Source of the DNA: a virus
IMG/VR virus record: IMGVR_UViG_3300032047_002388
Coordinates: 32,001 to 96,000 of that record
Length of the DNA: 64,000 nt
Direction: 5' to 3' (one strand)
Part shown: piece after piece, positions 1-64,000 of the stretch
Position numbering within the stretch: position 1 is the stretch's first letter
How the letters are laid out: the number at the start of each line of letters is the position of its first letter
Notes under the pieces: generated by a model
What the model saw: only the letters and a program-made list of their open reading frames with translations
What the model was told of the DNA's origin: nothing
Databases searched by the model: none
Position numbers and translations under genes: made by a program

Positions 1-476
1 TAAAAAAGAAACATATCAGTTGTAACAATCCATACGAATTTCCCAAAAGGTTAGCTTGGGATAATAACATACCAGCAATCAAAGACCAGTTGTATGTATT
101 CGCAAATCAACATCGAGGAATTGCAGAATGTTATGGTAAGGTTGATTACATAATCATTGATTCACCTATTTTATTCTCTACAATCTATCACAGATACTAT
201 ACTGAAGGATATCCCGCAGAGTTCTATGGTGAACCCTTCCACAATCTAGTTATTGATTTACATAAGAAATATGATAATATCAACATTCTACTAGAACGTA
301 CACAAGGTGACCACAATGATGATGAGAGATTTCAGAACTTAGAAGAATCAATTGCAATCGATAACCTATGTAAAAAAGTATTGGAAGATAATAATATTCC
401 ATATCATGTAGTTAAGGTTGGACCGAAATCGGTAAAGGATATACTTAAAATTATAAATGAAAACTCAAAGGTTTAA
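1..476 (+). CDS. NadR/AAA_28-like P-loop kinase/ATPase (5'-truncated by window edge)
   Basis: Frame open from position 3 (KKKHISCNNPYEFPKRLAW...DQLYVFANQ...IIIDSPILFS...R-x-Q), typical of phage AAA_28 proteins; Walker A would lie upstream of the window. Confidence 0.6.
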   Translation, partial: KKKHISCNNPYEFPKRLAWDNNIPAIKDQLYVFANQHRGIAECYGKVDYIIIDSPILFSTIYHRYYTEGYPAEFYGEPFHNLVIDLHKKYDNINILLERTQGDHNDDERFQNLEESIAIDNLCKKVLEDNNIPYHVVKVGPKSVKDILKIINENSKV

Positions 477-1077
477 TCCAGATTGGATACACGATGAACC
501 AAACAGTAGTACTCTAGGACTCGGTAAACTTCTATGGGAGTTAGAGTTTCATAGAAAAAGAGAACTACAAATGTATCCACCACCTAAAATGAGGATGTTG
601 GAAATCGGTTCTTATATGGGAGAATCTACTATGATGTTCGCATCAACTAACCTATTCTATGAAATACATTGTGTTGAGCCATTTCAAGGTGAAGAGAAAT
701 ATAATCACTGGCAAGGATATGATTGGGAGTTTATAGAAAACGAGTTTAAAACAAATACTAGATTCTTTGATAACATAGTTCTACACAAAGATTATAGTTA
801 CAATATAATAAATGATTTAGAAGATAAATCTTTTGATTTCATTTATATCGATGGTAACCACGAACAACATGAAGTAGAACGAGATATTACATTGTGTTTA
901 CCTAAACTAAAAAAAGATGGAGTTATCGCAGGACACGATTATCACAAAAACTGGCCAGGGGTTATGGAGGCTGTTGATACGTTAGTTGGTAAACCAGATT
1001 GGATATACAGAGATACAAGTTGGATAAAATATGAAATACAAACTGCTGAAGAACGTAGTACCAAACCACTATTGTGA
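457..1077 (+). CDS. class I SAM-dependent methyltransferase (Methyltransf_24-like)
   Basis: LEIGSYMGES motif I, FDFIYIDGNH, GVIAGHDY. Confidence 0.85.
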   Translation: MKTQRFNPDWIHDEPNSSTLGLGKLLWELEFHRKRELQMYPPPKMRMLEIGSYMGESTMMFASTNLFYEIHCVEPFQGEEKYNHWQGYDWEFIENEFKTNTRFFDNIVLHKDYSYNIINDLEDKSFDFIYIDGNHEQHEVERDITLCLPKLKKDGVIAGHDYHKNWPGVMEAVDTLVGKPDWIYRDTSWIKYEIQTAEERSTKPLL

Positions 1078-1657
1078 ATACCTACAAGAATACACATTAG
1101 AACTTAAGAAAAGAACTAGTGAGGTATTAGGTAAACAGAAATCAAATGGAGGAGGGATATATTGGAGAGGATTAGATATGGCATCTAGTTGTGATTTATC
1201 ATCGGATGAAGAGAATCAGAAACTATATGATATCTACACCTCTAAGTTTATGTATGATATAATAACACCATATATCCCCAACCCATACCTATTCAATGAC
1301 CAGGTAGTTGTCAAAGAACCTAACGAGGACTTTGTATTTGAATCACATTATGATAATCAACATGGACCAACCCCTGGCGATAAAAGTTTAGTAACTATTA
1401 ACTGTATGATAGTACTAGATGATTTCACCGATGAGAATGGTGCGATAGAAGTAATGGATACTAATTGGATAAGGTTATATCCGAAGGTTGGGGATATCTT
1501 AATGATAGAAGGATTCACTTCACATAGAAGTTTCAAGAATAATTCGGATGATGTTAGAAGGGCGTATCTTTGTGTGTACTCTAATAAACCAATAGGTAAA
1601 GGATTCAAAAGTGGTTTCTATTATAACAATTTTGTTATATCAAAACAAATTCGATGA
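1031..1657 (+). CDS. phytanoyl-CoA dioxygenase (PhyH)-family 2OG-Fe(II) oxygenase
   Basis: H-Y-D iron motif, LDDFTDENGA, GDILM...HRS..N.S...RR. Confidence 0.8.
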   Translation: MKYKLLKNVVPNHYCEYLQEYTLELKKRTSEVLGKQKSNGGGIYWRGLDMASSCDLSSDEENQKLYDIYTSKFMYDIITPYIPNPYLFNDQVVVKEPNEDFVFESHYDNQHGPTPGDKSLVTINCMIVLDDFTDENGAIEVMDTNWIRLYPKVGDILMIEGFTSHRSFKNNSDDVRRAYLCVYSNKPIGKGFKSGFYYNNFVISKQIR

Positions 1658-2442
1658 AGAAGGTAATAGTTTCAATAGCAAGTCCTGATTATATACAATA
1701 CTTTCTTCCTATGATTCAAAGTTCAATTGATGAAGGAAAGTGGGATGGTGATTTCTGTTTAATCGTAAATGAAGATATTGAATGGGAGTTAGCTAATAAA
1801 CTAATACAAAAAAGAGTTCATATATTTAAAACACCTCAACTACCAGAAAACCCAACAATCCATTGGCATAAAATGTATTTGTTTGATAGGTACTTTAAAA
1901 AATGGGATTGGATATTATATTGTGATTTAGATGTTTTATTTTTAAATCCAATAGAACTTAATTTATCAGAAAAAGATAAGAACTTCATTTATACCAAAAA
2001 AGATGATTTATCATTTATGGAACATTTCTCAGATAATGAATCCAAAGAGAAAGATTTGATATATGAGAAGTATGGTGATGGAGATGCATTACAAAGTTGT
2101 TTCTTATTATATCATAGTGATATGATTGATTCTAATTACTTTAAAAAATTATACGATGCATACTTGTATTACTATTGTGAACATAAACTAAACAAAAAAC
2201 CATATTGGGACCAAACGATATTTAATATTGTGTTTTATAAAAAGTGGTTAGATATTGGTGATGAGTTTATAGCAATAAATCCTATGATGCATGATATTGA
2301 TTGGAATTGGGATAAATTGAATAATCCCTATACAGATACTAATGATTATAGTAATACAACAGCACTACACTTTTTTCATTTTGTAGCACCTTGGGATAAG
2401 AATAATTTAAGATTTTACCCTATTTGGAAAAAATATAATTAG
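1654..2442 (+). CDS. GT8-like glycosyltransferase
   Basis: ILYCDLDVL (DxD), DQTIFN, LHFFH...PW. Confidence 0.8.
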   Translation: MKKVIVSIASPDYIQYFLPMIQSSIDEGKWDGDFCLIVNEDIEWELANKLIQKRVHIFKTPQLPENPTIHWHKMYLFDRYFKKWDWILYCDLDVLFLNPIELNLSEKDKNFIYTKKDDLSFMEHFSDNESKEKDLIYEKYGDGDALQSCFLLYHSDMIDSNYFKKLYDAYLYYYCEHKLNKKPYWDQTIFNIVFYKKWLDIGDEFIAINPMMHDIDWNWDKLNNPYTDTNDYSNTTALHFFHFVAPWDKNNLRFYPIWKKYN

Positions 2443-3282
2443 ATGAGCGAAATAAAAGTTAACATCAATCCTAATAGTAATCGTAAACTATGGGTATATG
2501 GTTGTTCTTATTCTGATAATTGGAACGATAGAGTAATACCTTATGAAGAAACATGGTGGGGAATCATAGCGAAAGAACTAAACCTCAACGTAGTAAGAAA
2601 CCATCATGAAGATGAGGATGATGTAATAAGAACACAATTCGGATTAGGTGGACAAGGATGGAATAGTGTAGAGAGACAAATCCTTATGACTATGAATGAA
2701 TGGAGTAAGGACGATGTAATCATAATAGAAGAACCCCCAAGAATACGAAGTCAATGGCACAACCTTAAACTAGAAGGATGGGAAAATATGGACCACAAAA
2801 TTCTGTCAACCATATTACCTGAGCAATACAATAACAAACCCTTATTCAAGGATTTACAATTAAATGATTATAACCGAGTGATGAGACACGAGGCGGTAAA
2901 CTTAGATTCTCTCAGCGGACTACAAGATATCTACCTTATACAAGGATACCTTAACTTCTCTATGTATAGGGGAACAATCGAGTCGTTAACTCAGCATTTC
3001 CCCAACATCCACACATGGAACTTTGAAGGAGGATACTTAGATTGGTATTGGGGAGAAGAAAATAAACTCACAACCGGTGCGATACTTCCCCTATGGGATG
3101 AGTTTAAAGAGAAACCCTACCGATTAAAGTTTGGATTATGGGATACTTATATAGAATGGATGTGGAGAACTCCTCTTGCGTGGGCGAATTGGAAGAAGGT
3201 TGACGACCATCAAAACGCGTATGGACACAAGGTAATGGGGAAAATGTTTGTTAAGCAATTAAGAACTAAGTATGGTTTATAA
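2443..3282 (+). CDS. SGNH-hydrolase-like protein
   Basis: N-terminal YGCSYS block and C-terminal DDHQNAYGH block. Confidence 0.6.
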   Translation: MSEIKVNINPNSNRKLWVYGCSYSDNWNDRVIPYEETWWGIIAKELNLNVVRNHHEDEDDVIRTQFGLGGQGWNSVERQILMTMNEWSKDDVIIIEEPPRIRSQWHNLKLEGWENMDHKILSTILPEQYNNKPLFKDLQLNDYNRVMRHEAVNLDSLSGLQDIYLIQGYLNFSMYRGTIESLTQHFPNIHTWNFEGGYLDWYWGEENKLTTGAILPLWDEFKEKPYRLKFGLWDTYIEWMWRTPLAWANWKKVDDHQNAYGHKVMGKMFVKQLRTKYGL

Positions 3283-3347
3283 TACTATCAATATATATCA
3301 AGATAAAAAGTCCGAAGCGAAAACGACGAAAAAAGTTGTAAAAAGAT

Positions 3348-3378
3348 TTGGAGCTTTGGATTTTATTTCGTATATTAG
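3348..3378 (+). promoter_or_regulatory. putative early promoter TTG-N20-TATATTAG (copy 1 of 6)
   Basis: TTGGAGCTTT...TATATTAGCT; same motif recurs at five other intergenic sites. Confidence 0.7.
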
Positions 3379-3404
3379 CTATGAATTTAAAAATTATTAG
3401 AGAT

Positions 3405-3635
3405 ATGGTACACAAAAATGGCAACAAAGATTTTAAATCTTTTAAATCGAATGGAACTCAATATCACACATATGATAACAAGTTTCACAATTGGGATGGT
3501 CCGGCCATCATTAAAGAGAATGGCGATAAACAATGGTTCATATATGGTATAGAATATACCAAACAAGAATTTCAAAACCAAGTTGGAGAAATGAATAGGA
3601 GAAACGATGCAACCTCGATTCCAAAAAACATATAA
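3405..3635 (+). CDS. hypothetical phage protein with H-x-x-D-G-P-A repeat unit
   Basis: FHNWDGPAIIKENGDKQWFIYG; start moved to ATG 3405 because the TTG start in the ORF track lies in the promoter. Confidence 0.6.
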   Translation: MVHKNGNKDFKSFKSNGTQYHTYDNKFHNWDGPAIIKENGDKQWFIYGIEYTKQEFQNQVGEMNRRNDATSIPKNI

Positions 3636-3853
3636 TGAAGTACGACCCAAAGAACCCCTTATCTGAACAAGAACTCGATAAACTCGGTAAAGAGGATTTT
3701 GATGGTTTCATTGAATACCTTGATGGTATGAGTGAACACAAGAAACGAAAAAAGAATCCTAGAGTGAAAGAGATGAAAGAAAAGAAAAGGCAAGTATTGA
3801 GAAATACTGGTATATATAAAATCAAAACAAACCGAGACCAGTGGTTTGATTAA
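3635..3853 (+). CDS. hypothetical protein
   Basis: TAATG-coupled 72-aa ORF. Confidence 0.6.
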   Translation: MKYDPKNPLSEQELDKLGKEDFDGFIEYLDGMSEHKKRKKNPRVKEMKEKKRQVLRNTGIYKIKTNRDQWFD

Positions 3854-3855
3854 CT

Positions 3856-4047
3856 ATGAGAAAATTAATTTATTTAATAGTACCTAACGAAGGAAACTAC
3901 TACCATGTAGAGTTTATTACCGATAGAGAACCCAAGTGGACAGAAGAACAATTTCTACGTCATAGACGTGGATACAAGATGGAGATGATAAGTAATGAAG
4001 AAGCAGAGGAGAAAATCCCAACATCAAGAGAAGTTAAGTTGGGATGA
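3856..4047 (+). CDS. hypothetical protein
   Basis: 63-aa ORF tightly packed in operon. Confidence 0.55.
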   Translation: MRKLIYLIVPNEGNYYHVEFITDREPKWTEEQFLRHRRGYKMEMISNEEAEEKIPTSREVKLG

Positions 4048-4048
4048 T

Positions 4049-4174
4049 ATGACTTATGGTGAGGCATCTCACCACATCGGTAAGAAAACAACTGAGAAGG
4101 TACACAAATCTCAGAAGGATTATAATCGTAAAAAGAAACACAAGAACAGAGGTTTCGATGATAACGATTGGTAG
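4049..4174 (+). CDS. 41-aa basic peptide with ArfA-like Y-x-RK-x-KH-x-NRG motif
   Basis: MTYGEASHHIGKKTTEKVHKSQKDYNRKKKHKNRGFDDNDW, read manually; fills the gap before the tRNA. Confidence 0.5.
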   Translation: MTYGEASHHIGKKTTEKVHKSQKDYNRKKKHKNRGFDDNDW

Positions 4175-4177
4175 AAT

Positions 4178-4249
4178 GGCCCGTTCGTCTATCGGTTAGG
4201 ACGTTAGGTTTTCATCCTAGAAAGAGGAGTTCGATTCTCCTACGGGCTA
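4178..4249 (+). tRNA. tRNA-Glu (anticodon TTC), CCA not encoded
   Basis: Acceptor GGCCCGT/ACGGGCT, anticodon arm TTAGG-TTTTCAT-CCTAG, T arm AGGAG-TTCGATT-CTCCT. Confidence 0.95.
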
Positions 4250-4271
4250 CTAATTTTTTTAAAAGACAATA

Positions 4272-4445
4272 ATGAATGAAAGAGAAGATTTCTTAAAGGG
4301 TGTTATTGTATTTGTATTAGCAGCAATAGCAATTTCATATATAACACGATTAATCGGACACCCTCTAAACGCACTAGAGGGTTTCGGTGTTGTTATGCTA
4401 TTGGTATTAATAAAGAATTACTTTGATATGAATAGTGAAACATGA
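4272..4445 (+). CDS. small two-TM membrane protein
   Basis: 57-aa ORF read manually (MNEREDFLKGVIVFVLAAIAISY...), ATGA overlap with next gene. Confidence 0.55.
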   Translation: MNEREDFLKGVIVFVLAAIAISYITRLIGHPLNALEGFGVVMLLVLIKNYFDMNSET

Positions 4446-4645
4446 GATATCCTTCATATAAGAGACCGATTGAAAGAGTTAATAATAAACTATATGTTAT
4501 ACACGCAGAGTACGAACAACATAAGATAAAGAACGTATCAATGGTAAAAGAATGGTTGGGAGTAGATACTGTATTTAGACAACATTCAAAAGGTACTTAT
4601 ATTTTTTGTGAGGAAATTCAAGATGTAGATTGGGAAAATGTATAA
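4442..4645 (+). CDS. hypothetical protein
   Basis: 67-aa coupled ORF. Confidence 0.6.
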   Translation: MRYPSYKRPIERVNNKLYVIHAEYEQHKIKNVSMVKEWLGVDTVFRQHSKGTYIFCEEIQDVDWENV

Positions 4646-5168
4646 TCAAGAAGTAATATTTACCAAAGAAGAATGTAAACGTATCATTGATATGAATAGT
4701 GGATTTACACAAAGTAAATTAGCTTCTGCAGATGATGGATATAAATCATCGGAAAGGTCAAGTTATGATTCTGTAACTAAGACAACTGATGAGATACGAA
4801 ACCTACTTCTACCAAAATTATCTAAATATGGAGTGATTGAATTATCTAATTACTTTAATATTCTAAGATATGAAAAAGGTCAAGAGTTTAAAAAACATAG
4901 AGATATTGGTCTTAACAAACATACAAACAAACGATACAGAACATTAATTATACAACTATCTAACTTTGATGATTATGAAGGTGGTGATTTGATTGTATGG
5001 GATAACAACGAACAAATAGAAACTGTATGTAATAAAGAGATTGGAAATATGATTTTATTCCCATCTAAACTATTACATCAAGCAAAACCAGTTATAAGTG
5101 GAACACGATATGTAATGACATTTTTTCTTACAAACGAACACTTTAACATAAAAAACACTCTAATTTAA
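4638..5168 (+). CDS. 2OG-Fe(II) oxygenase, prolyl-hydroxylase-like
   Basis: RYEKGQEFKKHRD, YEGGDL, LFPS..LH...PV.SG.RY. Confidence 0.9.
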   Translation: MYNQEVIFTKEECKRIIDMNSGFTQSKLASADDGYKSSERSSYDSVTKTTDEIRNLLLPKLSKYGVIELSNYFNILRYEKGQEFKKHRDIGLNKHTNKRYRTLIIQLSNFDDYEGGDLIVWDNNEQIETVCNKEIGNMILFPSKLLHQAKPVISGTRYVMTFFLTNEHFNIKNTLI

Positions 5169-5180
5169 TATGTATATAAT

Positions 5181-5639
5181 ATGAGATGGGTAGAATACTT
5201 TAGAACTTTGGCTCACACGGTCAAACTAAAATCCAAAGATGAGAACACACAAATTGGTGCAATCATAGTTGGTAAGGATAAAGAAATTGTATCTACTGGT
5301 TATAACTCATTTCCACGAGGATTAAAAGATAACATTAGAGAAAGACAACAAAGACCAGAAAAGTATTTTTGGTTTGAACACGCAGAAAGAAATGCGATAT
5401 ATAACGCTGCAAGAATAGGAGTATCAACTAAGGGTTGTACTATGTATCTATCTTGTGGAATCCCTTGTTCAGATTGTGCAAGGGGAATTATAAATGCTGG
5501 TATCACACGAATCTTTTGTGAAAGAGGTGATGTTACCAAAGGAAAACATTGGGAGGAGAACTACGAAAGAAGTTGGGCGATGTTGGAAGAGGCTGGAATC
5601 AATGTTCAATTTTATGACGATGAATTTTTAAGCTTATGA
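5181..5639 (+). CDS. dCMP deaminase
   Basis: STGYN, HAERNA, PCSDC zinc motifs. Confidence 0.92.
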   Translation: MRWVEYFRTLAHTVKLKSKDENTQIGAIIVGKDKEIVSTGYNSFPRGLKDNIRERQQRPEKYFWFEHAERNAIYNAARIGVSTKGCTMYLSCGIPCSDCARGIINAGITRIFCERGDVTKGKHWEENYERSWAMLEEAGINVQFYDDEFLSL

Positions 5640-5767
5640 ACATAGATAAATTTATAGAAACAAGTACAAAGAGTGAAATTTTAAATAAACTCTTAGAACT
5701 TAAAACACAACCTCAAACAGAGGATGTGAAATTATTAATACAAAAATTACAACAAACACTAAGATGA
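5636..5767 (+). CDS. hypothetical 43-aa protein
   Basis: ATGA overlaps at both ends; MNIDKFIETSTKSEILNKLLEL... Confidence 0.5.
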   Translation: MNIDKFIETSTKSEILNKLLELKTQPQTEDVKLLIQKLQQTLR

Positions 5768-5946
5768 CAGAAGAAAAGATGATTGAGGAGATTCTATATG
5801 AATCCCATTCGGTTGGTATGAGAAGTGAGGTAATGAGCAGAGCAAACGATATCATGGGTTCTGAGGATTTCAAGTCAGATTGGAGAAATAGAAGAGTTGA
5901 CGCATATCAACAAGCTTACAAAGAACTAGTTGGTAGTAAATTCTAA
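5764..5946 (+). CDS. hypothetical protein
   Basis: 60-aa coupled ORF. Confidence 0.55.
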   Translation: MTEEKMIEEILYESHSVGMRSEVMSRANDIMGSEDFKSDWRNRRVDAYQQAYKELVGSKF

Positions 5947-5952
5947 TAAGTC

Positions 5953-5961
5953 ATATTTATA
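5953..5961 (+). promoter_or_regulatory. putative late promoter ATATTTATA
   Basis: Recurrent intergenic motif, 3 nt before ATG 5965. Confidence 0.55.
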
Positions 5962-5964
5962 TAC

Positions 5965-7404
5965 ATGGCACAGATATTTCCAACACCGAACAATGTAAAC
6001 ACTCAACCTATATCAAGAAGGGTTAGTGATAAGTTTAAGAAAATAAAAACTACAACTAACTTAGAAAAGATAAGCATTGTTAACGATTACCCAGTCATTA
6101 GAGGTAGAGAAGAGGATGGAAGTCCAGAAAACATTATATCCTACGCTAAAAGGATTAGAGACCACTACAATATTAAAACATCTGATGAAACAAAACACAA
6201 AGGTGTTCTTACTCCTCCTCATACTCAAGGTGTTGATTACTTTACAAACACAATAAATAGATTATCTCAATTTTATATTGCACCTGATAACTATAATGTA
6301 CCCCTACCAGAACCATTTGGTTATAGAGGATTTGAAGAATGGAAACAAGGTGCTACATTAGTAGAACGTAATTTTGCTGGTAATGCAACTTCATTTAGAT
6401 TTGTTATAGAATTCTTCGAAACTGGTAACAGATATTATAGTAGAAGATTAAGAGATGATTTAAATGAAGCAGACCAAAATGGTAATCCATATTTTACAAA
6501 ACATCTTATACCAACTATTATGATTCAATTGAATCAATTACAAAATTACCAAAAGGCATTCTGGCCACTAGAGGCTGTATGGGATGTACAAGTTCTTGAT
6601 TCACTAGGAAGTGGTTCAACTACTGAGTCTAACGAAATAGAAGTAGTTCAATATATAGATGCGTTGTTAAAAGGTCAACCAGTAACTAGAGATAACAAAT
6701 TAAAATCACCATACAAGAAAGGTACTGTTATATCTACCCATTGGTTTTCTCAAAATCCAAGAGGACTTGGAGATGATGAAACTGCATCATTCCTCGATGT
6801 AGATTTAAGTGGTGGAACAGATGCCGTAGATTCAGCAGGAGATACTGGAGTTGCAGAACCAACGCCAGGTGGAGGAGGAAGTACTCGAACAGTACAAGCA
6901 GATGATGGAACAGATGTTAACATTAGAGGAAATACTGGTAACCTAACAGACCAAGAAGTAGCAAATATATCAGCTGATTTAGGATTCGGACCTGGTACAG
7001 ACGAAACAACTACTGGTACAACATTTGCAGTAGATACTGATGGTGATGGTGAAATTGAATCTATTCTTAATCTAAACGATGACCCTAACTTCGAAACAAC
7101 ATTTGACCCATTTGGAAACGCTATTGGTAACAATGATACTTTTGGTGCAGCTGCAATATTAGGTAACAATTTATCTAATCTACAATCAGACGTACAAAAC
7201 TATAACAACACACAACCTTTAGGTGTTGGTGGTGCTCAAGGAAATTATGCTCCATTTGGTACACCAGGTGAATTCTCATATCAAACGAAATATTTTCAAG
7301 GAACAGAATATATTTGGAATAGAATGAATTCAGGTAAATGGGAGCCAACTTTCACTGCAAGTGGATTTGGTGGATTTGGCTTTAGTGGTGGACTCACCTT
7401 TTAA
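5965..7404 (+). CDS. hypothetical protein, acidic Gly/Thr/Asp-rich C-terminal half; possibly virion-associated
   Basis: 479-aa ORF behind late-type motif; DTDGDGE loop. Confidence 0.6.
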   Translation: MAQIFPTPNNVNTQPISRRVSDKFKKIKTTTNLEKISIVNDYPVIRGREEDGSPENIISYAKRIRDHYNIKTSDETKHKGVLTPPHTQGVDYFTNTINRLSQFYIAPDNYNVPLPEPFGYRGFEEWKQGATLVERNFAGNATSFRFVIEFFETGNRYYSRRLRDDLNEADQNGNPYFTKHLIPTIMIQLNQLQNYQKAFWPLEAVWDVQVLDSLGSGSTTESNEIEVVQYIDALLKGQPVTRDNKLKSPYKKGTVISTHWFSQNPRGLGDDETASFLDVDLSGGTDAVDSAGDTGVAEPTPGGGGSTRTVQADDGTDVNIRGNTGNLTDQEVANISADLGFGPGTDETTTGTTFAVDTDGDGEIESILNLNDDPNFETTFDPFGNAIGNNDTFGAAAILGNNLSNLQSDVQNYNNTQPLGVGGAQGNYAPFGTPGEFSYQTKYFQGTEYIWNRMNSGKWEPTFTASGFGGFGFSGGLTF

Positions 7405-7414
7405 ATAATAAGTT

Positions 7415-7768
7415 ATGAAATATAATTGGTATTACATAGGACTGGCAATCGTCCTTTATATGATTGGCCAAACTGCAGTATGGTTTCAACACAACTGGCA
7501 GTTCAAAGACCCAAGTAAATCTCCATCATGGTGGGGATGGTATCTAATGGCAATCCCACTAACATGGGTATTCCTACAAGCAACAAAAGTTGGTGTAGAA
7601 GGATTCGGAGGTAATCTCTGGCCAAATAGATTTATTGGGTTTGTAGTTGGTATGGTATCTTATATACTATTAACAAATCACTTTTTCAATGAACCAGTTA
7701 CACCAAAGATTGCAGTACAGTTGGGACTAGCATTTTCTATATTATTAGTACAGTTATTTTGGAAGTAA
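7415..7768 (+). CDS. small four-TM membrane protein (SMR/DMT-like topology)
   Basis: Four hydrophobic segments in 117 aa; FFNEPVTPK loop before the last helix. Confidence 0.55.
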   Translation: MKYNWYYIGLAIVLYMIGQTAVWFQHNWQFKDPSKSPSWWGWYLMAIPLTWVFLQATKVGVEGFGGNLWPNRFIGFVVGMVSYILLTNHFFNEPVTPKIAVQLGLAFSILLVQLFWK

Positions 7769-7771
7769 ATA

Positions 7772-7780
7772 ATATTTATA
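7772..7780 (+). promoter_or_regulatory. putative late promoter ATATTTATA
   Basis: Motif 3 nt before ATG 7784. Confidence 0.5.
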
Positions 7781-7783
7781 GAT

Positions 7784-8143
7784 ATGAAGAATGTTTACAA
7801 GAAGGTGGGATGGAGAAAACATTTAGTACCAAACCAAAGGGAATGGATTACTGAATATATGAACACGCATGGTGTTGATTTTTACACTAGAGCAATAGAC
7901 CTTATCAACATGGCATGGAAATACAATAGAAAAGAAATTGTATTAGCAAAGTTTATAAAAACAAATATATGTGTTGTTGTTCAACGTAAAGATTATGAAA
8001 TAGCAATGAAATATTGCATGATGTGGTTAGAACATAAAGAAGAATATGAATACTGTGCTATCGTTAGGGATTATCTAAGTGAAAGAAAAACTAAATCTAA
8101 AAAATTATCTTTTGAAGAACAAATTCACAGTTTAATATCATAA
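7784..8143 (+). CDS. hypothetical protein (EEYEYCA..RD, UVR-like helix)
   Basis: 119-aa ORF. Confidence 0.55.
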   Translation: MKNVYKKVGWRKHLVPNQREWITEYMNTHGVDFYTRAIDLINMAWKYNRKEIVLAKFIKTNICVVVQRKDYEIAMKYCMMWLEHKEEYEYCAIVRDYLSERKTKSKKLSFEEQIHSLIS

Positions 8144-8194
8144 AATACATTTATCAGATACTTATATAAAGAACAGCAATAAGAAAGAAATTAA

Positions 8195-10549
8195 ATGAAA
8201 GGTACACTATTTTCTAGTGATTTTATCATCGATGAATCTAATAATCTAAGATTACTAGAGTTTAATACAGACTCTGGTTTTATATCAGATACATTAGCTT
8301 CTCGTTTTGATTTTACTGATTTCATATCAGTACTATCTAGTAACAACATCACTAAACTATCGATTTTATATAAGAGTTGGCACAGAGAATTTGTTGACCA
8401 CTTAAACCAAGCAATTGAAAATGATGCAACTTTCATAACAGAATTTTCAAAGATAGAAGAAGCAGAACATACTGTATATCCAACAAACGTAACCGATGAA
8501 TCAGATAGATTTATTCTAAGAATATGTTACGATGAAAATGCAATATTCGATAGTACCTATTGTAAACAAAGAGTTGAAGTTTTAAAATTATTCCACGATA
8601 ATGATGCAACTGGTTCAATACCAGAGTTTAGAGCTAGTGGTAGTAATTGGGAAGGTACTTCAATGTCATCATCATTAAATCTAACAGCAAATTATCCTGA
8701 TTTAGCAGTAAAAGATTTAAGTGAGAATCACAATCCATTGCAGTTTGCTAAGTTCAACTCTACGTTATCATCAGAATCATCTTCGGCTGATTTACTTGAA
8801 GATTATTGGTGGAACTACTTAGATAGAAGTGACCAATACATGGAAAAGTATCACACCAATCCAACTCAAGTATCGAATGGTAAACAACAAACAGTACGAG
8901 AGTATGGTATCTTATATGGTAGTACTATTGAGTATGTAAGAATTGGTAGTTATACAATCGATTCTTTACTGCCAGTTGTTGATATATCTGGTTATGATGA
9001 TGCCAATAAAGCAGCAGATAATATACCAAACAAACATTACTTTGAATATACAACTAACTTTATCAGAACTAAGAATTGGAAAGATTCATTATTAGATTCA
9101 GAGGTTATAGTTAAATCAGATGGTTCATTTGTTTCGGTTGATGAAGCAATCATAGGTGATAATATAAAATCATATATTGTAAGTGGTTCACCTGATACTG
9201 ATGATGTAGATGTATTTGGTTCTTGGTCTTATGATGGTTCAACACTTCCATCGGGTTCTGAAGTAACATCATCTAATATCACATCTTTCAGTTCTGAATC
9301 ATTAGTATATGGAACTGGTATAGAACTTGTATTACCAACTGAAGAAACTATATATTTTGCACCATATAAAAACATATTAACATATAACTCATCATCCGAT
9401 GAATTTAAGTTTAAATCAGCACATACACTTCTACCAGGAGATGGTGGGGATTATCTTATAGATGGAACAGGTGGATTAATACCAATATCACAATCTAATA
9501 CATTTATATTAAACGATTCAAATCAAAATGAATATTATCAAGTTGACGTTGAGACAACCGATACATTCTTTATTTCTGCTTCAACTCCATTTGTAGTACA
9601 CAACGCACCATGTTTTATCGCAGGTACTAAAGTTCATATAGAAGAAAAAGGAATAACAAACATAGAAGATGTAGAAGTTGGTGATAAAGTAATTTCATAT
9701 AATCACGATACTGATACTGTTGAGTATAGAGAAGTTTTAAAAGTTAGAGAACAAGAAGGTAAGAATGTTGTAACTTATATATTTGAAAATGGTACAACAC
9801 TTAGTGCTACACCCGACCACCCATTGTTTGTAAATGGTAAAGGATATTCATCTTACTATCCTAAACAAACAAAAGAAGATAGTGGATTTGATGTAGAACA
9901 AATATTATTAGGAGATGAGGTTTTACACATGGACGGGTATGGTGTTGTTATAGATGATATAATAGAAGAACCAGTTACTCATACTGTATATAACCTAGAA
10001 GAAGTAGATGGTAATAATAATTTCTTTGTAGAAAATCTTCTTGCACATAATAGATATCTAACACCTCAAACTTGTTTTGCAGCAGGTACTCAAATCTCAT
10101 TATCAAATGGTGATGTTAAAGATATAGAAGATATAGTTGTAGGTGATGAAGTATTAGGATGGGATGGAGATACGATAGATTCAGCTGAAGTAATAGCAAT
10201 AGACCACAGACATACAGTTGGTTCTCACGCAGATGCTTGTGAATCAATAGGAGATGTACCTTCACTATATACAATAAATGATACTGAAATAGAATTCACA
10301 CCAGAACATCCATTCTTAACTAAAGAAGGTTGGAAATCACTAGTACCAGACCCTAAACAAGAACCATACCTATCAAGTGGAGAATTAAAAATATTAAAAA
10401 TAGGTGATTATATAAACAAAGATGGTGAATGGATAGAGATAGAAGATATAAGAATCATTCGTTCAGATGCAGAAGAACCAGTTTATAATATTACAGTTGA
10501 TAAGTTACATTCTTATATAGCAAATGGAATAATCGTACACAATAAATAA
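8195..10549 (+). CDS. circularly permuted ATP-grasp-like domain fused to three tandem Hint domains
   Basis: N-term DFIIDESNNLRLLEFNT; Hint1 aa298-470 (SLLDSEV...VVHN), Hint2 aa473-619 (CFIAGT..TPDHP..LAHN), Hint3 aa627-783 (CFAAGT..TPEHP..IVHN). Confidence 0.85.
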   Translation: MKGTLFSSDFIIDESNNLRLLEFNTDSGFISDTLASRFDFTDFISVLSSNNITKLSILYKSWHREFVDHLNQAIENDATFITEFSKIEEAEHTVYPTNVTDESDRFILRICYDENAIFDSTYCKQRVEVLKLFHDNDATGSIPEFRASGSNWEGTSMSSSLNLTANYPDLAVKDLSENHNPLQFAKFNSTLSSESSSADLLEDYWWNYLDRSDQYMEKYHTNPTQVSNGKQQTVREYGILYGSTIEYVRIGSYTIDSLLPVVDISGYDDANKAADNIPNKHYFEYTTNFIRTKNWKDSLLDSEVIVKSDGSFVSVDEAIIGDNIKSYIVSGSPDTDDVDVFGSWSYDGSTLPSGSEVTSSNITSFSSESLVYGTGIELVLPTEETIYFAPYKNILTYNSSSDEFKFKSAHTLLPGDGGDYLIDGTGGLIPISQSNTFILNDSNQNEYYQVDVETTDTFFISASTPFVVHNAPCFIAGTKVHIEEKGITNIEDVEVGDKVISYNHDTDTVEYREVLKVREQEGKNVVTYIFENGTTLSATPDHPLFVNGKGYSSYYPKQTKEDSGFDVEQILLGDEVLHMDGYGVVIDDIIEEPVTHTVYNLEEVDGNNNFFVENLLAHNRYLTPQTCFAAGTQISLSNGDVKDIEDIVVGDEVLGWDGDTIDSAEVIAIDHRHTVGSHADACESIGDVPSLYTINDTEIEFTPEHPFLTKEGWKSLVPDPKQEPYLSSGELKILKIGDYINKDGEWIEIEDIRIIRSDAEEPVYNITVDKLHSYIANGIIVHNK

Positions 10550-10551
10550 TC

Positions 10552-10692
10552 ATGGCAGATAAACCAATCATATATAAAAAAGTAAGTAATCCTTACACAA
10601 GAACTAACAATAGTTTGACAAGTGACCAACAAACAAAGGCCACAAACATCATCGGTCAATTTATAACTTACTTTAAAGCAAAACACTTATAG
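10552..10692 (+). CDS. 46-aa hypothetical protein directly after the Hint gene
   Basis: MADKPIIYKKVSNPYTRTNNSLTSDQQTKATNIIGQFITYFKAKHL, read manually. Confidence 0.6.
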   Translation: MADKPIIYKKVSNPYTRTNNSLTSDQQTKATNIIGQFITYFKAKHL

Positions 10693-10711
10693 TTAAACTT
10701 AAATTTCCATT

Positions 10712-11485
10712 ATGAGTAAATTATGGAATTTTAATTTACCCTTCTTTCATGGGAAATCCACAACAATAGATTGGATTCCAAACGATTCAAAAAAAGAGTT
10801 TGAGAAACACATCAGTATGTATCCTGATTCTGAGCATTTGAATAACTACAAAAACAATCCAATTAAATACAAACTAAATAACTATGGATTCAGAACAGAT
10901 GATGATTTCTTTGATGGGGATATAGGTACAGTTTACTTAGGATGTTCTCATACTTTTGGACTTGGACATTATTTAGAAAATACGTGGTCTTATAAACTCC
11001 ACCAAAAAGTTGGTGAGGGTAAATTTTTTAATCTTTCTTGCGGAGGGATAGGACTCACATCTCAATATTATTTTCTAAAATACTTTTCAGATATGTTAAA
11101 TATAAAAAAAGTATATCACTATTATCCACCAGAAGTTCGTTACAGATATGGGTTTATGAATGGTGATGGAAAGATAGATGTTTTTGCAAAGTATTTTGAT
11201 GAAGAAACATCTTCTGTTGATACAGAACTATGGAAAAAATATTTAGTACATGAAACTCATAATGAATTCCATAACAAGTTACATTTAGATGCAATAACTG
11301 GTCTTTGTTCTTTGATTGAATGTGATTATATACGAGTAGAAAATTCCTATATGAATGATAAATTTTGTGACGCGTATCATAAAGAACTTACACCCTCCAG
11401 AGATTTGTTACATCCATATGTAGAAAGACATGATAAGATAGTTGATAATTTTTTAAAATTAAATCGTAATAACTCTGTAATATGA
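10712..11485 (+). CDS. SGNH-hydrolase-like protein
   Basis: YKLNNYGFR, LGCSHTFG, FNLS..G, RDLLHP. Confidence 0.7.
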   Translation: MSKLWNFNLPFFHGKSTTIDWIPNDSKKEFEKHISMYPDSEHLNNYKNNPIKYKLNNYGFRTDDDFFDGDIGTVYLGCSHTFGLGHYLENTWSYKLHQKVGEGKFFNLSCGGIGLTSQYYFLKYFSDMLNIKKVYHYYPPEVRYRYGFMNGDGKIDVFAKYFDEETSSVDTELWKKYLVHETHNEFHNKLHLDAITGLCSLIECDYIRVENSYMNDKFCDAYHKELTPSRDLLHPYVERHDKIVDNFLKLNRNNSVI

Positions 11486-12156
11486 TTTTTTGTACTTTAT
11501 GTGTTGGTATTGATTGGTGTGAAAAACATTCTCAAGCTATTAATGATATAGGAGAGAATCATACAATATATGTTTATACAGATTGTCCACATTACTTTCC
11601 AAACTGTAATATAATTCAATACACACGAAGTGATTTTAGTTACTTTGAAAAGTTGGTTTTGTTATTTAATGTAATGGATGAGTGTAATGAAAGAGTTACA
11701 TACTTTGATTGTGATTCTACAAAAAGAAACCAAGTTCAACTAATGTTAAATGGATTAAATCAGCCATTCGATAACAAATCAATATACACATATAAAGTAT
11801 TTAAGAATGTAGAATATTCAATGGAACATTTATCAACAGACCCATCTTTATATACTTTAATGAATGTTTACAGAGAACTAGGATTTAAAGATGTTAGATG
11901 TAACTATCCTCACGAAAGAATATTATCATTACCTTTCATACCTAAGAAATATAAAAAACTAAAAGAAAAGGTTTTAAACGTACAACCAATTTGGGAAAAG
12001 AATTGGTCTATGGGAAAATCTTGGATAGGAACTCATCCATGTAATAAATGGTCACAATGTGGTTGTGGATATGCCGAGGGAGGTGCACTATCCATATATG
12101 CTAAAGAACTAAAAATAAATTTAGAACCTATTCTTCCAATAACCACATTATTCTAA
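11482..12156 (+). CDS. putative GT-A-fold glycosyltransferase-like protein (paralog of 13189-13821)
   Basis: FCTLCVG, VYTD, FSYFEKL, YFDCD (DxD), GYAEGGAL. Confidence 0.55.
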   Translation: MIFCTLCVGIDWCEKHSQAINDIGENHTIYVYTDCPHYFPNCNIIQYTRSDFSYFEKLVLLFNVMDECNERVTYFDCDSTKRNQVQLMLNGLNQPFDNKSIYTYKVFKNVEYSMEHLSTDPSLYTLMNVYRELGFKDVRCNYPHERILSLPFIPKKYKKLKEKVLNVQPIWEKNWSMGKSWIGTHPCNKWSQCGCGYAEGGALSIYAKELKINLEPILPITTLF

Positions 12157-12164
12157 TATTTATA
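12156..12164 (+). promoter_or_regulatory. putative late promoter ATATTTATA
   Basis: Intergenic motif upstream of ATG 12186. Confidence 0.5.
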
Positions 12165-12185
12165 CTTAGAACTAATACTGTTACT

Positions 12186-12701
12186 ATGAATAAAGCAGAC
12201 TATGTTCAGATGCGAATATATGCACCTGATTTTAAAATGCCATGTGAACTTGATGATAGATACTCCTATATTGAGATTTCAGAATATTCCCACGAAAAAG
12301 ATTTACTGAAAATAATCGATAGTATTAACGAAACACTATCTGATTGGAAAACCAGACCTGATGTTGATAATCTTAAAAAAAGATTTGAAGCAGGGAGTTC
12401 TTGTTTTATACAATATTTTAAAGGAGAAGTAACTGGTTGGTTTTGGACTTGTAATTTCTTAACACACGATTGGGTTGAAAAGGTAAAAGATTTACCAACA
12501 CCAAACTCAAACTATTCAGGTGGAACATATGTAATTAAAAAAGTTGCACCTAGAAATGCGGGATATCAACTATATGCATACTGTATTGAGAAAGTAATGA
12601 GTAGAACTGATTATGGATATGCGTATGTAGATAAATGGAACAAAGCACCAATCAGATTAAACTTTAATTGTGGAGCTACTTATATAGATAACTTACTATG
12701 A
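12186..12701 (+). CDS. GNAT-fold acetyltransferase-like protein
   Basis: CFIQYFKGEVTGWFW, TYV...RNAG, YVDKWNKAPIRLNFNCG. Confidence 0.6.
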   Translation: MNKADYVQMRIYAPDFKMPCELDDRYSYIEISEYSHEKDLLKIIDSINETLSDWKTRPDVDNLKKRFEAGSSCFIQYFKGEVTGWFWTCNFLTHDWVEKVKDLPTPNSNYSGGTYVIKKVAPRNAGYQLYAYCIEKVMSRTDYGYAYVDKWNKAPIRLNFNCGATYIDNLL

Positions 12702-13189
12702 TTTACAAAATATCAGAAGAAGAAGTTTCTACATTGGAAAATCTAATTAGTACTACGAGTAAAAGTAAGGATAACCAAGAAGAACAATTAACAGAGACAC
12801 AAGATTATATCAACAATCGTAGGTATGTATTGCCAGATATTGATATAGAATATTATTCTACTGATAATAAAGAACTAAACAAAAAACTTTCAGAGATTTT
12901 AAAGGTAGATGATGTAGTACCAATTACAATACATAAGTTCAAATATGAAAATGGTGCACATTCAAAAAGACACAATGATGTTAACTCTAATCAAACATTT
13001 GTAATAATATTAGAAGATGATTATGAGGGAGGTGATTTTTATTTAAATGATGAGTTAACTGATTTTAGAAATAGAGGAGATGTTGCAACTTATGTGGGTA
13101 AAGAAAGTCCTCACTATGTAACTCCAATAACAAAAGGAACCCGAACTGTATTAGTAGTTTGGTATCCTAAAAAAGATACACTAATATAA
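12698..13189 (+). CDS. 2OG-Fe(II) oxygenase, prolyl-hydroxylase-like
   Basis: HND, DDYEGGDF, H.VTPITKGTR..LV.W. Confidence 0.88.
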   Translation: MIYKISEEEVSTLENLISTTSKSKDNQEEQLTETQDYINNRRYVLPDIDIEYYSTDNKELNKKLSEILKVDDVVPITIHKFKYENGAHSKRHNDVNSNQTFVIILEDDYEGGDFYLNDELTDFRNRGDVATYVGKESPHYVTPITKGTRTVLVVWYPKKDTLI

Positions 13190-13821
13190 TGATAGAATTT
13201 GCAACATTATGTGTGGGTAAGGAATGGTGTTATGAATGGAAGGATGATATAAATAATTTTTCTGAATCACATAAACTACATTTACTTACAGATTGTAGAA
13301 GTTGGTTTGATTTCCAAACATACAGCTACAAGAGTAAACAATTTAGTTATTATGATAAACTTATATTTTTATTGGATTTAATGCAATTAAAAAAACAAAG
13401 AATTACTTATCTTGATGTAGATAAGTTACAACTTTATAATAACATTGATTACGATAATAAATCTTGTTATGTTTATAATACAATACAAACACCAATAATA
13501 TCAGAAGTGTTTGAATCAACAAGAAAAGAAATACATGATTACTTAGATATAGAAAATGAATCTGATGTATATACTCAAGAGGCATTAATATCTTTACCAT
13601 ATACATCTCAATTTAAAAATATAAAAAAAGATATATTAGAATTAAGAGGTATAGTAGAGAGAAATTTTGGTAATAGAGAATGGGATAATCCAAAATTAAA
13701 CAGATACAGTAAACATGGAATAGGTTATGGTGAAGGAAGTGCATTAACAGCAGTGTTATTAAAATACAACATAGATATAGTTAATGTGTATTCTAGTTTT
13801 AGGAGAGAAGTAATAATTTAA
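13189..13821 (+). CDS. putative GT-A-fold glycosyltransferase-like protein (paralog of 11482-12156)
   Basis: FATLCVG, LLTD, FSYYDKL, YLDVD, GYGEGSAL. Confidence 0.55.
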   Translation: MIEFATLCVGKEWCYEWKDDINNFSESHKLHLLTDCRSWFDFQTYSYKSKQFSYYDKLIFLLDLMQLKKQRITYLDVDKLQLYNNIDYDNKSCYVYNTIQTPIISEVFESTRKEIHDYLDIENESDVYTQEALISLPYTSQFKNIKKDILELRGIVERNFGNREWDNPKLNRYSKHGIGYGEGSALTAVLLKYNIDIVNVYSSFRREVII

Positions 13822-13833
13822 AGAAAGGCTATA

Positions 13834-14499
13834 ATGGCAACACAAAATGTTAACAAACAACCCCCAAAGGGTAAAGTACGATTTTCAATATCATTATCAG
13901 AAGAACAAAAGATGGCTAAGACAAATATCTTATATCATCCTTATAACTTTGTTCTCGGAAAAGCTGGTAGTGGTAAAACGTTACTTGCAGTACAAATTGG
14001 ATTAGATATGTACTTTCAACGAAAGATAAACCAAATCATTATAACAAGACCAACAGTATCAAATGAAGATAATGGATACCTACCAGGTTCACTTGATGAA
14101 AAGATGGAGCCTTGGTTAGTTCCAATTCGTTCTAATATGAGAAAGGTGTATAACAAACCAACTATATTACAGAAGATGGAATCTGATGAGAAGATTGAGT
14201 TAGTATCCCTATCTCACTTTAGAGGAAGAACATTTGATAATGCTTGTGTAATAGTAGATGAGTTTCAAAACTTAACTAAACAACAACTTAGTATGGTGTT
14301 GGGTAGATTAGGTAAAGGTTCTACTATGATACTTTGTGGAGACCCTCAACAAATTGATTTAAAGTTTGCTAATGATTCAGCAATACACGAAGTACCAAAG
14401 GTTAAAGAATCTAAATATGTTTATTCAGTTAACTTATTAGATAATCATAGACATGAATCATTAGATGAGATATTAAGATTACTACAAGAATACGCATAA
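13834..14499 (+). CDS. phoH: PhoH-family ATPase
   Basis: GKAGSGKT, GYLPG, RGRTF, VDEFQN, GD..QID. Confidence 0.95.
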   Translation: MATQNVNKQPPKGKVRFSISLSEEQKMAKTNILYHPYNFVLGKAGSGKTLLAVQIGLDMYFQRKINQIIITRPTVSNEDNGYLPGSLDEKMEPWLVPIRSNMRKVYNKPTILQKMESDEKIELVSLSHFRGRTFDNACVIVDEFQNLTKQQLSMVLGRLGKGSTMILCGDPQQIDLKFANDSAIHEVPKVKESKYVYSVNLLDNHRHESLDEILRLLQEYA

Positions 14500-15285
14500 A
14501 TGTATAGTTACACTTTGTACAATAACGATTGTGTTTTAGATAAAACAACTAACACTATAATTTATAAAGAAGATAGTGAGTGGAAGTTATATGAAAAATG
14601 GAAGAAGGATAATGCTGAAGCTGCTGAGCATGCATGGGCAAGTAAACACAATTTACTATTATGGAACAAAGGTGAACCTATATTAAAAGATGGTGTAAAA
14701 TCATATTATGATAAAGATGGGTTTCTAATAAAAAAAGAAACTACAAATAAAATAGATTATTACAATGCAGATGTTATTTACAAAACTGAACACATTGAAA
14801 ATGACAGAATTGTTTTAATAAAAAAATATTCAGAAAACAAAATATTGTATGAAGAAAAAAACTTTAAATTAAAAACACATAAGGAGTTTGATATAGGAAC
14901 AGGTTCAATTGTTTATTACAAAAAAACCAAAGGAGATTTAGAATATGAAGTTTGGTATGATAATAAAATTGTAATCAAATCTTTCTTGAGAAAATTAGAT
15001 AAAATATTAAAGTTTACAGAATACTTTACTGGTATGAATTCTGTTAGTAAAAAATTACATTATTCAAATAACAATATGTATAAGTGTACCACATACTATA
15101 CATCTGGTCAAGTTAGGGGATGTGGTTTAATATCCAACGATGATAAGATGCAAGGTGAGTGGATATTCTATCATCACAACAATGAGGTTGAATCTAAACA
15201 CAACTTTAGTGATGGTAAGTTAATTGGTAAATCATTTTTGTTTTACGAAAATGGAAAGTTATATAAAGAAGTAAATCATGATTAG
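14500..15285 (+). CDS. MORN-variant repeat (YwqK-like) protein
   Basis: YYTSGQV, QGEWIFYH.N, DGKLIG...FYENGKL repeats. Confidence 0.65.
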   Translation: MYSYTLYNNDCVLDKTTNTIIYKEDSEWKLYEKWKKDNAEAAEHAWASKHNLLLWNKGEPILKDGVKSYYDKDGFLIKKETTNKIDYYNADVIYKTEHIENDRIVLIKKYSENKILYEEKNFKLKTHKEFDIGTGSIVYYKKTKGDLEYEVWYDNKIVIKSFLRKLDKILKFTEYFTGMNSVSKKLHYSNNNMYKCTTYYTSGQVRGCGLISNDDKMQGEWIFYHHNNEVESKHNFSDGKLIGKSFLFYENGKLYKEVNHD

Positions 15286-16141
15286 TTTTATTATAGCATT
15301 TGCTAGTAAAGGTGATAATTTATATCGATGGAAAGATACTGATGAGGGGATGATAATATTATCCACAATACTCTGTATTAAAAACATAAATAAGATATTT
15401 GATGTACCTAAAGAAATTATATTAGTTGACAACACTAATAGCTTTCCCAATATAGAAATCCCAAATCTTAAGATAGTAAAAGGATTACAATACAAAAAAG
15501 AATTTACAGAAGAAGAAATTTCAAAGTACAAGATAGATGATGTAACTAATCATAGTATGTGGGCATCAATTGCTTACAATATAGGTATCGAACATTCTAT
15601 CGGAGATTACATTGTACTACAACATAACGATATATTTTATCACGAGAATCTTTTACCAACTCTACGCGATATATTGGAGTATAATGAGTATGTTTCGGTA
15701 GATTCTAAACACCTTAGTTTGACAGGATATTTAGGGAATAAAGATATTATTGATTCACTAGATATTGATTTTGAAATTGGATATGAAAATGGGGGATATG
15801 TAAAACAAAAGCTATTTGGATTAGCAGATGCATATTTCTTTATGTGTAAAAAAGAATTCTTTGATGATTATTCTGTTGATTGGGGATATGGGGATACAAA
15901 TCATGGAGCAACAATAAAATGTTTAACTAATGGAGATTCTTTCTTACATATAGAACCATTCTTTGGAAACAGTAATTATATTACTGATGATTCAAACTCA
16001 TATATTCTTTTTGGTAAAAAATTTATCACACATCTAAAAGGCGGGTTTTCAGAAAATAAACTATCGTTTAAAAAAGAAAACAACGAATATAATATGGATG
16101 AAACAAACAACTATATAGAACAACTTAAACAACTATCATGA
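15278..16141 (+). CDS. GT2-like glycosyltransferase
   Basis: EIILVDN, AYNIGIEHSIGDYIVLQHNDI. Confidence 0.8.
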   Translation: MISFIIAFASKGDNLYRWKDTDEGMIILSTILCIKNINKIFDVPKEIILVDNTNSFPNIEIPNLKIVKGLQYKKEFTEEEISKYKIDDVTNHSMWASIAYNIGIEHSIGDYIVLQHNDIFYHENLLPTLRDILEYNEYVSVDSKHLSLTGYLGNKDIIDSLDIDFEIGYENGGYVKQKLFGLADAYFFMCKKEFFDDYSVDWGYGDTNHGATIKCLTNGDSFLHIEPFFGNSNYITDDSNSYILFGKKFITHLKGGFSENKLSFKKENNEYNMDETNNYIEQLKQLS

Positions 16142-16863
16142 AAACATTTATAATTAGAATAAGTAGTAATAAAGATTCAGTTAGGTCTGCACAACAAACA
16201 ATAGATTCAGCAAGAAGTGTAGGGTATAATGAACCAATTGAAATATTCGAAGCAATAAAACCAACTGAGTGGAAATCCATTTTACCATATCCAAACACCT
16301 TTAATGACTATGCAAGACCAGATAATGTTGCTGCATGTTTTGCCTCTCATTATTTATTATGGGAAAAGTGTGTAGAACTAAATGAACCTATATTAATTTT
16401 AGAACATGATGCAATATTCAAAACTAATATACCTGATATAGATTTCGATATGTGTGTTAACTTTGGTAGACCAAGTTATATCAGACCTAATAAAATTGTT
16501 TACGATGAACCAAAAGAGGGATTAGATATTGTTAACCAAGTTAACTTTTTAGGTCATCATGCATATGCTATGAAACCAAAAGCAGCTAAAATATTTTGTG
16601 ATGATGTAAAGAAAAAAGTATTAACACCAAACGATGTGTGGATTGAAAGAAACTCATATCCATGGCTAGAAGAATACAGACCATTTCCAATTCATGCAGA
16701 TACTGATTTCTCTACTATACAAACTATACTACCAGATGACCATCCAATTATGGAATCATATTATAAAGTTACAAGTAAGGAGAATCCTAATTACGAATAC
16801 TTAGAAAAATATTTTCCTCATGTTCTAACAGGTCCACAATCAGAAAGACATATAAATGTATAA
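16138..16863 (+). CDS. GT25-family glycosyltransferase
   Basis: CFASHYLLWEKCVELNEPILILEHDA, GHHAY..P..A. Confidence 0.85.
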   Translation: MKTFIIRISSNKDSVRSAQQTIDSARSVGYNEPIEIFEAIKPTEWKSILPYPNTFNDYARPDNVAACFASHYLLWEKCVELNEPILILEHDAIFKTNIPDIDFDMCVNFGRPSYIRPNKIVYDEPKEGLDIVNQVNFLGHHAYAMKPKAAKIFCDDVKKKVLTPNDVWIERNSYPWLEEYRPFPIHADTDFSTIQTILPDDHPIMESYYKVTSKENPNYEYLEKYFPHVLTGPQSERHINV

Positions 16864-17692
16864 TAAAGTAAATTTACCAATTGGATGGACTGAAGAAATT
16901 CCAAAATATTGGACAGACCCAAGTAAGATAAACGCATGGGTTGGTGAACCTATTGAATCTAATAAGTTTCTTTTAGTTAGTTGGAGAATGGCAGGTTCAG
17001 AATTTTGTAAAGAGTTAATACGAGAGAATTATCCAGAAACAGTAAATATAAACCATTGGTCAAAGAGTCATATTATCATAGGAAAGAAACTTACTCAACA
17101 GTTAATTGATAATGCAAACACCAAAGTGTTCATGATAATATCAGACCCGAGAGATGTTGCAAGTAACTTAGTTAGTTTTGAGAATGGATTTGGGTTACAC
17201 TACCATGGTCATCATGATTATACACATGGTACGTCTGATTCAAATAGTGTAACATTTTTAAATGAAGTTGCCGATAAACAAATTGAGTTAGTAAATCATT
17301 ATACAAAAAGATTTGGTGATAACTGTATTGTACTGCGATATGAAGATGCATTTCAAAACCAAGATAAATTTCACAATCAAGTATCTAAGTTTATCGGATA
17401 CGAACCATTAGGTATTGATGATGTTAGAAAATATAAATGGTCAATCTATAAAAATGTAGGGTTGTTTAGAAACCACTTTGACTCAGATGTTTTAACCAAA
17501 CACTACAATGAGTACAAATGGTTTTATGATAAATGGGAATATCCAATTGAAGGAATGAATGATTTAAGATATGGATGGCATAGATTTAATGATAAGGTAA
17601 ATGGGAGACAACTTACCGAAGATTATAAACAGATGTTAAAAAGAAATGGAGTTTCCGAATCCGATAGAACAAACAATATAGATGAATTCTAA
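16856..17692 (+). CDS. sulfotransferase-like protein
   Basis: WRMAGSE (degenerate PAPS loop), KSH, DPRDVASN, LRYED. Confidence 0.65.
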   Translation: MYNKVNLPIGWTEEIPKYWTDPSKINAWVGEPIESNKFLLVSWRMAGSEFCKELIRENYPETVNINHWSKSHIIIGKKLTQQLIDNANTKVFMIISDPRDVASNLVSFENGFGLHYHGHHDYTHGTSDSNSVTFLNEVADKQIELVNHYTKRFGDNCIVLRYEDAFQNQDKFHNQVSKFIGYEPLGIDDVRKYKWSIYKNVGLFRNHFDSDVLTKHYNEYKWFYDKWEYPIEGMNDLRYGWHRFNDKVNGRQLTEDYKQMLKRNGVSESDRTNNIDEF

Positions 17693-19157
17693 GAAAAATG
17701 TTATAGTAGTTTCGGCAAGAAGAAGTGGTACGCATCTTCTTCATGATTTAATAGTTAATAATTTTGGATATGAAAGTACTAATTACAACTATATAGATTA
17801 CTATAAATTTACAGATGAAATGGAAGGGTTTGAATCATCTATGAATGAAGGCGGTAAAATAACTTGGACTCATTCTCATGATTATAAGGATTACCACAAA
17901 TACAATCATAGTATTGATAACCAAAATAAATTAGATAGATTCTTTTCCGAATCTAAAATTATATTAGTTTACAGAGATGTTAGAGATATAATAACATCAT
18001 GTTATCACAGACCAAGATATAAATCTAAATATAAAACATTTGATAACTTTTACAAGAACTTCGATTTCGATGGATGTGAATTGATTGACCAGAAATACGA
18101 TAATATGTTTGAATTATTACTTCAGTATTATAAGAATTGGTTTTCTGTTTACATGGCAAAAGAACTTCTTGATATCGATATGGAAGTAATATCGTTTGAA
18201 GAAATAATAAAAGATTACGATTTTTCAGTATCTAAGATAGGAAAGTTTTTAGAACAAACACCAACGGGAGTTGATGTTAGGTTACCAAATAAAAATAATG
18301 AAAACATTATTTACACAACCAATGATTTTAGAAATGGAAAGATTAATGATTGGCTTTCGACTATGGAACAGCAATTTGGTACAGAGTTGGGTGAAAGGTT
18401 TTACCATGACTTAGGTGCAGGTTTAGATTGTTTTTTAAACGATATAAAGATACATAAATATCATAATCCTCAGCGAAATAAGTTTTACAAACCCATTCCA
18501 CTAAATGTTGAAAAAGATTTAACATCTGAATTAGAACAATATAAAAATAAATTTAGGTTCTTCGGTGAAAGAGGTGCAATAGAATTAATAGAGAATAGAT
18601 ACAAAGATTCAATACAGAAATCAACAGATTTCAGATACTATCACAAAGTTTTTTATTACGATAAATATGTATTGAAATTTCACTATCCATGTAAAGCAAG
18701 TTTAGATAAAAAAACATTTGATTCTACAATACCTACTGCATCAAAAGAACAACTCTTAACGATTCTTAAAACAAATGATTTTCTATATGAAAATGGTATT
18801 GTTCCTAAACTATATCATGCAGGAATCTACAAAGGAATTTTGTATGTTATACAAGAAAGATATTCTGAAGAAAGTATAATTTATAACAAATACAATTTTC
18901 ATCCTAAGTGGGATAATTTTTTCCAATGGGCAGTTGATTTGGGTTTAGACAGACAATTAAAAGAATATTTTTTCAAAGCATTAGAGAACAATATTTTACT
19001 AACTGATTTAATCAATGTATATAATAATGCAATTGATAAGAATGGTAATATAAAATACTTTGATTTAGATGGTATAAAATATTTCGAAACAAAAGAAGAA
19101 ATGATTAACTCAGAAGATTATAAAAACTCAATAGGTATTATAAAAGACATAACATGA
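17682..19157 (+). CDS. sulfotransferase fused to C-terminal kinase-like domain
   Basis: SARRSGTHLL, YRDVRDIITS, FRNGKINDW; then YVLKF, VPKLY, TDLINVYN, KYFDLDG. Confidence 0.7.
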   Translation: MNSKKNVIVVSARRSGTHLLHDLIVNNFGYESTNYNYIDYYKFTDEMEGFESSMNEGGKITWTHSHDYKDYHKYNHSIDNQNKLDRFFSESKIILVYRDVRDIITSCYHRPRYKSKYKTFDNFYKNFDFDGCELIDQKYDNMFELLLQYYKNWFSVYMAKELLDIDMEVISFEEIIKDYDFSVSKIGKFLEQTPTGVDVRLPNKNNENIIYTTNDFRNGKINDWLSTMEQQFGTELGERFYHDLGAGLDCFLNDIKIHKYHNPQRNKFYKPIPLNVEKDLTSELEQYKNKFRFFGERGAIELIENRYKDSIQKSTDFRYYHKVFYYDKYVLKFHYPCKASLDKKTFDSTIPTASKEQLLTILKTNDFLYENGIVPKLYHAGIYKGILYVIQERYSEESIIYNKYNFHPKWDNFFQWAVDLGLDRQLKEYFFKALENNILLTDLINVYNNAIDKNGNIKYFDLDGIKYFETKEEMINSEDYKNSIGIIKDIT

Positions 19158-19846
19158 AAGGATTTGTAATATATGTAGATACTTCTTCTAAGAGTAAGGA
19201 AAGTGCAAAACATACTCAAAGTATGTTTGGTGATATTGATATTACTTTATTCAAAGGGGTAGATAAAACAAATGTTTGGCAAACTTTTATTGATTCTGAG
19301 TTAAGTATGTTAGATATAAAACACTTTGGAGGAGGAAAAGTTGATTCAGAAATAGCTACATTTTTTTCTCATTATAACGTCTGGTTAAAATGTATAGAAT
19401 TGAATGAACCTATATTAGTATTAGAACACGATGCTATTATTATTGGTGAAATTGATTTTAGTATTTTAAATAAATTTGAAGGTGATTTATTAAACTTAGG
19501 TGAACCAAATTGGGGAAGTATCACTTTAGATTCACATCCATCTCCATGGCTAGATAAACCAAAAGGAATTTTTTTACGAGATGTATGTAATAACAAACAC
19601 GATATCTATAAAATGTGGAACAACGAAAAGGGGTTGTGTCATTGTGATACTATGTGGTTATTTGGGGCTCATGCATATTTATTAAACCCAAGTGGTGCAA
19701 TAAAATTAGTTGAAGGTACTAAGAAAGGAATCCTTCCAGCAGATATTTATATAAGACAAGAACTCATAGATATCTATGATTACTTACCTCACCCAATAAA
19801 ACAAAATGGAGATTTTTCATTAATACAAAGATGGATGGATGAATAA
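19154..19846 (+). CDS. GT25-family glycosyltransferase
   Basis: SHYNVWLKCIELNEPILVLEHDA, GAHAYLLNPSGA, PADIYI. Confidence 0.85.
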   Translation: MKGFVIYVDTSSKSKESAKHTQSMFGDIDITLFKGVDKTNVWQTFIDSELSMLDIKHFGGGKVDSEIATFFSHYNVWLKCIELNEPILVLEHDAIIIGEIDFSILNKFEGDLLNLGEPNWGSITLDSHPSPWLDKPKGIFLRDVCNNKHDIYKMWNNEKGLCHCDTMWLFGAHAYLLNPSGAIKLVEGTKKGILPADIYIRQELIDIYDYLPHPIKQNGDFSLIQRWMDE

Positions 19847-20297
19847 TATTTTTGAAACATATACGAGTGGTTTAAAAGATAATTTATTTATAGTTACAAA
19901 AGTTATTGTAAAAGATAACAAAGGTAAGTTTCATATAAACACGTCTATACCTCAAGAAATCTTTTTAAGTATAATCGATTTTTCTCTTAATTTTGATAAT
20001 CTAAAATTTGTTTGTAGAGCAAATCATGATGATAACGCAGGTACACCAAATAGTAATCAAATAACTCTATTACGAAAATATGGTAAGATATTTTTTCAAG
20101 ACCCTTGGCCAACACCTGTACCAAATTTTAAATCTGATTCTGTTGTATTTAGATTTGGATATGATGAAGGATGTGAATATGATAAAATGTGTGCACACAA
20201 TCCAATTCACAATGTAGAAGAAAATGATGGAACGTATTACTATTTAATAAGTAAAAATAATATAGTGAAATTGGAATCAAAAAAAATATTAATATGA
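19839..20297 (+). CDS. hypothetical protein resembling the N-terminal domain of the triple-Hint protein
   Basis: SDSVVFRFGYDEGCEYDKMC vs SDRFILRICYDENAIFDSTYC. Confidence 0.55.
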   Translation: MNNIFETYTSGLKDNLFIVTKVIVKDNKGKFHINTSIPQEIFLSIIDFSLNFDNLKFVCRANHDDNAGTPNSNQITLLRKYGKIFFQDPWPTPVPNFKSDSVVFRFGYDEGCEYDKMCAHNPIHNVEENDGTYYYLISKNNIVKLESKKILI

Positions 20298-20920
20298 AAC
20301 AAAAAATATTAATAATAGGTCAACCAAGAAGTGGTACATCATCATTACTAAATAATATATGTAAACAAGATTATGTACGAATATCAGAACCATATAATTA
20401 TAGTTTCGGTGAAAGATATGAATGGCCATTAAAGGAATTAGAATCCGATAGAGTGGCAATAAAATCTTTGGTTGTACAAATACCATCCAAAGAAAAATCA
20501 AAAGGATGTATGCACTTCGTTGAGTTTTCTAAGTTAGTTGATAGAGTTATATTATTAAAAAGAAATAACCAACAAGAACATTTTGAAAGTTTATTAAACT
20601 TACATTATAGATTACTTCAAGATAATAAAATAAATTCACATAAGAAATATGTATTTGATGGATTACTTTTTAGTAAAATTCCAAAAGGTCTTATTACTAA
20701 AATAGAAGAACTACAGCAAAACTCACTAGAGGATATAACTGAAGTATCTGAAAAATTAAATATTCAACCCACTTCCTATGAAGATTTATATGGGGAAGAT
20801 AGAATGAAATCATTTGAAATAATAAACAAATGGGATTTAGATTTAGACCCATTTGAACTAAACGAAGCTTTACATCCCCAACATAGATACAGACAGTTCA
20901 CAGATAAGAATCTTTTATAG
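20294..20920 (+). CDS. sulfotransferase (Stf0-like)
   Basis: IGQPRSGTSSL, SEPYN, ILLKR, SYEDL. Confidence 0.75.
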   Translation: MKQKILIIGQPRSGTSSLLNNICKQDYVRISEPYNYSFGERYEWPLKELESDRVAIKSLVVQIPSKEKSKGCMHFVEFSKLVDRVILLKRNNQQEHFESLLNLHYRLLQDNKINSHKKYVFDGLLFSKIPKGLITKIEELQQNSLEDITEVSEKLNIQPTSYEDLYGEDRMKSFEIINKWDLDLDPFELNEALHPQHRYRQFTDKNLL

Positions 20921-20940
20921 CAAAATAATTCAAAAATGCC

Positions 20941-20971
20941 TTGGAGCTTTGAGCTATTTTTTGTATATTAG
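20941..20971 (+). promoter_or_regulatory. putative early promoter TTG-N20-TATATTAG (copy 2)
   Basis: AAAATGCCTTGGAGCTTT...TATATTAGCT. Confidence 0.7.
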
Positions 20972-20990
20972 CTATGTAAGATTAAGTGAT

Positions 20991-21218
20991 ATGATAAAAA
21001 GTAAAGAAAGTTTAAAGAGAGGAATCGAAATCGATTTGACAGGACCCGATGGTAACGCGTTTGTTCTTATGGGATACGCTAAAAGATTCGGTAAACAAGT
21101 TGGTATGGGTGATTCTTATATCAATGAAATGTTAGAAAAAATGATGAGTTCGGATTACGAAAACTTAGTTAAAGTATTCGATGATGAGTTCGGTTCAGTA
21201 GTAACTTTATTAAGATAA
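20991..21218 (+). CDS. conserved phage hypothetical protein (IDLTGPDGNAF motif)
   Basis: ATG 20991 downstream of promoter; motif familiar from large phages. Confidence 0.7.
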   Translation: MIKSKESLKRGIEIDLTGPDGNAFVLMGYAKRFGKQVGMGDSYINEMLEKMMSSDYENLVKVFDDEFGSVVTLLR

Positions 21219-21229
21219 ACCCTAAACCT

Positions 21230-21415
21230 ATGATAAATAAAATAAAATCTAAAATGTTAACCTATCTGTTTAAAGATTGGGTAGCAAATGAATATGATTT
21301 AGAAACCCTAGAACTTACTAAGGGTATGATTAATAATAGAGAAATAATGTTAAAAACCATTATTGATAAAGTAAATCATAAACCAATATTAGGATATAGA
21401 AGTCATTGTAAGTAA
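21230..21415 (+). CDS. hypothetical protein
   Basis: 61-aa ORF. Confidence 0.5.
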   Translation: MINKIKSKMLTYLFKDWVANEYDLETLELTKGMINNREIMLKTIIDKVNHKPILGYRSHCK

Positions 21416-21433
21416 AATAATTGAAAAATGCCA

Positions 21434-21463
21434 TTGTAGTCTCAATTATTTTTCTTATATTAG
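21434..21463 (+). promoter_or_regulatory. putative early promoter TTG-N19-TATATTAG (copy 3)
   Basis: AAAAATGCCATTG...TATATTAGCT. Confidence 0.65.
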
Positions 21464-21481
21464 CTTTGTAATAAGAGAGAT

Positions 21482-21964
21482 ATGAATAAAAAACCAATAT
21501 TATATATAGACATGGATGGTGTGTTAGTTGATTTATCTAAACACTATAAACAATTTTTTGTTGATAATCCACATCTAGTAAAAAAATTCGAACATTGTCC
21601 AGACCACATACCTGGTATATTCAGAGACCCACCCCCATACGAAGATTGTATTGAGGCTGTAAAGAAACTTTACGATTCTGATAAATATGATATGTTCATC
21701 GCAACATCAGCCCCTTGGGGTAATCCAGATTCATTAACTGATAAAAGGTTTTGGATTGAGAAATACTTTGGAAGAATGTTTCACAAAAAGTTAGTAACAA
21801 CTCACAGAAAAGATTTGTTAGTTGGTGATTACCTAATTGATGATAGAGTTAAAAATGGTGCTGGAGATTTTCCAGGTGAACACATCCACTTTGGTTGGTG
21901 TTACGAGAATGAGAAGTGGAACAAATACCACTCTTGGGATACTGTATTAGATTACTTACTATGA
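21482..21964 (+). CDS. 5'(3')-deoxyribonucleotidase (HAD, NT5C family)
   Basis: YIDMDGVLVD, ATSAPW, K..W, GDYLIDDR. Confidence 0.9.
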   Translation: MNKKPILYIDMDGVLVDLSKHYKQFFVDNPHLVKKFEHCPDHIPGIFRDPPPYEDCIEAVKKLYDSDKYDMFIATSAPWGNPDSLTDKRFWIEKYFGRMFHKKLVTTHRKDLLVGDYLIDDRVKNGAGDFPGEHIHFGWCYENEKWNKYHSWDTVLDYLL

Positions 21965-22062
21965 TAAACAAATTAAAAAAACTTTGGAACTATCTAACTT
22001 GGTTAGAAGAACAACGAATGAAAGCCGCAATCAAATGTGGTAGTGCAGGACCTTTACTATGA
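21961..22062 (+). CDS. 33-aa hypothetical protein
   Basis: MINKLKKLWNYLTWLEEQRMKAAIKCGSAGPLL; ATGA overlaps both sides. Confidence 0.5.
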   Translation: MINKLKKLWNYLTWLEEQRMKAAIKCGSAGPLL

Positions 22063-22508
22063 TAAACAAACTATTAGATTATGTAGTTCTAGTTTTTATT
22101 ATTGGATTATTGATGATATTATCATCTTGTTCAATACCAGATGATGAACTACTACAACCAATACCACCTACATTAGAATTAGATGGTAGATTAGATATGG
22201 ATTCAAATGGATATTACCATTTAGAACTACGCCAAGATGTACATCAAACAATACATACTATATCTGGTACAGTTGGTAATACACTTGAATGGGATGAACC
22301 TATGAAAGTAGAATGGGATAGTAACCTAGTTTGGTACTTACAAGATGAGGTACAAGTAACCACGTCTAATGGAGCATCTTATGTTGTTGATGGTAAAGTT
22401 AATAATGTAATTGGACCAGTTAAAACAATGGTAGGAGATACTCTAATATTAACTGGTACTATACGAGAACATTTAGTATCTGATACCATAAAAATAGTTT
22501 TAGAATGA
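22059..22508 (+). CDS. putative lipoprotein
   Basis: Hydrophobic signal ending LSSC lipobox, acidic residues after Cys. Confidence 0.65.
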   Translation: MINKLLDYVVLVFIIGLLMILSSCSIPDDELLQPIPPTLELDGRLDMDSNGYYHLELRQDVHQTIHTISGTVGNTLEWDEPMKVEWDSNLVWYLQDEVQVTTSNGASYVVDGKVNNVIGPVKTMVGDTLILTGTIREHLVSDTIKIVLE

Positions 22509-22816
22509 TACCAATAAAAATACATAGTACACCTATTACCGAAGAAACGTTTAAGAAACAAGGGTGGACACGAGAAGAAGAAGAGGATATAAAAGGCAAT
22601 ACTTTTACATATTGGATTCTATCATTACCAAAAGGAAGTAAAGACCCATATGCACCATGTTTTATTTCTAATACATCAAACCAAAAACTAAAAGGATTAG
22701 AAGAAGGAGAATATGTAGTAGAGTTAAATGATTTCGGTGGATTAGGATTTTGTAGTAGTGAAGAAGAGATAGAAGTATTATATGAAATGTTAACAAAAAA
22801 ATCAATATATCAATGA
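22505..22816 (+). CDS. hypothetical protein
   Basis: 103-aa coupled ORF. Confidence 0.6.
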   Translation: MIPIKIHSTPITEETFKKQGWTREEEEDIKGNTFTYWILSLPKGSKDPYAPCFISNTSNQKLKGLEEGEYVVELNDFGGLGFCSSEEEIEVLYEMLTKKSIYQ

Positions 22817-23472
22817 AAAATTATACAGCAGAACAATTATCAGCAAACTATGATAAGTTCATAGAAGCATTAAAGAAAGTATTCAAAGGTGAGAGGTTAG
22901 AAAAACTCTTACATATGTACTCAGAAAAAGAATTGGGTACAGAACTAACTCTTGCACCTGCAAGTGGTAGATTACAATTTCATTCAGCATACGCTGGTGG
23001 TTATATAGACCATGTATTGAATGTTGCAAGAAACTCATATAAACTGAAAAAAGTTTATGAAGAGACTGGAATAAAAGTAGATTTTACAGCTGAGGAATTA
23101 TTATTTGCTGCATTTCATCACGATTTGGGTAAACTTGGAAACTCTGAAGGCCCATTGTATGTAGAAGAAACATCAGATTGGCATAGAAAGAATCTAGGAA
23201 GAGTTTATAAACACAATGATGAGATTAACTATATGGATGTTACCCATCGTGCACTTAACCTATTGAATAACTATGGTATCAAGTATAACGAAAAAGAACA
23301 ACTAGGAATTATGTTGGCGGATGGGTTATATAATGAAGCAACAAAACCATATTTTATGGCAAGAAGTCCTGAGTATGGATTGAAAACTGATTTACCATAC
23401 ATTTTACATTGGGCAGACCACATGAGTTGTAGACAAGAAAGAAAGGAATGGGAAGATTCAAAACCATTCTAA
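22813..23472 (+). CDS. HD-domain phosphohydrolase (YhaM-like)
   Basis: APAS...H.AYAGG..DH, HHDLGK, LHWAD. Confidence 0.85.
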   Translation: MKNYTAEQLSANYDKFIEALKKVFKGERLEKLLHMYSEKELGTELTLAPASGRLQFHSAYAGGYIDHVLNVARNSYKLKKVYEETGIKVDFTAEELLFAAFHHDLGKLGNSEGPLYVEETSDWHRKNLGRVYKHNDEINYMDVTHRALNLLNNYGIKYNEKEQLGIMLADGLYNEATKPYFMARSPEYGLKTDLPYILHWADHMSCRQERKEWEDSKPF

Positions 23473-23519
23473 CTGACATATTGTCATAACCAAAAGTGAT
23501 TATACTGACATATTGTCAT
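23472..23519 (+). promoter_or_regulatory. tandem palindromic operator ACTGACATATTGTCAT x2 upstream of hsp20
   Basis: Exact 16-nt repeats at 23472-23487 and 23504-23519, each containing TGACA-N3-TGTCA. Confidence 0.7.
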
Positions 23520-23587
23520 GTTTTATGTGTTGGTATGAATTTGGTACTATAAAGAGTAAATGTTTAAATTAAAAAAAGGAATAAATT

Positions 23588-23956
23588 ATGCTTTACACAA
23601 TTAATAATACATTCGTTGATGATTTTCTCAATGATGTACTAACAACAAAACCAAAAACTAATTACTCATCTTTTGATGCTGAAGTACTAGAAGATGGAAA
23701 ACAAAAAGTTACAGTTAACACTATTGGACATAATCCAAAAGATATTACAGTAGAAGTTACTGAAGAAGAAGTTACAATCAAATCTAAGAAAGTAGAGAAC
23801 TCATCTCGATTTGTTAAAGATATTGATTTAACACTAACAGTTGGTGCCGATTATGATGGTACAAAATCAACTGCAAAATTCGACAATGGGTTACTCACTC
23901 TCCTCATTGATAAGAAGGTAAATAAAAAGGCTAAGACCTTAAAAATTTCTTATTAA
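23588..23956 (+). CDS. small heat-shock protein (Hsp20/alpha-crystallin)
   Basis: G...KDITVEV, AKFDNGLLTLLIDK. Confidence 0.85.
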   Translation: MLYTINNTFVDDFLNDVLTTKPKTNYSSFDAEVLEDGKQKVTVNTIGHNPKDITVEVTEEEVTIKSKKVENSSRFVKDIDLTLTVGADYDGTKSTAKFDNGLLTLLIDKKVNKKAKTLKISY

Positions 23957-23976
23957 ACTCACTATCGAAATAATTG

Positions 23977-24003
23977 AAGGGGAAAGAAATTTCCCCTTTT
24001 TTT
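23977..24003 (+). terminator. intrinsic terminator
   Basis: AAGGGGAAA-GAAA-TTTCCCCTT followed by T-run. Confidence 0.85.
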
Positions 24004-24043
24004 ATATATACAATATTTATTATTACAAGAAAACTATATTATT

Positions 24044-24223
24044 ATGAAAGATGCTTACAAACAAAAAGTTTATAATCTAATCGAAGGTGTACTATCTAGG
24101 TCTAAAATATTAGATGATGGTATTACTGGAGTTAAAAAAGTTTCTCCTCAAGACGCAAGAAGGCTTGTATCCGAAGTTACTAAGTTAACACAAAACATAA
24201 GAGAAATGATAGATATCTCTTAG
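24044..24223 (+). CDS. 59-aa hypothetical protein
   Basis: MKDAYKQKVYNLIEGVLSRSKILDDG...; preceded by ATATTTATT at 24013. Confidence 0.6.
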   Translation: MKDAYKQKVYNLIEGVLSRSKILDDGITGVKKVSPQDARRLVSEVTKLTQNIREMIDIS

Positions 24224-24236
24224 AAAGGGAAATCAA

Positions 24237-25337
24237 ATGAAATTCAGAACCCTATTACTAGGATTATCCGCATTGTTTGTAGCATTTAATGCTGCGTTCT
24301 TTTCGGTAAGTGGTTTAAGTAAATTATTTGCAGGAGCAGCATTATCTGTTATTGTAATGGCTAGTTCATTAGAATTAGCAAAACTAATTACCGCTGGATA
24401 TCTGTACAATTATTGGGAAAAAATAAATAAATCATTTAGATTATATCTAAGTGGTGCAGTAGTTATCTTAATCCTTATAACATCATTAGGTATCTATGGA
24501 TTTTTAACATCTGCATTTCAAGATACATTTAACCAATACAGTATCAAAGAGAAACAATTAGCATTCCTACAACAGAAAGAACAGTTTTGGGGTGATGATG
24601 TAAAACGATATGATGAAGAACTTAAAAGAATTTCTACTAACATTGGTACTCTTTCCAATGCTAAATCTCAACAAATCCAAGTACGAGACACCGCGGTGGT
24701 TGGGGGCGTTAGAACCACAATCTCCACTGCAGAACTTAGATTGGCACAATCTCGTATTGAAGTGGAAGAGAGAAACAAGAGCTCGGTACAAGAGAAAAGA
24801 GAAGTAGCTGCAGATTCACTACAATCTATTCAGTTAAAAATTTTAGATTTAGAATCTATGGAGGGTGTATCCTCAGAACTAGGGCCACTAGAATATCTTA
24901 GTGGATTACTTAACAAACCAATGGACCAGATTATCAATTGGTTTATCTTAATCATTATCTTTGTTTTCGACCCGTTGGCTGTTGCACTTGTAATTGCATT
25001 TAACAACGCTTTAAAAGTTGATAGGGGTATTATAGATAAACAGAAAATAATTCGTAAGAGAGAGTTATATGATGAAGTACCCGAAGAAGAGATAGTAGAG
25101 GAGTTGAATGAAGAAGAAGATGTAAAGGAAGAACTTCCACCAGAGGCAAGAGGATTTACTCCACCAAAAAAAGAAGTTCCTCAATTTACAAAAGCAGAAG
25201 TAAGATTATATACACATCCTCACTTTGATTGGAATAAGAAAGAGACCTGGCAAAATGACCCCAAGGCAGTACAATATTGGTTAAGATATGTTAAACCAAA
25301 AGATGAGGATGACGAGTTTACAAAAAAAACTTATTAA
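24237..25337 (+). CDS. multi-TM membrane protein with long coiled coil
   Basis: Three N-terminal TMs, coiled coil, ELGPL, IFVFDPLAV TM. Confidence 0.75.
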   Translation: MKFRTLLLGLSALFVAFNAAFFSVSGLSKLFAGAALSVIVMASSLELAKLITAGYLYNYWEKINKSFRLYLSGAVVILILITSLGIYGFLTSAFQDTFNQYSIKEKQLAFLQQKEQFWGDDVKRYDEELKRISTNIGTLSNAKSQQIQVRDTAVVGGVRTTISTAELRLAQSRIEVEERNKSSVQEKREVAADSLQSIQLKILDLESMEGVSSELGPLEYLSGLLNKPMDQIINWFILIIIFVFDPLAVALVIAFNNALKVDRGIIDKQKIIRKRELYDEVPEEEIVEELNEEEDVKEELPPEARGFTPPKKEVPQFTKAEVRLYTHPHFDWNKKETWQNDPKAVQYWLRYVKPKDEDDEFTKKTY

Positions 25338-25342
25338 ATGCC

Positions 25343-25373
25343 TTGGAGCTTTAAATTATTTTTATTATATTAG
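25343..25373 (+). promoter_or_regulatory. putative early promoter TTG-N20-TATATTAG (copy 4)
   Basis: AAATGCCTTGGAGCTTT...TATATTAGCT upstream of uvsE. Confidence 0.7.
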
Positions 25374-25391
25374 CTGTATAAAATAAACTAT

Positions 25392-26288
25392 ATGAATTTA
25401 GGATACGCTTGTATTAATATGACATTGGGTAAACAAAAACCCAAAATCACAACAAATAGAAGTATGATTAAACGTACCTTCTTAGAGAAGGGTGTTGATT
25501 ATGCTGGTGAACTATCTTTACAAAATGTTAGAGATTTACATTCCATCTTAGAATGGAACAACAACAATGGAATCAAATGTTTCAGAATATCATCTGATAT
25601 ATTTCCATGGGCTTCAGAGTATGGTATTGAAAACTCACCATACTACAAACGAATTCAAACAATACTTCAGGCATGTGGTAACTACGCAACCAAACATGGT
25701 ATTCGTATTACAGCACATCCTGGTCCTTTCAATGTACTTGTATCTCCAAGAGAGAATGTTGTACAGAATACAATTACTGATTTAGAGATACATGGTAAAG
25801 TATTCGATATGTTAGGATTATCTCGTACACCTTACAACAAACTAAACATACATTGTAATGGTGTCTATGGTGATAAGATTTCTGCTATGGATAGATTCTG
25901 TAAGAACTTTGAGAAACTATCACCAGCAGTACAAGGAAGGTTAACAGTAGAGAATGATGATAAAGCATCTATGTACTCAGTAAAAGATTTGATGTACATA
26001 CATGAACGTATTGGTATTCCTATTGTATTTGATTATCATCACCACAAGTTCAACACAGGTGGTTTATCAGAACAAGAGGCACTTGAATTGGCAATCTCTA
26101 CATGGCCAAAAGATATCAAACCAATTGTTCACTACTCAGAATCAAAAGCATTACACGAAAGTAATGATAAAGTAAAACCACAGGCTCATTCTGATTACAT
26201 CAATGAGTTACCTAACTTATATGGTAACGATGTAGATGTTATGGTAGAAGCCAAGGCAAAAGAATTATCTATATTACCATTTATATAA
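25392..26288 (+). CDS. uvsE: UV-damage endonuclease
   Basis: LGYACIN, FRISS, HPGPF, ENDD, FDYHHH, HYSE, AHSDY, MVEAKAKE. Confidence 0.95.
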   Translation: MNLGYACINMTLGKQKPKITTNRSMIKRTFLEKGVDYAGELSLQNVRDLHSILEWNNNNGIKCFRISSDIFPWASEYGIENSPYYKRIQTILQACGNYATKHGIRITAHPGPFNVLVSPRENVVQNTITDLEIHGKVFDMLGLSRTPYNKLNIHCNGVYGDKISAMDRFCKNFEKLSPAVQGRLTVENDDKASMYSVKDLMYIHERIGIPIVFDYHHHKFNTGGLSEQEALELAISTWPKDIKPIVHYSESKALHESNDKVKPQAHSDYINELPNLYGNDVDVMVEAKAKELSILPFI

Positions 26289-26294
26289 CAACAT

Positions 26295-26459
26295 ATGGAA
26301 CGAGAAGAAAGAATGTACAAATCTCATTTGGCAAGAAAGAAAAGAAAAGAAACCAAAGAGGTTGTAGATAAAGTAGAAAAGAGAAAAAACGCTGATGCTA
26401 AAAATCTAAAAAAGAAATATAAGAAGATTAAAGATAGACATCACGATAATAAACTATAA
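26295..26459 (+). CDS. 54-aa highly basic protein
   Basis: MEREERMYKSHLARKKRKETKE..., read manually. Confidence 0.5.
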   Translation: MEREERMYKSHLARKKRKETKEVVDKVEKRKNADAKNLKKKYKKIKDRHHDNKL

Positions 26460-26460
26460 A

Positions 26461-26610
26461 ATGAAAGAAAAAAAAGTTAGACAGTACAGAAGTAGACAAG
26501 GTAGGAGTGATAAACAATATGAATCTAATCTGAAAGCCATGACATATGGTTGTATAGGTCTCTTGGCCATACTAACTAGTATAATCATTTATGGAGTAGT
26601 AACAACATGA
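26461..26610 (+). CDS. 49-aa protein with C-terminal TM helix
   Basis: MKEKKVRQYRSRQGRSDKQYESN...GLLAILTSIIIYGVV; ATGA overlap with thyA. Confidence 0.55.
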   Translation: MKEKKVRQYRSRQGRSDKQYESNLKAMTYGCIGLLAILTSIIIYGVVTT

Positions 26611-27515
26611 ATACATTAGATAAACAATATCAAGGGATTCTCAGAAAACTAATAATGTATGGTCAAGAGAAACCCGATAGGACTGGAACTGGTACTCTAT
26701 CCTATTTCGGAGAACAAATAAGACATGATATGAGTAAAGGGTTTCCACTTCTTACAACAAAGAAAATGGCAGTCAAAACAATGATGACTGAATTGAAGTG
26801 GTTCTTGAAAGGAGATACTAATATCAAATATTTGGTTGATAATGGATGTAATATCTGGAATGGTGATGCTTATAAACGATATGCAGATATTGAATGCAAT
26901 CCACCTCATGACCATTCGTTATCACAAAAAGAGTTTGTTGATAAAATTAAAACCGATGATGAGTTTGCAAAAGTATGGGGAGAACTAGGTCCTATCTATG
27001 GTAAACAATGGAGAAATTGGTTTGGTTATGATGAAAATATTAACCATATTAGAGTTGACCAAATAGAACAACTGATTAAAAATATAAAAGAAAATCCAAA
27101 TAGTAGAAGATTAATGGTAAGTGCATGGAACGTTGGGGAATTAGATAAGATGGTATTACCTCCTTGTCATTATGGATTCCAATGTTATGTAAACGATGGT
27201 AAACTTTCACTTATGTGGAATCAAAGAAGTGTTGATACTTTCTTAGGATTACCATTTAACATTGCATCTTATGGAATGTTATTACTTTTACTATGTGAAG
27301 AGACTGGATTAAAACCAGGCGAACTAATCGGTTCATTAGGTGATGTACATTTATATAAAAATCACTTAGAACAAGCACACGAACAAATTAAAAGAGATTC
27401 TTTTAAATTACCAACTATTGATTTAAGTAATGTAAATATATTAGAAGGTGAATTTGATTATTCTATTATTGATTACGAATCACATCCAACAATTAAAGCA
27501 CCACTATCGAATTGA
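26607..27515 (+). CDS. thyA: thymidylate synthase
   Basis: DRTGTGT, FPLLTTK, LGPIYG.QWR, LPPCH, QRSVD.FLGLPFN. Confidence 0.97.
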   Translation: MNTLDKQYQGILRKLIMYGQEKPDRTGTGTLSYFGEQIRHDMSKGFPLLTTKKMAVKTMMTELKWFLKGDTNIKYLVDNGCNIWNGDAYKRYADIECNPPHDHSLSQKEFVDKIKTDDEFAKVWGELGPIYGKQWRNWFGYDENINHIRVDQIEQLIKNIKENPNSRRLMVSAWNVGELDKMVLPPCHYGFQCYVNDGKLSLMWNQRSVDTFLGLPFNIASYGMLLLLLCEETGLKPGELIGSLGDVHLYKNHLEQAHEQIKRDSFKLPTIDLSNVNILEGEFDYSIIDYESHPTIKAPLSN

Positions 27516-29638
27516 TACAACCAAGTAGAAAAGAAGAAAAGAACGATAAACACAGATATCATACTCACTTATATGTAGGGGGAACTTCTGTCACTAAAGG
27601 TGGTGGATTTGAAAACAACCGAACAGATATAAGACCACTATATAAAGAAAAGTATAATATCGATTTACCTGATATAGAATTTTGTAGTTACGCATCTGTA
27701 CTTGCATCTAATCTTGGTGTTAGTGGACTTACAAATGATGCAAAATGTGGTAGTGGTACAAAAAGAATAATAAGAAAGGCAACTGAGTTTATAGTAAATA
27801 CTGAATACGATAATCGAGTAGACCTTGATAAACATTATACATATCATTTTGAGTTTCAACCTGGTATAAGAGATGATGTTTGGTTTTCTAAAGAAAATGA
27901 ATATGGTATTTGTAACGCAAGTTGGAATGATAGAGATAAACGTTATCAGTTTTCACTTGTTAAAGAATGGTTTACTGAAGAAGAAACAAACCAACGATAT
28001 GATGAAACATATGGTGAGGACTATCAAAAGTATATTGATAATCATTTTGATGAAGTAGAGTATCACAAAAATGAATCAAGGATGATAATGAACTTTATTG
28101 GGTGGTTGGATTCATTACCATTAAGAAAGTATTATACATTTTCAATTGGACACTTTGACAATTGTTACTACATAACTGAAGAAGGTGAAAGAAAAGATAT
28201 GAGAGAACATCCTAGATGTATAAACAGATATTTGGATGGTAAGGATTTGTGGAACTATGCACACGATATGAAATGGTTAATATCAGATGAAGTAGATAAC
28301 GATGATAATCATATAGGATATTTTGGTTCAAGAAAAATAGGAAACAAACTTACTAGTATATTCGCAGAATTAACTAAATTGGGCCCATTGTTTGGTGAAT
28401 ATAAAATTCAACCAAAAACTGAAATACAATTTTGCTCACCATTTGAGGATTATTGTCCTGCAATTGCTGATGTAGTACCTCATTTAAAAAATATAAACTT
28501 TAAACAAGTACCTGCAGATAATTGTAAACTATTATGTATAGAACACGATAACTTACATCAAGGAACTGAATTTTATGAATTTAAACATTACTATGAAGAT
28601 ATACAAAAGATAGTAAAAAATAATGGAGGTAAAATGTTTTTATCTATTAGACAAGAATCATTCCAAGATATTGTAGAAGAATCAATTTATAAAGTTTGTT
28701 GTGATGAATGGGGATGGGATAAGAGTGATATCATAATACTAGATTGTAATATAAACAGAGCAGATTTAAGTTTACTAATGAAAACATATCAAGATGACCC
28801 AATAGTAATTCCAGAATCTCCAGTTCCTTTAAGTGCATATTTTCATGACGCGTGGACATTAAAACAACCTCAACCAAGAAGATTTAACTTTAGTATGTTA
28901 ATAAACAAAGAAACATCTTTTAGAATTGGTGCACTAGATAAATTATTTAAACATGGAATACCTAGTGATTCTTTATTTACGTTGAGGGCAATACCACAAG
29001 ATTTTGAAGATATACAATCGTTATCAAATTATGAATTAGAAAATATCGATAACATAAAATTAATCAGAGGGAAATCAGTAGAAGATTATTATCCATTAAG
29101 TGAATCAGAAAAGTTTGACGAGTATTTAAGAACAAATCAAACCATATACAACTCTGTTATAAAAACATACAAAGATTCCCATTTTAATATTATATTGGAA
29201 ACTTCTATGATGGCACATGAAAGTAAAAAAGATATATTTAATCATGTATCAGAAAAAACATTAATTCCAATATTATGTGGTTGTTTGGTATTTTCAGTAG
29301 TACCTGGTATTAACTATCAGATAATGGAAGATAAATGGGGATTGAATTTTTCTTACTTGAAAGAGTTTGGTATTTCTGATTATAGAACAAATACACTAGA
29401 AGAACAAATGTCCGAGTTATCAAAAATAGGTATATGGGCAAACGAAAATGGTGGAGATTCTTTATTTAGATTACATAAAAAATATCATGATATCATAACT
29501 GATAATTATCGAGTTTTAGAAAATGCACTATTTACTGATAAAACCGAAGAAACTCTTATACAGATTTTAAACCATCATAAAGAGTATTCAACACAAGAGA
29601 GACCAAAACAAAAATTTTACGCCAATGAAGAAGTATAA
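27512..29638 (+). CDS. two-domain protein: SGNH-like N-terminus plus GT-B/GT10-like C-terminus
   Basis: GGTSVTKGGG...DNHIGYFG; C-term FNIILETS...VSEKTLIPI. Confidence 0.55.
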   Translation: MIQPSRKEEKNDKHRYHTHLYVGGTSVTKGGGFENNRTDIRPLYKEKYNIDLPDIEFCSYASVLASNLGVSGLTNDAKCGSGTKRIIRKATEFIVNTEYDNRVDLDKHYTYHFEFQPGIRDDVWFSKENEYGICNASWNDRDKRYQFSLVKEWFTEEETNQRYDETYGEDYQKYIDNHFDEVEYHKNESRMIMNFIGWLDSLPLRKYYTFSIGHFDNCYYITEEGERKDMREHPRCINRYLDGKDLWNYAHDMKWLISDEVDNDDNHIGYFGSRKIGNKLTSIFAELTKLGPLFGEYKIQPKTEIQFCSPFEDYCPAIADVVPHLKNINFKQVPADNCKLLCIEHDNLHQGTEFYEFKHYYEDIQKIVKNNGGKMFLSIRQESFQDIVEESIYKVCCDEWGWDKSDIIILDCNINRADLSLLMKTYQDDPIVIPESPVPLSAYFHDAWTLKQPQPRRFNFSMLINKETSFRIGALDKLFKHGIPSDSLFTLRAIPQDFEDIQSLSNYELENIDNIKLIRGKSVEDYYPLSESEKFDEYLRTNQTIYNSVIKTYKDSHFNIILETSMMAHESKKDIFNHVSEKTLIPILCGCLVFSVVPGINYQIMEDKWGLNFSYLKEFGISDYRTNTLEEQMSELSKIGIWANENGGDSLFRLHKKYHDIITDNYRVLENALFTDKTEETLIQILNHHKEYSTQERPKQKFYANEEV

Positions 29639-30095
29639 AGTAATTTTAATTAGTGGTGGGTTTGACCCAGTCCACAAAGGACATATAGAATGTATCCAAA
29701 ATGCTAAGAAGTTAGCAGATGAAGTTTGGATAGGATTAAACAACGATAGTTGGTTAAGGAGAAAGAAAGGTAAATCTTTTATGAAAGAAGGTGAACGAAA
29801 GTTTATCATGGAATCATTAAGAGATGTGGATTATGTTTATGTAATGAATCCACTCATACATGGAGATGATACAGCAATTGATTTCATTGACCATGCAAAA
29901 CACAAATGGCATTTTGAAAAGAGAGGTGAGTTAGAAGGTAATGTAGCATTTGGTAATGGGGGAGATAGAACAGAAACAACTACACCAGAGAATGATGTAT
30001 GTAATTCATATGGAATAGAATCAGTATGGGGATTGGGAGATAAAGTACAATCTTCATCATGGTTATTAGAAAAATATTTAAATATAGCAGAATGA
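29625..30095 (+). CDS. cytidylyl/adenylyltransferase (TagD/RfaE-II-like)
   Basis: SGGFDPVHKGH, GLNND, ER, FGNGGDR, QSSS. Confidence 0.9.
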   Translation: MKKYKVILISGGFDPVHKGHIECIQNAKKLADEVWIGLNNDSWLRRKKGKSFMKEGERKFIMESLRDVDYVYVMNPLIHGDDTAIDFIDHAKHKWHFEKRGELEGNVAFGNGGDRTETTTPENDVCNSYGIESVWGLGDKVQSSSWLLEKYLNIAE

Positions 30096-30712
30096 CAAAA
30101 ATAGTACAAGATGTAAGTAAGTTAAAAACTCCACTTACAAAATTACCAAAAAACAAACAAGAACAAGATGTGTTATCAGCAGCATTGATGACATCACTAA
30201 CAAAACATAAAGGGTTCGGATTATCAGCAAATCAAATCGGAGTTGATAAACGAATTTGTGTTGTAAATGTAAAAGACCCGTTAGTACTTGTAAACCCTCG
30301 TATAACGAATAGAAGTGAAGATGGTATAGTTTATATCGAATCATGTCTATCGTTACCTAAAACAATGACTAAACCAAGATATACTGTACGTTCGCAAACA
30401 ATTACAGTAGAAACAGATAACTTGGGAACAATTGAGTTTGGACCAGATGAACCAAAGAAGATTGGAACTAAAGACCATAATTATTTTGGAGATGAGGGAT
30501 TATTAGAATGTGTTGTTGCTCAACACGAAATCGACCACCTAGATGGTATTTTGATAACAGATGACGTTAGAAAATACGATAGAACTATACGAAGTGAAAA
30601 GAAGTATGGTAGAAACGACAGAGTAATGGTTAAGTTATCAGATGGTACAACTGAGTTTATGAAATACAAAAAAGCAGAACCATTACTAGCCAAAGGTGCA
30701 GAAATTCTGTAA
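30092..30712 (+). CDS. def: peptide deformylase with C-terminal extension
   Basis: GLSANQIG, ESCLS, QHEIDHLDG; ATG 30092 overlaps upstream stop. Confidence 0.92.
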   Translation: MTKIVQDVSKLKTPLTKLPKNKQEQDVLSAALMTSLTKHKGFGLSANQIGVDKRICVVNVKDPLVLVNPRITNRSEDGIVYIESCLSLPKTMTKPRYTVRSQTITVETDNLGTIEFGPDEPKKIGTKDHNYFGDEGLLECVVAQHEIDHLDGILITDDVRKYDRTIRSEKKYGRNDRVMVKLSDGTTEFMKYKKAEPLLAKGAEIL

Positions 30713-30775
30713 TTGTAGAGAAATCTATATTTAGAGATACGCGTTAGTTATTTGCAAAAATAATTGAAAAAAGCC

Positions 30776-30806
30776 TTGGAGCTTTGTAAAATTATTGTTA
30801 TATTAG
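30776..30806 (+). promoter_or_regulatory. putative early promoter TTG-N20-TATATTAG (copy 5)
   Basis: AAGCCTTGGAGCTTT...TATATTAGCT. Confidence 0.7.
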
Positions 30807-30833
30807 CTAATATAATCAAAAGGAGTAATCCCT

Positions 30834-31433
30834 ATGAGAAAACAAATAATATTTACGTTAGTAGTTTCACTACTATCGTTTGGAATGATAGATTCCGCAG
30901 TAACACAATCTGATAACAATCAACCAACAATTGAACAGTTAGAAGAAGAAAAAAAGATTCAAGAGTTAGAATTAAAAAGACTCGAAGAAGAAAGAATCAA
31001 AAAATATCACGAGGATGAACTTAATAGATTCCTAAATGATATAGGATTCAGAGAAAGTGGTAACAGATATGATATCACAAACAAATGGGGATACATGGGT
31101 AAGTATCAATTTGGAAAATCAACTCTGAAAGGATTAGGATTCAAAGTAAGTAAAAACGAATTCCTAAATAACCCAAAACTACAAGAAGAAGCAATGATGG
31201 CTTTATTACTACACAACAAAGAAAAACTTCAAAAGTATATCGATGTATTTGATGGACAAACTGTTAATGGTATGTACATCTCAGAGAGTGGAATATTGGC
31301 AGCAGCACATCTTGGAGGACAAGGGTCTGTTAAAAGATACTTCAGAAATGGTAAAGTATTCAAAGATGGATTCGGAACAAAAATCACTTCTTACATGGAT
31401 AAGTTTAGTGGTTATGATATAAAATTAAATTAA
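30834..31433 (+). CDS. secreted lysozyme-like / lytic transglycosylase-like protein
   Basis: Signal peptide, coiled coil, RESGNRY, GYMGKYQFG, AAAHLGG. Confidence 0.75.
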   Translation: MRKQIIFTLVVSLLSFGMIDSAVTQSDNNQPTIEQLEEEKKIQELELKRLEEERIKKYHEDELNRFLNDIGFRESGNRYDITNKWGYMGKYQFGKSTLKGLGFKVSKNEFLNNPKLQEEAMMALLLHNKEKLQKYIDVFDGQTVNGMYISESGILAAAHLGGQGSVKRYFRNGKVFKDGFGTKITSYMDKFSGYDIKLN

Positions 31434-31437
31434 AGTT

Positions 31438-31722
31438 ATGTTAGAATTATTTACAACCTATAACATTGTTATAGCAGTTTTGAGTATCCTTATAATTGGT
31501 TTAGTAATCGGTATAAGGAATTTAAATATACAAAACGAACAGTATCAAGATTACATCGAAGAGGAATTAGTAAAAACAGAACAACTCAGAATCAAAGTTG
31601 AAAAGGCCTATGATAGAATGCAAGATGCAGATATTAGGGGTTCATTTGAATCTGATGATGAAGTTGGTTCAGCCTTTTCGGAATTAAAAGAAATAATTGA
31701 AGAATTAAATAAAACCATATAA
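31438..31722 (+). CDS. membrane-anchored coiled-coil protein
   Basis: N-terminal TM; GSFESDDEVG motif. Confidence 0.65.
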   Translation: MLELFTTYNIVIAVLSILIIGLVIGIRNLNIQNEQYQDYIEEELVKTEQLRIKVEKAYDRMQDADIRGSFESDDEVGSAFSELKEIIEELNKTI

Positions 31723-31723
31723 T

Positions 31724-32455
31724 ATGCCAATAAAAAAGAAGAGAAGAAAAAAATCCAAAATGTATTTTGGTACTCCTGCACAAGAAGCAATCATAGAGTA
31801 CAATAAATCTAAAGACCCTAAGGAGAGGAACGAGATTTACAAAACAAGAATTAAGTATCCATTTGAGAAACTTGCAGAGAATGTTTTAAATACATTTAAG
31901 TTTACTTACTTTGATGTACCAAAAAGAGATATACAAACAGAAGTGGTATCTACTATGGTAGAAAAAATTCATATGTTCAAAGAAGGCAAGGGTAAGGCAT
32001 TTTCTTATTTTACTATTATTGCAAAGAATCATTTGATTCTAAAAAACAATGGTAATTATAAAAGGTGGAAACAAAACGCACTGATGTCCGAAATGCCTCC
32101 AACATGGAATCCAGAAAATGATTTCTATCATCAACAAGAAAATTCTGAGATGAAACAATTTAAAAAATTGATGTTAGAATATTGGGATAAAAATTTAACT
32201 AAAGTATTCACTAAGAAAAGAGATATTCAAATTGCAGATGCCGTACTAGAGTTATTTAGAAGAGCAGAACATATTGAAAACTTTAACAAAAAACATCTTT
32301 ACTTATTGATTAGAGAAATGACAGATGTTAAAACACATTACATAACAAAAGTAGTTAACGTAATGAAACAACATCAGAGAAAGATTTTAAATGAATACCT
32401 AGAAGTAGGAGAATTTACAACCGATAGTAGAGATGAGTTTAGTTGGGAAGGGTAA
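31724..32455 (+). CDS. phage RNA polymerase sigma factor-like protein (candidate late sigma)
   Basis: Region-2-like F...KGKAFSYFTIIAKN, reminiscent of T4 gp55-type sigmas. Confidence 0.65.
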   Translation: MPIKKKRRKKSKMYFGTPAQEAIIEYNKSKDPKERNEIYKTRIKYPFEKLAENVLNTFKFTYFDVPKRDIQTEVVSTMVEKIHMFKEGKGKAFSYFTIIAKNHLILKNNGNYKRWKQNALMSEMPPTWNPENDFYHQQENSEMKQFKKLMLEYWDKNLTKVFTKKRDIQIADAVLELFRRAEHIENFNKKHLYLLIREMTDVKTHYITKVVNVMKQHQRKILNEYLEVGEFTTDSRDEFSWEG

Positions 32456-34151
32456 ATATGTAATCGGATTATCATTTGGATATCACGATTCTGCTGCTGC
32501 ATTAATGAAAGATGGACACATCTTATCTGCAGTAGAAGAAGAAAGATTTACTGGTATCAAGCACGATAACTCGTTTCCCTCTAACTCTATTGACTGGATT
32601 TTAGAAAGTAATAATCTAACAATACATGATATAGAAATTGTTTGTTATTATGAGAATCCATCTGAAAAAAAGAATAGAATAAAAGATGTTGCCAAAAGAA
32701 CATTTTTTAAAAATCCAATAGGTAATAGTAAGATATTAATAAATTCACTTTTTTCAAAAGATGATGTTTATAATAGTATCAGAAAATACTTTCATAAAAA
32801 TATAGAAGTAGTATATGGAGACCATCACTTATCTCATAAAGCATATGCTTATTATACTTCTACATTTAAAGATTCTGCAGTACTTACTGTTGACGGTGTT
32901 GGGGAATATGAAACAACTACACTTTCAGTTTTCAATGGTAACCAAAACATTCCAATACAATCGATTGAGTTTCCACATTCTTTAGGATTATTATATTCTA
33001 CAATAACAGCATTCTTAGGATTTAAACCAAACGAGGGTGAATATAAAGTTATGGGATTGGCACCATATGGTACACATTTATTTCATCACAAAAAGTTTCA
33101 AAAATTATTTTACTTAACTGATGATGGTGGGTTTAGATTAAACATGAAATATTTTACATACGAATATTCAGATAAGACAATGTTTAATTCTAAATTATCA
33201 GAGTTATTTGAAATTCCAAATAGATTACCAGAAGAACCAATAAATGATATACACAGAAATATAGCAGCAGCATTGCAAAATACATATGAATTTTTATTCT
33301 TTAGATTATTAGATAAACTACAAGTTGAATCTAAATCTAATAATTTATGTTTAAGTGGTGGTTGTGCATATAATGGAACTGCAAATGGAAAGATTTTAGA
33401 AAGAACAAAATTTAAACAATTATGGATTCCACCAGCTCCTTCTGATGCCGGTTCTGCAATTGGTGCACTTTTAGCGTTTCATTACAATAGAAGTAATAAT
33501 AAACGAGTTTCAAACAAAACACCATTCTTAGGACCAGAACAAACAAATAAAGATTTTATTGAATTATGTAAAAATGATAAAAGAGTTCATTGGGAAGTTA
33601 TACCTGATAATACTTTATTTAAAAAAGTTTCTAAACTAATATCTGAAGGAAATATTATTGGATGGGTTCAAGGTAGGTTAGAGTTTGGTGCAAGAGCGTT
33701 GGGTAATCGTTCTATCTTAGCAGACCCAAGAGACCCACAAATGAAGAAGAGGGTAAACATGGTTGTAAAAAAACGAGAAGGATTTAGACCGTTTGCACCA
33801 ATGGTAACCTTAGAACATAGAACTAAATTTTTTAATCCACCATATCATATACCTTATATGAATCAAATCATACGAGTAAATGATGAACACCAAGATAAAC
33901 TTCCAGCAATAACACATACTGATGGTTCTGCAAGAGTACAAACAGTTACCAATAAATTTAATCCAAGAATACATCGATTGTTACAAGAGTATGGAAAACT
34001 GACTGGATATCCAATACTACTTAATACTTCATTCAATCTAAAAGACCAAACTATGGTTAGAGATGGACAAGAGGCCATTGATACGTTTATGAAATGTGAT
34101 ATGGATTATTTAGTATTAGGGAACGTATTTCTTACAAAAAAAATACAATAA
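32433..34151 (+). CDS. carbamoyltransferase (NodU/CmcH/TobZ family)
   Basis: YHDSAAAL, EEERF..KH, HHLSH, DGVGE, EYKVMGLAPYG, EFGARALGNRS, DGSARVQ, LLNTSFN. Confidence 0.95.
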   Translation: MSLVGKGKYVIGLSFGYHDSAAALMKDGHILSAVEEERFTGIKHDNSFPSNSIDWILESNNLTIHDIEIVCYYENPSEKKNRIKDVAKRTFFKNPIGNSKILINSLFSKDDVYNSIRKYFHKNIEVVYGDHHLSHKAYAYYTSTFKDSAVLTVDGVGEYETTTLSVFNGNQNIPIQSIEFPHSLGLLYSTITAFLGFKPNEGEYKVMGLAPYGTHLFHHKKFQKLFYLTDDGGFRLNMKYFTYEYSDKTMFNSKLSELFEIPNRLPEEPINDIHRNIAAALQNTYEFLFFRLLDKLQVESKSNNLCLSGGCAYNGTANGKILERTKFKQLWIPPAPSDAGSAIGALLAFHYNRSNNKRVSNKTPFLGPEQTNKDFIELCKNDKRVHWEVIPDNTLFKKVSKLISEGNIIGWVQGRLEFGARALGNRSILADPRDPQMKKRVNMVVKKREGFRPFAPMVTLEHRTKFFNPPYHIPYMNQIIRVNDEHQDKLPAITHTDGSARVQTVTNKFNPRIHRLLQEYGKLTGYPILLNTSFNLKDQTMVRDGQEAIDTFMKCDMDYLVLGNVFLTKKIQ

Positions 34152-34185
34152 TTTTACATTTACATAACAATTTCTTAACATTGGT

Positions 34186-34194
34186 ATATTTATA
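34186..34194 (+). promoter_or_regulatory. putative late promoter ATATTTATA
   Basis: Intergenic, upstream of ATG 34209. Confidence 0.5.
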
Positions 34195-34208
34195 CTAAAG
34201 GAGGAATT

Positions 34209-34580
34209 ATGAAAGAACAATTACCAAAAGTAAAGATTGTTCAAATAATAGCAATCCTAGTATTATCTCTGTGTTCACTATCCCTCTTTGGTCAAACCAA
34301 AGTTATTACACAGATAGACAACAATCTTTACGAGTATAGAGCTTACAACGAAGATGGTTCTATACATCAAAAGGGAACATACATCGGAACAGAAGATGGC
34401 AAACTATTAGTCCACTCTTATTGGAGTGATGATGTAGGTACAAAGGCGTTGTATAAGAGAGGAAAGTTGGTTTGGATTAAACCAAAAGGACAACCTCGTT
34501 ATACTTATGAACAGATAGAGTACGAACAAATGAAGGCTGAAATCAAAAGATTGAAGGCGATTGTGGCTCTAAATGACTAA
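34209..34580 (+). CDS. secreted protein with MORN-like repeat
   Basis: Signal peptide ending LFGQ; YNEDGSIHQKGTY. Confidence 0.65.
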   Translation: MKEQLPKVKIVQIIAILVLSLCSLSLFGQTKVITQIDNNLYEYRAYNEDGSIHQKGTYIGTEDGKLLVHSYWSDDVGTKALYKRGKLVWIKPKGQPRYTYEQIEYEQMKAEIKRLKAIVALND

Positions 34581-34604
34581 TCGTAATTCAAAGTGATTAG
34601 ATAG

Positions 34605-34634
34605 AAACCCAACCCCGTAAGGTTGGGTTTTCTT
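34605..34634 (+). terminator. intrinsic terminator
   Basis: AAACCCAACC-CCGTAA-GGTTGGGTTT-TCTT. Confidence 0.85.
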
Positions 34635-34778
34635 ATTGACACCTGATATAGTTCACACAATCGGTGTGAAATTCTAAAACATACTTTTTACTTCATATAT
34701 ACCATAGTTATTACTGACATGTCCGACGTTTTGTAATATGAGAAAGTTATTTTTCTAATTAAAACAAAGGAGAAGCAT

Positions 34779-35009
34779 ATGGAATTTTTGAAAAAAATCG
34801 GCTCTTGGGCTGAAGAACTTACAAAAATTGGTATTAGTATCATAGCCTTAGGAGTTGTACTTGAAGTACTCTTCAAAGGTGCAGACATCCCATTCTGGCC
34901 AGAGGTATCAGTAGTTGATAACATCATGGGCATTTTAGGAGGTTTGAGTGCTGAAGGTCTATTAGGACTTGTTGGTGCTTTCGTACTTTACCACATAATC
35001 AAAAAGTAA
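34779..35009 (+). CDS. 76-aa small membrane protein
   Basis: AAGGAG upstream; two to three hydrophobic helices. Confidence 0.75.
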   Translation: MEFLKKIGSWAEELTKIGISIIALGVVLEVLFKGADIPFWPEVSVVDNIMGILGGLSAEGLLGLVGAFVLYHIIKK

Positions 35010-35042
35010 TAACTATTGATTAACATAACGCGTTTAAGAACT

Positions 35043-35070
35043 AACCTCACTTGAAAAAGTGAGGTTTTTT
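35043..35070 (+). terminator. intrinsic terminator
   Basis: AACCTCACTT-GAAA-AAGTGAGGTT-TTTT. Confidence 0.85.
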
Positions 35071-35078
35071 CGTTTATG

Positions 35079-35087
35079 ATATTTATA
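35079..35087 (+). promoter_or_regulatory. putative late promoter ATATTTATA heading baseplate operon
   Basis: Directly after terminator, before ATG 35110. Confidence 0.6.
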
Positions 35088-35109
35088 TATGAGATAATGT
35101 ATAAAAATT

Positions 35110-35526
35110 ATGAGTACAAACTTTGAATTATTTCCTGGTAAAGATTTAAGTGGATTGTTTAAAGACATCTACGATAACCAGCAAAATAAAAAATCAAGAA
35201 TATCAGAATTGATTGCCGAAATGAAGAAGGTAATTAGACATTCTGGTGATATGGCAGTAATTGGACCAATCATAAAAGATTTAGTTGATACTTCAGTTCG
35301 AAATGATGAATCATTAATCAAAATGGCAGCAATTGCACAAAGAATGATTGGAGCTCAAAACAAAGCAGAAGGAGATAGCGGATTCTTAACAGATAAAGAA
35401 AAAGAACAATTACTATCACAACTAGAAGATACCATTGCAGAAGTTTCCGATGAACACGATACAAAGGTTGATGAACTAACAAACGAAGTTGAAGAATTAA
35501 AACAGAAGGTAAATAAAAATGTTTAA
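35110..35526 (+). CDS. helical hypothetical protein at head of structural operon
   Basis: 138-aa coiled-coil ORF. Confidence 0.65.
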   Translation: MSTNFELFPGKDLSGLFKDIYDNQQNKKSRISELIAEMKKVIRHSGDMAVIGPIIKDLVDTSVRNDESLIKMAAIAQRMIGAQNKAEGDSGFLTDKEKEQLLSQLEDTIAEVSDEHDTKVDELTNEVEELKQKVNKNV

Positions 35527-36802
35527 ATTTAGTGACAACAACGTACAAACATCTAAACAAAGAACACAATCCAAAAGTAGAAGTGATACTGGTATTGTAA
35601 TAGATGTAATTTTAGATGAAACTAATAAATCATTACCTAAGTTCAAAGAAGTAGGACAGGTAGATGGCATTGACGCATCAGATATACATACTGGTAAGAT
35701 AGGTGGGGTTAGAGTAAGAACATTATCTAATTCAGAAGTTCAAGACGAAGACCTTCCAATAGTATATCCACTTGACGCAACAATTAGAACTCTTCCAGTC
35801 TTGGGAGAAGAAGTTCAGATAATTAGAATGGCAGGTAAAAAGTTTTATCGTCAATTTAATATTGCAGGTACACCAAACGTATCAAACGAAGGTTTAGTTC
35901 TTTATAGAGAAACATTTGGTAGTTCAGATAAAAGTGGTGGTGGAGGTGGTTATGGTGATAATTCATCTACTGGTGTATCACAACCACAAGGAGGTAGTAC
36001 TAGTAATCAAGGAGATTATGGTGATTATTTTGAGGCAGATGCCAAGATACATAGATTAAAATTATTTGAAGGTGATACTATAATAGAATCTCGTTTTGGT
36101 CAATCACTAAGATTTAGTGGATACAACAACGATGATAATAAATTCTCACCAACAACTATTATACGAAACAGAGAATCAGACCCATCAAGAGAATCTCAAG
36201 GAGAGTTTTCATCACAAAAAATCGGTGGAACAACACTAGAAGATGTCAATAGAGATGGTTCTACAATAGTAATGGGTTCACGAGATTATCAACTACCCTT
36301 CATACCAGGTACTGTTGATGATAAAGGTACTTCTGATTTTGAAACAACACCTGATACATTTAAAGATTATCCTTCTGCAGATGATTTAACAGGTGACCAA
36401 ATTTTAATTAGTAGTGGAAGATTAATCTTTTCATCAAAAAATGCTGAAATGATTTTTTATTCTAAAGGTAACTATGGATTTATATCAGATAAAGGAATGT
36501 CAATTGATAATGCACTTGGAATTGATATTACAACTGGTGATAATATAAACATAGTAACCACCGATAATGATTTTAATTTATTCGCAGGTTCAGGTGAAAT
36601 ACACATTGGAGATGATTCTAATGAACAACTTGTAAGAGGAAATGAATTGGTAAAGTTATTAGATGAATTACTTACAGAATTAGCATCTGAAACACATCCA
36701 ACTCCTGCAGGCCCATCTGGTCCACCTGTAAATGCACCAAAATATAATTCTATAAAAAGTAAATTAAAAAATATATTATCACCTGCTAATTTCACAAACT
36801 AA
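35519..36802 (+). CDS. baseplate central spike (gp5/gpV-like)
   Basis: OB-fold-like LPVLGEEV, EGD.IIESRFGQSLRF, beta-helix-like C-half, tip HPTPAGPSGPP. Confidence 0.75.
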   Translation: MFKFSDNNVQTSKQRTQSKSRSDTGIVIDVILDETNKSLPKFKEVGQVDGIDASDIHTGKIGGVRVRTLSNSEVQDEDLPIVYPLDATIRTLPVLGEEVQIIRMAGKKFYRQFNIAGTPNVSNEGLVLYRETFGSSDKSGGGGGYGDNSSTGVSQPQGGSTSNQGDYGDYFEADAKIHRLKLFEGDTIIESRFGQSLRFSGYNNDDNKFSPTTIIRNRESDPSRESQGEFSSQKIGGTTLEDVNRDGSTIVMGSRDYQLPFIPGTVDDKGTSDFETTPDTFKDYPSADDLTGDQILISSGRLIFSSKNAEMIFYSKGNYGFISDKGMSIDNALGIDITTGDNINIVTTDNDFNLFAGSGEIHIGDDSNEQLVRGNELVKLLDELLTELASETHPTPAGPSGPPVNAPKYNSIKSKLKNILSPANFTN

Positions 36803-37359
36803 TGTCACTAAATCTATTTAAAAGTAATTTAATAAGATACATGAGTACTGAACCAGACTCAAGTGATGATTTTGCTGAATACTTAACATCACAATATGAT
36901 GGAGCAGTAAAACGAGGAACTGACCTTTTAAATGCAGTACCACTTCAGACGGGAAATACTGCAACAATGGAATTAATATTAAAAGGTTTCTTTAGAATGA
37001 ATAACTTTAAACAGAGTGGTACATTAAACATTCAAGATTGGGGCCCTGCGTTTAAGGCATATTGGTTAGGTGCACAAGGAGGATTATTTCCACCACCTGC
37101 TATTCCTGCAGATGGAACAATACAAAATATATCATCACAAGTTCACTTAATTATAAATCCAGGTCAATGGTCAACAAATATTCCAACACCACCAACTAAC
37201 TCAGTAAAATCATTCGTAGATGTATTAGCTTTGGCAATAGTTGCACACTTAATGACAGTAGAGGGAATTATTATAACAACATCATTGTATCCAACAGCAC
37301 CTACTCCTTTGCCAGGGCCAGGTGTTAGAACTTGGAAAGGATACCAAATTCCTGGATAA
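36802..37359 (+). CDS. putative baseplate-associated protein
   Basis: Pro-rich 185-aa ORF coupled to spike gene. Confidence 0.55.
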   Translation: MSLNLFKSNLIRYMSTEPDSSDDFAEYLTSQYDGAVKRGTDLLNAVPLQTGNTATMELILKGFFRMNNFKQSGTLNIQDWGPAFKAYWLGAQGGLFPPPAIPADGTIQNISSQVHLIINPGQWSTNIPTPPTNSVKSFVDVLALAIVAHLMTVEGIIITTSLYPTAPTPLPGPGVRTWKGYQIPG

Positions 37360-37380
37360 TATCCAAAAAATAAAGAATCA

Positions 37381-37389
37381 ATATTTATA
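37381..37389 (+). promoter_or_regulatory. putative late promoter ATATTTATA
   Basis: Intergenic, upstream of ATG 37427. Confidence 0.55.
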
Positions 37390-37426
37390 TAAAGAGAAAA
37401 CTTAGTTTAAACAAACTTAATTAATT

Positions 37427-37954
37427 ATGGAAGCGAAAAAATTAGCTAAATTGGTGAAGGTATTGGTAGAGGCAGAGGTTGCAAAACAACAAGAAAAGTT
37501 TTTGAGTAAAACCTTTCCCAAGATTCTTAAAGAAGAAATAAAAAGAATTCAAGAATCAAAACAACCAATAACAAATCAACAAGATGTTGACCCATTCTCC
37601 CTTGCAACAGCTGCATTGGAAGATGATAGACAACAAACAAATACTAAAACGTATTCCAACAATCCAGCGTTAAATGAGGCGTTACAAAATACTAAACCAT
37701 TTGAACAAATGGATAAAACAGTAGGATTCGGAGGACATAACGTTGCGATGGGAGGAGGTGTACCACCGAACCTGCAACATTCAATGGCAGCACAAATGGG
37801 GTATGGTAATATGAATATGGGTGGTGCATCTAAATCAACAGGTTTAGGAGTTCAGACAGGATTGGCTGGATTGGATAGAGTTTTAAACAGAGATAATAGT
37901 TCTTTGGTAAAAGCATTTGATAAAAAGAAAAATTGGAGACCTGGTCAGGAATAA
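37427..37954 (+). CDS. hypothetical protein in structural operon
   Basis: 175-aa ORF; NPALNEALQNT, LNRDNSSLVKA. Confidence 0.65.
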   Translation: MEAKKLAKLVKVLVEAEVAKQQEKFLSKTFPKILKEEIKRIQESKQPITNQQDVDPFSLATAALEDDRQQTNTKTYSNNPALNEALQNTKPFEQMDKTVGFGGHNVAMGGGVPPNLQHSMAAQMGYGNMNMGGASKSTGLGVQTGLAGLDRVLNRDNSSLVKAFDKKKNWRPGQE

Positions 37955-37957
37955 TAA

Positions 37958-38389
37958 ATGGCTTACGAGATTTCAAAGAAAGTAGTAATTGATACTGAAG
38001 AATTTAACGATTATGCAGTAGGATTATCTTTGCCAATTAAAAATGGTAATGGTGGTTTCTTTGAACAAAATTTCAATACATTTGACCAAGCAAAAAGTAA
38101 TTTAAGAAATCTATTGTTAACTAAAAAGGGAGAAAGATTTTTACAACCAGAGTTTGGTAGTGGATTACAAACTCTTTTATTTGAACCAATAGATGAAACA
38201 TTTGAAACACGAGTTTCTGATACAATTACTGAATCAGTTTCTCAATGGTTACCATATATAACAATTGACGATATATTTATAGATATATCTGATAGTAATA
38301 AAGACAGAAATAAAGTAGGTGTTGAAATTAAATTTAAAGTAGGGGAAACTTTAGATTTACAAACAGTAACATTTACGTTGGGTACATAA
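37958..38389 (+). CDS. baseplate wedge subunit gp25/GPW-like
   Basis: NLRNLLLTKKGER..QPEFGSGL..LLFEP. Confidence 0.92.
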   Translation: MAYEISKKVVIDTEEFNDYAVGLSLPIKNGNGGFFEQNFNTFDQAKSNLRNLLLTKKGERFLQPEFGSGLQTLLFEPIDETFETRVSDTITESVSQWLPYITIDDIFIDISDSNKDRNKVGVEIKFKVGETLDLQTVTFTLGT

Positions 38390-38390
38390 A

Positions 38391-40418
38391 ATGGCAATAA
38401 ATAATAATGTAAATTCGAACTTTAAGGATAAAGGTAAATCATTAAAATACCTTAACAAGGACTTTGGGTCTTTTAGACAAAATCTTATAGAATTTGCTAA
38501 AACTTATTTTCCAAAAACTCATGCAGATTTTAATGAATCATCACCAGGTATGATGTTCATTGAAATGGCATCGTATATTGGAGATGTTTTAGGATACTAT
38601 ATTGATGATACCTTAAAAGAATCCTTAATGCCGTATGCAGAGGATAAGAGAAACGTTTTATCACTTGCCAAGTACTTAGGATATAAAACAAAAGTAACTT
38701 CCCCAGCGGTTACCGAATTAACTATATATCAACTTGTACCATCAAAATATAAAGCTGGTTCTGCAAATGATTATGAACCAGATACAAAATTTTATCTTAG
38801 AGTTCAACAAGGTATGGTTGCAACATCGGTAGATGGAATACAATTTGTAACTCAAGAGTTATTAGATTTCAACGAATCTGCTAATAGAGAAATTACAGTA
38901 TATTCAAGAAATACTAGTACTAATGACCCAGAGTTCTATTTGGTTAAGAAAAAAGTAAAAGCAATGTCTGCAACTCTAAAAGAAATTGATATTGACTTCG
39001 GCCCTCGTGCAGATTTTGCCAAAATAGATTTAAAAGATACAAATGTAATATCAATATATGATGTTAGAGATGCAAACGCAAACAAATATTATGAAGTACC
39101 TTATCTTGGACAAGAACTTGTTTATATAGATTATCCAAATACAGCAGCAAACGAACCTGATTTATTTCAGTTTAGAGAAGATGTACCATCAATATTAAAA
39201 ACATTAAGAACACCAAGAAGATTTACAACAGTAGTTAATGAAGATTTTACAACTACAATTCAATTTGGTTCTGGTGATTCTAACGTTAGTGATGAGTTGA
39301 TAGTACCAAACTTTGATAATATAGGATTAGGGTTAACTAATTCAAATAATAGATTATCTGAATACTATGACCCTGCAAACTTCTTAAAAACAAAATCATA
39401 TGGACAATCACCAACCAACACAACAGTTACAGTTAAGTACTTTGTAGGTGGTGGAATTCAATCAAATGTTAAGAAAGGTGATGTAAAACAAATAACAGAT
39501 ATTCAGTATGATACTGATATCGCATCATTCACCGATGCAGAAAAACAATTATATAGTACTGTAATTAACTCAGTTGCTTGTGAAAACGAAATTCCAGCAA
39601 CAGGAGGTAGAGGTGCAGAAACTATAAAAGAAATAAAAGAAAACGCATTGGCTTACTTTGGAGCTCAGAACAGAGCCGTAACTGCTCAAGATTATGTAGT
39701 TAGATGTTTGGCAATGCCGGCAAAGTTTGGTTCTGTTGCAAAGGCGTTTGTTATACAAGATAACAAATTAGATGCCAACTCACCAGCTTCAGTTATTGCA
39801 GCACCAGAATCACAAAAAGAATTTGTAGATTTGGTTGATAAAAACAGAACCTTACAACGAAGTGAGATAAAAAGAAATGTTGATTTATTCTTAGCAGGTA
39901 AGAAGAACAGAGCAAATGATAAATCAAATCCATTTAGTATTAACATCTATACTCTTGGATATAACTCAAGTAAAAACTTAACAATCCTAAACTCTGCAGT
40001 TAAAGAGAACTTAAAAAGATATCTAAACAATTATAAGATGATTACAGATGGTATTAATATCATTGATGGGTATGTTATCAATTTTGCGATAGAGTTCGAT
40101 GTAACTGCTCTGACGGGGTACAACAGAAGAGAAGTTCTTACTAATTGTAACCTTGCATTACAAGATTACTTTAATATTGATAATTGGACATTCAACGATA
40201 CAATCAACATAAATGAAGTAGAATTAATTCTTGCAAACATAGAAGGAGTTGTTTCTGTTTCAAAATTAGAATTTAAAAATAAATGTGGAGGAAACTATTC
40301 TGCACGTTCATATAACTTTGAAGAGGCAACAAGGAGCAACATCATATATCCTTCGTTAGACCCATCAGTATTTGAACTGAAGTATCCAAACCAAGATATA
40401 AAAGGGAGAATCATATAA
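38391..40418 (+). CDS. baseplate wedge subunit (T4 gp6 / baseplate J-like)
   Basis: KDF...RQNL, DFNESSPG, LAKYLGY, IQFGSG, ATGG..AET, QNRAVT..DY. Confidence 0.9.
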   Translation: MAINNNVNSNFKDKGKSLKYLNKDFGSFRQNLIEFAKTYFPKTHADFNESSPGMMFIEMASYIGDVLGYYIDDTLKESLMPYAEDKRNVLSLAKYLGYKTKVTSPAVTELTIYQLVPSKYKAGSANDYEPDTKFYLRVQQGMVATSVDGIQFVTQELLDFNESANREITVYSRNTSTNDPEFYLVKKKVKAMSATLKEIDIDFGPRADFAKIDLKDTNVISIYDVRDANANKYYEVPYLGQELVYIDYPNTAANEPDLFQFREDVPSILKTLRTPRRFTTVVNEDFTTTIQFGSGDSNVSDELIVPNFDNIGLGLTNSNNRLSEYYDPANFLKTKSYGQSPTNTTVTVKYFVGGGIQSNVKKGDVKQITDIQYDTDIASFTDAEKQLYSTVINSVACENEIPATGGRGAETIKEIKENALAYFGAQNRAVTAQDYVVRCLAMPAKFGSVAKAFVIQDNKLDANSPASVIAAPESQKEFVDLVDKNRTLQRSEIKRNVDLFLAGKKNRANDKSNPFSINIYTLGYNSSKNLTILNSAVKENLKRYLNNYKMITDGINIIDGYVINFAIEFDVTALTGYNRREVLTNCNLALQDYFNIDNWTFNDTININEVELILANIEGVVSVSKLEFKNKCGGNYSARSYNFEEATRSNIIYPSLDPSVFELKYPNQDIKGRII

Positions 40419-41476
40419 TGTATTATTTCGTTACATCATCGAAGGACGCGAGTTTATATTTACAACAACCAACTCAAAATACAGGTTTGGATGAAGTACT
40501 TGAAGTGTCCAAAGTATATTATGGTTCTTTAAAAGATACAGCACGTTCATTGATTAAATTTGATATTAATGGATTATCATCATCACTTGCAAGTGGTGCA
40601 GTAACAATGAGTTCTGCAGAACTTATTCTTAGAGAATGTGAATCAACCGAGATTCCTCTTGAATATACAATTGAGGCATATCCAGTTTCACAATCTTGGG
40701 AAATGGGTATAGGTACTAGGTTTGATGATATTACAACTGATGGTGTAACATGGAATCAGAGAACAGATGGTAGTGATTGGTTAGTAGGTGATATGAGTCC
40801 AGAATCAAGTGGTTCTTACAATGGTAAGGGAGGTACTTGGTTTACTGGTTCTGCTGCAACTCAATCTTTTGCATATGAATCTAGTGATATTAATATGGAT
40901 GTTCTTTCTGCAGTAGATTCATGGATTAGTGGTTCTCTAACAAACGAAGGGTTTATTCTTAAACATACAAGTGCATTTGAGAATGATAATAATGATTATG
41001 GCCAACTTAAGTTCTTTAGTAAAGAAACTCATACGATTCATCAACCAAAAATAAAAATAGGTTGGGATGATTCAGTATTCGAAACAGGTTCATTATCAGC
41101 ATTAACTCTTACAGAAGATATTAAGTTAAATACAAAACGATTAAAAAAATCATACAAAGTAGGTACAACTCCAAAAATTGAAGTTCATGGTAGGGAATTA
41201 TATCCTGCTAGAACTTTCTCAAATACTTTTGCATACAACGATGTAAATTATTTACCAACTTCATCATATTATCAAATATCTGATTTAAACAGTAACGATA
41301 TTATAATTCCATTTGGTGATTATTCAAAACTATCATGTGATGCAAATGGTAATTATTTTAAAATAAATCTTACAAACTTTGAAATTAACAGAGAATATAA
41401 AGTTGAATTTAAAGTTGAAAGAAGTGGTACTGTTGAATATTTTGATGATGATATAACATTTGAAGTGGTTAAATAA
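40418..41476 (+). CDS. virion structural protein (DNRLRE-like beta-sandwich)
   Basis: KDASLY..Q...NTG.DE.LE, RSLIKFD, SW..G.G, N.GFILK, FFSKE. Confidence 0.6.
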   Translation: MYYFVTSSKDASLYLQQPTQNTGLDEVLEVSKVYYGSLKDTARSLIKFDINGLSSSLASGAVTMSSAELILRECESTEIPLEYTIEAYPVSQSWEMGIGTRFDDITTDGVTWNQRTDGSDWLVGDMSPESSGSYNGKGGTWFTGSAATQSFAYESSDINMDVLSAVDSWISGSLTNEGFILKHTSAFENDNNDYGQLKFFSKETHTIHQPKIKIGWDDSVFETGSLSALTLTEDIKLNTKRLKKSYKVGTTPKIEVHGRELYPARTFSNTFAYNDVNYLPTSSYYQISDLNSNDIIIPFGDYSKLSCDANGNYFKINLTNFEINREYKVEFKVERSGTVEYFDDDITFEVVK

Positions 41477-42621
41477 TGGCATTAGGAGATAAAGAAAGAG
41501 CACAAGAATTAATCGAAAAGAATAGTTCGGAAACTGTCAAGTATTACGAAGAGAATACTAGACAAATCCATCTTGCAGCAAATAAGAAGGATGGAGAATC
41601 TGTTGCCTTTCTCGAAGTACCCAAGTATATACCAGAAGAGATTGAAAAAGCAATTGATATTGGTGTTGATGAACTTGTAAGAAATAGAAAAGATTTACCG
41701 GCAGTTGTTCTAAAATCAGTATATGATGAAGTAGTTGCAGATTTAGCAACTGCAAATGCAAGAATTACAGAACTAGAAACAAACGTTCAAGATTTAACTT
41801 CTCAGTTAATAGCAATGACTGCAGATAGAGATACACAATTAGAACAAAGAATTGCTGCAGAAACAGCATTGGCAGAACTAGAAAACTTATATATCGCATT
41901 ATCAGACCAATTTAGAGAAACTGTATTAGAACTTCAAAAAGCAATTGAACGTTCAACTCAAGAGGCAGTTGAAAGAGTATCACTTGAAGCAAGATTTGAA
42001 GCACTACGAGCTCGATTAGAAGCATCTCTATTAGCGATTGAGGCACAACAAGCTCAAATAGAAGCTGAGATAGAAACTAACTACTTGAACTCATCACTAC
42101 AACAAGAAAAAAATAATTTTGCATATAAGATTCCTGCACTGAATATTACAAATCCTCAAAAAGGTGGATTGTTTATCAATTGGGATTATGGTAACTATAA
42201 AAAGGTTAATGGTGGAGAGTTGGTATTCTATAACTTTACTGAACAACCAATGACAGTTAGTGTAAGTAAAGTACACCCACAAGGACATAGCGGACAACCT
42301 GGTACAATATCTTTACCGAGTTCATTCTCAATCCCTGCGGGTATTGGGTACAATGAAGATTTAGGAAAAACAGCAACACCTGGTGCCACATCAATCAATT
42401 GTGGATTTAAAAGACCTGGTGGATGGAAAGAAGATAATACAACTGGTTGGAGAAGATACCCAACTTTAGATATAACGTTTACAAATAACAAGGGTGATTC
42501 ATTAGAATTATTCTACTCATACTCAAGAGATTACAAGGTTAAGGCTTATGCACAAGATAATCCAGGTCCAAGAGTACATACAGTAGAAGAGGGAGTTGAT
42601 GTATCAGCAACAGGTAATTAA
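41476..42621 (+). CDS. coiled-coil structural protein
   Basis: Long heptad region in the N-terminal half, beta-rich C-terminus. Confidence 0.65.
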   Translation: MALGDKERAQELIEKNSSETVKYYEENTRQIHLAANKKDGESVAFLEVPKYIPEEIEKAIDIGVDELVRNRKDLPAVVLKSVYDEVVADLATANARITELETNVQDLTSQLIAMTADRDTQLEQRIAAETALAELENLYIALSDQFRETVLELQKAIERSTQEAVERVSLEARFEALRARLEASLLAIEAQQAQIEAEIETNYLNSSLQQEKNNFAYKIPALNITNPQKGGLFINWDYGNYKKVNGGELVFYNFTEQPMTVSVSKVHPQGHSGQPGTISLPSSFSIPAGIGYNEDLGKTATPGATSINCGFKRPGGWKEDNTTGWRRYPTLDITFTNNKGDSLELFYSYSRDYKVKAYAQDNPGPRVHTVEEGVDVSATGN

Positions 42622-42623
42622 TA

Positions 42624-43982
42624 ATGGCAGTAGAAGATTTTAAAAATATAGATAAACGCACGGCGTTTAGAGTGTTAGATAAAGATAGAGCTATTATCGA
42701 AAGAGGTAAGAAGCTTTCTAGGTTTGGCTCTGGTAAAGAAGATTTTTTAGAGTTTACACTTTATGATGCATCTGATAACCAATTACCACAAGGAGATAGT
42801 GGTGAATTAACACGTCATATATCTTTGAATCAATTAAACATAACTGAATACTTTCTAGTAAAAGATTCAGGTGATGATATCGTAGAATATTTTGTAGATG
42901 TAGAAAAATTAATTAGAGAAGCTGGATATAATCAAGGATTATTTAAAACACAATTTCAATTACTAAATAATAGAGTAGGTAGATATAATACTGAAAAACT
43001 ATATATCCATGAAATTGCACCATCACGAACTGAGGTTAGATTAGTACCAGTTACAAATCCAGATGGTACAGTTGATGAGGATTTATTTAAAAGATATGAT
43101 GGATTTACATCAGGTAAAACATTTAGAGATGATGTAGTTTATTATATAGATGAATTTTTAGATAGTATAAAGTTCAATGATGTAATTGAAAAAATGATAA
43201 GTAGATTTGGTAGAGCATATGTAGACCAAATAAAAAAAGAATTTAATGTACAAAACTTTGAACAACTTATACAAAATGTAACTCTAAAGGTTAGAGAGGC
43301 AGTAAGGTATTATGTGGATGGTAAAGATTACAATCCAAAATCAATAAATTATGGGAAACCACTTCCTGCAGACCAAGTTGATGATGTGTTTTTAGATATT
43401 AATGATATCTTAAAAAATATCCTAAGAATAACTTGTGATATTGTTGATATGTTATTACCTAAGAGAAATGTACAAGATGATAACTTTGTAACTACAGCGT
43501 TTGACCCATCGGTTGATGTAAGAGAATTTATAACAGAACTTACAAATGACACCACATATGAACCAGTAGTTACTGAAGAAGATAATACAGTTGATGATTA
43601 TACAGAAGAAGAAACTGAAGAGGAAGAGGATGAGATTGTAGATGCACCATCTAGTTTAAAGGTGACACCTGTACAAATGACTGTTGGTATTGAAGGAGGA
43701 CGGAAACAATTTAATGTTGAATCAACATCACCAGTTACAATAAGAATAGACCTATTAGATGAAGGTGGATATTATGGTAGTGCTTGGGCTAAATCACTAG
43801 TAACAAGTTTACCAGCTGGTAGTACATTATTCCCAATAAAGTTTAATGGACAACCTTCACCTAGAATAGATGATGGGCCACCACCACCACCACCACGAGG
43901 TGGAGGAGGAGGAGGCGGAAGTAGACCTTTACCTGAAGAAGAAAGATTTAGATTACCAAAACAGTTCGAACAATTAAGGTAG
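42624..43982 (+). CDS. structural protein ending in partial BACON-like domain and P6/G6 tract
   Basis: IHEIAPSRTEVRL; C-term LKVTP..MTV...GG...FNVES...W. Confidence 0.65.
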   Translation: MAVEDFKNIDKRTAFRVLDKDRAIIERGKKLSRFGSGKEDFLEFTLYDASDNQLPQGDSGELTRHISLNQLNITEYFLVKDSGDDIVEYFVDVEKLIREAGYNQGLFKTQFQLLNNRVGRYNTEKLYIHEIAPSRTEVRLVPVTNPDGTVDEDLFKRYDGFTSGKTFRDDVVYYIDEFLDSIKFNDVIEKMISRFGRAYVDQIKKEFNVQNFEQLIQNVTLKVREAVRYYVDGKDYNPKSINYGKPLPADQVDDVFLDINDILKNILRITCDIVDMLLPKRNVQDDNFVTTAFDPSVDVREFITELTNDTTYEPVVTEEDNTVDDYTEEETEEEEDEIVDAPSSLKVTPVQMTVGIEGGRKQFNVESTSPVTIRIDLLDEGGYYGSAWAKSLVTSLPAGSTLFPIKFNGQPSPRIDDGPPPPPPRGGGGGGGSRPLPEEERFRLPKQFEQLR

Positions 43983-43986
43983 TGAG

Positions 43987-43995
43987 ATATTTATA
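43987..43995 (+). promoter_or_regulatory. putative late promoter ATATTTATA
   Basis: 6 nt before ATG 44002. Confidence 0.55.
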
Positions 43996-44001
43996 TAAGA
44001 G

Positions 44002-44358
44002 ATGATTGCACCAACTAACATAATAAAAAATTTTAGAAGAGTAAAGATAACATTTACGAATCAAGAGGGGGATACCAAATCTATCGTGGTTAAACAAACA
44101 CTTACACCACAACTAGATGATATTAGAATAGATGATACTCCACCTGACCCAATTGATTTAGGTCCAATTGATTTTGATGATATCGTAATAAAACCATTTG
44201 ACTTAGGTGATTTGGATTTTAATTTCGATTTTGATTTCGATTTCGGGCCTATTGATTTAGGATTTAACAATGTACTTGGTGATATAGGATATACAGGCAC
44301 AGGTCTTAAACTACCAGGTTCTGCAAGAGGAAGTAGTAACAGATGGGGTACATATTAG
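44002..44358 (+). CDS. 118-aa protein: BACON-like C-terminal strands plus Asp/Phe low-complexity repeats
   Basis: RRVKITFTNQEGDTKSIVVKQ then PIDLG/PIDFD/PFDLG/DFNFDFDFDF. Confidence 0.55.
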   Translation: MIAPTNIIKNFRRVKITFTNQEGDTKSIVVKQTLTPQLDDIRIDDTPPDPIDLGPIDFDDIVIKPFDLGDLDFNFDFDFDFGPIDLGFNNVLGDIGYTGTGLKLPGSARGSSNRWGTY

Positions 44359-44370
44359 TAGGAAGTAAGG

Positions 44371-50853
<6,483 letters not shown>

Positions 50854-50874
50854 TATTTAAAATTAAAAAATGTT

Positions 50875-50883
50875 ATATTTATA
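50875..50883 (+). promoter_or_regulatory. putative late promoter ATATTTATA
   Basis: Intergenic, upstream of ATG 50912. Confidence 0.55.
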
Positions 50884-50911
50884 TACTGAAAGGTAAAAGG
50901 AAAAACAAACT

Positions 50912-51535
50912 ATGGCTTACTTAGACAATACTTCGATAACAGTAGATGCAATCCTAACAAAGAAAGGTAGAGAGAAATTAGCTGCCGGACAAGGATTGAA
51001 CATTACACAATTTGCGTTGGCCGATGACGAGATTGATTATGGTTTATACGAACCAGCTCATCCAAAAGGCTCAGCGTTTTATGATTCAGCAATTAAAGCA
51101 ATACCAGTACTTGAAGCTTCACCAGATGAAACTCAAGTAATGAGATATAAATTGGTAACACTACCAAAGAATACAACTCGTATTCCAAAAGTTTCTTTTG
51201 GTGTACCTAACATTTCTGTTAGTCAAGATGAGGGAGAAGTTGCATTAACACCAACTACTTCACCAAGTGGTAACACAACTGCAGGTTATACTGTTGTATT
51301 GGCAAACAAAGAAGCTGGAAGTATTATCGGAAGTGGTACAACAACTTCTGCTGGAACTTCACCAATCTTCTTAGGAGATGAAGTAACAACAACAGCAGCC
51401 GTAGTTACGGGTAGAGTATTTAAGTTTATACCAAACCCTAATTTAACATCAACTATTCAAACTACTATTACTGTTTATGGTAATGAGACCGGAGGGTCAC
51501 AAACAATACCAGTCACAGTAAAATATGTAGCATAA
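50912..51535 (+). CDS. virion structural protein (tail-fibre-collar N-terminal-like motif)
   Basis: DAILTKKGREKLA...ITQFALADDEIDY. Confidence 0.7.
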   Translation: MAYLDNTSITVDAILTKKGREKLAAGQGLNITQFALADDEIDYGLYEPAHPKGSAFYDSAIKAIPVLEASPDETQVMRYKLVTLPKNTTRIPKVSFGVPNISVSQDEGEVALTPTTSPSGNTTAGYTVVLANKEAGSIIGSGTTTSAGTSPIFLGDEVTTTAAVVTGRVFKFIPNPNLTSTIQTTITVYGNETGGSQTIPVTVKYVA

Positions 51536-51552
51536 AAGGAAAAATATAAGAT

Positions 51553-52746
51553 ATGGCCACAGTAACAGGACAAGACGGAAGAAATCTAACATCAGCAATT
51601 CAAAATTATTTGAATCAGACTGGTGGTGCAGTTGCATCTGAACAGTTAGTTAACATTTTAAATCAATACCTACAAGGTGGTGATAAAATCTCAACCGCAG
51701 GTGGGAACATCAACAATGGTATCTTCAAGAAATTTGGAGAGTTCGATACAGTATCGGGTAAGATAGAAGTAGTAACAACTGGTCTTTGGACTGGCGATAC
51801 TGGTTCGTTAACATCTTTCTTTACTGCATCTAATCAAACAACTGCTGCAAGTGGTGATTATTACTACAACGTATATAATTCAGCTGCCACTTCATCTAAT
51901 CAGTTTGCTGTAGCATATGGACACGTTAGTGGTAGTGGTTCTATTTCCTTGGCCAATAGTGATGACGCAACCTTTCCTTCAAAAGCTACTTACAACCAAT
52001 ATAGAAGTGTACTACTTGACCAAACAGATACTTTATTTACAGTATTAGGTTCTGATGGTACAGATTCAGTAGATATTCCAGATATCTATGTAATCAATGT
52101 TGCAAGAGCAAGATATAAAGAATCTATGGATGCTGGTAACTGGTCATTGAAACTTAGTGGTTCACATGCACCATTCGTTACAACACTTATAGATAATAGT
52201 GGAAAGAAATTTTCGGATAAAGTTGGAAAAGCCGGTAGAGTATTTGATGTAGTAAGTGGTTCTCTTAACTTAGGAACTGATGTAGCTGCAACAGTACATT
52301 CTACAACTGCTTCAAATGGACAAGGATTTGGTAAATTTTATCCAGACCAAGGGTTAATTATTCTTAACCCAACTGCAGTATCTGCTTCAATTGGTGTTGA
52401 ACCAAACTTGGCAGTAAATGCTGAATATGAAAATCATGGACAATTATATAACGCAATCGTTAGTGGAGGAGATTTCGAAGCAAGAAGAACAGAAAACGTT
52501 TCTACCTCACATTACTTCGTAAGAGCAACTAACAGAGAGTTTAACTACTCTAATAACCCAACATTCATAAGTGGTTCAGATAGTTCAATTAAATACGAGG
52601 CATTCAAGAAAGACCCTAAAGTATTTATTACTTCAGTAGGTTTATATAACGATGCATCTGAATTACTTGCAATTGCAAAAACATCAAAGCCGATTGCTAA
52701 ATCATTCGACAAAGAAGTTCTAATCAAAGTAAAACTTGATTTCTAA
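51553..52746 (+). CDS. virion structural protein
   Basis: EFNYSNNPT, ITSVGLYNDASELLAIAK.SKPI.K...IKVKLDF. Confidence 0.7.
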   Translation: MATVTGQDGRNLTSAIQNYLNQTGGAVASEQLVNILNQYLQGGDKISTAGGNINNGIFKKFGEFDTVSGKIEVVTTGLWTGDTGSLTSFFTASNQTTAASGDYYYNVYNSAATSSNQFAVAYGHVSGSGSISLANSDDATFPSKATYNQYRSVLLDQTDTLFTVLGSDGTDSVDIPDIYVINVARARYKESMDAGNWSLKLSGSHAPFVTTLIDNSGKKFSDKVGKAGRVFDVVSGSLNLGTDVAATVHSTTASNGQGFGKFYPDQGLIILNPTAVSASIGVEPNLAVNAEYENHGQLYNAIVSGGDFEARRTENVSTSHYFVRATNREFNYSNNPTFISGSDSSIKYEAFKKDPKVFITSVGLYNDASELLAIAKTSKPIAKSFDKEVLIKVKLDF

Positions 52747-52766
52747 AAGTAACTTCTCAAACTACT

Positions 52767-52791
52767 AACCCCACCACGAGTGGGGTTTTTT
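52767..52791 (+). terminator. intrinsic terminator
   Basis: AACCCCAC-CACGA-GTGGGGTT-TTTT. Confidence 0.85.
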
Positions 52792-52799
52792 ATTTCTAC

Positions 52800-52808
52800 A
52801 TATTTATA
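52800..52808 (+). promoter_or_regulatory. putative late promoter ATATTTATA
   Basis: Directly after terminator, before ATG 52824. Confidence 0.6.
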
Positions 52809-52823
52809 TAGAGGGATAACTAT

Positions 52824-53981
52824 ATGTTTAAAAAAATACCACAAGACCAAGTAGTTCGTAGAACATTTCAAGTTAACAAGGAAGTAAAGTTAACTCAAGA
52901 TGATGTTGATGTATATCAAGTACATGATGTTGCTGGTGCATATGATGTAGATACAGACCCGGTCGTTGGAGCGAGTGGAAGTTTTGTTGGATTCTCTAAA
53001 CGAGCAATTTACAATTCAACAAAAGCTAGATATTATAATCTATCTGCTTCATTATTTGAACACGCAGGAGGATTTACAAGTAAACAAGTATATGTAACTG
53101 AGGCACCAACAACAATGAGTGTTCTTTCCTTTTCACAATGTGTAAGGGGTGAGGCAATATTACCTGGTTCATTTGAGTTAGTAGATAGTGGTAGTGGATT
53201 AACTATCGTTGATAACGAAGATAGTAGTACAATAACAAATACTTCACCAGAATACAATTACACATCGTTTGATTTTTCAACTGGTATTATGATATTAGAT
53301 GATGATGACAATACAGAAATATTAATTGAATCTATTGATTTTAACACTGGCGAGGTTGAGGTATCTTATGATGGTGTAAGTGAATCACCAAATCCAACAT
53401 TGGTAACGTTAAATCAAGGTTCTAATAAAATCTCATTTTCTACACCATTAACAATATTAGACCAAGTAGATGGTGCAACAGAAACCTATGGACAGTTATT
53501 CCAACAAAGTGGTGATTTAATTCTTGATACTGGTACTAATCCAGATATGTTACAAGAATTCGAATTAAAATTTAAATCAACAACAACAATATCAGAACTA
53601 GAAGTATTAGTTAGTATAGATGCTGGAGAGTTTACAACATCAACAAACCCAACAGCAGTAGATTATTTTAACATAACAACTCAATCTTTTGAACATACAC
53701 AAACAGATGAAAGAGGTAATCCTTATGTTGAAAATATAAAAAACTTTACTCCTAGAAAAAAATCCTATATTTATAGTAGCTATGGAAATGCAACAGGTAG
53801 TTTTGATGACTACAATGCAAGTAGTTCATATGACCCAACCGGTTCGTATTTAACAACTTATGTTACATCCATAGGGTTATATAATGATGATTCGGAGTTA
53901 TTGGCAATTGCAAAAGTTGCAAGACCTGTAAAAATACTTCCTGATTATCCAATTAATTTTTTAATAAAACTGGACACATAA
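52824..53981 (+). CDS. virion structural protein, paralog of 51553-52746
   Basis: EFTTSTNPT, VTSIGLYNDDSELLAIAKVARPVK...IKLD. Confidence 0.7.
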   Translation: MFKKIPQDQVVRRTFQVNKEVKLTQDDVDVYQVHDVAGAYDVDTDPVVGASGSFVGFSKRAIYNSTKARYYNLSASLFEHAGGFTSKQVYVTEAPTTMSVLSFSQCVRGEAILPGSFELVDSGSGLTIVDNEDSSTITNTSPEYNYTSFDFSTGIMILDDDDNTEILIESIDFNTGEVEVSYDGVSESPNPTLVTLNQGSNKISFSTPLTILDQVDGATETYGQLFQQSGDLILDTGTNPDMLQEFELKFKSTTTISELEVLVSIDAGEFTTSTNPTAVDYFNITTQSFEHTQTDERGNPYVENIKNFTPRKKSYIYSSYGNATGSFDDYNASSSYDPTGSYLTTYVTSIGLYNDDSELLAIAKVARPVKILPDYPINFLIKLDT

Positions 53982-53983
53982 TT

Positions 53984-54157
53984 ATGGCTTATCAAATTTT
54001 AGACAAAGACCAAAACGTATTAGAAACTGTTGAAAATATCGAGGAGTGGATTACTTCACAAGGTGAAGGACAAATCTATGCTTATGATGATGGAATTTTT
54101 GACGCAGAGTACATCTCAGGTAACGCAGACGCAAAAGTATTTAAACTCGTAGAATAA
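53984..54157 (+). CDS. 57-aa acidic hypothetical protein
   Basis: MAYQILDKDQNVLETVENIEEW..., read manually. Confidence 0.55.
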   Translation: MAYQILDKDQNVLETVENIEEWITSQGEGQIYAYDDGIFDAEYISGNADAKVFKLVE

Positions 54158-54159
54158 TC

Positions 54160-54342
54160 ATGGCATCAATAGAAGATTTATATAAAGGCTCAGATTACTC
54201 AAAATATCCACTAGGTAAAGATAAGGATAAAACTCCTATCGAACTTGATGGTGGTAAAGAATTGAGAAAAGAGTCAAACCTAGAAAGAGCTAGAGGCGGT
54301 AAAGTAAACCTCAGCAAATACTCCGATTCAGTAAAAAGATAA
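54160..54342 (+). CDS. 60-aa hypothetical protein
   Basis: Tightly packed ORF. Confidence 0.55.
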   Translation: MASIEDLYKGSDYSKYPLGKDKDKTPIELDGGKELRKESNLERARGGKVNLSKYSDSVKR

Positions 54343-54345
54343 TAC

Positions 54346-54909
54346 TTGGCACTTTTATCATCGGATAAATGGTTATACGTTCATGTACCCAAAACAGGAG
54401 GTACATCGTTGTCTCACATTTTACAAAAGTATAAATGTGATTTTCTTTCAACACATGGACGTTTAAACTCTCAAAGGAACTTGGGGAACAAATTTGTATT
54501 TGGATTCGTTAGAAACCCATTTACACGATTTGCATCATTGTTTTATTCACATATTCGTGAACATGGAAAGATTCCTATTGAGCAATTTATAGAAAACCAT
54601 CAAGAATGGGATTACTTTTTTGATACTCAAACTGATTGGTTGGAATATAATGGAAAGTTAGATAGAATAGATTATGTTGGAAAGTATGAAAATCTTGATT
54701 CAAGTTTAAAATATATTTTTGACAAGATTGATATAGAACCAACAACTCTACCATATCTAAATCAGAATACTATAAAAGATACATTTCCAAATATGGATAT
54801 GTATGATTATTACAAAAAAAGATGTTACACAAATCCTAAAGTTGTACAATTCGTAAGAAATAAATACAGAAAGGATTTCCAAAATTTTGACTATGGCATG
54901 GCACTATAA
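54346..54909 (+). CDS. sulfotransferase family 2 protein
   Basis: YVHVPKTGGTS, FVRNPFTRFAS, GKYENL, Y.KDF..FDY; TTG start. Confidence 0.85.
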   Translation: MALLSSDKWLYVHVPKTGGTSLSHILQKYKCDFLSTHGRLNSQRNLGNKFVFGFVRNPFTRFASLFYSHIREHGKIPIEQFIENHQEWDYFFDTQTDWLEYNGKLDRIDYVGKYENLDSSLKYIFDKIDIEPTTLPYLNQNTIKDTFPNMDMYDYYKKRCYTNPKVVQFVRNKYRKDFQNFDYGMAL

Positions 54910-55288
54910 TGGTAAACCAGTAAATGAACTTTCAGATATGCCAGATGGTACTATCGGATTCATATACAAAATTACAAACAAAGAAACTGGCCAATTCTAT
55001 ATTGGTAAAAAATCTTTATATTCACATAGAACACTACCACCATTAAAAGGATATAAAAGAAAAAGAAAAGTTATAAAAGAATCTAAATGGGTTGATTACA
55101 ACTCTTCTAATAAAGAAGTACAAGGGTGGTTAGAGACACACAAACAAATTCTAAAATACTGTACTACTAAAAAATCACTAACATATTACGAACTAAAAGA
55201 ACAATTTAGACATGATTGTTTAGAAAGAGAAGAATCATTAAATGATAATCTACTAGGTAAGTTTTTTAGAAAGGATTTAGAATTTTAG
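54893..55288 (+). CDS. GIY-YIG-like nuclease-domain protein
   Basis: GFIYKITN...FYIGKK, ES.W..Y.SS, YYE, N.N. Confidence 0.7.
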   Translation: MAWHYNGKPVNELSDMPDGTIGFIYKITNKETGQFYIGKKSLYSHRTLPPLKGYKRKRKVIKESKWVDYNSSNKEVQGWLETHKQILKYCTTKKSLTYYELKEQFRHDCLEREESLNDNLLGKFFRKDLEF

Positions 55289-55309
55289 CAAAAAAAATTA
55301 AAAATGCCA

Positions 55310-55339
55310 TTGAGCTTTCAAATATTTTTATTATATTAG
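55310..55339 (+). promoter_or_regulatory. putative early promoter TTG-N19-TATATTAG (copy 6)
   Basis: AAAATGCCATTGAGCTTT...TATATTAGCT upstream of primase. Confidence 0.7.
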
Positions 55340-55359
55340 CTCTGTAAATTGTACAAATA

Positions 55360-56304
55360 ATGCTATCACAACGAGATAAGTCGGTTATAATTAACATATT
55401 GGATGATATATTAGGAGTAGGTACTTCTATGAAGGGTGATGAACAAGCACATCATTGTCCATTCTGTCATCATCATAAAAAGAAATTACAAATAAACTTA
55501 AATACACAACAATGGCATTGTTGGGTTTGTGATGCAAAAGGTAAAAAGATTCAAACTCTCTTAAAACGATTGCATGTTGATTCTAAGAGAATTAGAAAAG
55601 TTTACGAAATATATGGTGATGATTATATTATTTCATCAACATCTACCAAAGAAGAAAAGGTAGAACTAAGGTTACCCTCAGAGTTTAAATCTCTACTAGA
55701 AAAACCAAAAGGATTATTCAATCCTACATACAAAAAGGCTATTCAGTATGCAAAGGAGAGAGGTATTACTAAGGAAGATATTATTCGTTATAATATTGGT
55801 TATTGTGATAGTGGTATTTACACCAATCGTATTATTATTCCGAGTTATGATGGAGATAGTAGACTCAATTACTTCATCGCAAGGTCTGTATTCTCTGAGG
55901 AAAAGTTTAAATACAAAAATCCGCCAGTATCGAAGAATGTTACCATATTCGAAAATCAAATCAACTGGCAAGAACCTATTACACTTTGTGAAGGAGTTTT
56001 TGATGCAATAGCAATCAAAAGAAATGCTATTCCTTTATTAGGTAAATTTATACCAAAAACCCTAATGGATAGTATATATAAAAAGGGGATAAAAGAAATA
56101 AAAATTCTATTAGATAAAGATGCACAAAACCAAGCACTTTATTATGTAAATTATTTTATGAACAATGGAATTACAGTTACAAATGTACTACCTACCGAAA
56201 AAGATGCAGGAGAAATGGGATTCTCTGACGTTAATAAAATACTAAAAGATACTAAAAAAACCATGTTTGAAGATGTGGTGTTACAGAAACTAAAAGGTTT
56301 ATGA
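55360..56304 (+). CDS. DNA primase (zinc finger + TOPRIM)
   Basis: CPFC..HCWVC, RIIIP, KYKNP, CEGVFDA, LDKDA. Confidence 0.9.
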   Translation: MLSQRDKSVIINILDDILGVGTSMKGDEQAHHCPFCHHHKKKLQINLNTQQWHCWVCDAKGKKIQTLLKRLHVDSKRIRKVYEIYGDDYIISSTSTKEEKVELRLPSEFKSLLEKPKGLFNPTYKKAIQYAKERGITKEDIIRYNIGYCDSGIYTNRIIIPSYDGDSRLNYFIARSVFSEEKFKYKNPPVSKNVTIFENQINWQEPITLCEGVFDAIAIKRNAIPLLGKFIPKTLMDSIYKKGIKEIKILLDKDAQNQALYYVNYFMNNGITVTNVLPTEKDAGEMGFSDVNKILKDTKKTMFEDVVLQKLKGL

Positions 56305-57554
56305 TATACATTATAGATAAACCATACAATCAAGGGTTGTATGTACAATGGGTAGATATGTTAAAAGCAACTAATTTACCCTACGAATCAATTGTGATTG
56401 ATAATTTAGAAATAGATATGAACTTTGATGAATATCTTTCAAAACAAAAACAAATTGATTATATCAACTCTAAGTGTAAACCAGAGGATACACTAATAAT
56501 AGATTCATCATTTACAAGAAAAGCTAATGGTGAACACTTACCATATCCTCAGTTGTATGAGTTTTCAAAAAAGTTAAATTCTGAAAATATTATTGTAATG
56601 CATCCCGATACTGGTTACAGTGCTAATGATGCATATAGTAAAAACAAATTAAAAATAATATCTCCAACATACTCTTTAAAAAATTGGAGTGATGATACAA
56701 TAAAAGATTCTTACAATTTTTATTTGTTCAATGGTGGTTATCAAGATATACGATGGTTATCTAAAATGGTTTTCCATAGATATGAACAAATGTTAAGAGC
56801 AAAGAAGTTTTTATCACATAATGGAGTATATAAAATACAGAGGACTCTAATTCAAAAAACATTAGAAGATAATGATTTAATGAAAGATTCTTTCTTCTCA
56901 TATAATGCATACAATATCTTCGATGAAAATTGTAATCATAACAAAGATTGGGAAATTGATTATAAAAACTTTACACAAATACTTTTTAATAGAGATGTGA
57001 ATCCATCACTTAGATTAGATGAGTTCATCGAACAAGATATAAAACCATATTATACTAACGAAGAACATGAAGCTCTCTTAAAACAACTGCCAGTGGTTTT
57101 AGATTATATTCCTAATTTATCCAATGTAGACCAATATGCATTTACACTACCATACACTTCTAATTCGTATGTAGAAATAATTGGATGTACTAGTTTGAGT
57201 GGTGATGGAGATGAGATATATACATCTGAAAAAATATTTAAACCATTTATGGCTTTCTTAATACCAATCTTTATAGGTCAAAAAGGATTGATTGAAGTAT
57301 TACAAAAACTTGGATTCAAATTAGATTTCGATGGGTTGATAGATTTAAGTTATGATAAAATAGATTGTCATCTTACACGAACAAAGATGGCATTAGAAAA
57401 CGTAAAAGAAATAGGAAAACTTTCCATAAAACAATTACACAGCAGATATTGGAGATGTAGAGAAGATTTACAACACAATCAAGAATTAATGAAATCTTTA
57501 TCTCATAGACAAGTAAGTGCTTTCAGAGAAATAATAAACAAACAAGTTATATGA
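56301..57554 (+). CDS. GT-B/GT10-like protein related to the C-terminal domain of 27512-29638
   Basis: KKFLSHNG...R, LPVVLD, SYVEII, TSEKIFKPF...PIF.G....L..LGF...SYD. Confidence 0.55.
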   Translation: MIYIIDKPYNQGLYVQWVDMLKATNLPYESIVIDNLEIDMNFDEYLSKQKQIDYINSKCKPEDTLIIDSSFTRKANGEHLPYPQLYEFSKKLNSENIIVMHPDTGYSANDAYSKNKLKIISPTYSLKNWSDDTIKDSYNFYLFNGGYQDIRWLSKMVFHRYEQMLRAKKFLSHNGVYKIQRTLIQKTLEDNDLMKDSFFSYNAYNIFDENCNHNKDWEIDYKNFTQILFNRDVNPSLRLDEFIEQDIKPYYTNEEHEALLKQLPVVLDYIPNLSNVDQYAFTLPYTSNSYVEIIGCTSLSGDGDEIYTSEKIFKPFMAFLIPIFIGQKGLIEVLQKLGFKLDFDGLIDLSYDKIDCHLTRTKMALENVKEIGKLSIKQLHSRYWRCREDLQHNQELMKSLSHRQVSAFREIINKQVI

Positions 57555-60500
57555 TAATTAATAAAGTTTATCATTTGGCAGATTTACATATCAGAAATCT
57601 CCAAAGACACAAAGAATATAAAATCATATTCAAGAATTTTTTAAAACAAGTTAAAGAAGATAATATAGAGGATTCTCTCATCTATATTGCGGGTGATATT
57701 GCTCATGCCAAAACAGAGATGTCACCTGAACTTGTACATGAAATAAGTTGGTTCTTATCAGAATGTGCAAAGTTAAGAGAGGTAGTATTAATCACAGGTA
57801 ACCATGATTGTAACCTAAATAATTCCCATAGACTCGATGTACTCACACCTATTATCGAAAACCTTCGAAATAATCGAATTCATTATCTTCGTGATACTGG
57901 TGTCTATAATATCCATAATCTTACTTTCTGCGTTTATTCTATATTGGATAACAAGGAAAATTGGCCTAAAGGAGATACCATTGATGGAGAAAATAAAATC
58001 GTTTTATTTCATGGACCAGTAAACAAAGCCCAAACTGATATCGGCTATACCGTATCATCAAACTCATTTCATGTAGATATGTTTGATGGATTCGATATGG
58101 CCATGTTGGGTGATATTCATAAGAGACAAACGTTTGGTGAAGGATATGAGCACGTTGCATATGCTGGTTCTATGGTTCAACAAAATCATGGTGAGTTACT
58201 AGAGAATCATGGATACTTACTTTGGGATATTCCAACACGAACATTTACAGAACATCACATTCATAATGATTATGGGTTCTTAACTGTTGATGTAGTTGAT
58301 GGTAAGATACCACAATGGGTTTATGATGAGATTGGTACAAAACTTCCAAAACACCCAAGATTACGTTTACGTTTCACTAAAACAGAAGCTAGTGATATGA
58401 AACGTTGTATTACTGAATTAAAGAAATTATTCAAGGTACAAGAGGTTACAGTAACAAGAACTGATACAATAGGACAATTAAAAACAAACACTAAGATAAA
58501 TAAAAATATTGTTGGTAATGTTAGAGAAGAGACCTTTCAGAATCAGTTAATCAGAGATTACCTACAAAGACAATATTTACTAGAACCAGAAGAACTAGAT
58601 AAGATACAAGAAATAAATACAGAACTAAATTCTCAGTTCTCAAATCACGAATTTGCTGAAAACATTTTATGGACACCAAAGGATTTTCAGTTTTCTAATA
58701 TGTTCTCATATGGTGAAAATAACCTAGTTAGATTCGATAGAGGACAAGGAATCATCGGAATCTTTGCACCAAACGCAAGTGGTAAATCATCGTTATTTGA
58801 TGCACTCTGTTTCTGTATTTACGATAAAACATCTCGTACTGCCTCATCAAAAAACATCCTAAACAATCGTAAGGATAAGTTCTATTGTAAGTTTAATTTT
58901 GAAATAGATGGTGTAAACTTCTATATTGAGAGAACTGCTAAATGGACACGAAGAGGTACTAATTTAAAAGTTGATGTAAACTTTTGGAAAGAAGATGCGG
59001 GTATAATCGAATCTCTTAATGGTGAACAACGTAGAGAAACTAATAAGAATATTGAGAAGTATTTAGGTAAATTCGAGGACTTTGTACTAACAACACTTTC
59101 ACTACAAGGTAACAACGCATTGTTCATTGATAAATCACAATCGGAAAGAAAAGAAACTCTTTCTCAATTTATTGGTGTAGATATCTTCGATAAACTATAT
59201 CAACTAGCAAGTGATGAAAACAGAGATAATGCAACACTTATCAGAAAATTTAAGAGTGATGATTTCACTCAAAAACTTGCCGACATCGATACTCGATTAA
59301 AAGAAAACAAAAACGATTATAAACTTTTAGAGTTAAATCAAAAGGCATTAAACGAGGAGGATGAACTACTGAATAAACGACTTTTATCACTAAATGAGAA
59401 GATTGTTAAACTAAATTCTGATAGTGGTGTATCGATTGAAGAATTAGAAAAAAGATTAAATAATTTAAAAAATAAAAAAGAATCTGTTGAAAAACAGAAA
59501 ACATCTCTACAAGAACGATTAGACCATAGAGAAAAATTACACATAGATTTAGATGAAATTCTTGATAAATTTGATGAAGAAGATTTAGAAGAAGGAATCA
59601 CAAAATTAAAAAGATTACAAACAGATTTAACGCATGTTGATACAGAAATAGAAAAAGTTAACATTAAACTAGAATCTTTGTATGAAAGAAAACAACACCT
59701 AGATTCACATAAATACAATGAAGAATGTGATATTTGTATGGAAAATTCTAAATCTATTTTAGAAACAAAATCAGAGGTAGAAACAAAAATAAAAGATGGT
59801 GAAGGTTATTTACAAGATTTTGAAAAACAAAAGTTAGATTTGAATATCGAAATCGATTCTTTAAAAAGTTACGAAAAAGAGTGGGAAAACTTAAAAGAGG
59901 CAAAAGAAAAAGAAGATAAGATTGATAGAGAAATAAGTACACTTATTAACAAGTTATCAACAACAGAAACCGAAGAATACAAGCTTCAATCACAAATCTC
60001 CCAGCAAGAGTATCTTGTACAAGAGTACTACAAACACGAAAAACAGATACAAAAGAACAAAGAAATACGAAATGATATATCTGGTGTTAGAGAAAAAATT
60101 ACAATTGTAAAAGATGAACTTAAAGGATACAATACAGATATTCTAAAATTAAATGGTAAAATATCTGCACTTCAAAATCAAAAAGAAACAATCGAAGATA
60201 GGATAAATGAGGTTAAAAACCTTGAATCTCAAAGTAAGTTGTATGATTACTATTTAAATGCATTAAGTAGAGATGGTGTATCATATGAGTTGATTGAAAA
60301 GGCTTTACCTATGTTAGAAGGTGAAGTAAACAATATCTTAGGACAGATTGTAGATTTCGGAATGCAACTAGAAATCGATGGTAAGAACATTAATGCATAT
60401 CTTGTGTATGGTGACCAAAGATGGAGTTTGGAAATGTGTAGTGGTATGGAAAGGTTTATTAGTGGTTTGGCAATCAGAGTTGCTCTAATCAACGTATGTA

Positions 60501-60709
60501 ACCTTCCAAGACCAAATTTCCTTGTTATAGATGAAGGATTTGGTACACTAGATAGTGAGAACCTACAATCCCTATTTATGTTATTTACATACCTCAAAAC
60601 TCAATTTGATTTCGTAATGGTAATCTCACACATTGACTCGATGAGAGACGTAGTTGATGATTTAGTAGAGATTAAGAAAGAAAAAGGGTTCTCAAACGTT
60701 AAGTATTAA
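57551..60709 (+). CDS. fused Mre11/SbcD nuclease - Rad50/SbcC ATPase (gp47-gp46-like)
   Basis: ADLH, AGD, GNHD, LGDIH, YAGS; APNASGKSS, Q-loop, CDIC hook, CSGMERF signature, VIDEGFG.LD, ISH. Confidence 0.93.
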   Translation: MIINKVYHLADLHIRNLQRHKEYKIIFKNFLKQVKEDNIEDSLIYIAGDIAHAKTEMSPELVHEISWFLSECAKLREVVLITGNHDCNLNNSHRLDVLTPIIENLRNNRIHYLRDTGVYNIHNLTFCVYSILDNKENWPKGDTIDGENKIVLFHGPVNKAQTDIGYTVSSNSFHVDMFDGFDMAMLGDIHKRQTFGEGYEHVAYAGSMVQQNHGELLENHGYLLWDIPTRTFTEHHIHNDYGFLTVDVVDGKIPQWVYDEIGTKLPKHPRLRLRFTKTEASDMKRCITELKKLFKVQEVTVTRTDTIGQLKTNTKINKNIVGNVREETFQNQLIRDYLQRQYLLEPEELDKIQEINTELNSQFSNHEFAENILWTPKDFQFSNMFSYGENNLVRFDRGQGIIGIFAPNASGKSSLFDALCFCIYDKTSRTASSKNILNNRKDKFYCKFNFEIDGVNFYIERTAKWTRRGTNLKVDVNFWKEDAGIIESLNGEQRRETNKNIEKYLGKFEDFVLTTLSLQGNNALFIDKSQSERKETLSQFIGVDIFDKLYQLASDENRDNATLIRKFKSDDFTQKLADIDTRLKENKNDYKLLELNQKALNEEDELLNKRLLSLNEKIVKLNSDSGVSIEELEKRLNNLKNKKESVEKQKTSLQERLDHREKLHIDLDEILDKFDEEDLEEGITKLKRLQTDLTHVDTEIEKVNIKLESLYERKQHLDSHKYNEECDICMENSKSILETKSEVETKIKDGEGYLQDFEKQKLDLNIEIDSLKSYEKEWENLKEAKEKEDKIDREISTLINKLSTTETEEYKLQSQISQQEYLVQEYYKHEKQIQKNKEIRNDISGVREKITIVKDELKGYNTDILKLNGKISALQNQKETIEDRINEVKNLESQSKLYDYYLNALSRDGVSYELIEKALPMLEGEVNNILGQIVDFGMQLEIDGKNINAYLVYGDQRWSLEMCSGMERFISGLAIRVALINVCNLPRPNFLVIDEGFGTLDSENLQSLFMLFTYLKTQFDFVMVISHIDSMRDVVDDLVEIKKEKGFSNVKY

Positions 60710-60863
60710 CTCGTAACACATTAGTGTTAGGTAGAGGTTTTTTAACCTTATCTTTGATTAGTTTTTCAACCAACCCACTTTTTGAGTATCCATGTTCCGC
60801 ACAATAATCATTCAACAATTTTAGTGTTTCTTTGGTAATTTGTATTGTAGAATATTTTCCCAT
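60699..60863 (-). CDS. small ribbon-helix-helix-like DNA-binding protein
   Basis: MGKYSTIQITKETLKLLNDYCAEHGYSKSGLVEKLI pattern; only convincing minus-strand gene. Confidence 0.65.
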   Translation of the reverse strand: MGKYSTIQITKETLKLLNDYCAEHGYSKSGLVEKLIKDKVKKPLPNTNVLRVNT

Positions 60864-60903
60864 AGGTTTCCATAGAATATATATACAATTTCTCAAAACC
60901 ACC

Positions 60904-60912
60904 ATATTTATT
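60904..60912 (+). promoter_or_regulatory. putative late promoter variant ATATTTATT
   Basis: 5 nt before ATG 60918. Confidence 0.5.
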
Positions 60913-60917
60913 GCTGT

Positions 60918-63900
60918 ATGGCTATAATCAAAAAATTTTCATCACTAGAGAATTTGAGTAGATATGGTGTATTTTTGAATGATACCAATCCAAACTCAGA
61001 TTACTTTAGAATTACAGAATTAGGAGAAAATCTTACTGGTGGTAAGAATGGTTTCCTTATAGAAGGTTCTGAATGTCTTAAAGAAACTACTGATATAAAA
61101 ATTGAAATATTGGATGTAAATGGTAATCCAGTATATTTCGAACCAGGTCAAGGTATTCCTCAATATTACGAAGGATTATCTAAAGTAGTAGGAATTTATG
61201 TTTACGAAGATACCCCAATCGGACTTGGTAAAATTACTATTCTCGGTGAATTAAAATCATATTTTGATAAAAACGATGCAGGAAATAAACTTGATATACC
61301 TGAGGAATGGAGGGGTGTATATAATGTTAAGTGGGAACGAACAATAAACATAAATAAAAATCTTGCAAACGAAACTAGAGTTCGTTTTTACAAAAGACCA
61401 AAGATTTCCATAGAAGAAATTTCCAAACCTATTTTTACAAAAACAATTCCAATTGCAATCCATTCTGGTAGTATTGAAGGACAAGCATTTACTCCACCAG
61501 AAGGTCAAGATTATAATTCTTATGCAGGTGGAGTATTATATAAATTGATTCATGATGGAGGGCCTTTGTTTAGTTCCTCTATGGATGAAACTCAATTATT
61601 TATTGAAGATTTAAATTTTAATCCAACTGTAAAAGAAGTATTAAGTGAAACAGAATTATTAGTTGATTCTGCATATACAAGTTCAGATGGAACAGTTAGT
61701 GGGTTTGGTCCAAAAGCATACAATACTTCATTTGAAAATAACGATGGAGTAGTTACAGTTGAATCGGCATTGACTGGTTCATTTGCAAAAATAAAACTTA
61801 CAAACTTAAAAACTTTTGTTGGAGATGTTGCAAGAGTAAAAGTATTTAGAAAATCAAGAAACGAAGCTGGTGATTTTACATTAGTACAAGAACAAAAATT
61901 AGAATCAACTGAGTTGTTAAAAGATATAACAACCCAAACAGATACAGAATTATCATATGGAATATTCAATGATTACAACTTAAGTAATTATTGGATTACA
62001 TCATCCAACTCACCAGTTACAGTTAATAACACACAACTTCTTAATTCTATAAAAGTAGATTATGTAGGAAGTGGTACACAATTAATTTATACATCAGAAT
62101 CAATTGAAGTTGGTAGTGATATAGAATATAACTTATCATTCAAAACTAAATTGAGTGGTTCTGCAAGTGATTCTAAACAAATAAACGCATATCTAAGTTC
62201 ATCTGAATTTACACAATCAATCGTAACAGTTAGTGGTTCTAATGATACACTTCAAAAATTTGATGTTAATAAAAATATTATATCAACAAATTCAGGTAGT
62301 GCAAGATTAGTATTTGAGGTAAATGGAGATGATTGGTACATATCAAATGTATCATTTAGAAATGCAGAAGAAACTGCGTTTTCACCTGATGAGTTTACAT
62401 TAGTACAACAAGTACCTAGAAAACTTGATTCTGAGTTTTTTGATTTTAAATTTGAGTTCTATGATATAAACAATAACTTTATACCAGTAGAAATCGGTAC
62501 ATCAAAAGAATTTAGTGGAGGTAATTTAACAACAACATCAAATGTTAGATTGTTAGAATTTGAAACTGATAGAACTGCATTTAGATTTTCAAGTGGTTCA
62601 TTAGGTAATCCACCATTTCAACAATCAAGATTTAGAGTAACATCAAATGGATTGACAGGTTCAATTACGTTTGCATCTGCTGCGTTTGATAAAAATGGTG
62701 TTTATATAGACCCATCATCTTATGGTGGAGATTATCCAGGTGGATTAACAAGTAACAACGTTTTAACGTTAGCATCTTTTAGTGGTTCTGATGATGGAGT
62801 TATCGTAGGTTCGATTACTTATACTGCATCAATTGAAGATAAAGAAGAAATAGAAACAATAACAAGATTTGAAGATGGTGAACCTGCATCGGCACTTATT
62901 GTAACATCAAATCAAAATCAGTTCTTTTACAAAGCAACTGATTTATCAGTAGAACCAAGTGGACAACAGATACAGATTCAAGCACAAAGAAAAAATCTTG
63001 CATCTGATACAACAACAATTACAGTAAATAGTGGAAGTGGTAAGCCTGGTCTTACACAAGGTTCAACTGTAAATGGTATAACTTCATTTACTTTAAATGC
63101 AAGTGATTATTCATTTGGGACAGGAAATACTACATATGAGTTCAGCGGTTCAGATGAATTCGGTTCACAATTTGTAGATAGAATATCAATAGCACCAGTC
63201 AAAAAATTCGATGGTGTTTCATTACAACTTACAAATAACAATCAAACTTTTAACGCAACTTCACAAAGTGCTGTATCTTCGTTAGAACAGAGTAGTGGTT
63301 CAGTAACATTTAGAATAGGTACAGAACTTATTCAATTCCAAAATGGATTATCATCAAATAATAGATTTGATATTGCAGGAATTACTGGTTCTGGTTGTGT
63401 ACCAACTAGTACAACTCCAAGTAAAAATGAATACTCACTTTCTTCATTTAATTCAGATAGTGGTTCGTTAACAATTAACATTGATTATAAAGATGGTAGT
63501 GGAGATATATCAGAATTTCAACAAATTGTAAATTACACAAAAGCGGTTGCAGGTGTTACAGGACAAGATGGACAAGATGGACAAGATGGTGAAGATGGAC
63601 AAGATGGAACTAACGGCCCACCTGGACCTGGTGTAACATATAGAGGATTGTGGAGTGTACTAACAGAATATGTTTCATCATCATTAAGAAGGGATGTTGT
63701 AGAGGGTACTGATGGAAGTTATTACTTGGCAAAATCATCACACACTGCAAGTAATCTAAATCAAAGACCAGTTGATGGTGGTTCATATACAACATATTGG
63801 GAATCATTTGGTGCAGAATTTAGTTCAGTAGCAACTGATATTTTATTTTCTCAAGATGTTTATGCAAACAGAACTGTAAACATAGGTTCGAGTGGTTCTG

Positions 63901-64000
63901 GTCACCCAGTCATAGCATTGAACGCAGATAGTTCAAATGCAGGAACGGGTCAAGACCCATATATTGCAATTGGAGGAATTACTCAATATGCTGCTAACAA
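60918..64000 (+). CDS. large tail-fibre/virion protein, runs off window (>1000 aa)
   Basis: ATG 60918 MAIIKKFSSLENL...; same frame carries collagen-like GQD repeats and a YRG.W...DVV...Y.A...H...W module; absent from ORF track, consistent with no stop inside the window. Confidence 0.8.
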   Translation, partial: MAIIKKFSSLENLSRYGVFLNDTNPNSDYFRITELGENLTGGKNGFLIEGSECLKETTDIKIEILDVNGNPVYFEPGQGIPQYYEGLSKVVGIYVYEDTPIGLGKITILGELKSYFDKNDAGNKLDIPEEWRGVYNVKWERTININKNLANETRVRFYKRPKISIEEISKPIFTKTIPIAIHSGSIEGQAFTPPEGQDYNSYAGGVLYKLIHDGGPLFSSSMDETQLFIEDLNFNPTVKEVLSETELLVDSAYTSSDGTVSGFGPKAYNTSFENNDGVVTVESALTGSFAKIKLTNLKTFVGDVARVKVFRKSRNEAGDFTLVQEQKLESTELLKDITTQTDTELSYGIFNDYNLSNYWITSSNSPVTVNNTQLLNSIKVDYVGSGTQLIYTSESIEVGSDIEYNLSFKTKLSGSASDSKQINAYLSSSEFTQSIVTVSGSNDTLQKFDVNKNIISTNSGSARLVFEVNGDDWYISNVSFRNAEETAFSPDEFTLVQQVPRKLDSEFFDFKFEFYDINNNFIPVEIGTSKEFSGGNLTTTSNVRLLEFETDRTAFRFSSGSLGNPPFQQSRFRVTSNGLTGSITFASAAFDKNGVYIDPSSYGGDYPGGLTSNNVLTLASFSGSDDGVIVGSITYTASIEDKEEIETITRFEDGEPASALIVTSNQNQFFYKATDLSVEPSGQQIQIQAQRKNLASDTTTITVNSGSGKPGLTQGSTVNGITSFTLNASDYSFGTGNTTYEFSGSDEFGSQFVDRISIAPVKKFDGVSLQLTNNNQTFNATSQSAVSSLEQSSGSVTFRIGTELIQFQNGLSSNNRFDIAGITGSGCVPTSTTPSKNEYSLSSFNSDSGSLTINIDYKDGSGDISEFQQIVNYTKAVAGVTGQDGQDGQDGEDGQDGTNGPPGPGVTYRGLWSVLTEYVSSSLRRDVVEGTDGSYYLAKSSHTASNLNQRPVDGGSYTTYWESFGAEFSSVATDILFSQDVYANRTVNIGSSGSGHPVIALNADSSNAGTGQDPYIAIGGITQYAAN
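63552..63632 (+). repeat. collagen-like Gly-X-Y repeat (GGACAAGAT units)
   Basis: GVT GQD GQD GQD GED GQD GTN GPP GPG. Confidence 0.85.

What the first reader, a model, noticed from the sequence alone, without database searches (positions are those of the whole stretch)
4638..20920. Unrelated tailoring enzymes share a short C-terminal tag ending in two hydrophobic residues
Seen C-termini: IKNTLI (2OG, 4638), RNNSVI (SGNH, 10712), PITTLF (GT-like, 11482), YIDNLL (GNAT, 12186), KKDTLI (2OG, 12698), RREVII (GT-like, 13189), SKKILI (19839), TDKNLL (sulfotransferase, 20294), NKQVI (GT-like, 56301), and more weakly TKPLL (MTase, 457). Five consecutive enzyme genes (10712-13821), just downstream of the Hint gene and its 46-aa neighbour, all have it although their folds differ. 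Inference: a PDZ-ligand-like docking or targeting signal that recruits enzymes to a shared scaffold, the assembling virion or a protease. Caveats: four of these ends are ATGA overlaps, which bias the last codon; about half of the tailoring enzymes lack the tag; a few unrelated genes also end in LL/II/IL.
Basis: partly seen in the sequence, partly recalled or inferred. Interest (0 to 1): 0.8.

Follow-up and report, generated by a model that had tools for sequence, protein, structure and literature searches.

The report
Shared end-tag on phage tailoring enzymes
Several unrelated small enzymes of this uncultured marine phage and its relatives end in the same floppy tail, a few lysine/serine-type residues and then two bulky oily residues at the very end, which evolution keeps in place and which looks like an undescribed address or docking label whose reader is still unknown.

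Summary
All ten quoted C-termini are in the sequence. In the 128-kb genome, 26 of 161 plus-strand ORFs end in two of I/L/V/F/M against 11.6 expected. ATGA overlaps inflate this (9 of 25; non-ATGA 17 of 136). The stronger evidence is family conservation. Among hmmsearch representatives of the 2OG oxygenase family, 119 of 130 single-domain proteins end this way, after a polar linker of 7-29 residues. So do 36 of 37 GT6-like and 17 of 18 sulfotransferase-like homologues. Across related contigs 20 of 117 gene families keep the pair at the terminus, against 1-11 at other offsets; 73 of 115 such ends are not start/stop overlaps. AlphaFold leaves the tails unpacked. A related Flavobacterium phage shows no enrichment (12 of 162). 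The tail is therefore a selected short linear motif, about K-[S/T/K/N]-[L/I]-[I/L]-COOH. Within this genome, enrichment in Pfam-defined tailoring enzymes is not significant (8 of 34 versus 18 of 127). No reader was found and no PDZ domain is encoded. Docking, degron and membrane-anchor readings stay open. The scan noted the same kind of tail on another phage genome (e1-5648742).

The parts
457..1077 (+). Methyltransf_24 methyltransferase, ends TKPLL
   Evidence: Pfam E 1.6e-20. 4 of 6 distinct family tails in related contigs end in two hydrophobic residues. The stop is not an ATGA overlap.
4638..5168 (+). 2OG-Fe(II) oxygenase (PF13640), ends IKNTLI after a 12-residue tail beyond the domain
   Evidence: Pfam match ends at residue 164 of 176. 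TAA stop with a 12-nt gap. 6 of 8 distinct family tails are tagged.
10712..11485 (+). 257-aa protein of no known family (reader: SGNH), ends RNNSVI, ATGA overlap
   Evidence: No Pfam or PHROG hit. No relative in IMG/VR by pattern scan, so conservation could not be tested.
11482..12156 (+). GT6-like glycosyltransferase paralogue, ends PITTLF
   Evidence: Clusters and aligns with 13189. Its homologue in L008 ends TNNLI. TAA stop, 29-nt gap.
12186..12701 (+). 171-aa protein of no known family (reader: GNAT), ends YIDNLL, ATGA overlap
   Evidence: Only relatives of 90% identity or more keep NLL; 12 more distant homologues end in polar tails. This is the weakest member.
12698..13189 (+). P4H/PiuC-like 2OG-Fe(II) oxygenase, ends PKKDTLI after the last strand
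   Evidence: Pfam. AF2 pLDDT 86.6; last strand is 149-156 and residues 161-163 are below 50. Foldseek hits PiuC and prolyl hydroxylases, E 1e-8. 14 of 15 homologues and 119 of 130 representatives are tagged.
13189..13821 (+). GT6-like (retaining GT-A) glycosyltransferase, ends FRREVII
   Evidence: AF2 pLDDT 90.2 with residues 207-210 below 50. Foldseek hits alpha-1,3-galactosyltransferase, GTA/GTB and BoGT6a, E 1e-5, TM about 0.5. D76 and D78 are invariant and the terminal I is kept in 90% or more. 36 of 37 homologues are tagged.
19839..20297 (+). 152-aa protein of no known family, ends SKKILI, ATGA overlap
   Evidence: One homologue (L013, 34% identity) ends NRKSIL. No Pfam or PHROG hit.
20294..20920 (+). 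Sulfotransferase-like P-loop protein (PRSGT[ST]S), ends TDKNLL
   Evidence: Alignment A2: 23 of 25 tagged, including two truncated forms ending YII and KLF. 17 of 18 database homologues tagged. Atlas feature neighbours carry Stf0/sulfotransferase Pfam families. TAG stop, 28-nt gap.
56301..57554 (+). 417-aa protein of no known family (reader: GT-like), ends NKQVI, ATGA overlap
   Evidence: Four IMG/VR relatives end KQII (two), NKLI and NNNL. All are ATGA overlaps, so this family cannot separate tag from overlap.
21482..21964 (+). NT5C 5'-nucleotidase ending DYLL: hydrophobic pair that is part of the fold, not a tail
   Evidence: Pfam NT5C covers residues 43-157 of 160. 26 of 26 orthologues keep SILxxLL. 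Counted among the 26 but probably structural.
8195..10549 (+). 784-aa protein with Hint/intein domains at 468-783 and an unassigned 465-aa head; clade-specific neighbour of the tagged genes (candidate reader, untested)
   Evidence: Pfam Hint hits. Head has no Pfam or PDB sequence hit. Family present in 15 of 20 close loci and 1 of 61 others. It also directly follows two tagged glycosyltransferases in L097 and L099.

Best explanation
The tails are a genuine short linear motif at the protein level. In an uncultured marine T4-like phage clade, several unrelated families of small tailoring enzymes carry it: P4H/PiuC-like 2OG oxygenases, GT6-like and GT2-type glycosyltransferases, two sulfotransferase-type families, a methyltransferase and a radical-SAM enzyme. 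Each ends in a flexible lysine/serine/threonine/asparagine-rich linker of variable length, followed by exactly two bulky aliphatic residues, about K-[S/T/K/N]-[L/I]-[I/L]-COOH.

Shown here: the pair is anchored to the terminus rather than to a position in the fold. It is kept through changes of linker length, truncations and an extension. It is kept with any stop-codon context. It is not packed in the predicted structures.

Inferred: the free carboxylate plus the two aliphatic side chains are read in trans by one shared partner, in the way PDZ-type pockets, PTS1 receptors or encapsulin shells read C-terminal peptides. Enzymes that finish the same product would thereby be gathered in one place, for example on a scaffold, on the substrate (a virion fibre or a small peptide) or at the membrane. 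About a third of the genome-wide excess is a by-product of ATGA start/stop overlaps.
For: Genome-wide excess: 26 of 161 against 11.6 expected; it is still present without ATGA overlaps, 17 of 136, p 0.018.

Clade level: 111 of 554 distinct genes (20%) against 8.8% internal frequency in the closest contigs, p 4e-16.

Family level: 20 of 117 families keep the pair at the terminus, against 1-11 families at offsets 1-15. 73 of 115 such ends are neither ATGA nor TAATG overlaps.

2OG family: 119 of 130 single-domain representatives (clusters at 50% identity) end in the pair, against 1-9 at other offsets. Position -3 is S/T in 78 of them and position -4 is K in 50. Tail length is 7-29 residues, and the pair is kept in 79% or more of every length class. 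Hydrophobic fraction is 0.95, 0.95, 0.03 and 0.11 at positions -1 to -4.

Other families: GT6-like 36 of 37, sulfotransferase-like 17 of 18, 2OG 14 of 15. Truncated sulfotransferase-like forms (YII, KLF) and an extended GT6-like form (…SLKLKKLI) again end in the pair.

Structure: AF2 models have pLDDT 90 and 87 but drop below 50 for the last 4 and 3 residues.

Replication: in contig L098 seven consecutive genes carry the pair (2OG, GT2 three times, Sulfotransfer_2 and two unknowns); only one is an ATGA overlap.

Controls: a related Flavobacterium phage of similar GC shows 12 of 162 against 7.9% internal frequency. Nucleotide context before stops in non-coding DNA gives 10.4%.
Against: No reader was found. 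There is no PDZ or other peptide-binding domain in 146 proteins, and the conserved neighbours have no known family.

Within this genome most classical sugar-nucleotide enzymes lack the tail (epimerases, RmlC, DegT, GT2, GT25, GT7, cytidylyltransferases). Enrichment in Pfam-defined tailoring enzymes is not significant, 8 of 34 versus 18 of 127, p 0.15.

Non-enzymes and small ORFs also carry it. ATGA overlaps carry it far more often: 9 of 25 here and 34 of 69 in the close clade. T at -1 of start codons (61%) explains the last residue of that class.

In GT6 enzymes a C-terminal tail is known to take part in catalysis, so one family has an explanation of its own. Some 2OG orthologues lack the pair: ADKK and KTL in L097 and L099, and cultured cyanophage and Xanthomonas phage homologues.
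Confidence: 0.5

Rival explanations
1. Degron. The tail is recognised by a host AAA+ protease or unfoldase (ClpXP, FtsH or similar) and sets the lifetime of accessory enzymes. The model is the C-motif-2 tag of phage Mu transposase.
For: The tail is flexible, at the extreme C-terminus, has a basic stretch and ends in an aliphatic residue. Basic residues are 27-35% at positions -3 to -5 against 12% background. MuA's tag …EQNRRKKAI is a ClpX C-motif-2 degron (PMC12723719, passages read; PMC5143411, passages read). Three-residue C-terminal degrons such as LPF are species-specific (PMC5143411). Structural genes of the window almost never carry the tail: of the ORFs from 35110 to 54909 only 38391-40418 does.
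Against: The host is unknown, so no protease could be examined. There is no obvious reason why a lytic phage would destabilise a whole set of late-region enzymes. Position -2 is as tightly fixed as position -1, unlike RRKKAI or LAA.
Confidence: 0.2
2. Separate intramolecular roles. In each family the tail is a lid or anchor that closes on its own enzyme, as in the GT6 C-terminal segment over UDP. The likeness between families is convergence helped by AT-rich composition.
For: 13189 has a GT6-like fold with a DxD motif and a conserved W/F-R-K before the pair. PDB entries among the hits include a C-terminally truncated alpha-1,3-galactosyltransferase studied for catalysis (2jcj, title only). That the GT6 tail orders over the donor is recalled knowledge.
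Against: The same K-[ST]-[LI]-[IL] end occurs in DSBH, GT-A, P-loop, radical-SAM and methyltransferase folds. Linker length varies from 7 to 29 residues within one family, which is hard to reconcile with a fixed intramolecular site. AF2 does not dock the tails, although the alignments were shallow (17 and 24 sequences).
Confidence: 0.12
3. No protein function. The ends are a by-product of ATGA/TAATG overlaps, the start-codon context (T at -1, A at -3) and AT-rich codons, carried along by descent.
For: ATGA class is 9 of 25 against 17 of 136, and 37 of 115 against 12-14% for spaced genes across contigs. T at -1 is 61% at starts with non-coding upstream DNA, which equals the 60% of NTA last codons. 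Intergenic-like composition alone gives 10-13%, close to the non-ATGA rate in this genome.
Against: T at -4 is 56% in the ATGA class against 27% at other starts. 73 of 115 family-conserved ends are not overlaps. 119 of 130 2OG representatives carry the pair, with S/T at -3 and K at -4. I and L are enriched but K, N, Y and F, which also have all-AT codons, are not. The control phage with similar GC and overlaps shows 7.4%.
Confidence: 0.1
4. Peripheral membrane anchor. Lysines plus two terminal aliphatic residues hold enzymes at the inner membrane, where lipid-linked glycans are built.
For: Carriers include GT2, GT64, GT6-like and sulfotransferase enzymes. The linker is basic.
Against: Two residues are few for membrane binding, no amphipathic helix is predicted, and the free carboxylate is negative. 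No cellular relatives of two tagged families were found for comparison.
Confidence: 0.08

Closest known systems
Class I PDZ-binding motifs (X-[S/T]-X-hydrophobic-COOH)
   Same: Extreme C-terminus with a free carboxylate, an aliphatic last residue and S/T two positions before it (78 of 130 2OG representatives), on a flexible tail.
   Different: The residue between them is almost always L or I here (hydrophobic in 95%), whereas it is variable in PDZ ligands (recalled). No PDZ domain is encoded by the phage. Only 4 of the 10 tags in the window have S/T at that position.
ClpX C-motif-2 degron of phage Mu transposase (…RRKKAI)
   Same: A phage protein with a basic stretch followed by an aliphatic C-terminal residue, read by a host machine (PMC12723719 and PMC5143411, passages read).
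   Different: There are two aliphatic residues rather than A-I, S/T is preferred at -3, and the tag sits on many enzymes rather than one. Degradation was not tested.
Encapsulin cargo targeting peptides and eukaryotic PTS1 (SKL-COOH)
   Same: Short C-terminal peptides after a flexible linker give unrelated enzymes one common address. Encapsulation depends on C-terminal targeting peptides (PMC7925596 and PMC10960027, abstracts seen). PTS1 is recalled.
   Different: The sequence is different. No shell or receptor is known here, and T4-type heads load internal proteins by N-terminal signals (recalled).
C-terminal segment of GT6 glycosyltransferases (alpha-1,3-galactosyltransferase, GTA/GTB)
   Same: 13189 has a GT6-like fold, a DxD motif and a conserved basic pair in a mobile C-terminal tail.
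   Different: This applies to one of the tagged folds only. GT6 tails do not end in two aliphatic residues (recalled).
Earlier scan note e1-5648742 (another uncultured phage): C-terminal K-[LFM]-[IL] on about a dozen island enzymes
   Same: The same kind of tail: lysine-rich, then two bulky hydrophobic residues, flexible, kept by selection, reader unknown.
   Different: It is on other DNA. No shared sequence with this window was found by the scan's index. It is an unchecked AI note, not independent evidence.

Membership tests
Class I PDZ ligand | Free C-terminus with a hydrophobic last residue | tested here: met
   95% hydrophobic at position -1 in 130 2OG representatives. All ten window tags comply.
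Class I PDZ ligand | S or T at position -2 relative to the last residue (third from the end) | tested here: inconclusive
   78 of 130 2OG representatives. 4 of 10 window tags. 23% S/T among 103 tagged genes of the close clade.
Class I PDZ ligand | A PDZ domain that reads it | tested here: not met
   No PDZ hit among 146 phage proteins scanned with Pfam. The host is unknown, so a host PDZ protein cannot be tested.
ClpX C-motif-2 degron | Basic residues followed by a C-terminal aliphatic residue on an unstructured tail | tested here: met
   Basic residues are 27-35% at positions -3 to -5 against 12% background. Tails have pLDDT below 50.
ClpX C-motif-2 degron | ClpXP-dependent degradation conferred by the tail | not testable with these tools
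   Needs a degradation assay.
Bacterial beta-clamp-binding motif QL[SD]LF | Q at position 1 and L at position 2 of the pentapeptide | tested here: not met
   Position -4 is K (50), T, N or S; only 8 of 130 have Q and 5 have L. No clamp or polymerase gene was found in the contig.
GT6-type mobile C-terminal lid (13189 and 11482 only) | Retaining GT-A fold of GT6 type with a DxD motif | tested here: met
   Foldseek E 1e-5, TM about 0.5, to a3GalT, GTA/GTB and BoGT6a. D76 and D78 are invariant.
GT6-type mobile C-terminal lid (13189 and 11482 only) | Tail closes over the bound UDP-sugar | not testable with these tools
   Needs a liganded structure. In the apo model the last four residues are unplaced.
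Encapsulin-type cargo targeting peptide | C-terminal peptide after a flexible linker on unrelated cargo enzymes | tested here: met
Encapsulin-type cargo targeting peptide | Binding to the inner face of an HK97-fold shell | not tested

The most novel reading that the evidence does not exclude
The tail is an address label of a phage-encoded tailoring assembly line. A single reader grips the free aliphatic C-termini and gathers hydroxylase, glycosyltransferases, sulfotransferases and methyltransferase on one substrate. It could instead be the serine/glycine-rich fibre with collagen-like triplets at 60918. This would be a bacterial-virus counterpart of PTS1 or encapsulin targeting.
Probability: 0.15. 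Interest if true: 0.9.

Novelty: new variant of a known kind. Interest (0 to 1): 0.7.

Why it matters
Shared peptide addresses on enzymes are well known in eukaryotes and in bacterial nanocompartments, but not for phage accessory enzymes. A four-residue end-tag that marks tailoring enzymes would help in three ways. It would let one pick out functionally linked genes in uncultured phage genomes from sequence alone. It would point to an unknown reader, either a phage scaffold or a host machine. It would also give a minimal portable tag for co-localising or controlling proteins. The question is directly testable with tail deletions, one-residue extensions and peptide pull-downs.

Tried and rejected
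The tool was then declared unavailable, so nothing was folded and no pair was tested.

Close relatives in cultured phages: none by DNA and none by protein for 12186 and 13189. The 2OG enzymes match cultured phages only at 25-38% identity, and alignments stop before the tail.

PHROGs gave no family for any of 16 proteins. Pfam at E up to 5 gave nothing usable for 8 unknowns, and a PDB sequence search of the 8195 head gave nothing.

Cellular relatives of the sulfotransferase-like and GT6-like families: none in 185,579 species genomes by pattern scan. The scan can miss distant relatives.

Relatives of 10712 and 19839 in IMG/VR: none.

sHsp-groove idea (phage Hsp20 at 23588): set aside, because the tails are adjacent hydrophobic pairs rather than the I-x-I pattern (recalled motif). 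Not tested.

Clamp-binding idea: the motif does not fit and no clamp gene is in the contig.

Codon count at the last two codons of tagged families: 61 changes keep T at the middle base against 16 that break it. This was judged too biased by family selection to use as evidence.

Literature: two full-text searches for such a tag on phage enzymes found nothing relevant. One search failed on a malformed term.

Full report
What the window is. The window is bases 32001-96000 of a single 128,139-bp contig. It has about 31% GC, and 161 of the 172 called ORFs lie on the plus strand. It encodes a T4-type portal, a gp25-like baseplate wedge protein, a prohead protease and a terminase. The nearest cultured relatives by portal protein are Microcystis phage Mel-JY01 (51%) and Flavobacterium phage immuto (46%). 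No cultured phage is close at DNA level. The genome is unusually rich in glycan and small-molecule enzymes. These include epimerases, RmlC, DegT, GT2, GT7, GT25, three sulfotransferase-type proteins, APS kinase, carbamoyltransferase, cytidylyltransferases, a radical-SAM enzyme, SAM synthetase, methyltransferases and at least five 2OG oxygenases.

The observation. All ten quoted C-termini are present. Four are ATGA overlaps and one is a TAATG overlap. I called ORFs by a simple greedy rule: longest ORFs of 45 aa or more, with overlap of at most 60 nt. Stops are reliable under this rule; some small ORFs may be spurious. On that set, 26 of 161 plus-strand ORFs end in two residues from I, L, V, F, M. 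The internal dipeptide frequency (7.2%) predicts 11.6 (binomial p 9e-5). The same count at offsets 1-11 from the end is 9-20. A run of five has p about 0.01 by shuffling, with or without stratifying for ATGA (post hoc).

How much is overlap and composition. The ATGA class carries the pair in 9 of 25 cases and all other genes in 17 of 136 (p 0.018 against the internal rate). At 44 starts with 18 nt or more of non-coding upstream DNA, T stands at -1 in 61% and A at -3 in 64%. In an ATGA overlap, -1 is the middle base of the last codon, so NTA (L, I, V) is expected in about 60%, as seen. T at -4, the middle base of the penultimate codon, is 56% in the ATGA class but 27% at other starts, so that residue is not explained. 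Stop codons in non-coding DNA are preceded by two NTN codons in 10.4% of cases, and in-frame internal pairs in 7.3%. A related phage of similar GC (34%) is Flavobacterium phage immuto. In its first 100 kb it shows no excess: 12 of 162 against 7.9% internal, and 1 of 13 ORFs in its own glycan cluster. Overlap and start context therefore inflate the count but do not make the signal.

Conservation in relatives. I collected 81 IMG/VR stretches around PhoH and the 2OG gene. This gave 1,983 proteins in 567 clusters. Orthologues keep their state: tagged families stay tagged and untagged families stay untagged. In the 20 closest contigs, 111 of 554 distinct genes (20%) end in the pair against 8.8% internally (p 4e-16). 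In more distant contigs the figures are 36 of 335 and 42 of 355. At family level, 20 of 117 families with three or more distinct tails keep the pair in 60% or more of members. At offsets 1-15 the number of such families is 1-11. Of the 115 tagged ends in those 20 families, 73 are neither ATGA nor TAATG overlaps.

Database searches give the same result. The pair ends 36 of 37 homologues of 13189, 17 of 18 of 20294 and 14 of 15 of 12698. A profile search with the 2OG alignment against 1.84 billion representatives returned 150 best hits. Of the 130 that are single-domain (140-200 aa), 119 end in the pair; other offsets give 1-9. The last residue is I in 77 and L in 35. The one before is L in 67 and I in 38. 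Position -3 is S in 46 and T in 32, and position -4 is K in 50. After the last strand of the fold (R-x-x-L-V-V-W) the tail is 7-29 residues long, and the pair is kept in 79% or more of every length class. The hydrophobic fraction is 0.95, 0.95, 0.03 and 0.11 at positions -1 to -4. Two truncated sulfotransferase-like proteins end again in YII and KLF. An extended GT6-like protein ends …SLKLKKLI. The pair is therefore tied to the terminus and not to a column of the fold.

Structure. AlphaFold2 models of 13189 (pLDDT 90.2) and 12698 (86.6) are confident except for the last four and three residues, which fall below 50. The alignments were shallow (17 and 24 sequences). 13189 resembles GT6 retaining glycosyltransferases (E 1e-5, TM about 0.5) and has an invariant D-x-D. 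12698 resembles PiuC and prolyl 4-hydroxylases (E 1e-8). 20294 has a PRSGT[ST]S P-loop, and its feature neighbours in the Atlas carry sulfotransferase families.

Which proteins carry it. With tailoring enzymes defined by Pfam alone, the figures are 8 of 34 against 18 of 127 (p 0.15). Adding the five hand-labelled tagged genes gives p 0.0016, but that is circular. Epimerases, RmlC, DegT, GT2, GT25, GT7 and cytidylyltransferases lack the tail. The untagged block 14500-19846 is absent from the closest contig L001, where PhoH is followed directly by the 20294 homologue.

In related contigs the link to tailoring enzymes is striking. In L098, seven consecutive genes carry the pair: an unknown, a 2OG oxygenase, GT2_4, Sulfotransfer_2, GT2, GT2_4 and a 481-aa unknown. 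Only one of them is an ATGA overlap. In L003, L009 and L019, four families next to PhoH, including a radical-SAM enzyme, all carry it. In L097 and L099, two glycosyltransferases (GT2_4, GT64) carry it although the neighbouring 2OG orthologue does not.

Some carriers are not enzymes. They include a 115-132-aa family with a very basic tail and two families of about 60 aa. NT5C ends in LL as part of its fold. 12186 keeps NLL only in close relatives. Cultured cyanophage and Xanthomonas phage 2OG homologues (25-29% identity) end …GPHWK, …GPHWR and …GPKFR, without the tail. No cellular relatives of the GT6-like and sulfotransferase-like families were found by pattern scan of 185,579 species genomes.

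Mechanism. The following is shown: a terminus-anchored, flexible, selected motif of about K-[S/T/K/N]-[L/I]-[I/L]-COOH occurs on unrelated folds. The following is inferred: it is read in trans by one partner through the carboxylate and the two aliphatic side chains. I rank a docking or co-localisation label first at 0.5 (this figure covers the trans-read motif as a whole). A host-protease degron of the MuA C-motif-2 type follows at 0.2; the MuA tag …RRKKAI and the species-specific three-residue tag LPF are documented in PMC12723719 and PMC5143411, passages read. Family-specific intramolecular lids come next at 0.12, a pure by-product at 0.1 and a membrane anchor at 0.08.

No reader is identified. 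There is no PDZ or other peptide-binding domain in 146 proteins. The clade-conserved neighbours are unassigned: 22059, 22505, 24237, 21230, 24044 and the head of 8195. The 8195 family is clade-specific, present in 15 of 20 close loci and 1 of 61 others, and lies next to tagged genes also in L097 and L099. Another scan note (e1-5382204, unchecked) likens its head to ligases acting on C-terminal carboxylates. I could not confirm that by sequence. The paper behind the comparison (Pederick et al. 2023) I saw only as a title in a reference list. The planned complex prediction could not be run.

Novelty. Two full-text searches found no description of such a tag on phage enzymes. Sullivan et al. 2010 (PMC3037559, passages read) report many 2OG oxygenase paralogues of unknown role in cyanomyoviruses, but no tail motif in the passages I saw. 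The scan itself noted the same kind of tail on another uncultured phage (e1-5648742). That is a lead and not independent proof. I file the finding as a new variant of a known kind, C-terminal short linear address or degron motifs.

Noticed in passing
window 5953, 7772, 12156, 34186, 35079, 37381, 43987, 50875, 52800 and three more: ATATTTATA occurs 12 times, all on the plus strand (5.3 expected; 2 of 100 shuffles reach 12). Nine copies lie within about 45 nt upstream of gene starts, mostly structural genes, and one lies just before 12186. It looks like a late-promoter-type motif.
   Followed up: partly
window 14500-19846: This block holds a MORN-like protein, GT2, GT25 (twice), an unknown and Sulfotransfer_1. 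None carry the tail. The block is absent from the closest contig L001, where PhoH is followed directly by the 20294 homologue, so it is probably a recent insertion.
   Followed up: partly
window 60918-64000 (ORF runs to genome 98998): A 2026-aa serine/glycine/threonine-rich protein has nine collagen-like G-X-Y triplets at residues 879-905. It is a possible substrate for the prolyl-hydroxylase-like 2OG enzymes and glycosyltransferases.
   Followed up: no
window-wide start codons (44 with non-coding upstream): The start context is A-rich, with A at -3 in 64% and T at -1 in 61%. Few starts have clear Shine-Dalgarno sequences, which resembles hosts that initiate without SD pairing.
   Followed up: no
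window 57551-60709: A single 1052-aa ORF joins an Mre11-like phosphoesterase (Metallophos) to a Rad50/SbcC-like ATPase. These are normally two genes (gp47 and gp46 in T4).
   Followed up: no
window 25392-26288: UvdE UV-endonuclease ends at …ILPFI. Most relatives carry a further 17-18 residues (…YSGLLxTSSYE), so its hydrophobic end here results from a shortened C-terminus.
   Followed up: partly
window 8195-10692: A 784-aa protein has several Hint/intein-type matches (468-783) and an unassigned 465-aa head. It is followed by a 46-aa ORF whose relatives end …KHS or …KHL. The pair is conserved in the close clade.
   Followed up: partly

Follow-up and report, generated by a model that had tools for sequence, protein, structure and literature searches.

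A gene in the window, i.e., the whole 64,000-nucleotide stretch of viral DNA analysed here, encodes an ATP-grasp ligase followed by three Hint domains, and the few residues that separate and follow these domains, AP, RYLTPQT and K, are on balance probably micro-exteins, that is, pieces of one short Lys-terminated tail split by two type-A BIL-like Hints. AP, RYLTPQT and K are best read in this manner because relatives that have no Hints possess uninterrupted tails that end near a Lys, and because a six-Cys peptide occupies the same place in a sister clade. The gene is present in one copy in the 128,139-nt virus record (Table 1). Searches with its 784-aa product yielded 410 homologues at E<=1e-3, and linkers, Hint number and tail were read in 168 homologues; homologue counts given here refer to cluster representatives (90% or 50% identity) and loci, not to independent lineages. 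The order of elements proposed in the first-pass annotation, Hint1-AP-Hint2-RYLTPQT-Hint3-K, was recovered with exact coordinates in ORF 8195-10549, and the junction between Hint1 and linker 1 reads ...V-V-H469-N470/A471-P472/C473.

Table 1. Features of the ligase-Hint gene and of the ORF downstream of it (positions in the window).
Feature	Position	Strand	Description
Whole gene	8195..10549	+	784 aa: ATP-grasp ligase, degenerate Hint, two intact BIL-type Hints, terminal Lys
ATP-grasp amidoligase domain, residues 1-292	8195..9070	+	type: glutathionylspermidine synthetase / YgiC-YjfC / eukaryotic glutathione synthetase
Hint1, residues 293-470	9071..9604	+	degenerate Hint fold without Cys1 or TxxH; ends with His469-Asn470
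Linker 1, Ala471-Pro472 (candidate micro-extein)	9605..9610	+	
Hint2, residues 473-619	9611..10051	+	type-A-BIL-like: Cys473, Thr539..His542, His618-Asn619
Linker 2, Arg620-Tyr-Leu-Thr-Pro-Gln-Thr626 (candidate micro-extein)	10052..10072	+	
Hint3, residues 627-783	10073..10543	+	type-A-BIL-like: Cys627, Thr702..His705, His782-Asn783
Lys784, one-residue C-terminal flank	10544..10546	+	stop codon next
46-aa ORF, predicted partner subunit of ligase+Hint1	10552..10692	+	start 2 nt past the stop of the 8195..10549 gene

The N-terminal domain had been called ligase-like, and modelling agreed with this description. Residues 1-295 were modelled as an ATP-grasp fold (pLDDT 92.4) whose best Foldseek matches were YjfC, YgiC, eukaryotic glutathione synthetase and glutathionylspermidine synthetase (E 1.5e-06 to 1e-04), and VIA-align gave Z scores of 9.6 to 8.8 against glutathionylspermidine/glutathione synthetase-type structures. 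Residues D9, E22, N24, R109, D119, Y122, K173 and Y241 are invariant among the 40-65 sequences aligned, the first three being the putative metal ligands of a conserved N-terminal D...E.N motif. At the sequence level, no Pfam family matched residues 1-470 at E<=1, leaving the ligase without Pfam membership, and PHROGs searches with the gene and eight neighbours gave no informative match to either the ligase or the small ORF. A profile of the ligase domain gave one weak match among PDB sequences (E 3), to the corresponding motif of D-Ala-D-Ala ligase.

Hint1 yielded no Pfam match and no significant BLASTP alignment with Hint2 or Hint3, and hhalign related it to Hint3 with 60% probability (E 8.5e-5). 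The top structural match of the AlphaFold model of residues 290-472 (pLDDT 93.4) was BIL2 of Tetrahymena BUBL1 (Z 18.9, rmsd 2.1, 144 aligned residues); the model also matched the C. thermocellum BIL (Z 18.7, rmsd 1.5, 138 aligned; Foldseek E 2.7e-09) and the Hedgehog autoprocessing domain (Z 17.1). Thirty of the 36 chains found at Z>=2 reached Z>=8, all of them inteins or other Hint domains. Judged by its model, Hint1 is a true Hint fold. Structural alignment placed intein residue 1 at model residue 9, i.e., S298, a position that varies among 47 homologues, window included (G 33, A 7, F 3, T 2, S 1, V 1). Hint1 therefore has no conserved N-terminal nucleophile, and no block-B TxxH was found in it. 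Its C-terminal H469 and N470 are invariant in 47/47 sequences, and among the 168 homologues Hint1 ends with HN in 164 and with Asn in all 168. The structural match and the position-298 column together support the earlier proposal that Hint1 alone has lost its N-terminal catalytic residues, and a Hint without these residues should stay on the ligase.

Hint2 and Hint3 were recognized by Pfam as Intein_splicing (9.2e-15), Hint (1.3e-13) and PT-HINT (1.4e-09), and resemble each other (BLASTP 2e-12; hhalign 99.9%). The best PDB sequence match of Hint2 is the C. thermocellum BIL (2lwy, 3.6e-08), and Hint3 matches BUBL BIL2 (6y75/6tmm, about 5e-06). In both domains Cys1 (C473, C627), the T..H pair and the terminal HN are invariant in 47/47 sequences; across the homologue set, 296 of 306 intact Hints end with HN. 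The residue following the Hints (+1) is K in 178 cases, R in 110, Y in 4, F in 3, L in 2, N in 2 and E in 1, never Cys, Ser or Thr, both N rows being residues after Hint1 of Hint-less proteins and the E row a truncated protein. Going by sequence, Hint2 and Hint3 fall within the definition of type-A BILs, domains in which, according to PMC4031507, splicing results from attack on the thioester by the free amine of the C-fragment, with cleavage products predominating. Assignment to the class 1 inteins was considered and rejected, as the +1 residues of the window protein are A471, R620 and K784 rather than Cys, Ser or Thr. In common with class 1 inteins, the Hints interrupt a sequence that is uninterrupted in relatives, the tails of Hint-less sister proteins matching the joined flanks.

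The segments around the Hints were compared across the family. Among the 131 two-Hint homologues, linker 1 is AP in 96, SP in 10, a lone Ala in 7, GR in 1 and GF in 1, and is absent in 16. Linker 2, readable in 130 of these 131, takes 91 distinct forms of 1-17 residues (Pro 19%, Gly 14%) and is constrained solely at its first (R 104, K 17) and last (T 74, C 35) residue; in some homologues it is a single Arg or Lys, and in some the entire inter-Hint content is K or WK. P0002, which is 98% identical to the window protein, differs from it at 17 of 784 positions, two of them inside the 7-residue linker. The tail after the last Hint consists of K alone in 148/168 homologues. When joined, the flanks of 157 proteins amount to 1-19 residues (median 9), with Lys among the last three residues in 110 of 112 distinct cases. 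The terminal Lys is not universal, since six complete proteins finish with a Vint-type Hint without HN-K.

These comparisons bear on the idea, put forward in the first-pass annotation, that AP and RYLTPQT are themselves released products. The retention of AP in most two-Hint forms speaks for it, and the variable length and sequence of linker 2 speak against it, largely in line with the refuting outcome named in that annotation. In some peptide natural products a hypervariable core is the norm, so that variability alone does not exclude a product; it is the absent and 1-2-residue linkers that argue against one. With linker 1 absent or short in some of the 131 two-Hint homologues and linker 2 hypervariable, neither segment is supported as a product in its own right. 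The linkers are probably spacers with constraints at their junction residues rather than conserved bioactive products, and it is conceivable that the AP dipeptide plays a role in the sub-clade that keeps it.

The relatives also differ in the number of their Hints. Of the 168 proteins, 2 have no intact Hint, 30 have one, 131 have two and 5 have three, and Hint presence switches at least 18 times on a tree of 124 representatives, on which Hint number was scored by a regular expression that wrongly scored at least five rows as Hint-less (P0137, P0151, P0160, P0184 and P0213). P0124 has three Hints with the flanks AP, RF, K and KL, and its close sister P0125 (support 99) lacks Hints and has a tail of 7 residues, KL being the last two; the sister pairs P0223/P0225, P0224/P0230 and P0241/P0260 also differ in their Hints. 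Where close relatives lack Hints, their short tail is uninterrupted and finishes near a Lys, and their genes appear complete. Hint1 is followed, in the sister clade, by a conserved peptide of 27-33 residues with six Cys. Uninterrupted tails of that clade have a Lys within their last four residues in 52/52 cases, and the Pro/Gly richness of linker 2 resembles that of the stretch ahead of the final Lys in the six-Cys tails. The conserved six-Cys peptide makes release of what follows Hint1 credible for the family; this much of the original release idea stands, while its extension to AP and RYLTPQT as separate products does not.

Longer segments are found in some relatives. P0208, P0217 and P0215 contain a Cys-rich insert of 30-60 residues in the same slots as the linkers. 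Four long tails were compared with Peptidase_S74, and three of the four matched it below the Pfam cut-off (21.6, 18.0 and 17.2 bits vs 22), which is no more than suggestive.

The 46-aa ORF follows the gene in 56/56 window-clade loci and has a counterpart, in two forms, in 75 of 77 complete sister-clade loci; hhalign of the small ORF between the two clades gave 95.6%. In the model of the complex, the 46-aa protein docked on ligase+Hint1 with an ipSAE of 0.84, compared with 0.01 for the best control. The modelled interface places partner residues 7-11 on Hint1 residues 433-441 and the partner helix 29-41 on residues 10-20 and 132-136. From this model, the 46-aa protein is predicted to bind ligase+Hint1 and to touch both domains. 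No C-terminal tag common to neighbouring enzymes was evident within the window.

The chemistry is inferred throughout, from cleavage and splicing to release and to whatever the ligase might do to the tail, and would proceed as follows. Hint2 and Hint3 would each form a thioester at their own Cys1 (C473, C627) and be cut at their own end by Asn cyclisation (N619, N783). The geometry is as the first-pass annotation described it: an upstream Asn could free the amine of a linker and a downstream Cys1 could activate its carboxyl. As for type-A BILs, the freed amine might then join the flanks again, or the cuts might simply persist, and rejoining would place AP+RYLTPQT+K on Asn470. Hint1, restricted to Asn cyclisation, would finally detach the remaining downstream part from the ligase. 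The conserved working parts of such a mechanism would be the ATP-grasp ligase, the His-Asn of Hint1, the BIL catalytic residues, the terminal Lys, and the 46-aa partner clamping the ligase and Hint1 together. After Asn cyclisation, the N-terminal residue of the downstream fragments would be R, K, F, Y, L or W, and as these residues are destabilising at that position in bacteria, the cut-off Hints might be marked for degradation.

Further points weigh against the micro-extein reading. Both Hints are fixed at the same sites in 131/168 proteins, which fits a domesticated function better than passive inteins. Retention of the terminal Lys might also reflect a need of the Hint for its catalysis instead of a place in a product; according to PMC8616854, BUBL BIL2 links to Lys through an isopeptide.

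Other readings were weighed against micro-exteins. It is possible, though doubtful, that the protein is a scaffold on which the rejoined, Lys-ended tail is a tethered substrate. The ligase would add to, or close onto, the C-terminal Lys or carboxylate, Asn cyclisation of Hint1 would release the modified peptide, and the 46-aa protein would be a required subunit. Such a role would suit a ligase whose fold is that of enzymes activating a C-terminal carboxylate and whose putative metal ligands D9, E22 and N24 are invariant, a C-terminal Lys that is the one tail feature common across clades, a Hint1 Asn kept in 168/168 proteins, a sister clade with a conserved six-Cys tail, and a partner predicted to touch both ligase and Hint1. 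However, a peptide product is unlikely in those lineages whose tail is as short as K or WK, a single-turnover enzyme would be costly, and the complex model gives no view of the position of the tail. We consider it unlikely that the Hint cassette is a pro-region or timer, i.e., a C-terminal block that removes itself and, until this autoprocessing takes place, holds the ligase inactive or unassembled, with nothing past Asn470 functional after release. Variable linkers and Hint-less relatives that appear to be complete genes would be expected of such a block, and cleavage predominates in type-A BILs according to PMC4031507, but one cut at Asn470 would be enough for it, which leaves the invariance of all Hint2 and Hint3 catalytic residues and of the terminal Lys unexplained, together with the conserved six-Cys tail of the sister clade.

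That the linkers themselves are the products, as cyclo(Ala-Pro), a cyclic heptapeptide or a group transferred to another molecule, appears improbable. The geometry is right, AP or SP is found in 106/131 two-Hint forms, a few relatives have Cys-rich inserts in these slots, and diketopiperazines form readily from dipeptide thioesters with a C-terminal Pro. Yet Pro at -1 hinders the N-S acyl shift in commonly used inteins, Hint number ranges from 0 to 3, linker 1 is missing or reduced to a lone Ala in part of the two-Hint forms, and linker 2 is diverse, down to a single Arg or Lys. A BUBL-like donor function seems very improbable: the Hints would be ATP-free acyl donors whose thioesters transfer the upstream polypeptide, either ligase-Hint1-AP or Hint2-linker, to a target protein by an isopeptide bond with one of its Lys residues. 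BUBL BIL2 is among the closest solved relatives, and according to PMC8616854 it joins a ubiquitin-like domain to Lys residues; a +1 residue described as always basic or aromatic was also counted in favour, the family counts including L 2, N 2 and E 1 as well. Against this, the window protein has no ubiquitin-like or other cargo between its Hints, and the commonest +1 residue of Hint2 is Arg (104/130), a poor nucleophile.

The ligase-Hint family is very common among large phages from marine and fresh waters. A profile of the ligase alone collected 353 cluster representatives at 50% identity, and two viral scans, the first of them alignment-based, found 202 and 298 matching stretches. A single-protein scan of viral contigs gave no confirmed relative, and tblastn against 50,697 phage records, a set that may not include the lineage of the window, gave just three weak Hint-only matches, in Ruminococcus phages. 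Our literature search found no paper describing the family, and in it phages seem to have an undescribed means of releasing peptides, an amide ligase being fused to a half-disabled Hint that would be able solely to cut off its own tail.

If AP, RYLTPQT and K are micro-exteins, the linkers would be no source of small cyclic peptides, yet they would reflect an unusual use of intein-like chemistry and provide a natural case of inteins interrupting a segment of only a few residues. There is some chance, albeit a small one, that the family is an undescribed phage system in which an ATP-grasp ligase carries its own substrate as a tail and works on the Lys-bearing end with a 46-aa subunit, the cleavage-only Hint releasing the product. 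In the window gene, the tail AP+RYLTPQT+K would first have to be reassembled by the two BIL-type inteins, which could act as conditional switches on release. Such a system would represent a leader-free, protease-free, single-turnover route to modified peptides. For intein chemistry, the family offers natural BILs with Pro at -1 and Arg or Lys at +1, and for phage biology a conserved three-part module composed of the ligase-Hint protein, its tail and the 46-aa partner.

Parts of this protein have counterparts in known systems. The fold of residues 1-292 is common to glutathionylspermidine synthetase, E. coli YgiC-YjfC and eukaryotic glutathione synthetase. In these enzymes the structural match starts ~90-310 residues into the chain, whereas the phage domain is fused to Hints and has no Pfam match (residues 1-470). 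Type-A BILs such as that of C. thermocellum (2lwy) have a Hint fold, Cys1, T..H and His-Asn and no Cys, Ser or Thr at +1, as in Hint2 and Hint3. Amitai et al. in 2003 are said to have placed the described BILs in variable regions of bacterial proteins. Unlike described type-A BILs, the phage protein has two tandem BIL-like domains behind a third, crippled Hint at the end of an ATP-grasp ligase, and the flanks of Hint2 and Hint3 measure only 2, 7 and 1 residues. The geometry of the linkers is that of the BUBL loci of ciliates (BIL - ubiquitin-like domain - BIL), in which a segment lies between the C-terminus of one Hint and the Cys1 of another. Lys takes part in product formation at these loci, according to PMC8616854, and the window protein ends in Lys784. 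However, the phage segments have 2 and 7 residues where BUBL has a folded ubiquitin-like domain as cargo, and the phage system is viral and bacterial and ligase-fused, whereas BUBL is eukaryotic. Engineered intein cyclisation of the SICLOPPS type likewise places a peptide between the C-terminal part and the N-terminal part of an intein. There, a single split intein supplies both parts and the first residue of the peptide is a nucleophile, whereas each phage linker, with Ala or Arg as its first residue, lies between two Hint domains that are separate and complete.

The protein encoded by the ligase-Hint gene has the junction order H469-N470 / AP / C473...H618-N619 / RYLTPQT / C627...H782-N783 / K784, followed by the stop codon. 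Pfam places two Hint domains in it, Hint2 at residues 472-619 and Hint3 at 627-783 (Intein_splicing 9.2e-15, Hint 1.3e-13, PT-HINT 1.4e-09), which share 31% identity (BLASTP 2e-12; hhalign 99.9%). Their nearest solved relatives by sequence are the bacterial intein-like (BIL) domain of C. thermocellum (3.6e-08) and BIL2 of the BUBL locus (about 5e-06). Cys1, the T..H motif and the terminal His-Asn are invariant in 47/47 homologues, and the +1 position is never Cys, Ser or Thr among 168 unique sequences. As judged from these residues, both intact Hints fit the definition of type-A BILs outlined in a passage of PMC4031507, i.e., Cys1, T..H and His-Asn without a +1 Cys, Ser or Thr. According to the same passage, type-A BILs form an N-terminal thioester and cut at the C terminus through Asn cyclisation; attack of the freed amine on the thioester can rejoin the flanks, and cleavage products dominate. 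For BUBL BIL2, isopeptide formation to a Lys is reported in an excerpt of PMC8616854. The top Pfam model on Hint2 is AXH (1.5e-21), which scores above the Hint models. PDB chains of the ataxin-1 and HBP1 AXH domains match as well (2.6e-04 to 2e-03), and the AXH matches hint at a Hint-AXH relationship.

Coordinates of the ligase-Hint gene, its parts and other features in the window
Feature	Position	Strand	Description
Ligase-Hint gene	8195-10549	+	ORF, 784 residues
Stretch singled out by the first-pass annotation	9605-10072	+	Ala471 to Thr626: AP, complete Hint2 and RYLTPQT
AXH match on Hint2	9611-9925		Residues 474-577; ataxin-1/HBP1 module
Partner ORF	10552-10692	+	46 aa; begins 2 nt past the ligase-Hint stop
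Oxygenase, glycosyltransferase and sulfotransferase neighbours	1031-1657, 4638-5168, 12698-13189, 15278-19846
479-aa ORF	5965-7404	+	Gly/Asp/Thr-rich, with a Gly-Phe-rich stretch at its end; belongs to no assigned family
2160-aa ORF	44371-50853	+	No Pfam match; belongs to no assigned family
1052-aa ORF	57551-60709	+	Calcineurin-like phosphoesterase and AAA_23 domain; resembles a nuclease-ATPase fusion of the SbcCD / gp46-gp47 type

Neither Pfam nor BLAST gave a Hint match in residues 1-470. An hhalign comparison of residues 278-470 with Hint3 aligned 135 columns end to end (60% probability, E 8.5e-5), and an AlphaFold model of residues 290-472, built from 62 sequences (pLDDT 93.4), matched BIL2 of the Tetrahymena BUBL1 locus (Z 18.9, rmsd 2.1, 144 residues aligned), the C. 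thermocellum BIL (Z 18.7, rmsd 1.5, 138 aligned), the Hedgehog autoprocessing domain (Z 17.1) and many inteins (Z 14-17); the Foldseek E value was 2.7e-09. Residue 1 of several inteins aligns to residue 9 of the model, Ser298, a column occupied in 47 homologues by G (33), A (7), F (3), T (2), S (1) and V (1). The T..H motif is absent from Hint1 in these 47 homologues, and His469 and Asn470 are invariant. Because of the structural matches, the missing T..H and the invariant His-Asn, Hint1 is, as modelled, a real Hint fold that retains only the residues for C-terminal cleavage, and the three-Hint architecture described in the first-pass annotation is fully confirmed.

That annotation had further proposed that AP and RYLTPQT are themselves released, possibly cyclised, products. 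We compared the linkers in a pool comprising the query, 120 of 410 homologues (E<=1e-3) and 56 full-length genes from viral contigs, i.e., 177 sequences, 168 of them unique, with five fragments (L003, P0052, P0074, P0083, P0112; P, cluster representatives; L, viral-contig genes) retained in the counts and domain borders set with HMMs made from the window protein's own domains. Intact Hints number two in 131 proteins, one in 30, three in 5 and zero in 2. In the two-Hint forms, linker 1 is AP in 96, missing in 16, SP in 10, A in 7, and GR or GF in one each. Linker 2, readable in 130 of the 131, comes in 91 different versions with lengths of 1-17 residues and a median of 7 (Pro 19%, Gly 14%), starting with R (104), K (17), Y (4), F (3) or L (2) and ending with T (74), C (35) or another residue (21). 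Between P0002 and the window protein, which share 98% identity, 17 positions differ; the 7-residue linker holds two of them, against an expectation of about 0.15 (binomial P about 0.01, our own arithmetic). This variation and the excess in P0002 argue that the linkers are the fastest-changing parts of the protein, missing or a single residue in some homologues, and leave a role of AP and RYLTPQT as products in their own right unsupported. The tail past the last Hint is K alone in 148 of the 168 sequences and K followed by one or two further residues in 8; 8 of the rest have a Vint-type last Hint or a truncation, and 4 are of other kinds. The residue following the Asn of the intact Hints is nearly always R or K, otherwise F, Y or L, and in one-Hint forms Hint1 is often followed by F, Y, L or W; in bacteria, all six are destabilising residues at an N terminus.

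A FastTree phylogeny of the ligase and Hint1 region of 124 representatives has two clades, each with support of 99: a Cys-rich one of 30 rows and a plain-tail one of 94 rows, to which the window protein belongs. The presence of intact Hints requires at least 18 changes on this tree, as scored by regular expressions that mis-scored at least five Vint-type or truncated rows as zero. In the well-supported sister pair P0124/P0125, the former carries three Hints flanked by AP, RF, K and KL, and the latter no Hint and a 7-residue tail ending in KL; P0223/P0225, P0224/P0230 and P0241/P0260 show the same kind of difference. In all four pairs, the joined flanks resemble the sister's uninterrupted tail in length and in their terminal Lys. 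Across 157 proteins of the window's clade, the joined flanks (AP+RYLTPQT+K in the window protein) have 1-19 residues (median 9), and 110 of the 112 distinct ones carry a Lys within the last three residues.

The simplest account, whose chemistry we infer throughout, is that the basic family unit would consist of the ligase, a Hint1 able only to cleave and a tail ending in Lys. The intact Hints would be BIL-type inteins inserted in that tail, and AP, RYLTPQT and K its micro-exteins. Since uninterrupted tails have a Lys corresponding to the terminal one here, it can be argued, short of proof, that the flanks would be rejoined and not merely cut. That each of the two Hints occupies one fixed site in most of the window's clade makes a purely passive role less likely. 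In six complete proteins the last Hint is of the Vint type and lacks His-Asn-Lys, which counts against a universal role for the terminal Lys. Such last Hints (L014-L017, L020-L023, L031, L034, L053; P0137, P0140; Pfam PF14623 at 1e-08 to 1e-14 in the 4 tried) would cut at their N terminus only, because they lack the C-terminal His-Asn-Lys.

A ligase-only profile retrieved 353 cluster representatives at 50% identity (E<=1e-3), of which 275 reach E<=1e-10. Among the best 150 of the 353, the ligase begins at residue 1 in 143, the other 7 being mostly fragments. In the 146 new representatives, we read what comes after ligase-Hint1. The family comprises forms with a short Lys-containing tail of 1-10 residues; with a Cys-rich peptide of about 30-90 residues; with such a peptide, one Hint and KK, KKF or similar; multi-Hint proteins whose linker slots hold Cys-rich inserts 30-60 residues long (P0208, P0217, P0215); and long Cys/Gly/aromatic-rich tails weakly matching the endosialidase chaperone domain (L123; P0220, P0248, P0255, P0257). 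Three of four long tails tried matched Pfam Peptidase_S74 with 21.6, 18.0 and 17.2 bits, below the cut-off of 22; at this position, the region would represent another type of self-cutting module. Eight representatives of 932-968 aa (P0058, P0064, P0065, P0072, P0076, P0084, P0089, P0110) have about 180 extra residues between ligase and Hint1. A second viral scan, run from aligned Cys-rich forms, gave 298 stretches, and the best 80 loci contained 77 complete genes. Seventy-four of these terminate in a Cys-rich tail of 27-33 residues, two continue with a Hint and KK or KKQY, and one with an S74-like region. Among 52 distinct tails, 46 have exactly six Cys and all 52 a Lys within the last four residues; in an alignment of 21 Cys-rich-clade proteins the His-Asn and four tail Cys are invariant, the fifth Cys nearly so. 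At the level of the family, the idea that Hint chemistry frees something downstream of the ligase is thus supported, the chemistry itself being what we infer.

The ligase domain belongs to no Pfam family. The model of residues 1-295 (pLDDT 92.4) matched E. coli YjfC and YgiC, eukaryotic glutathione synthetases and glutathionylspermidine synthetase in Foldseek (E 1.5e-06 to 1e-04) and the same group by VIA-align (Z 9.6-8.8), followed by RimK, LysX/ArgX and tubulin-ligase-like enzymes (Z 5-6). D9, E22, N24, R109, D119, Y122, K173 and Y241 show no variation across alignments of 40-65 sequences, and a profile of the domain gives a weak alignment (E 3) of its first strands with the D..LE.NT motif found in a D-Ala-D-Ala ligase. 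By its modelled fold, the N-terminal domain is an ATP-grasp amide ligase.

A small ORF of 41-52 residues lies downstream in 56/56 loci of the window's clade, starting at most 24 nt from the stop in 54 and at 87 and 100 nt in the other two. A homologous ORF follows 67 of the 77 complete sister-clade genes, and a second type follows 8 more; the small ORFs of the two clades are related by hhalign (95.6% probability, E 1.1e-08). The partner ORF has no PHROG match; almost no variation is seen at its Tyr8, Lys9 and Phe37, and its C-terminal end is usually K-x-K-H-(L/S/T). Modelling residues 1-470 with the partner, using one alignment per chain, gave an ipSAE of 0.84 (runs 0.82, 0.84, 0.87) and 0.01 for the best of three controls; the tool's mark, reached by 116/157 solved complexes and 2/215 mismatched pairs, is approximate here as we used our own alignments. 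Partner pLDDT was 86-90, and the runs share at least 85% of contacts. In the model, the N-terminal strand of the partner (residues 7-11) pairs with Hint1 433-441 and its C-terminal helix rests on ligase residues 10-20 and 132-136, which supports, short of showing, that the partner clamps ligase and Hint1.

The ligase-Hint gene is single copy in the 128,139-nt virus record. All window genes lie on one strand (G+C about 31%) and include those for a gp25-like baseplate protein, PhoH, thymidylate synthase, UvdE, peptide deformylase, a carbamoyltransferase, primase and several 2OG-Fe(II) oxygenases, a content that suggests a large aquatic myovirus of the T4-like kind, one that lacks close relatives in culture. 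The ligase-Hint architecture was undescribed in the literature searched (tandem BIL/Hint; phage ATP-grasp-Hint), on which the amidoligase survey of Iyer et al. 2009 may bear; it combines known self-processing domains in a new way, within a phage module that is widespread and likewise undescribed. The neighbours of the ligase-Hint gene encode 2OG-Fe(II)/PhyH-type oxygenases, two family-25 and one family-2 glycosyltransferases and a sulfotransferase, and a homologue of the oxygenase at 4638-5168 occurs in the examined flank of 38/59 loci taken from the first viral scan. The gene has a neighbourhood like the tandem-dioxygenase clusters of cyanophages, which a section of PMC2938197 proposes to modify peptides or metabolites.
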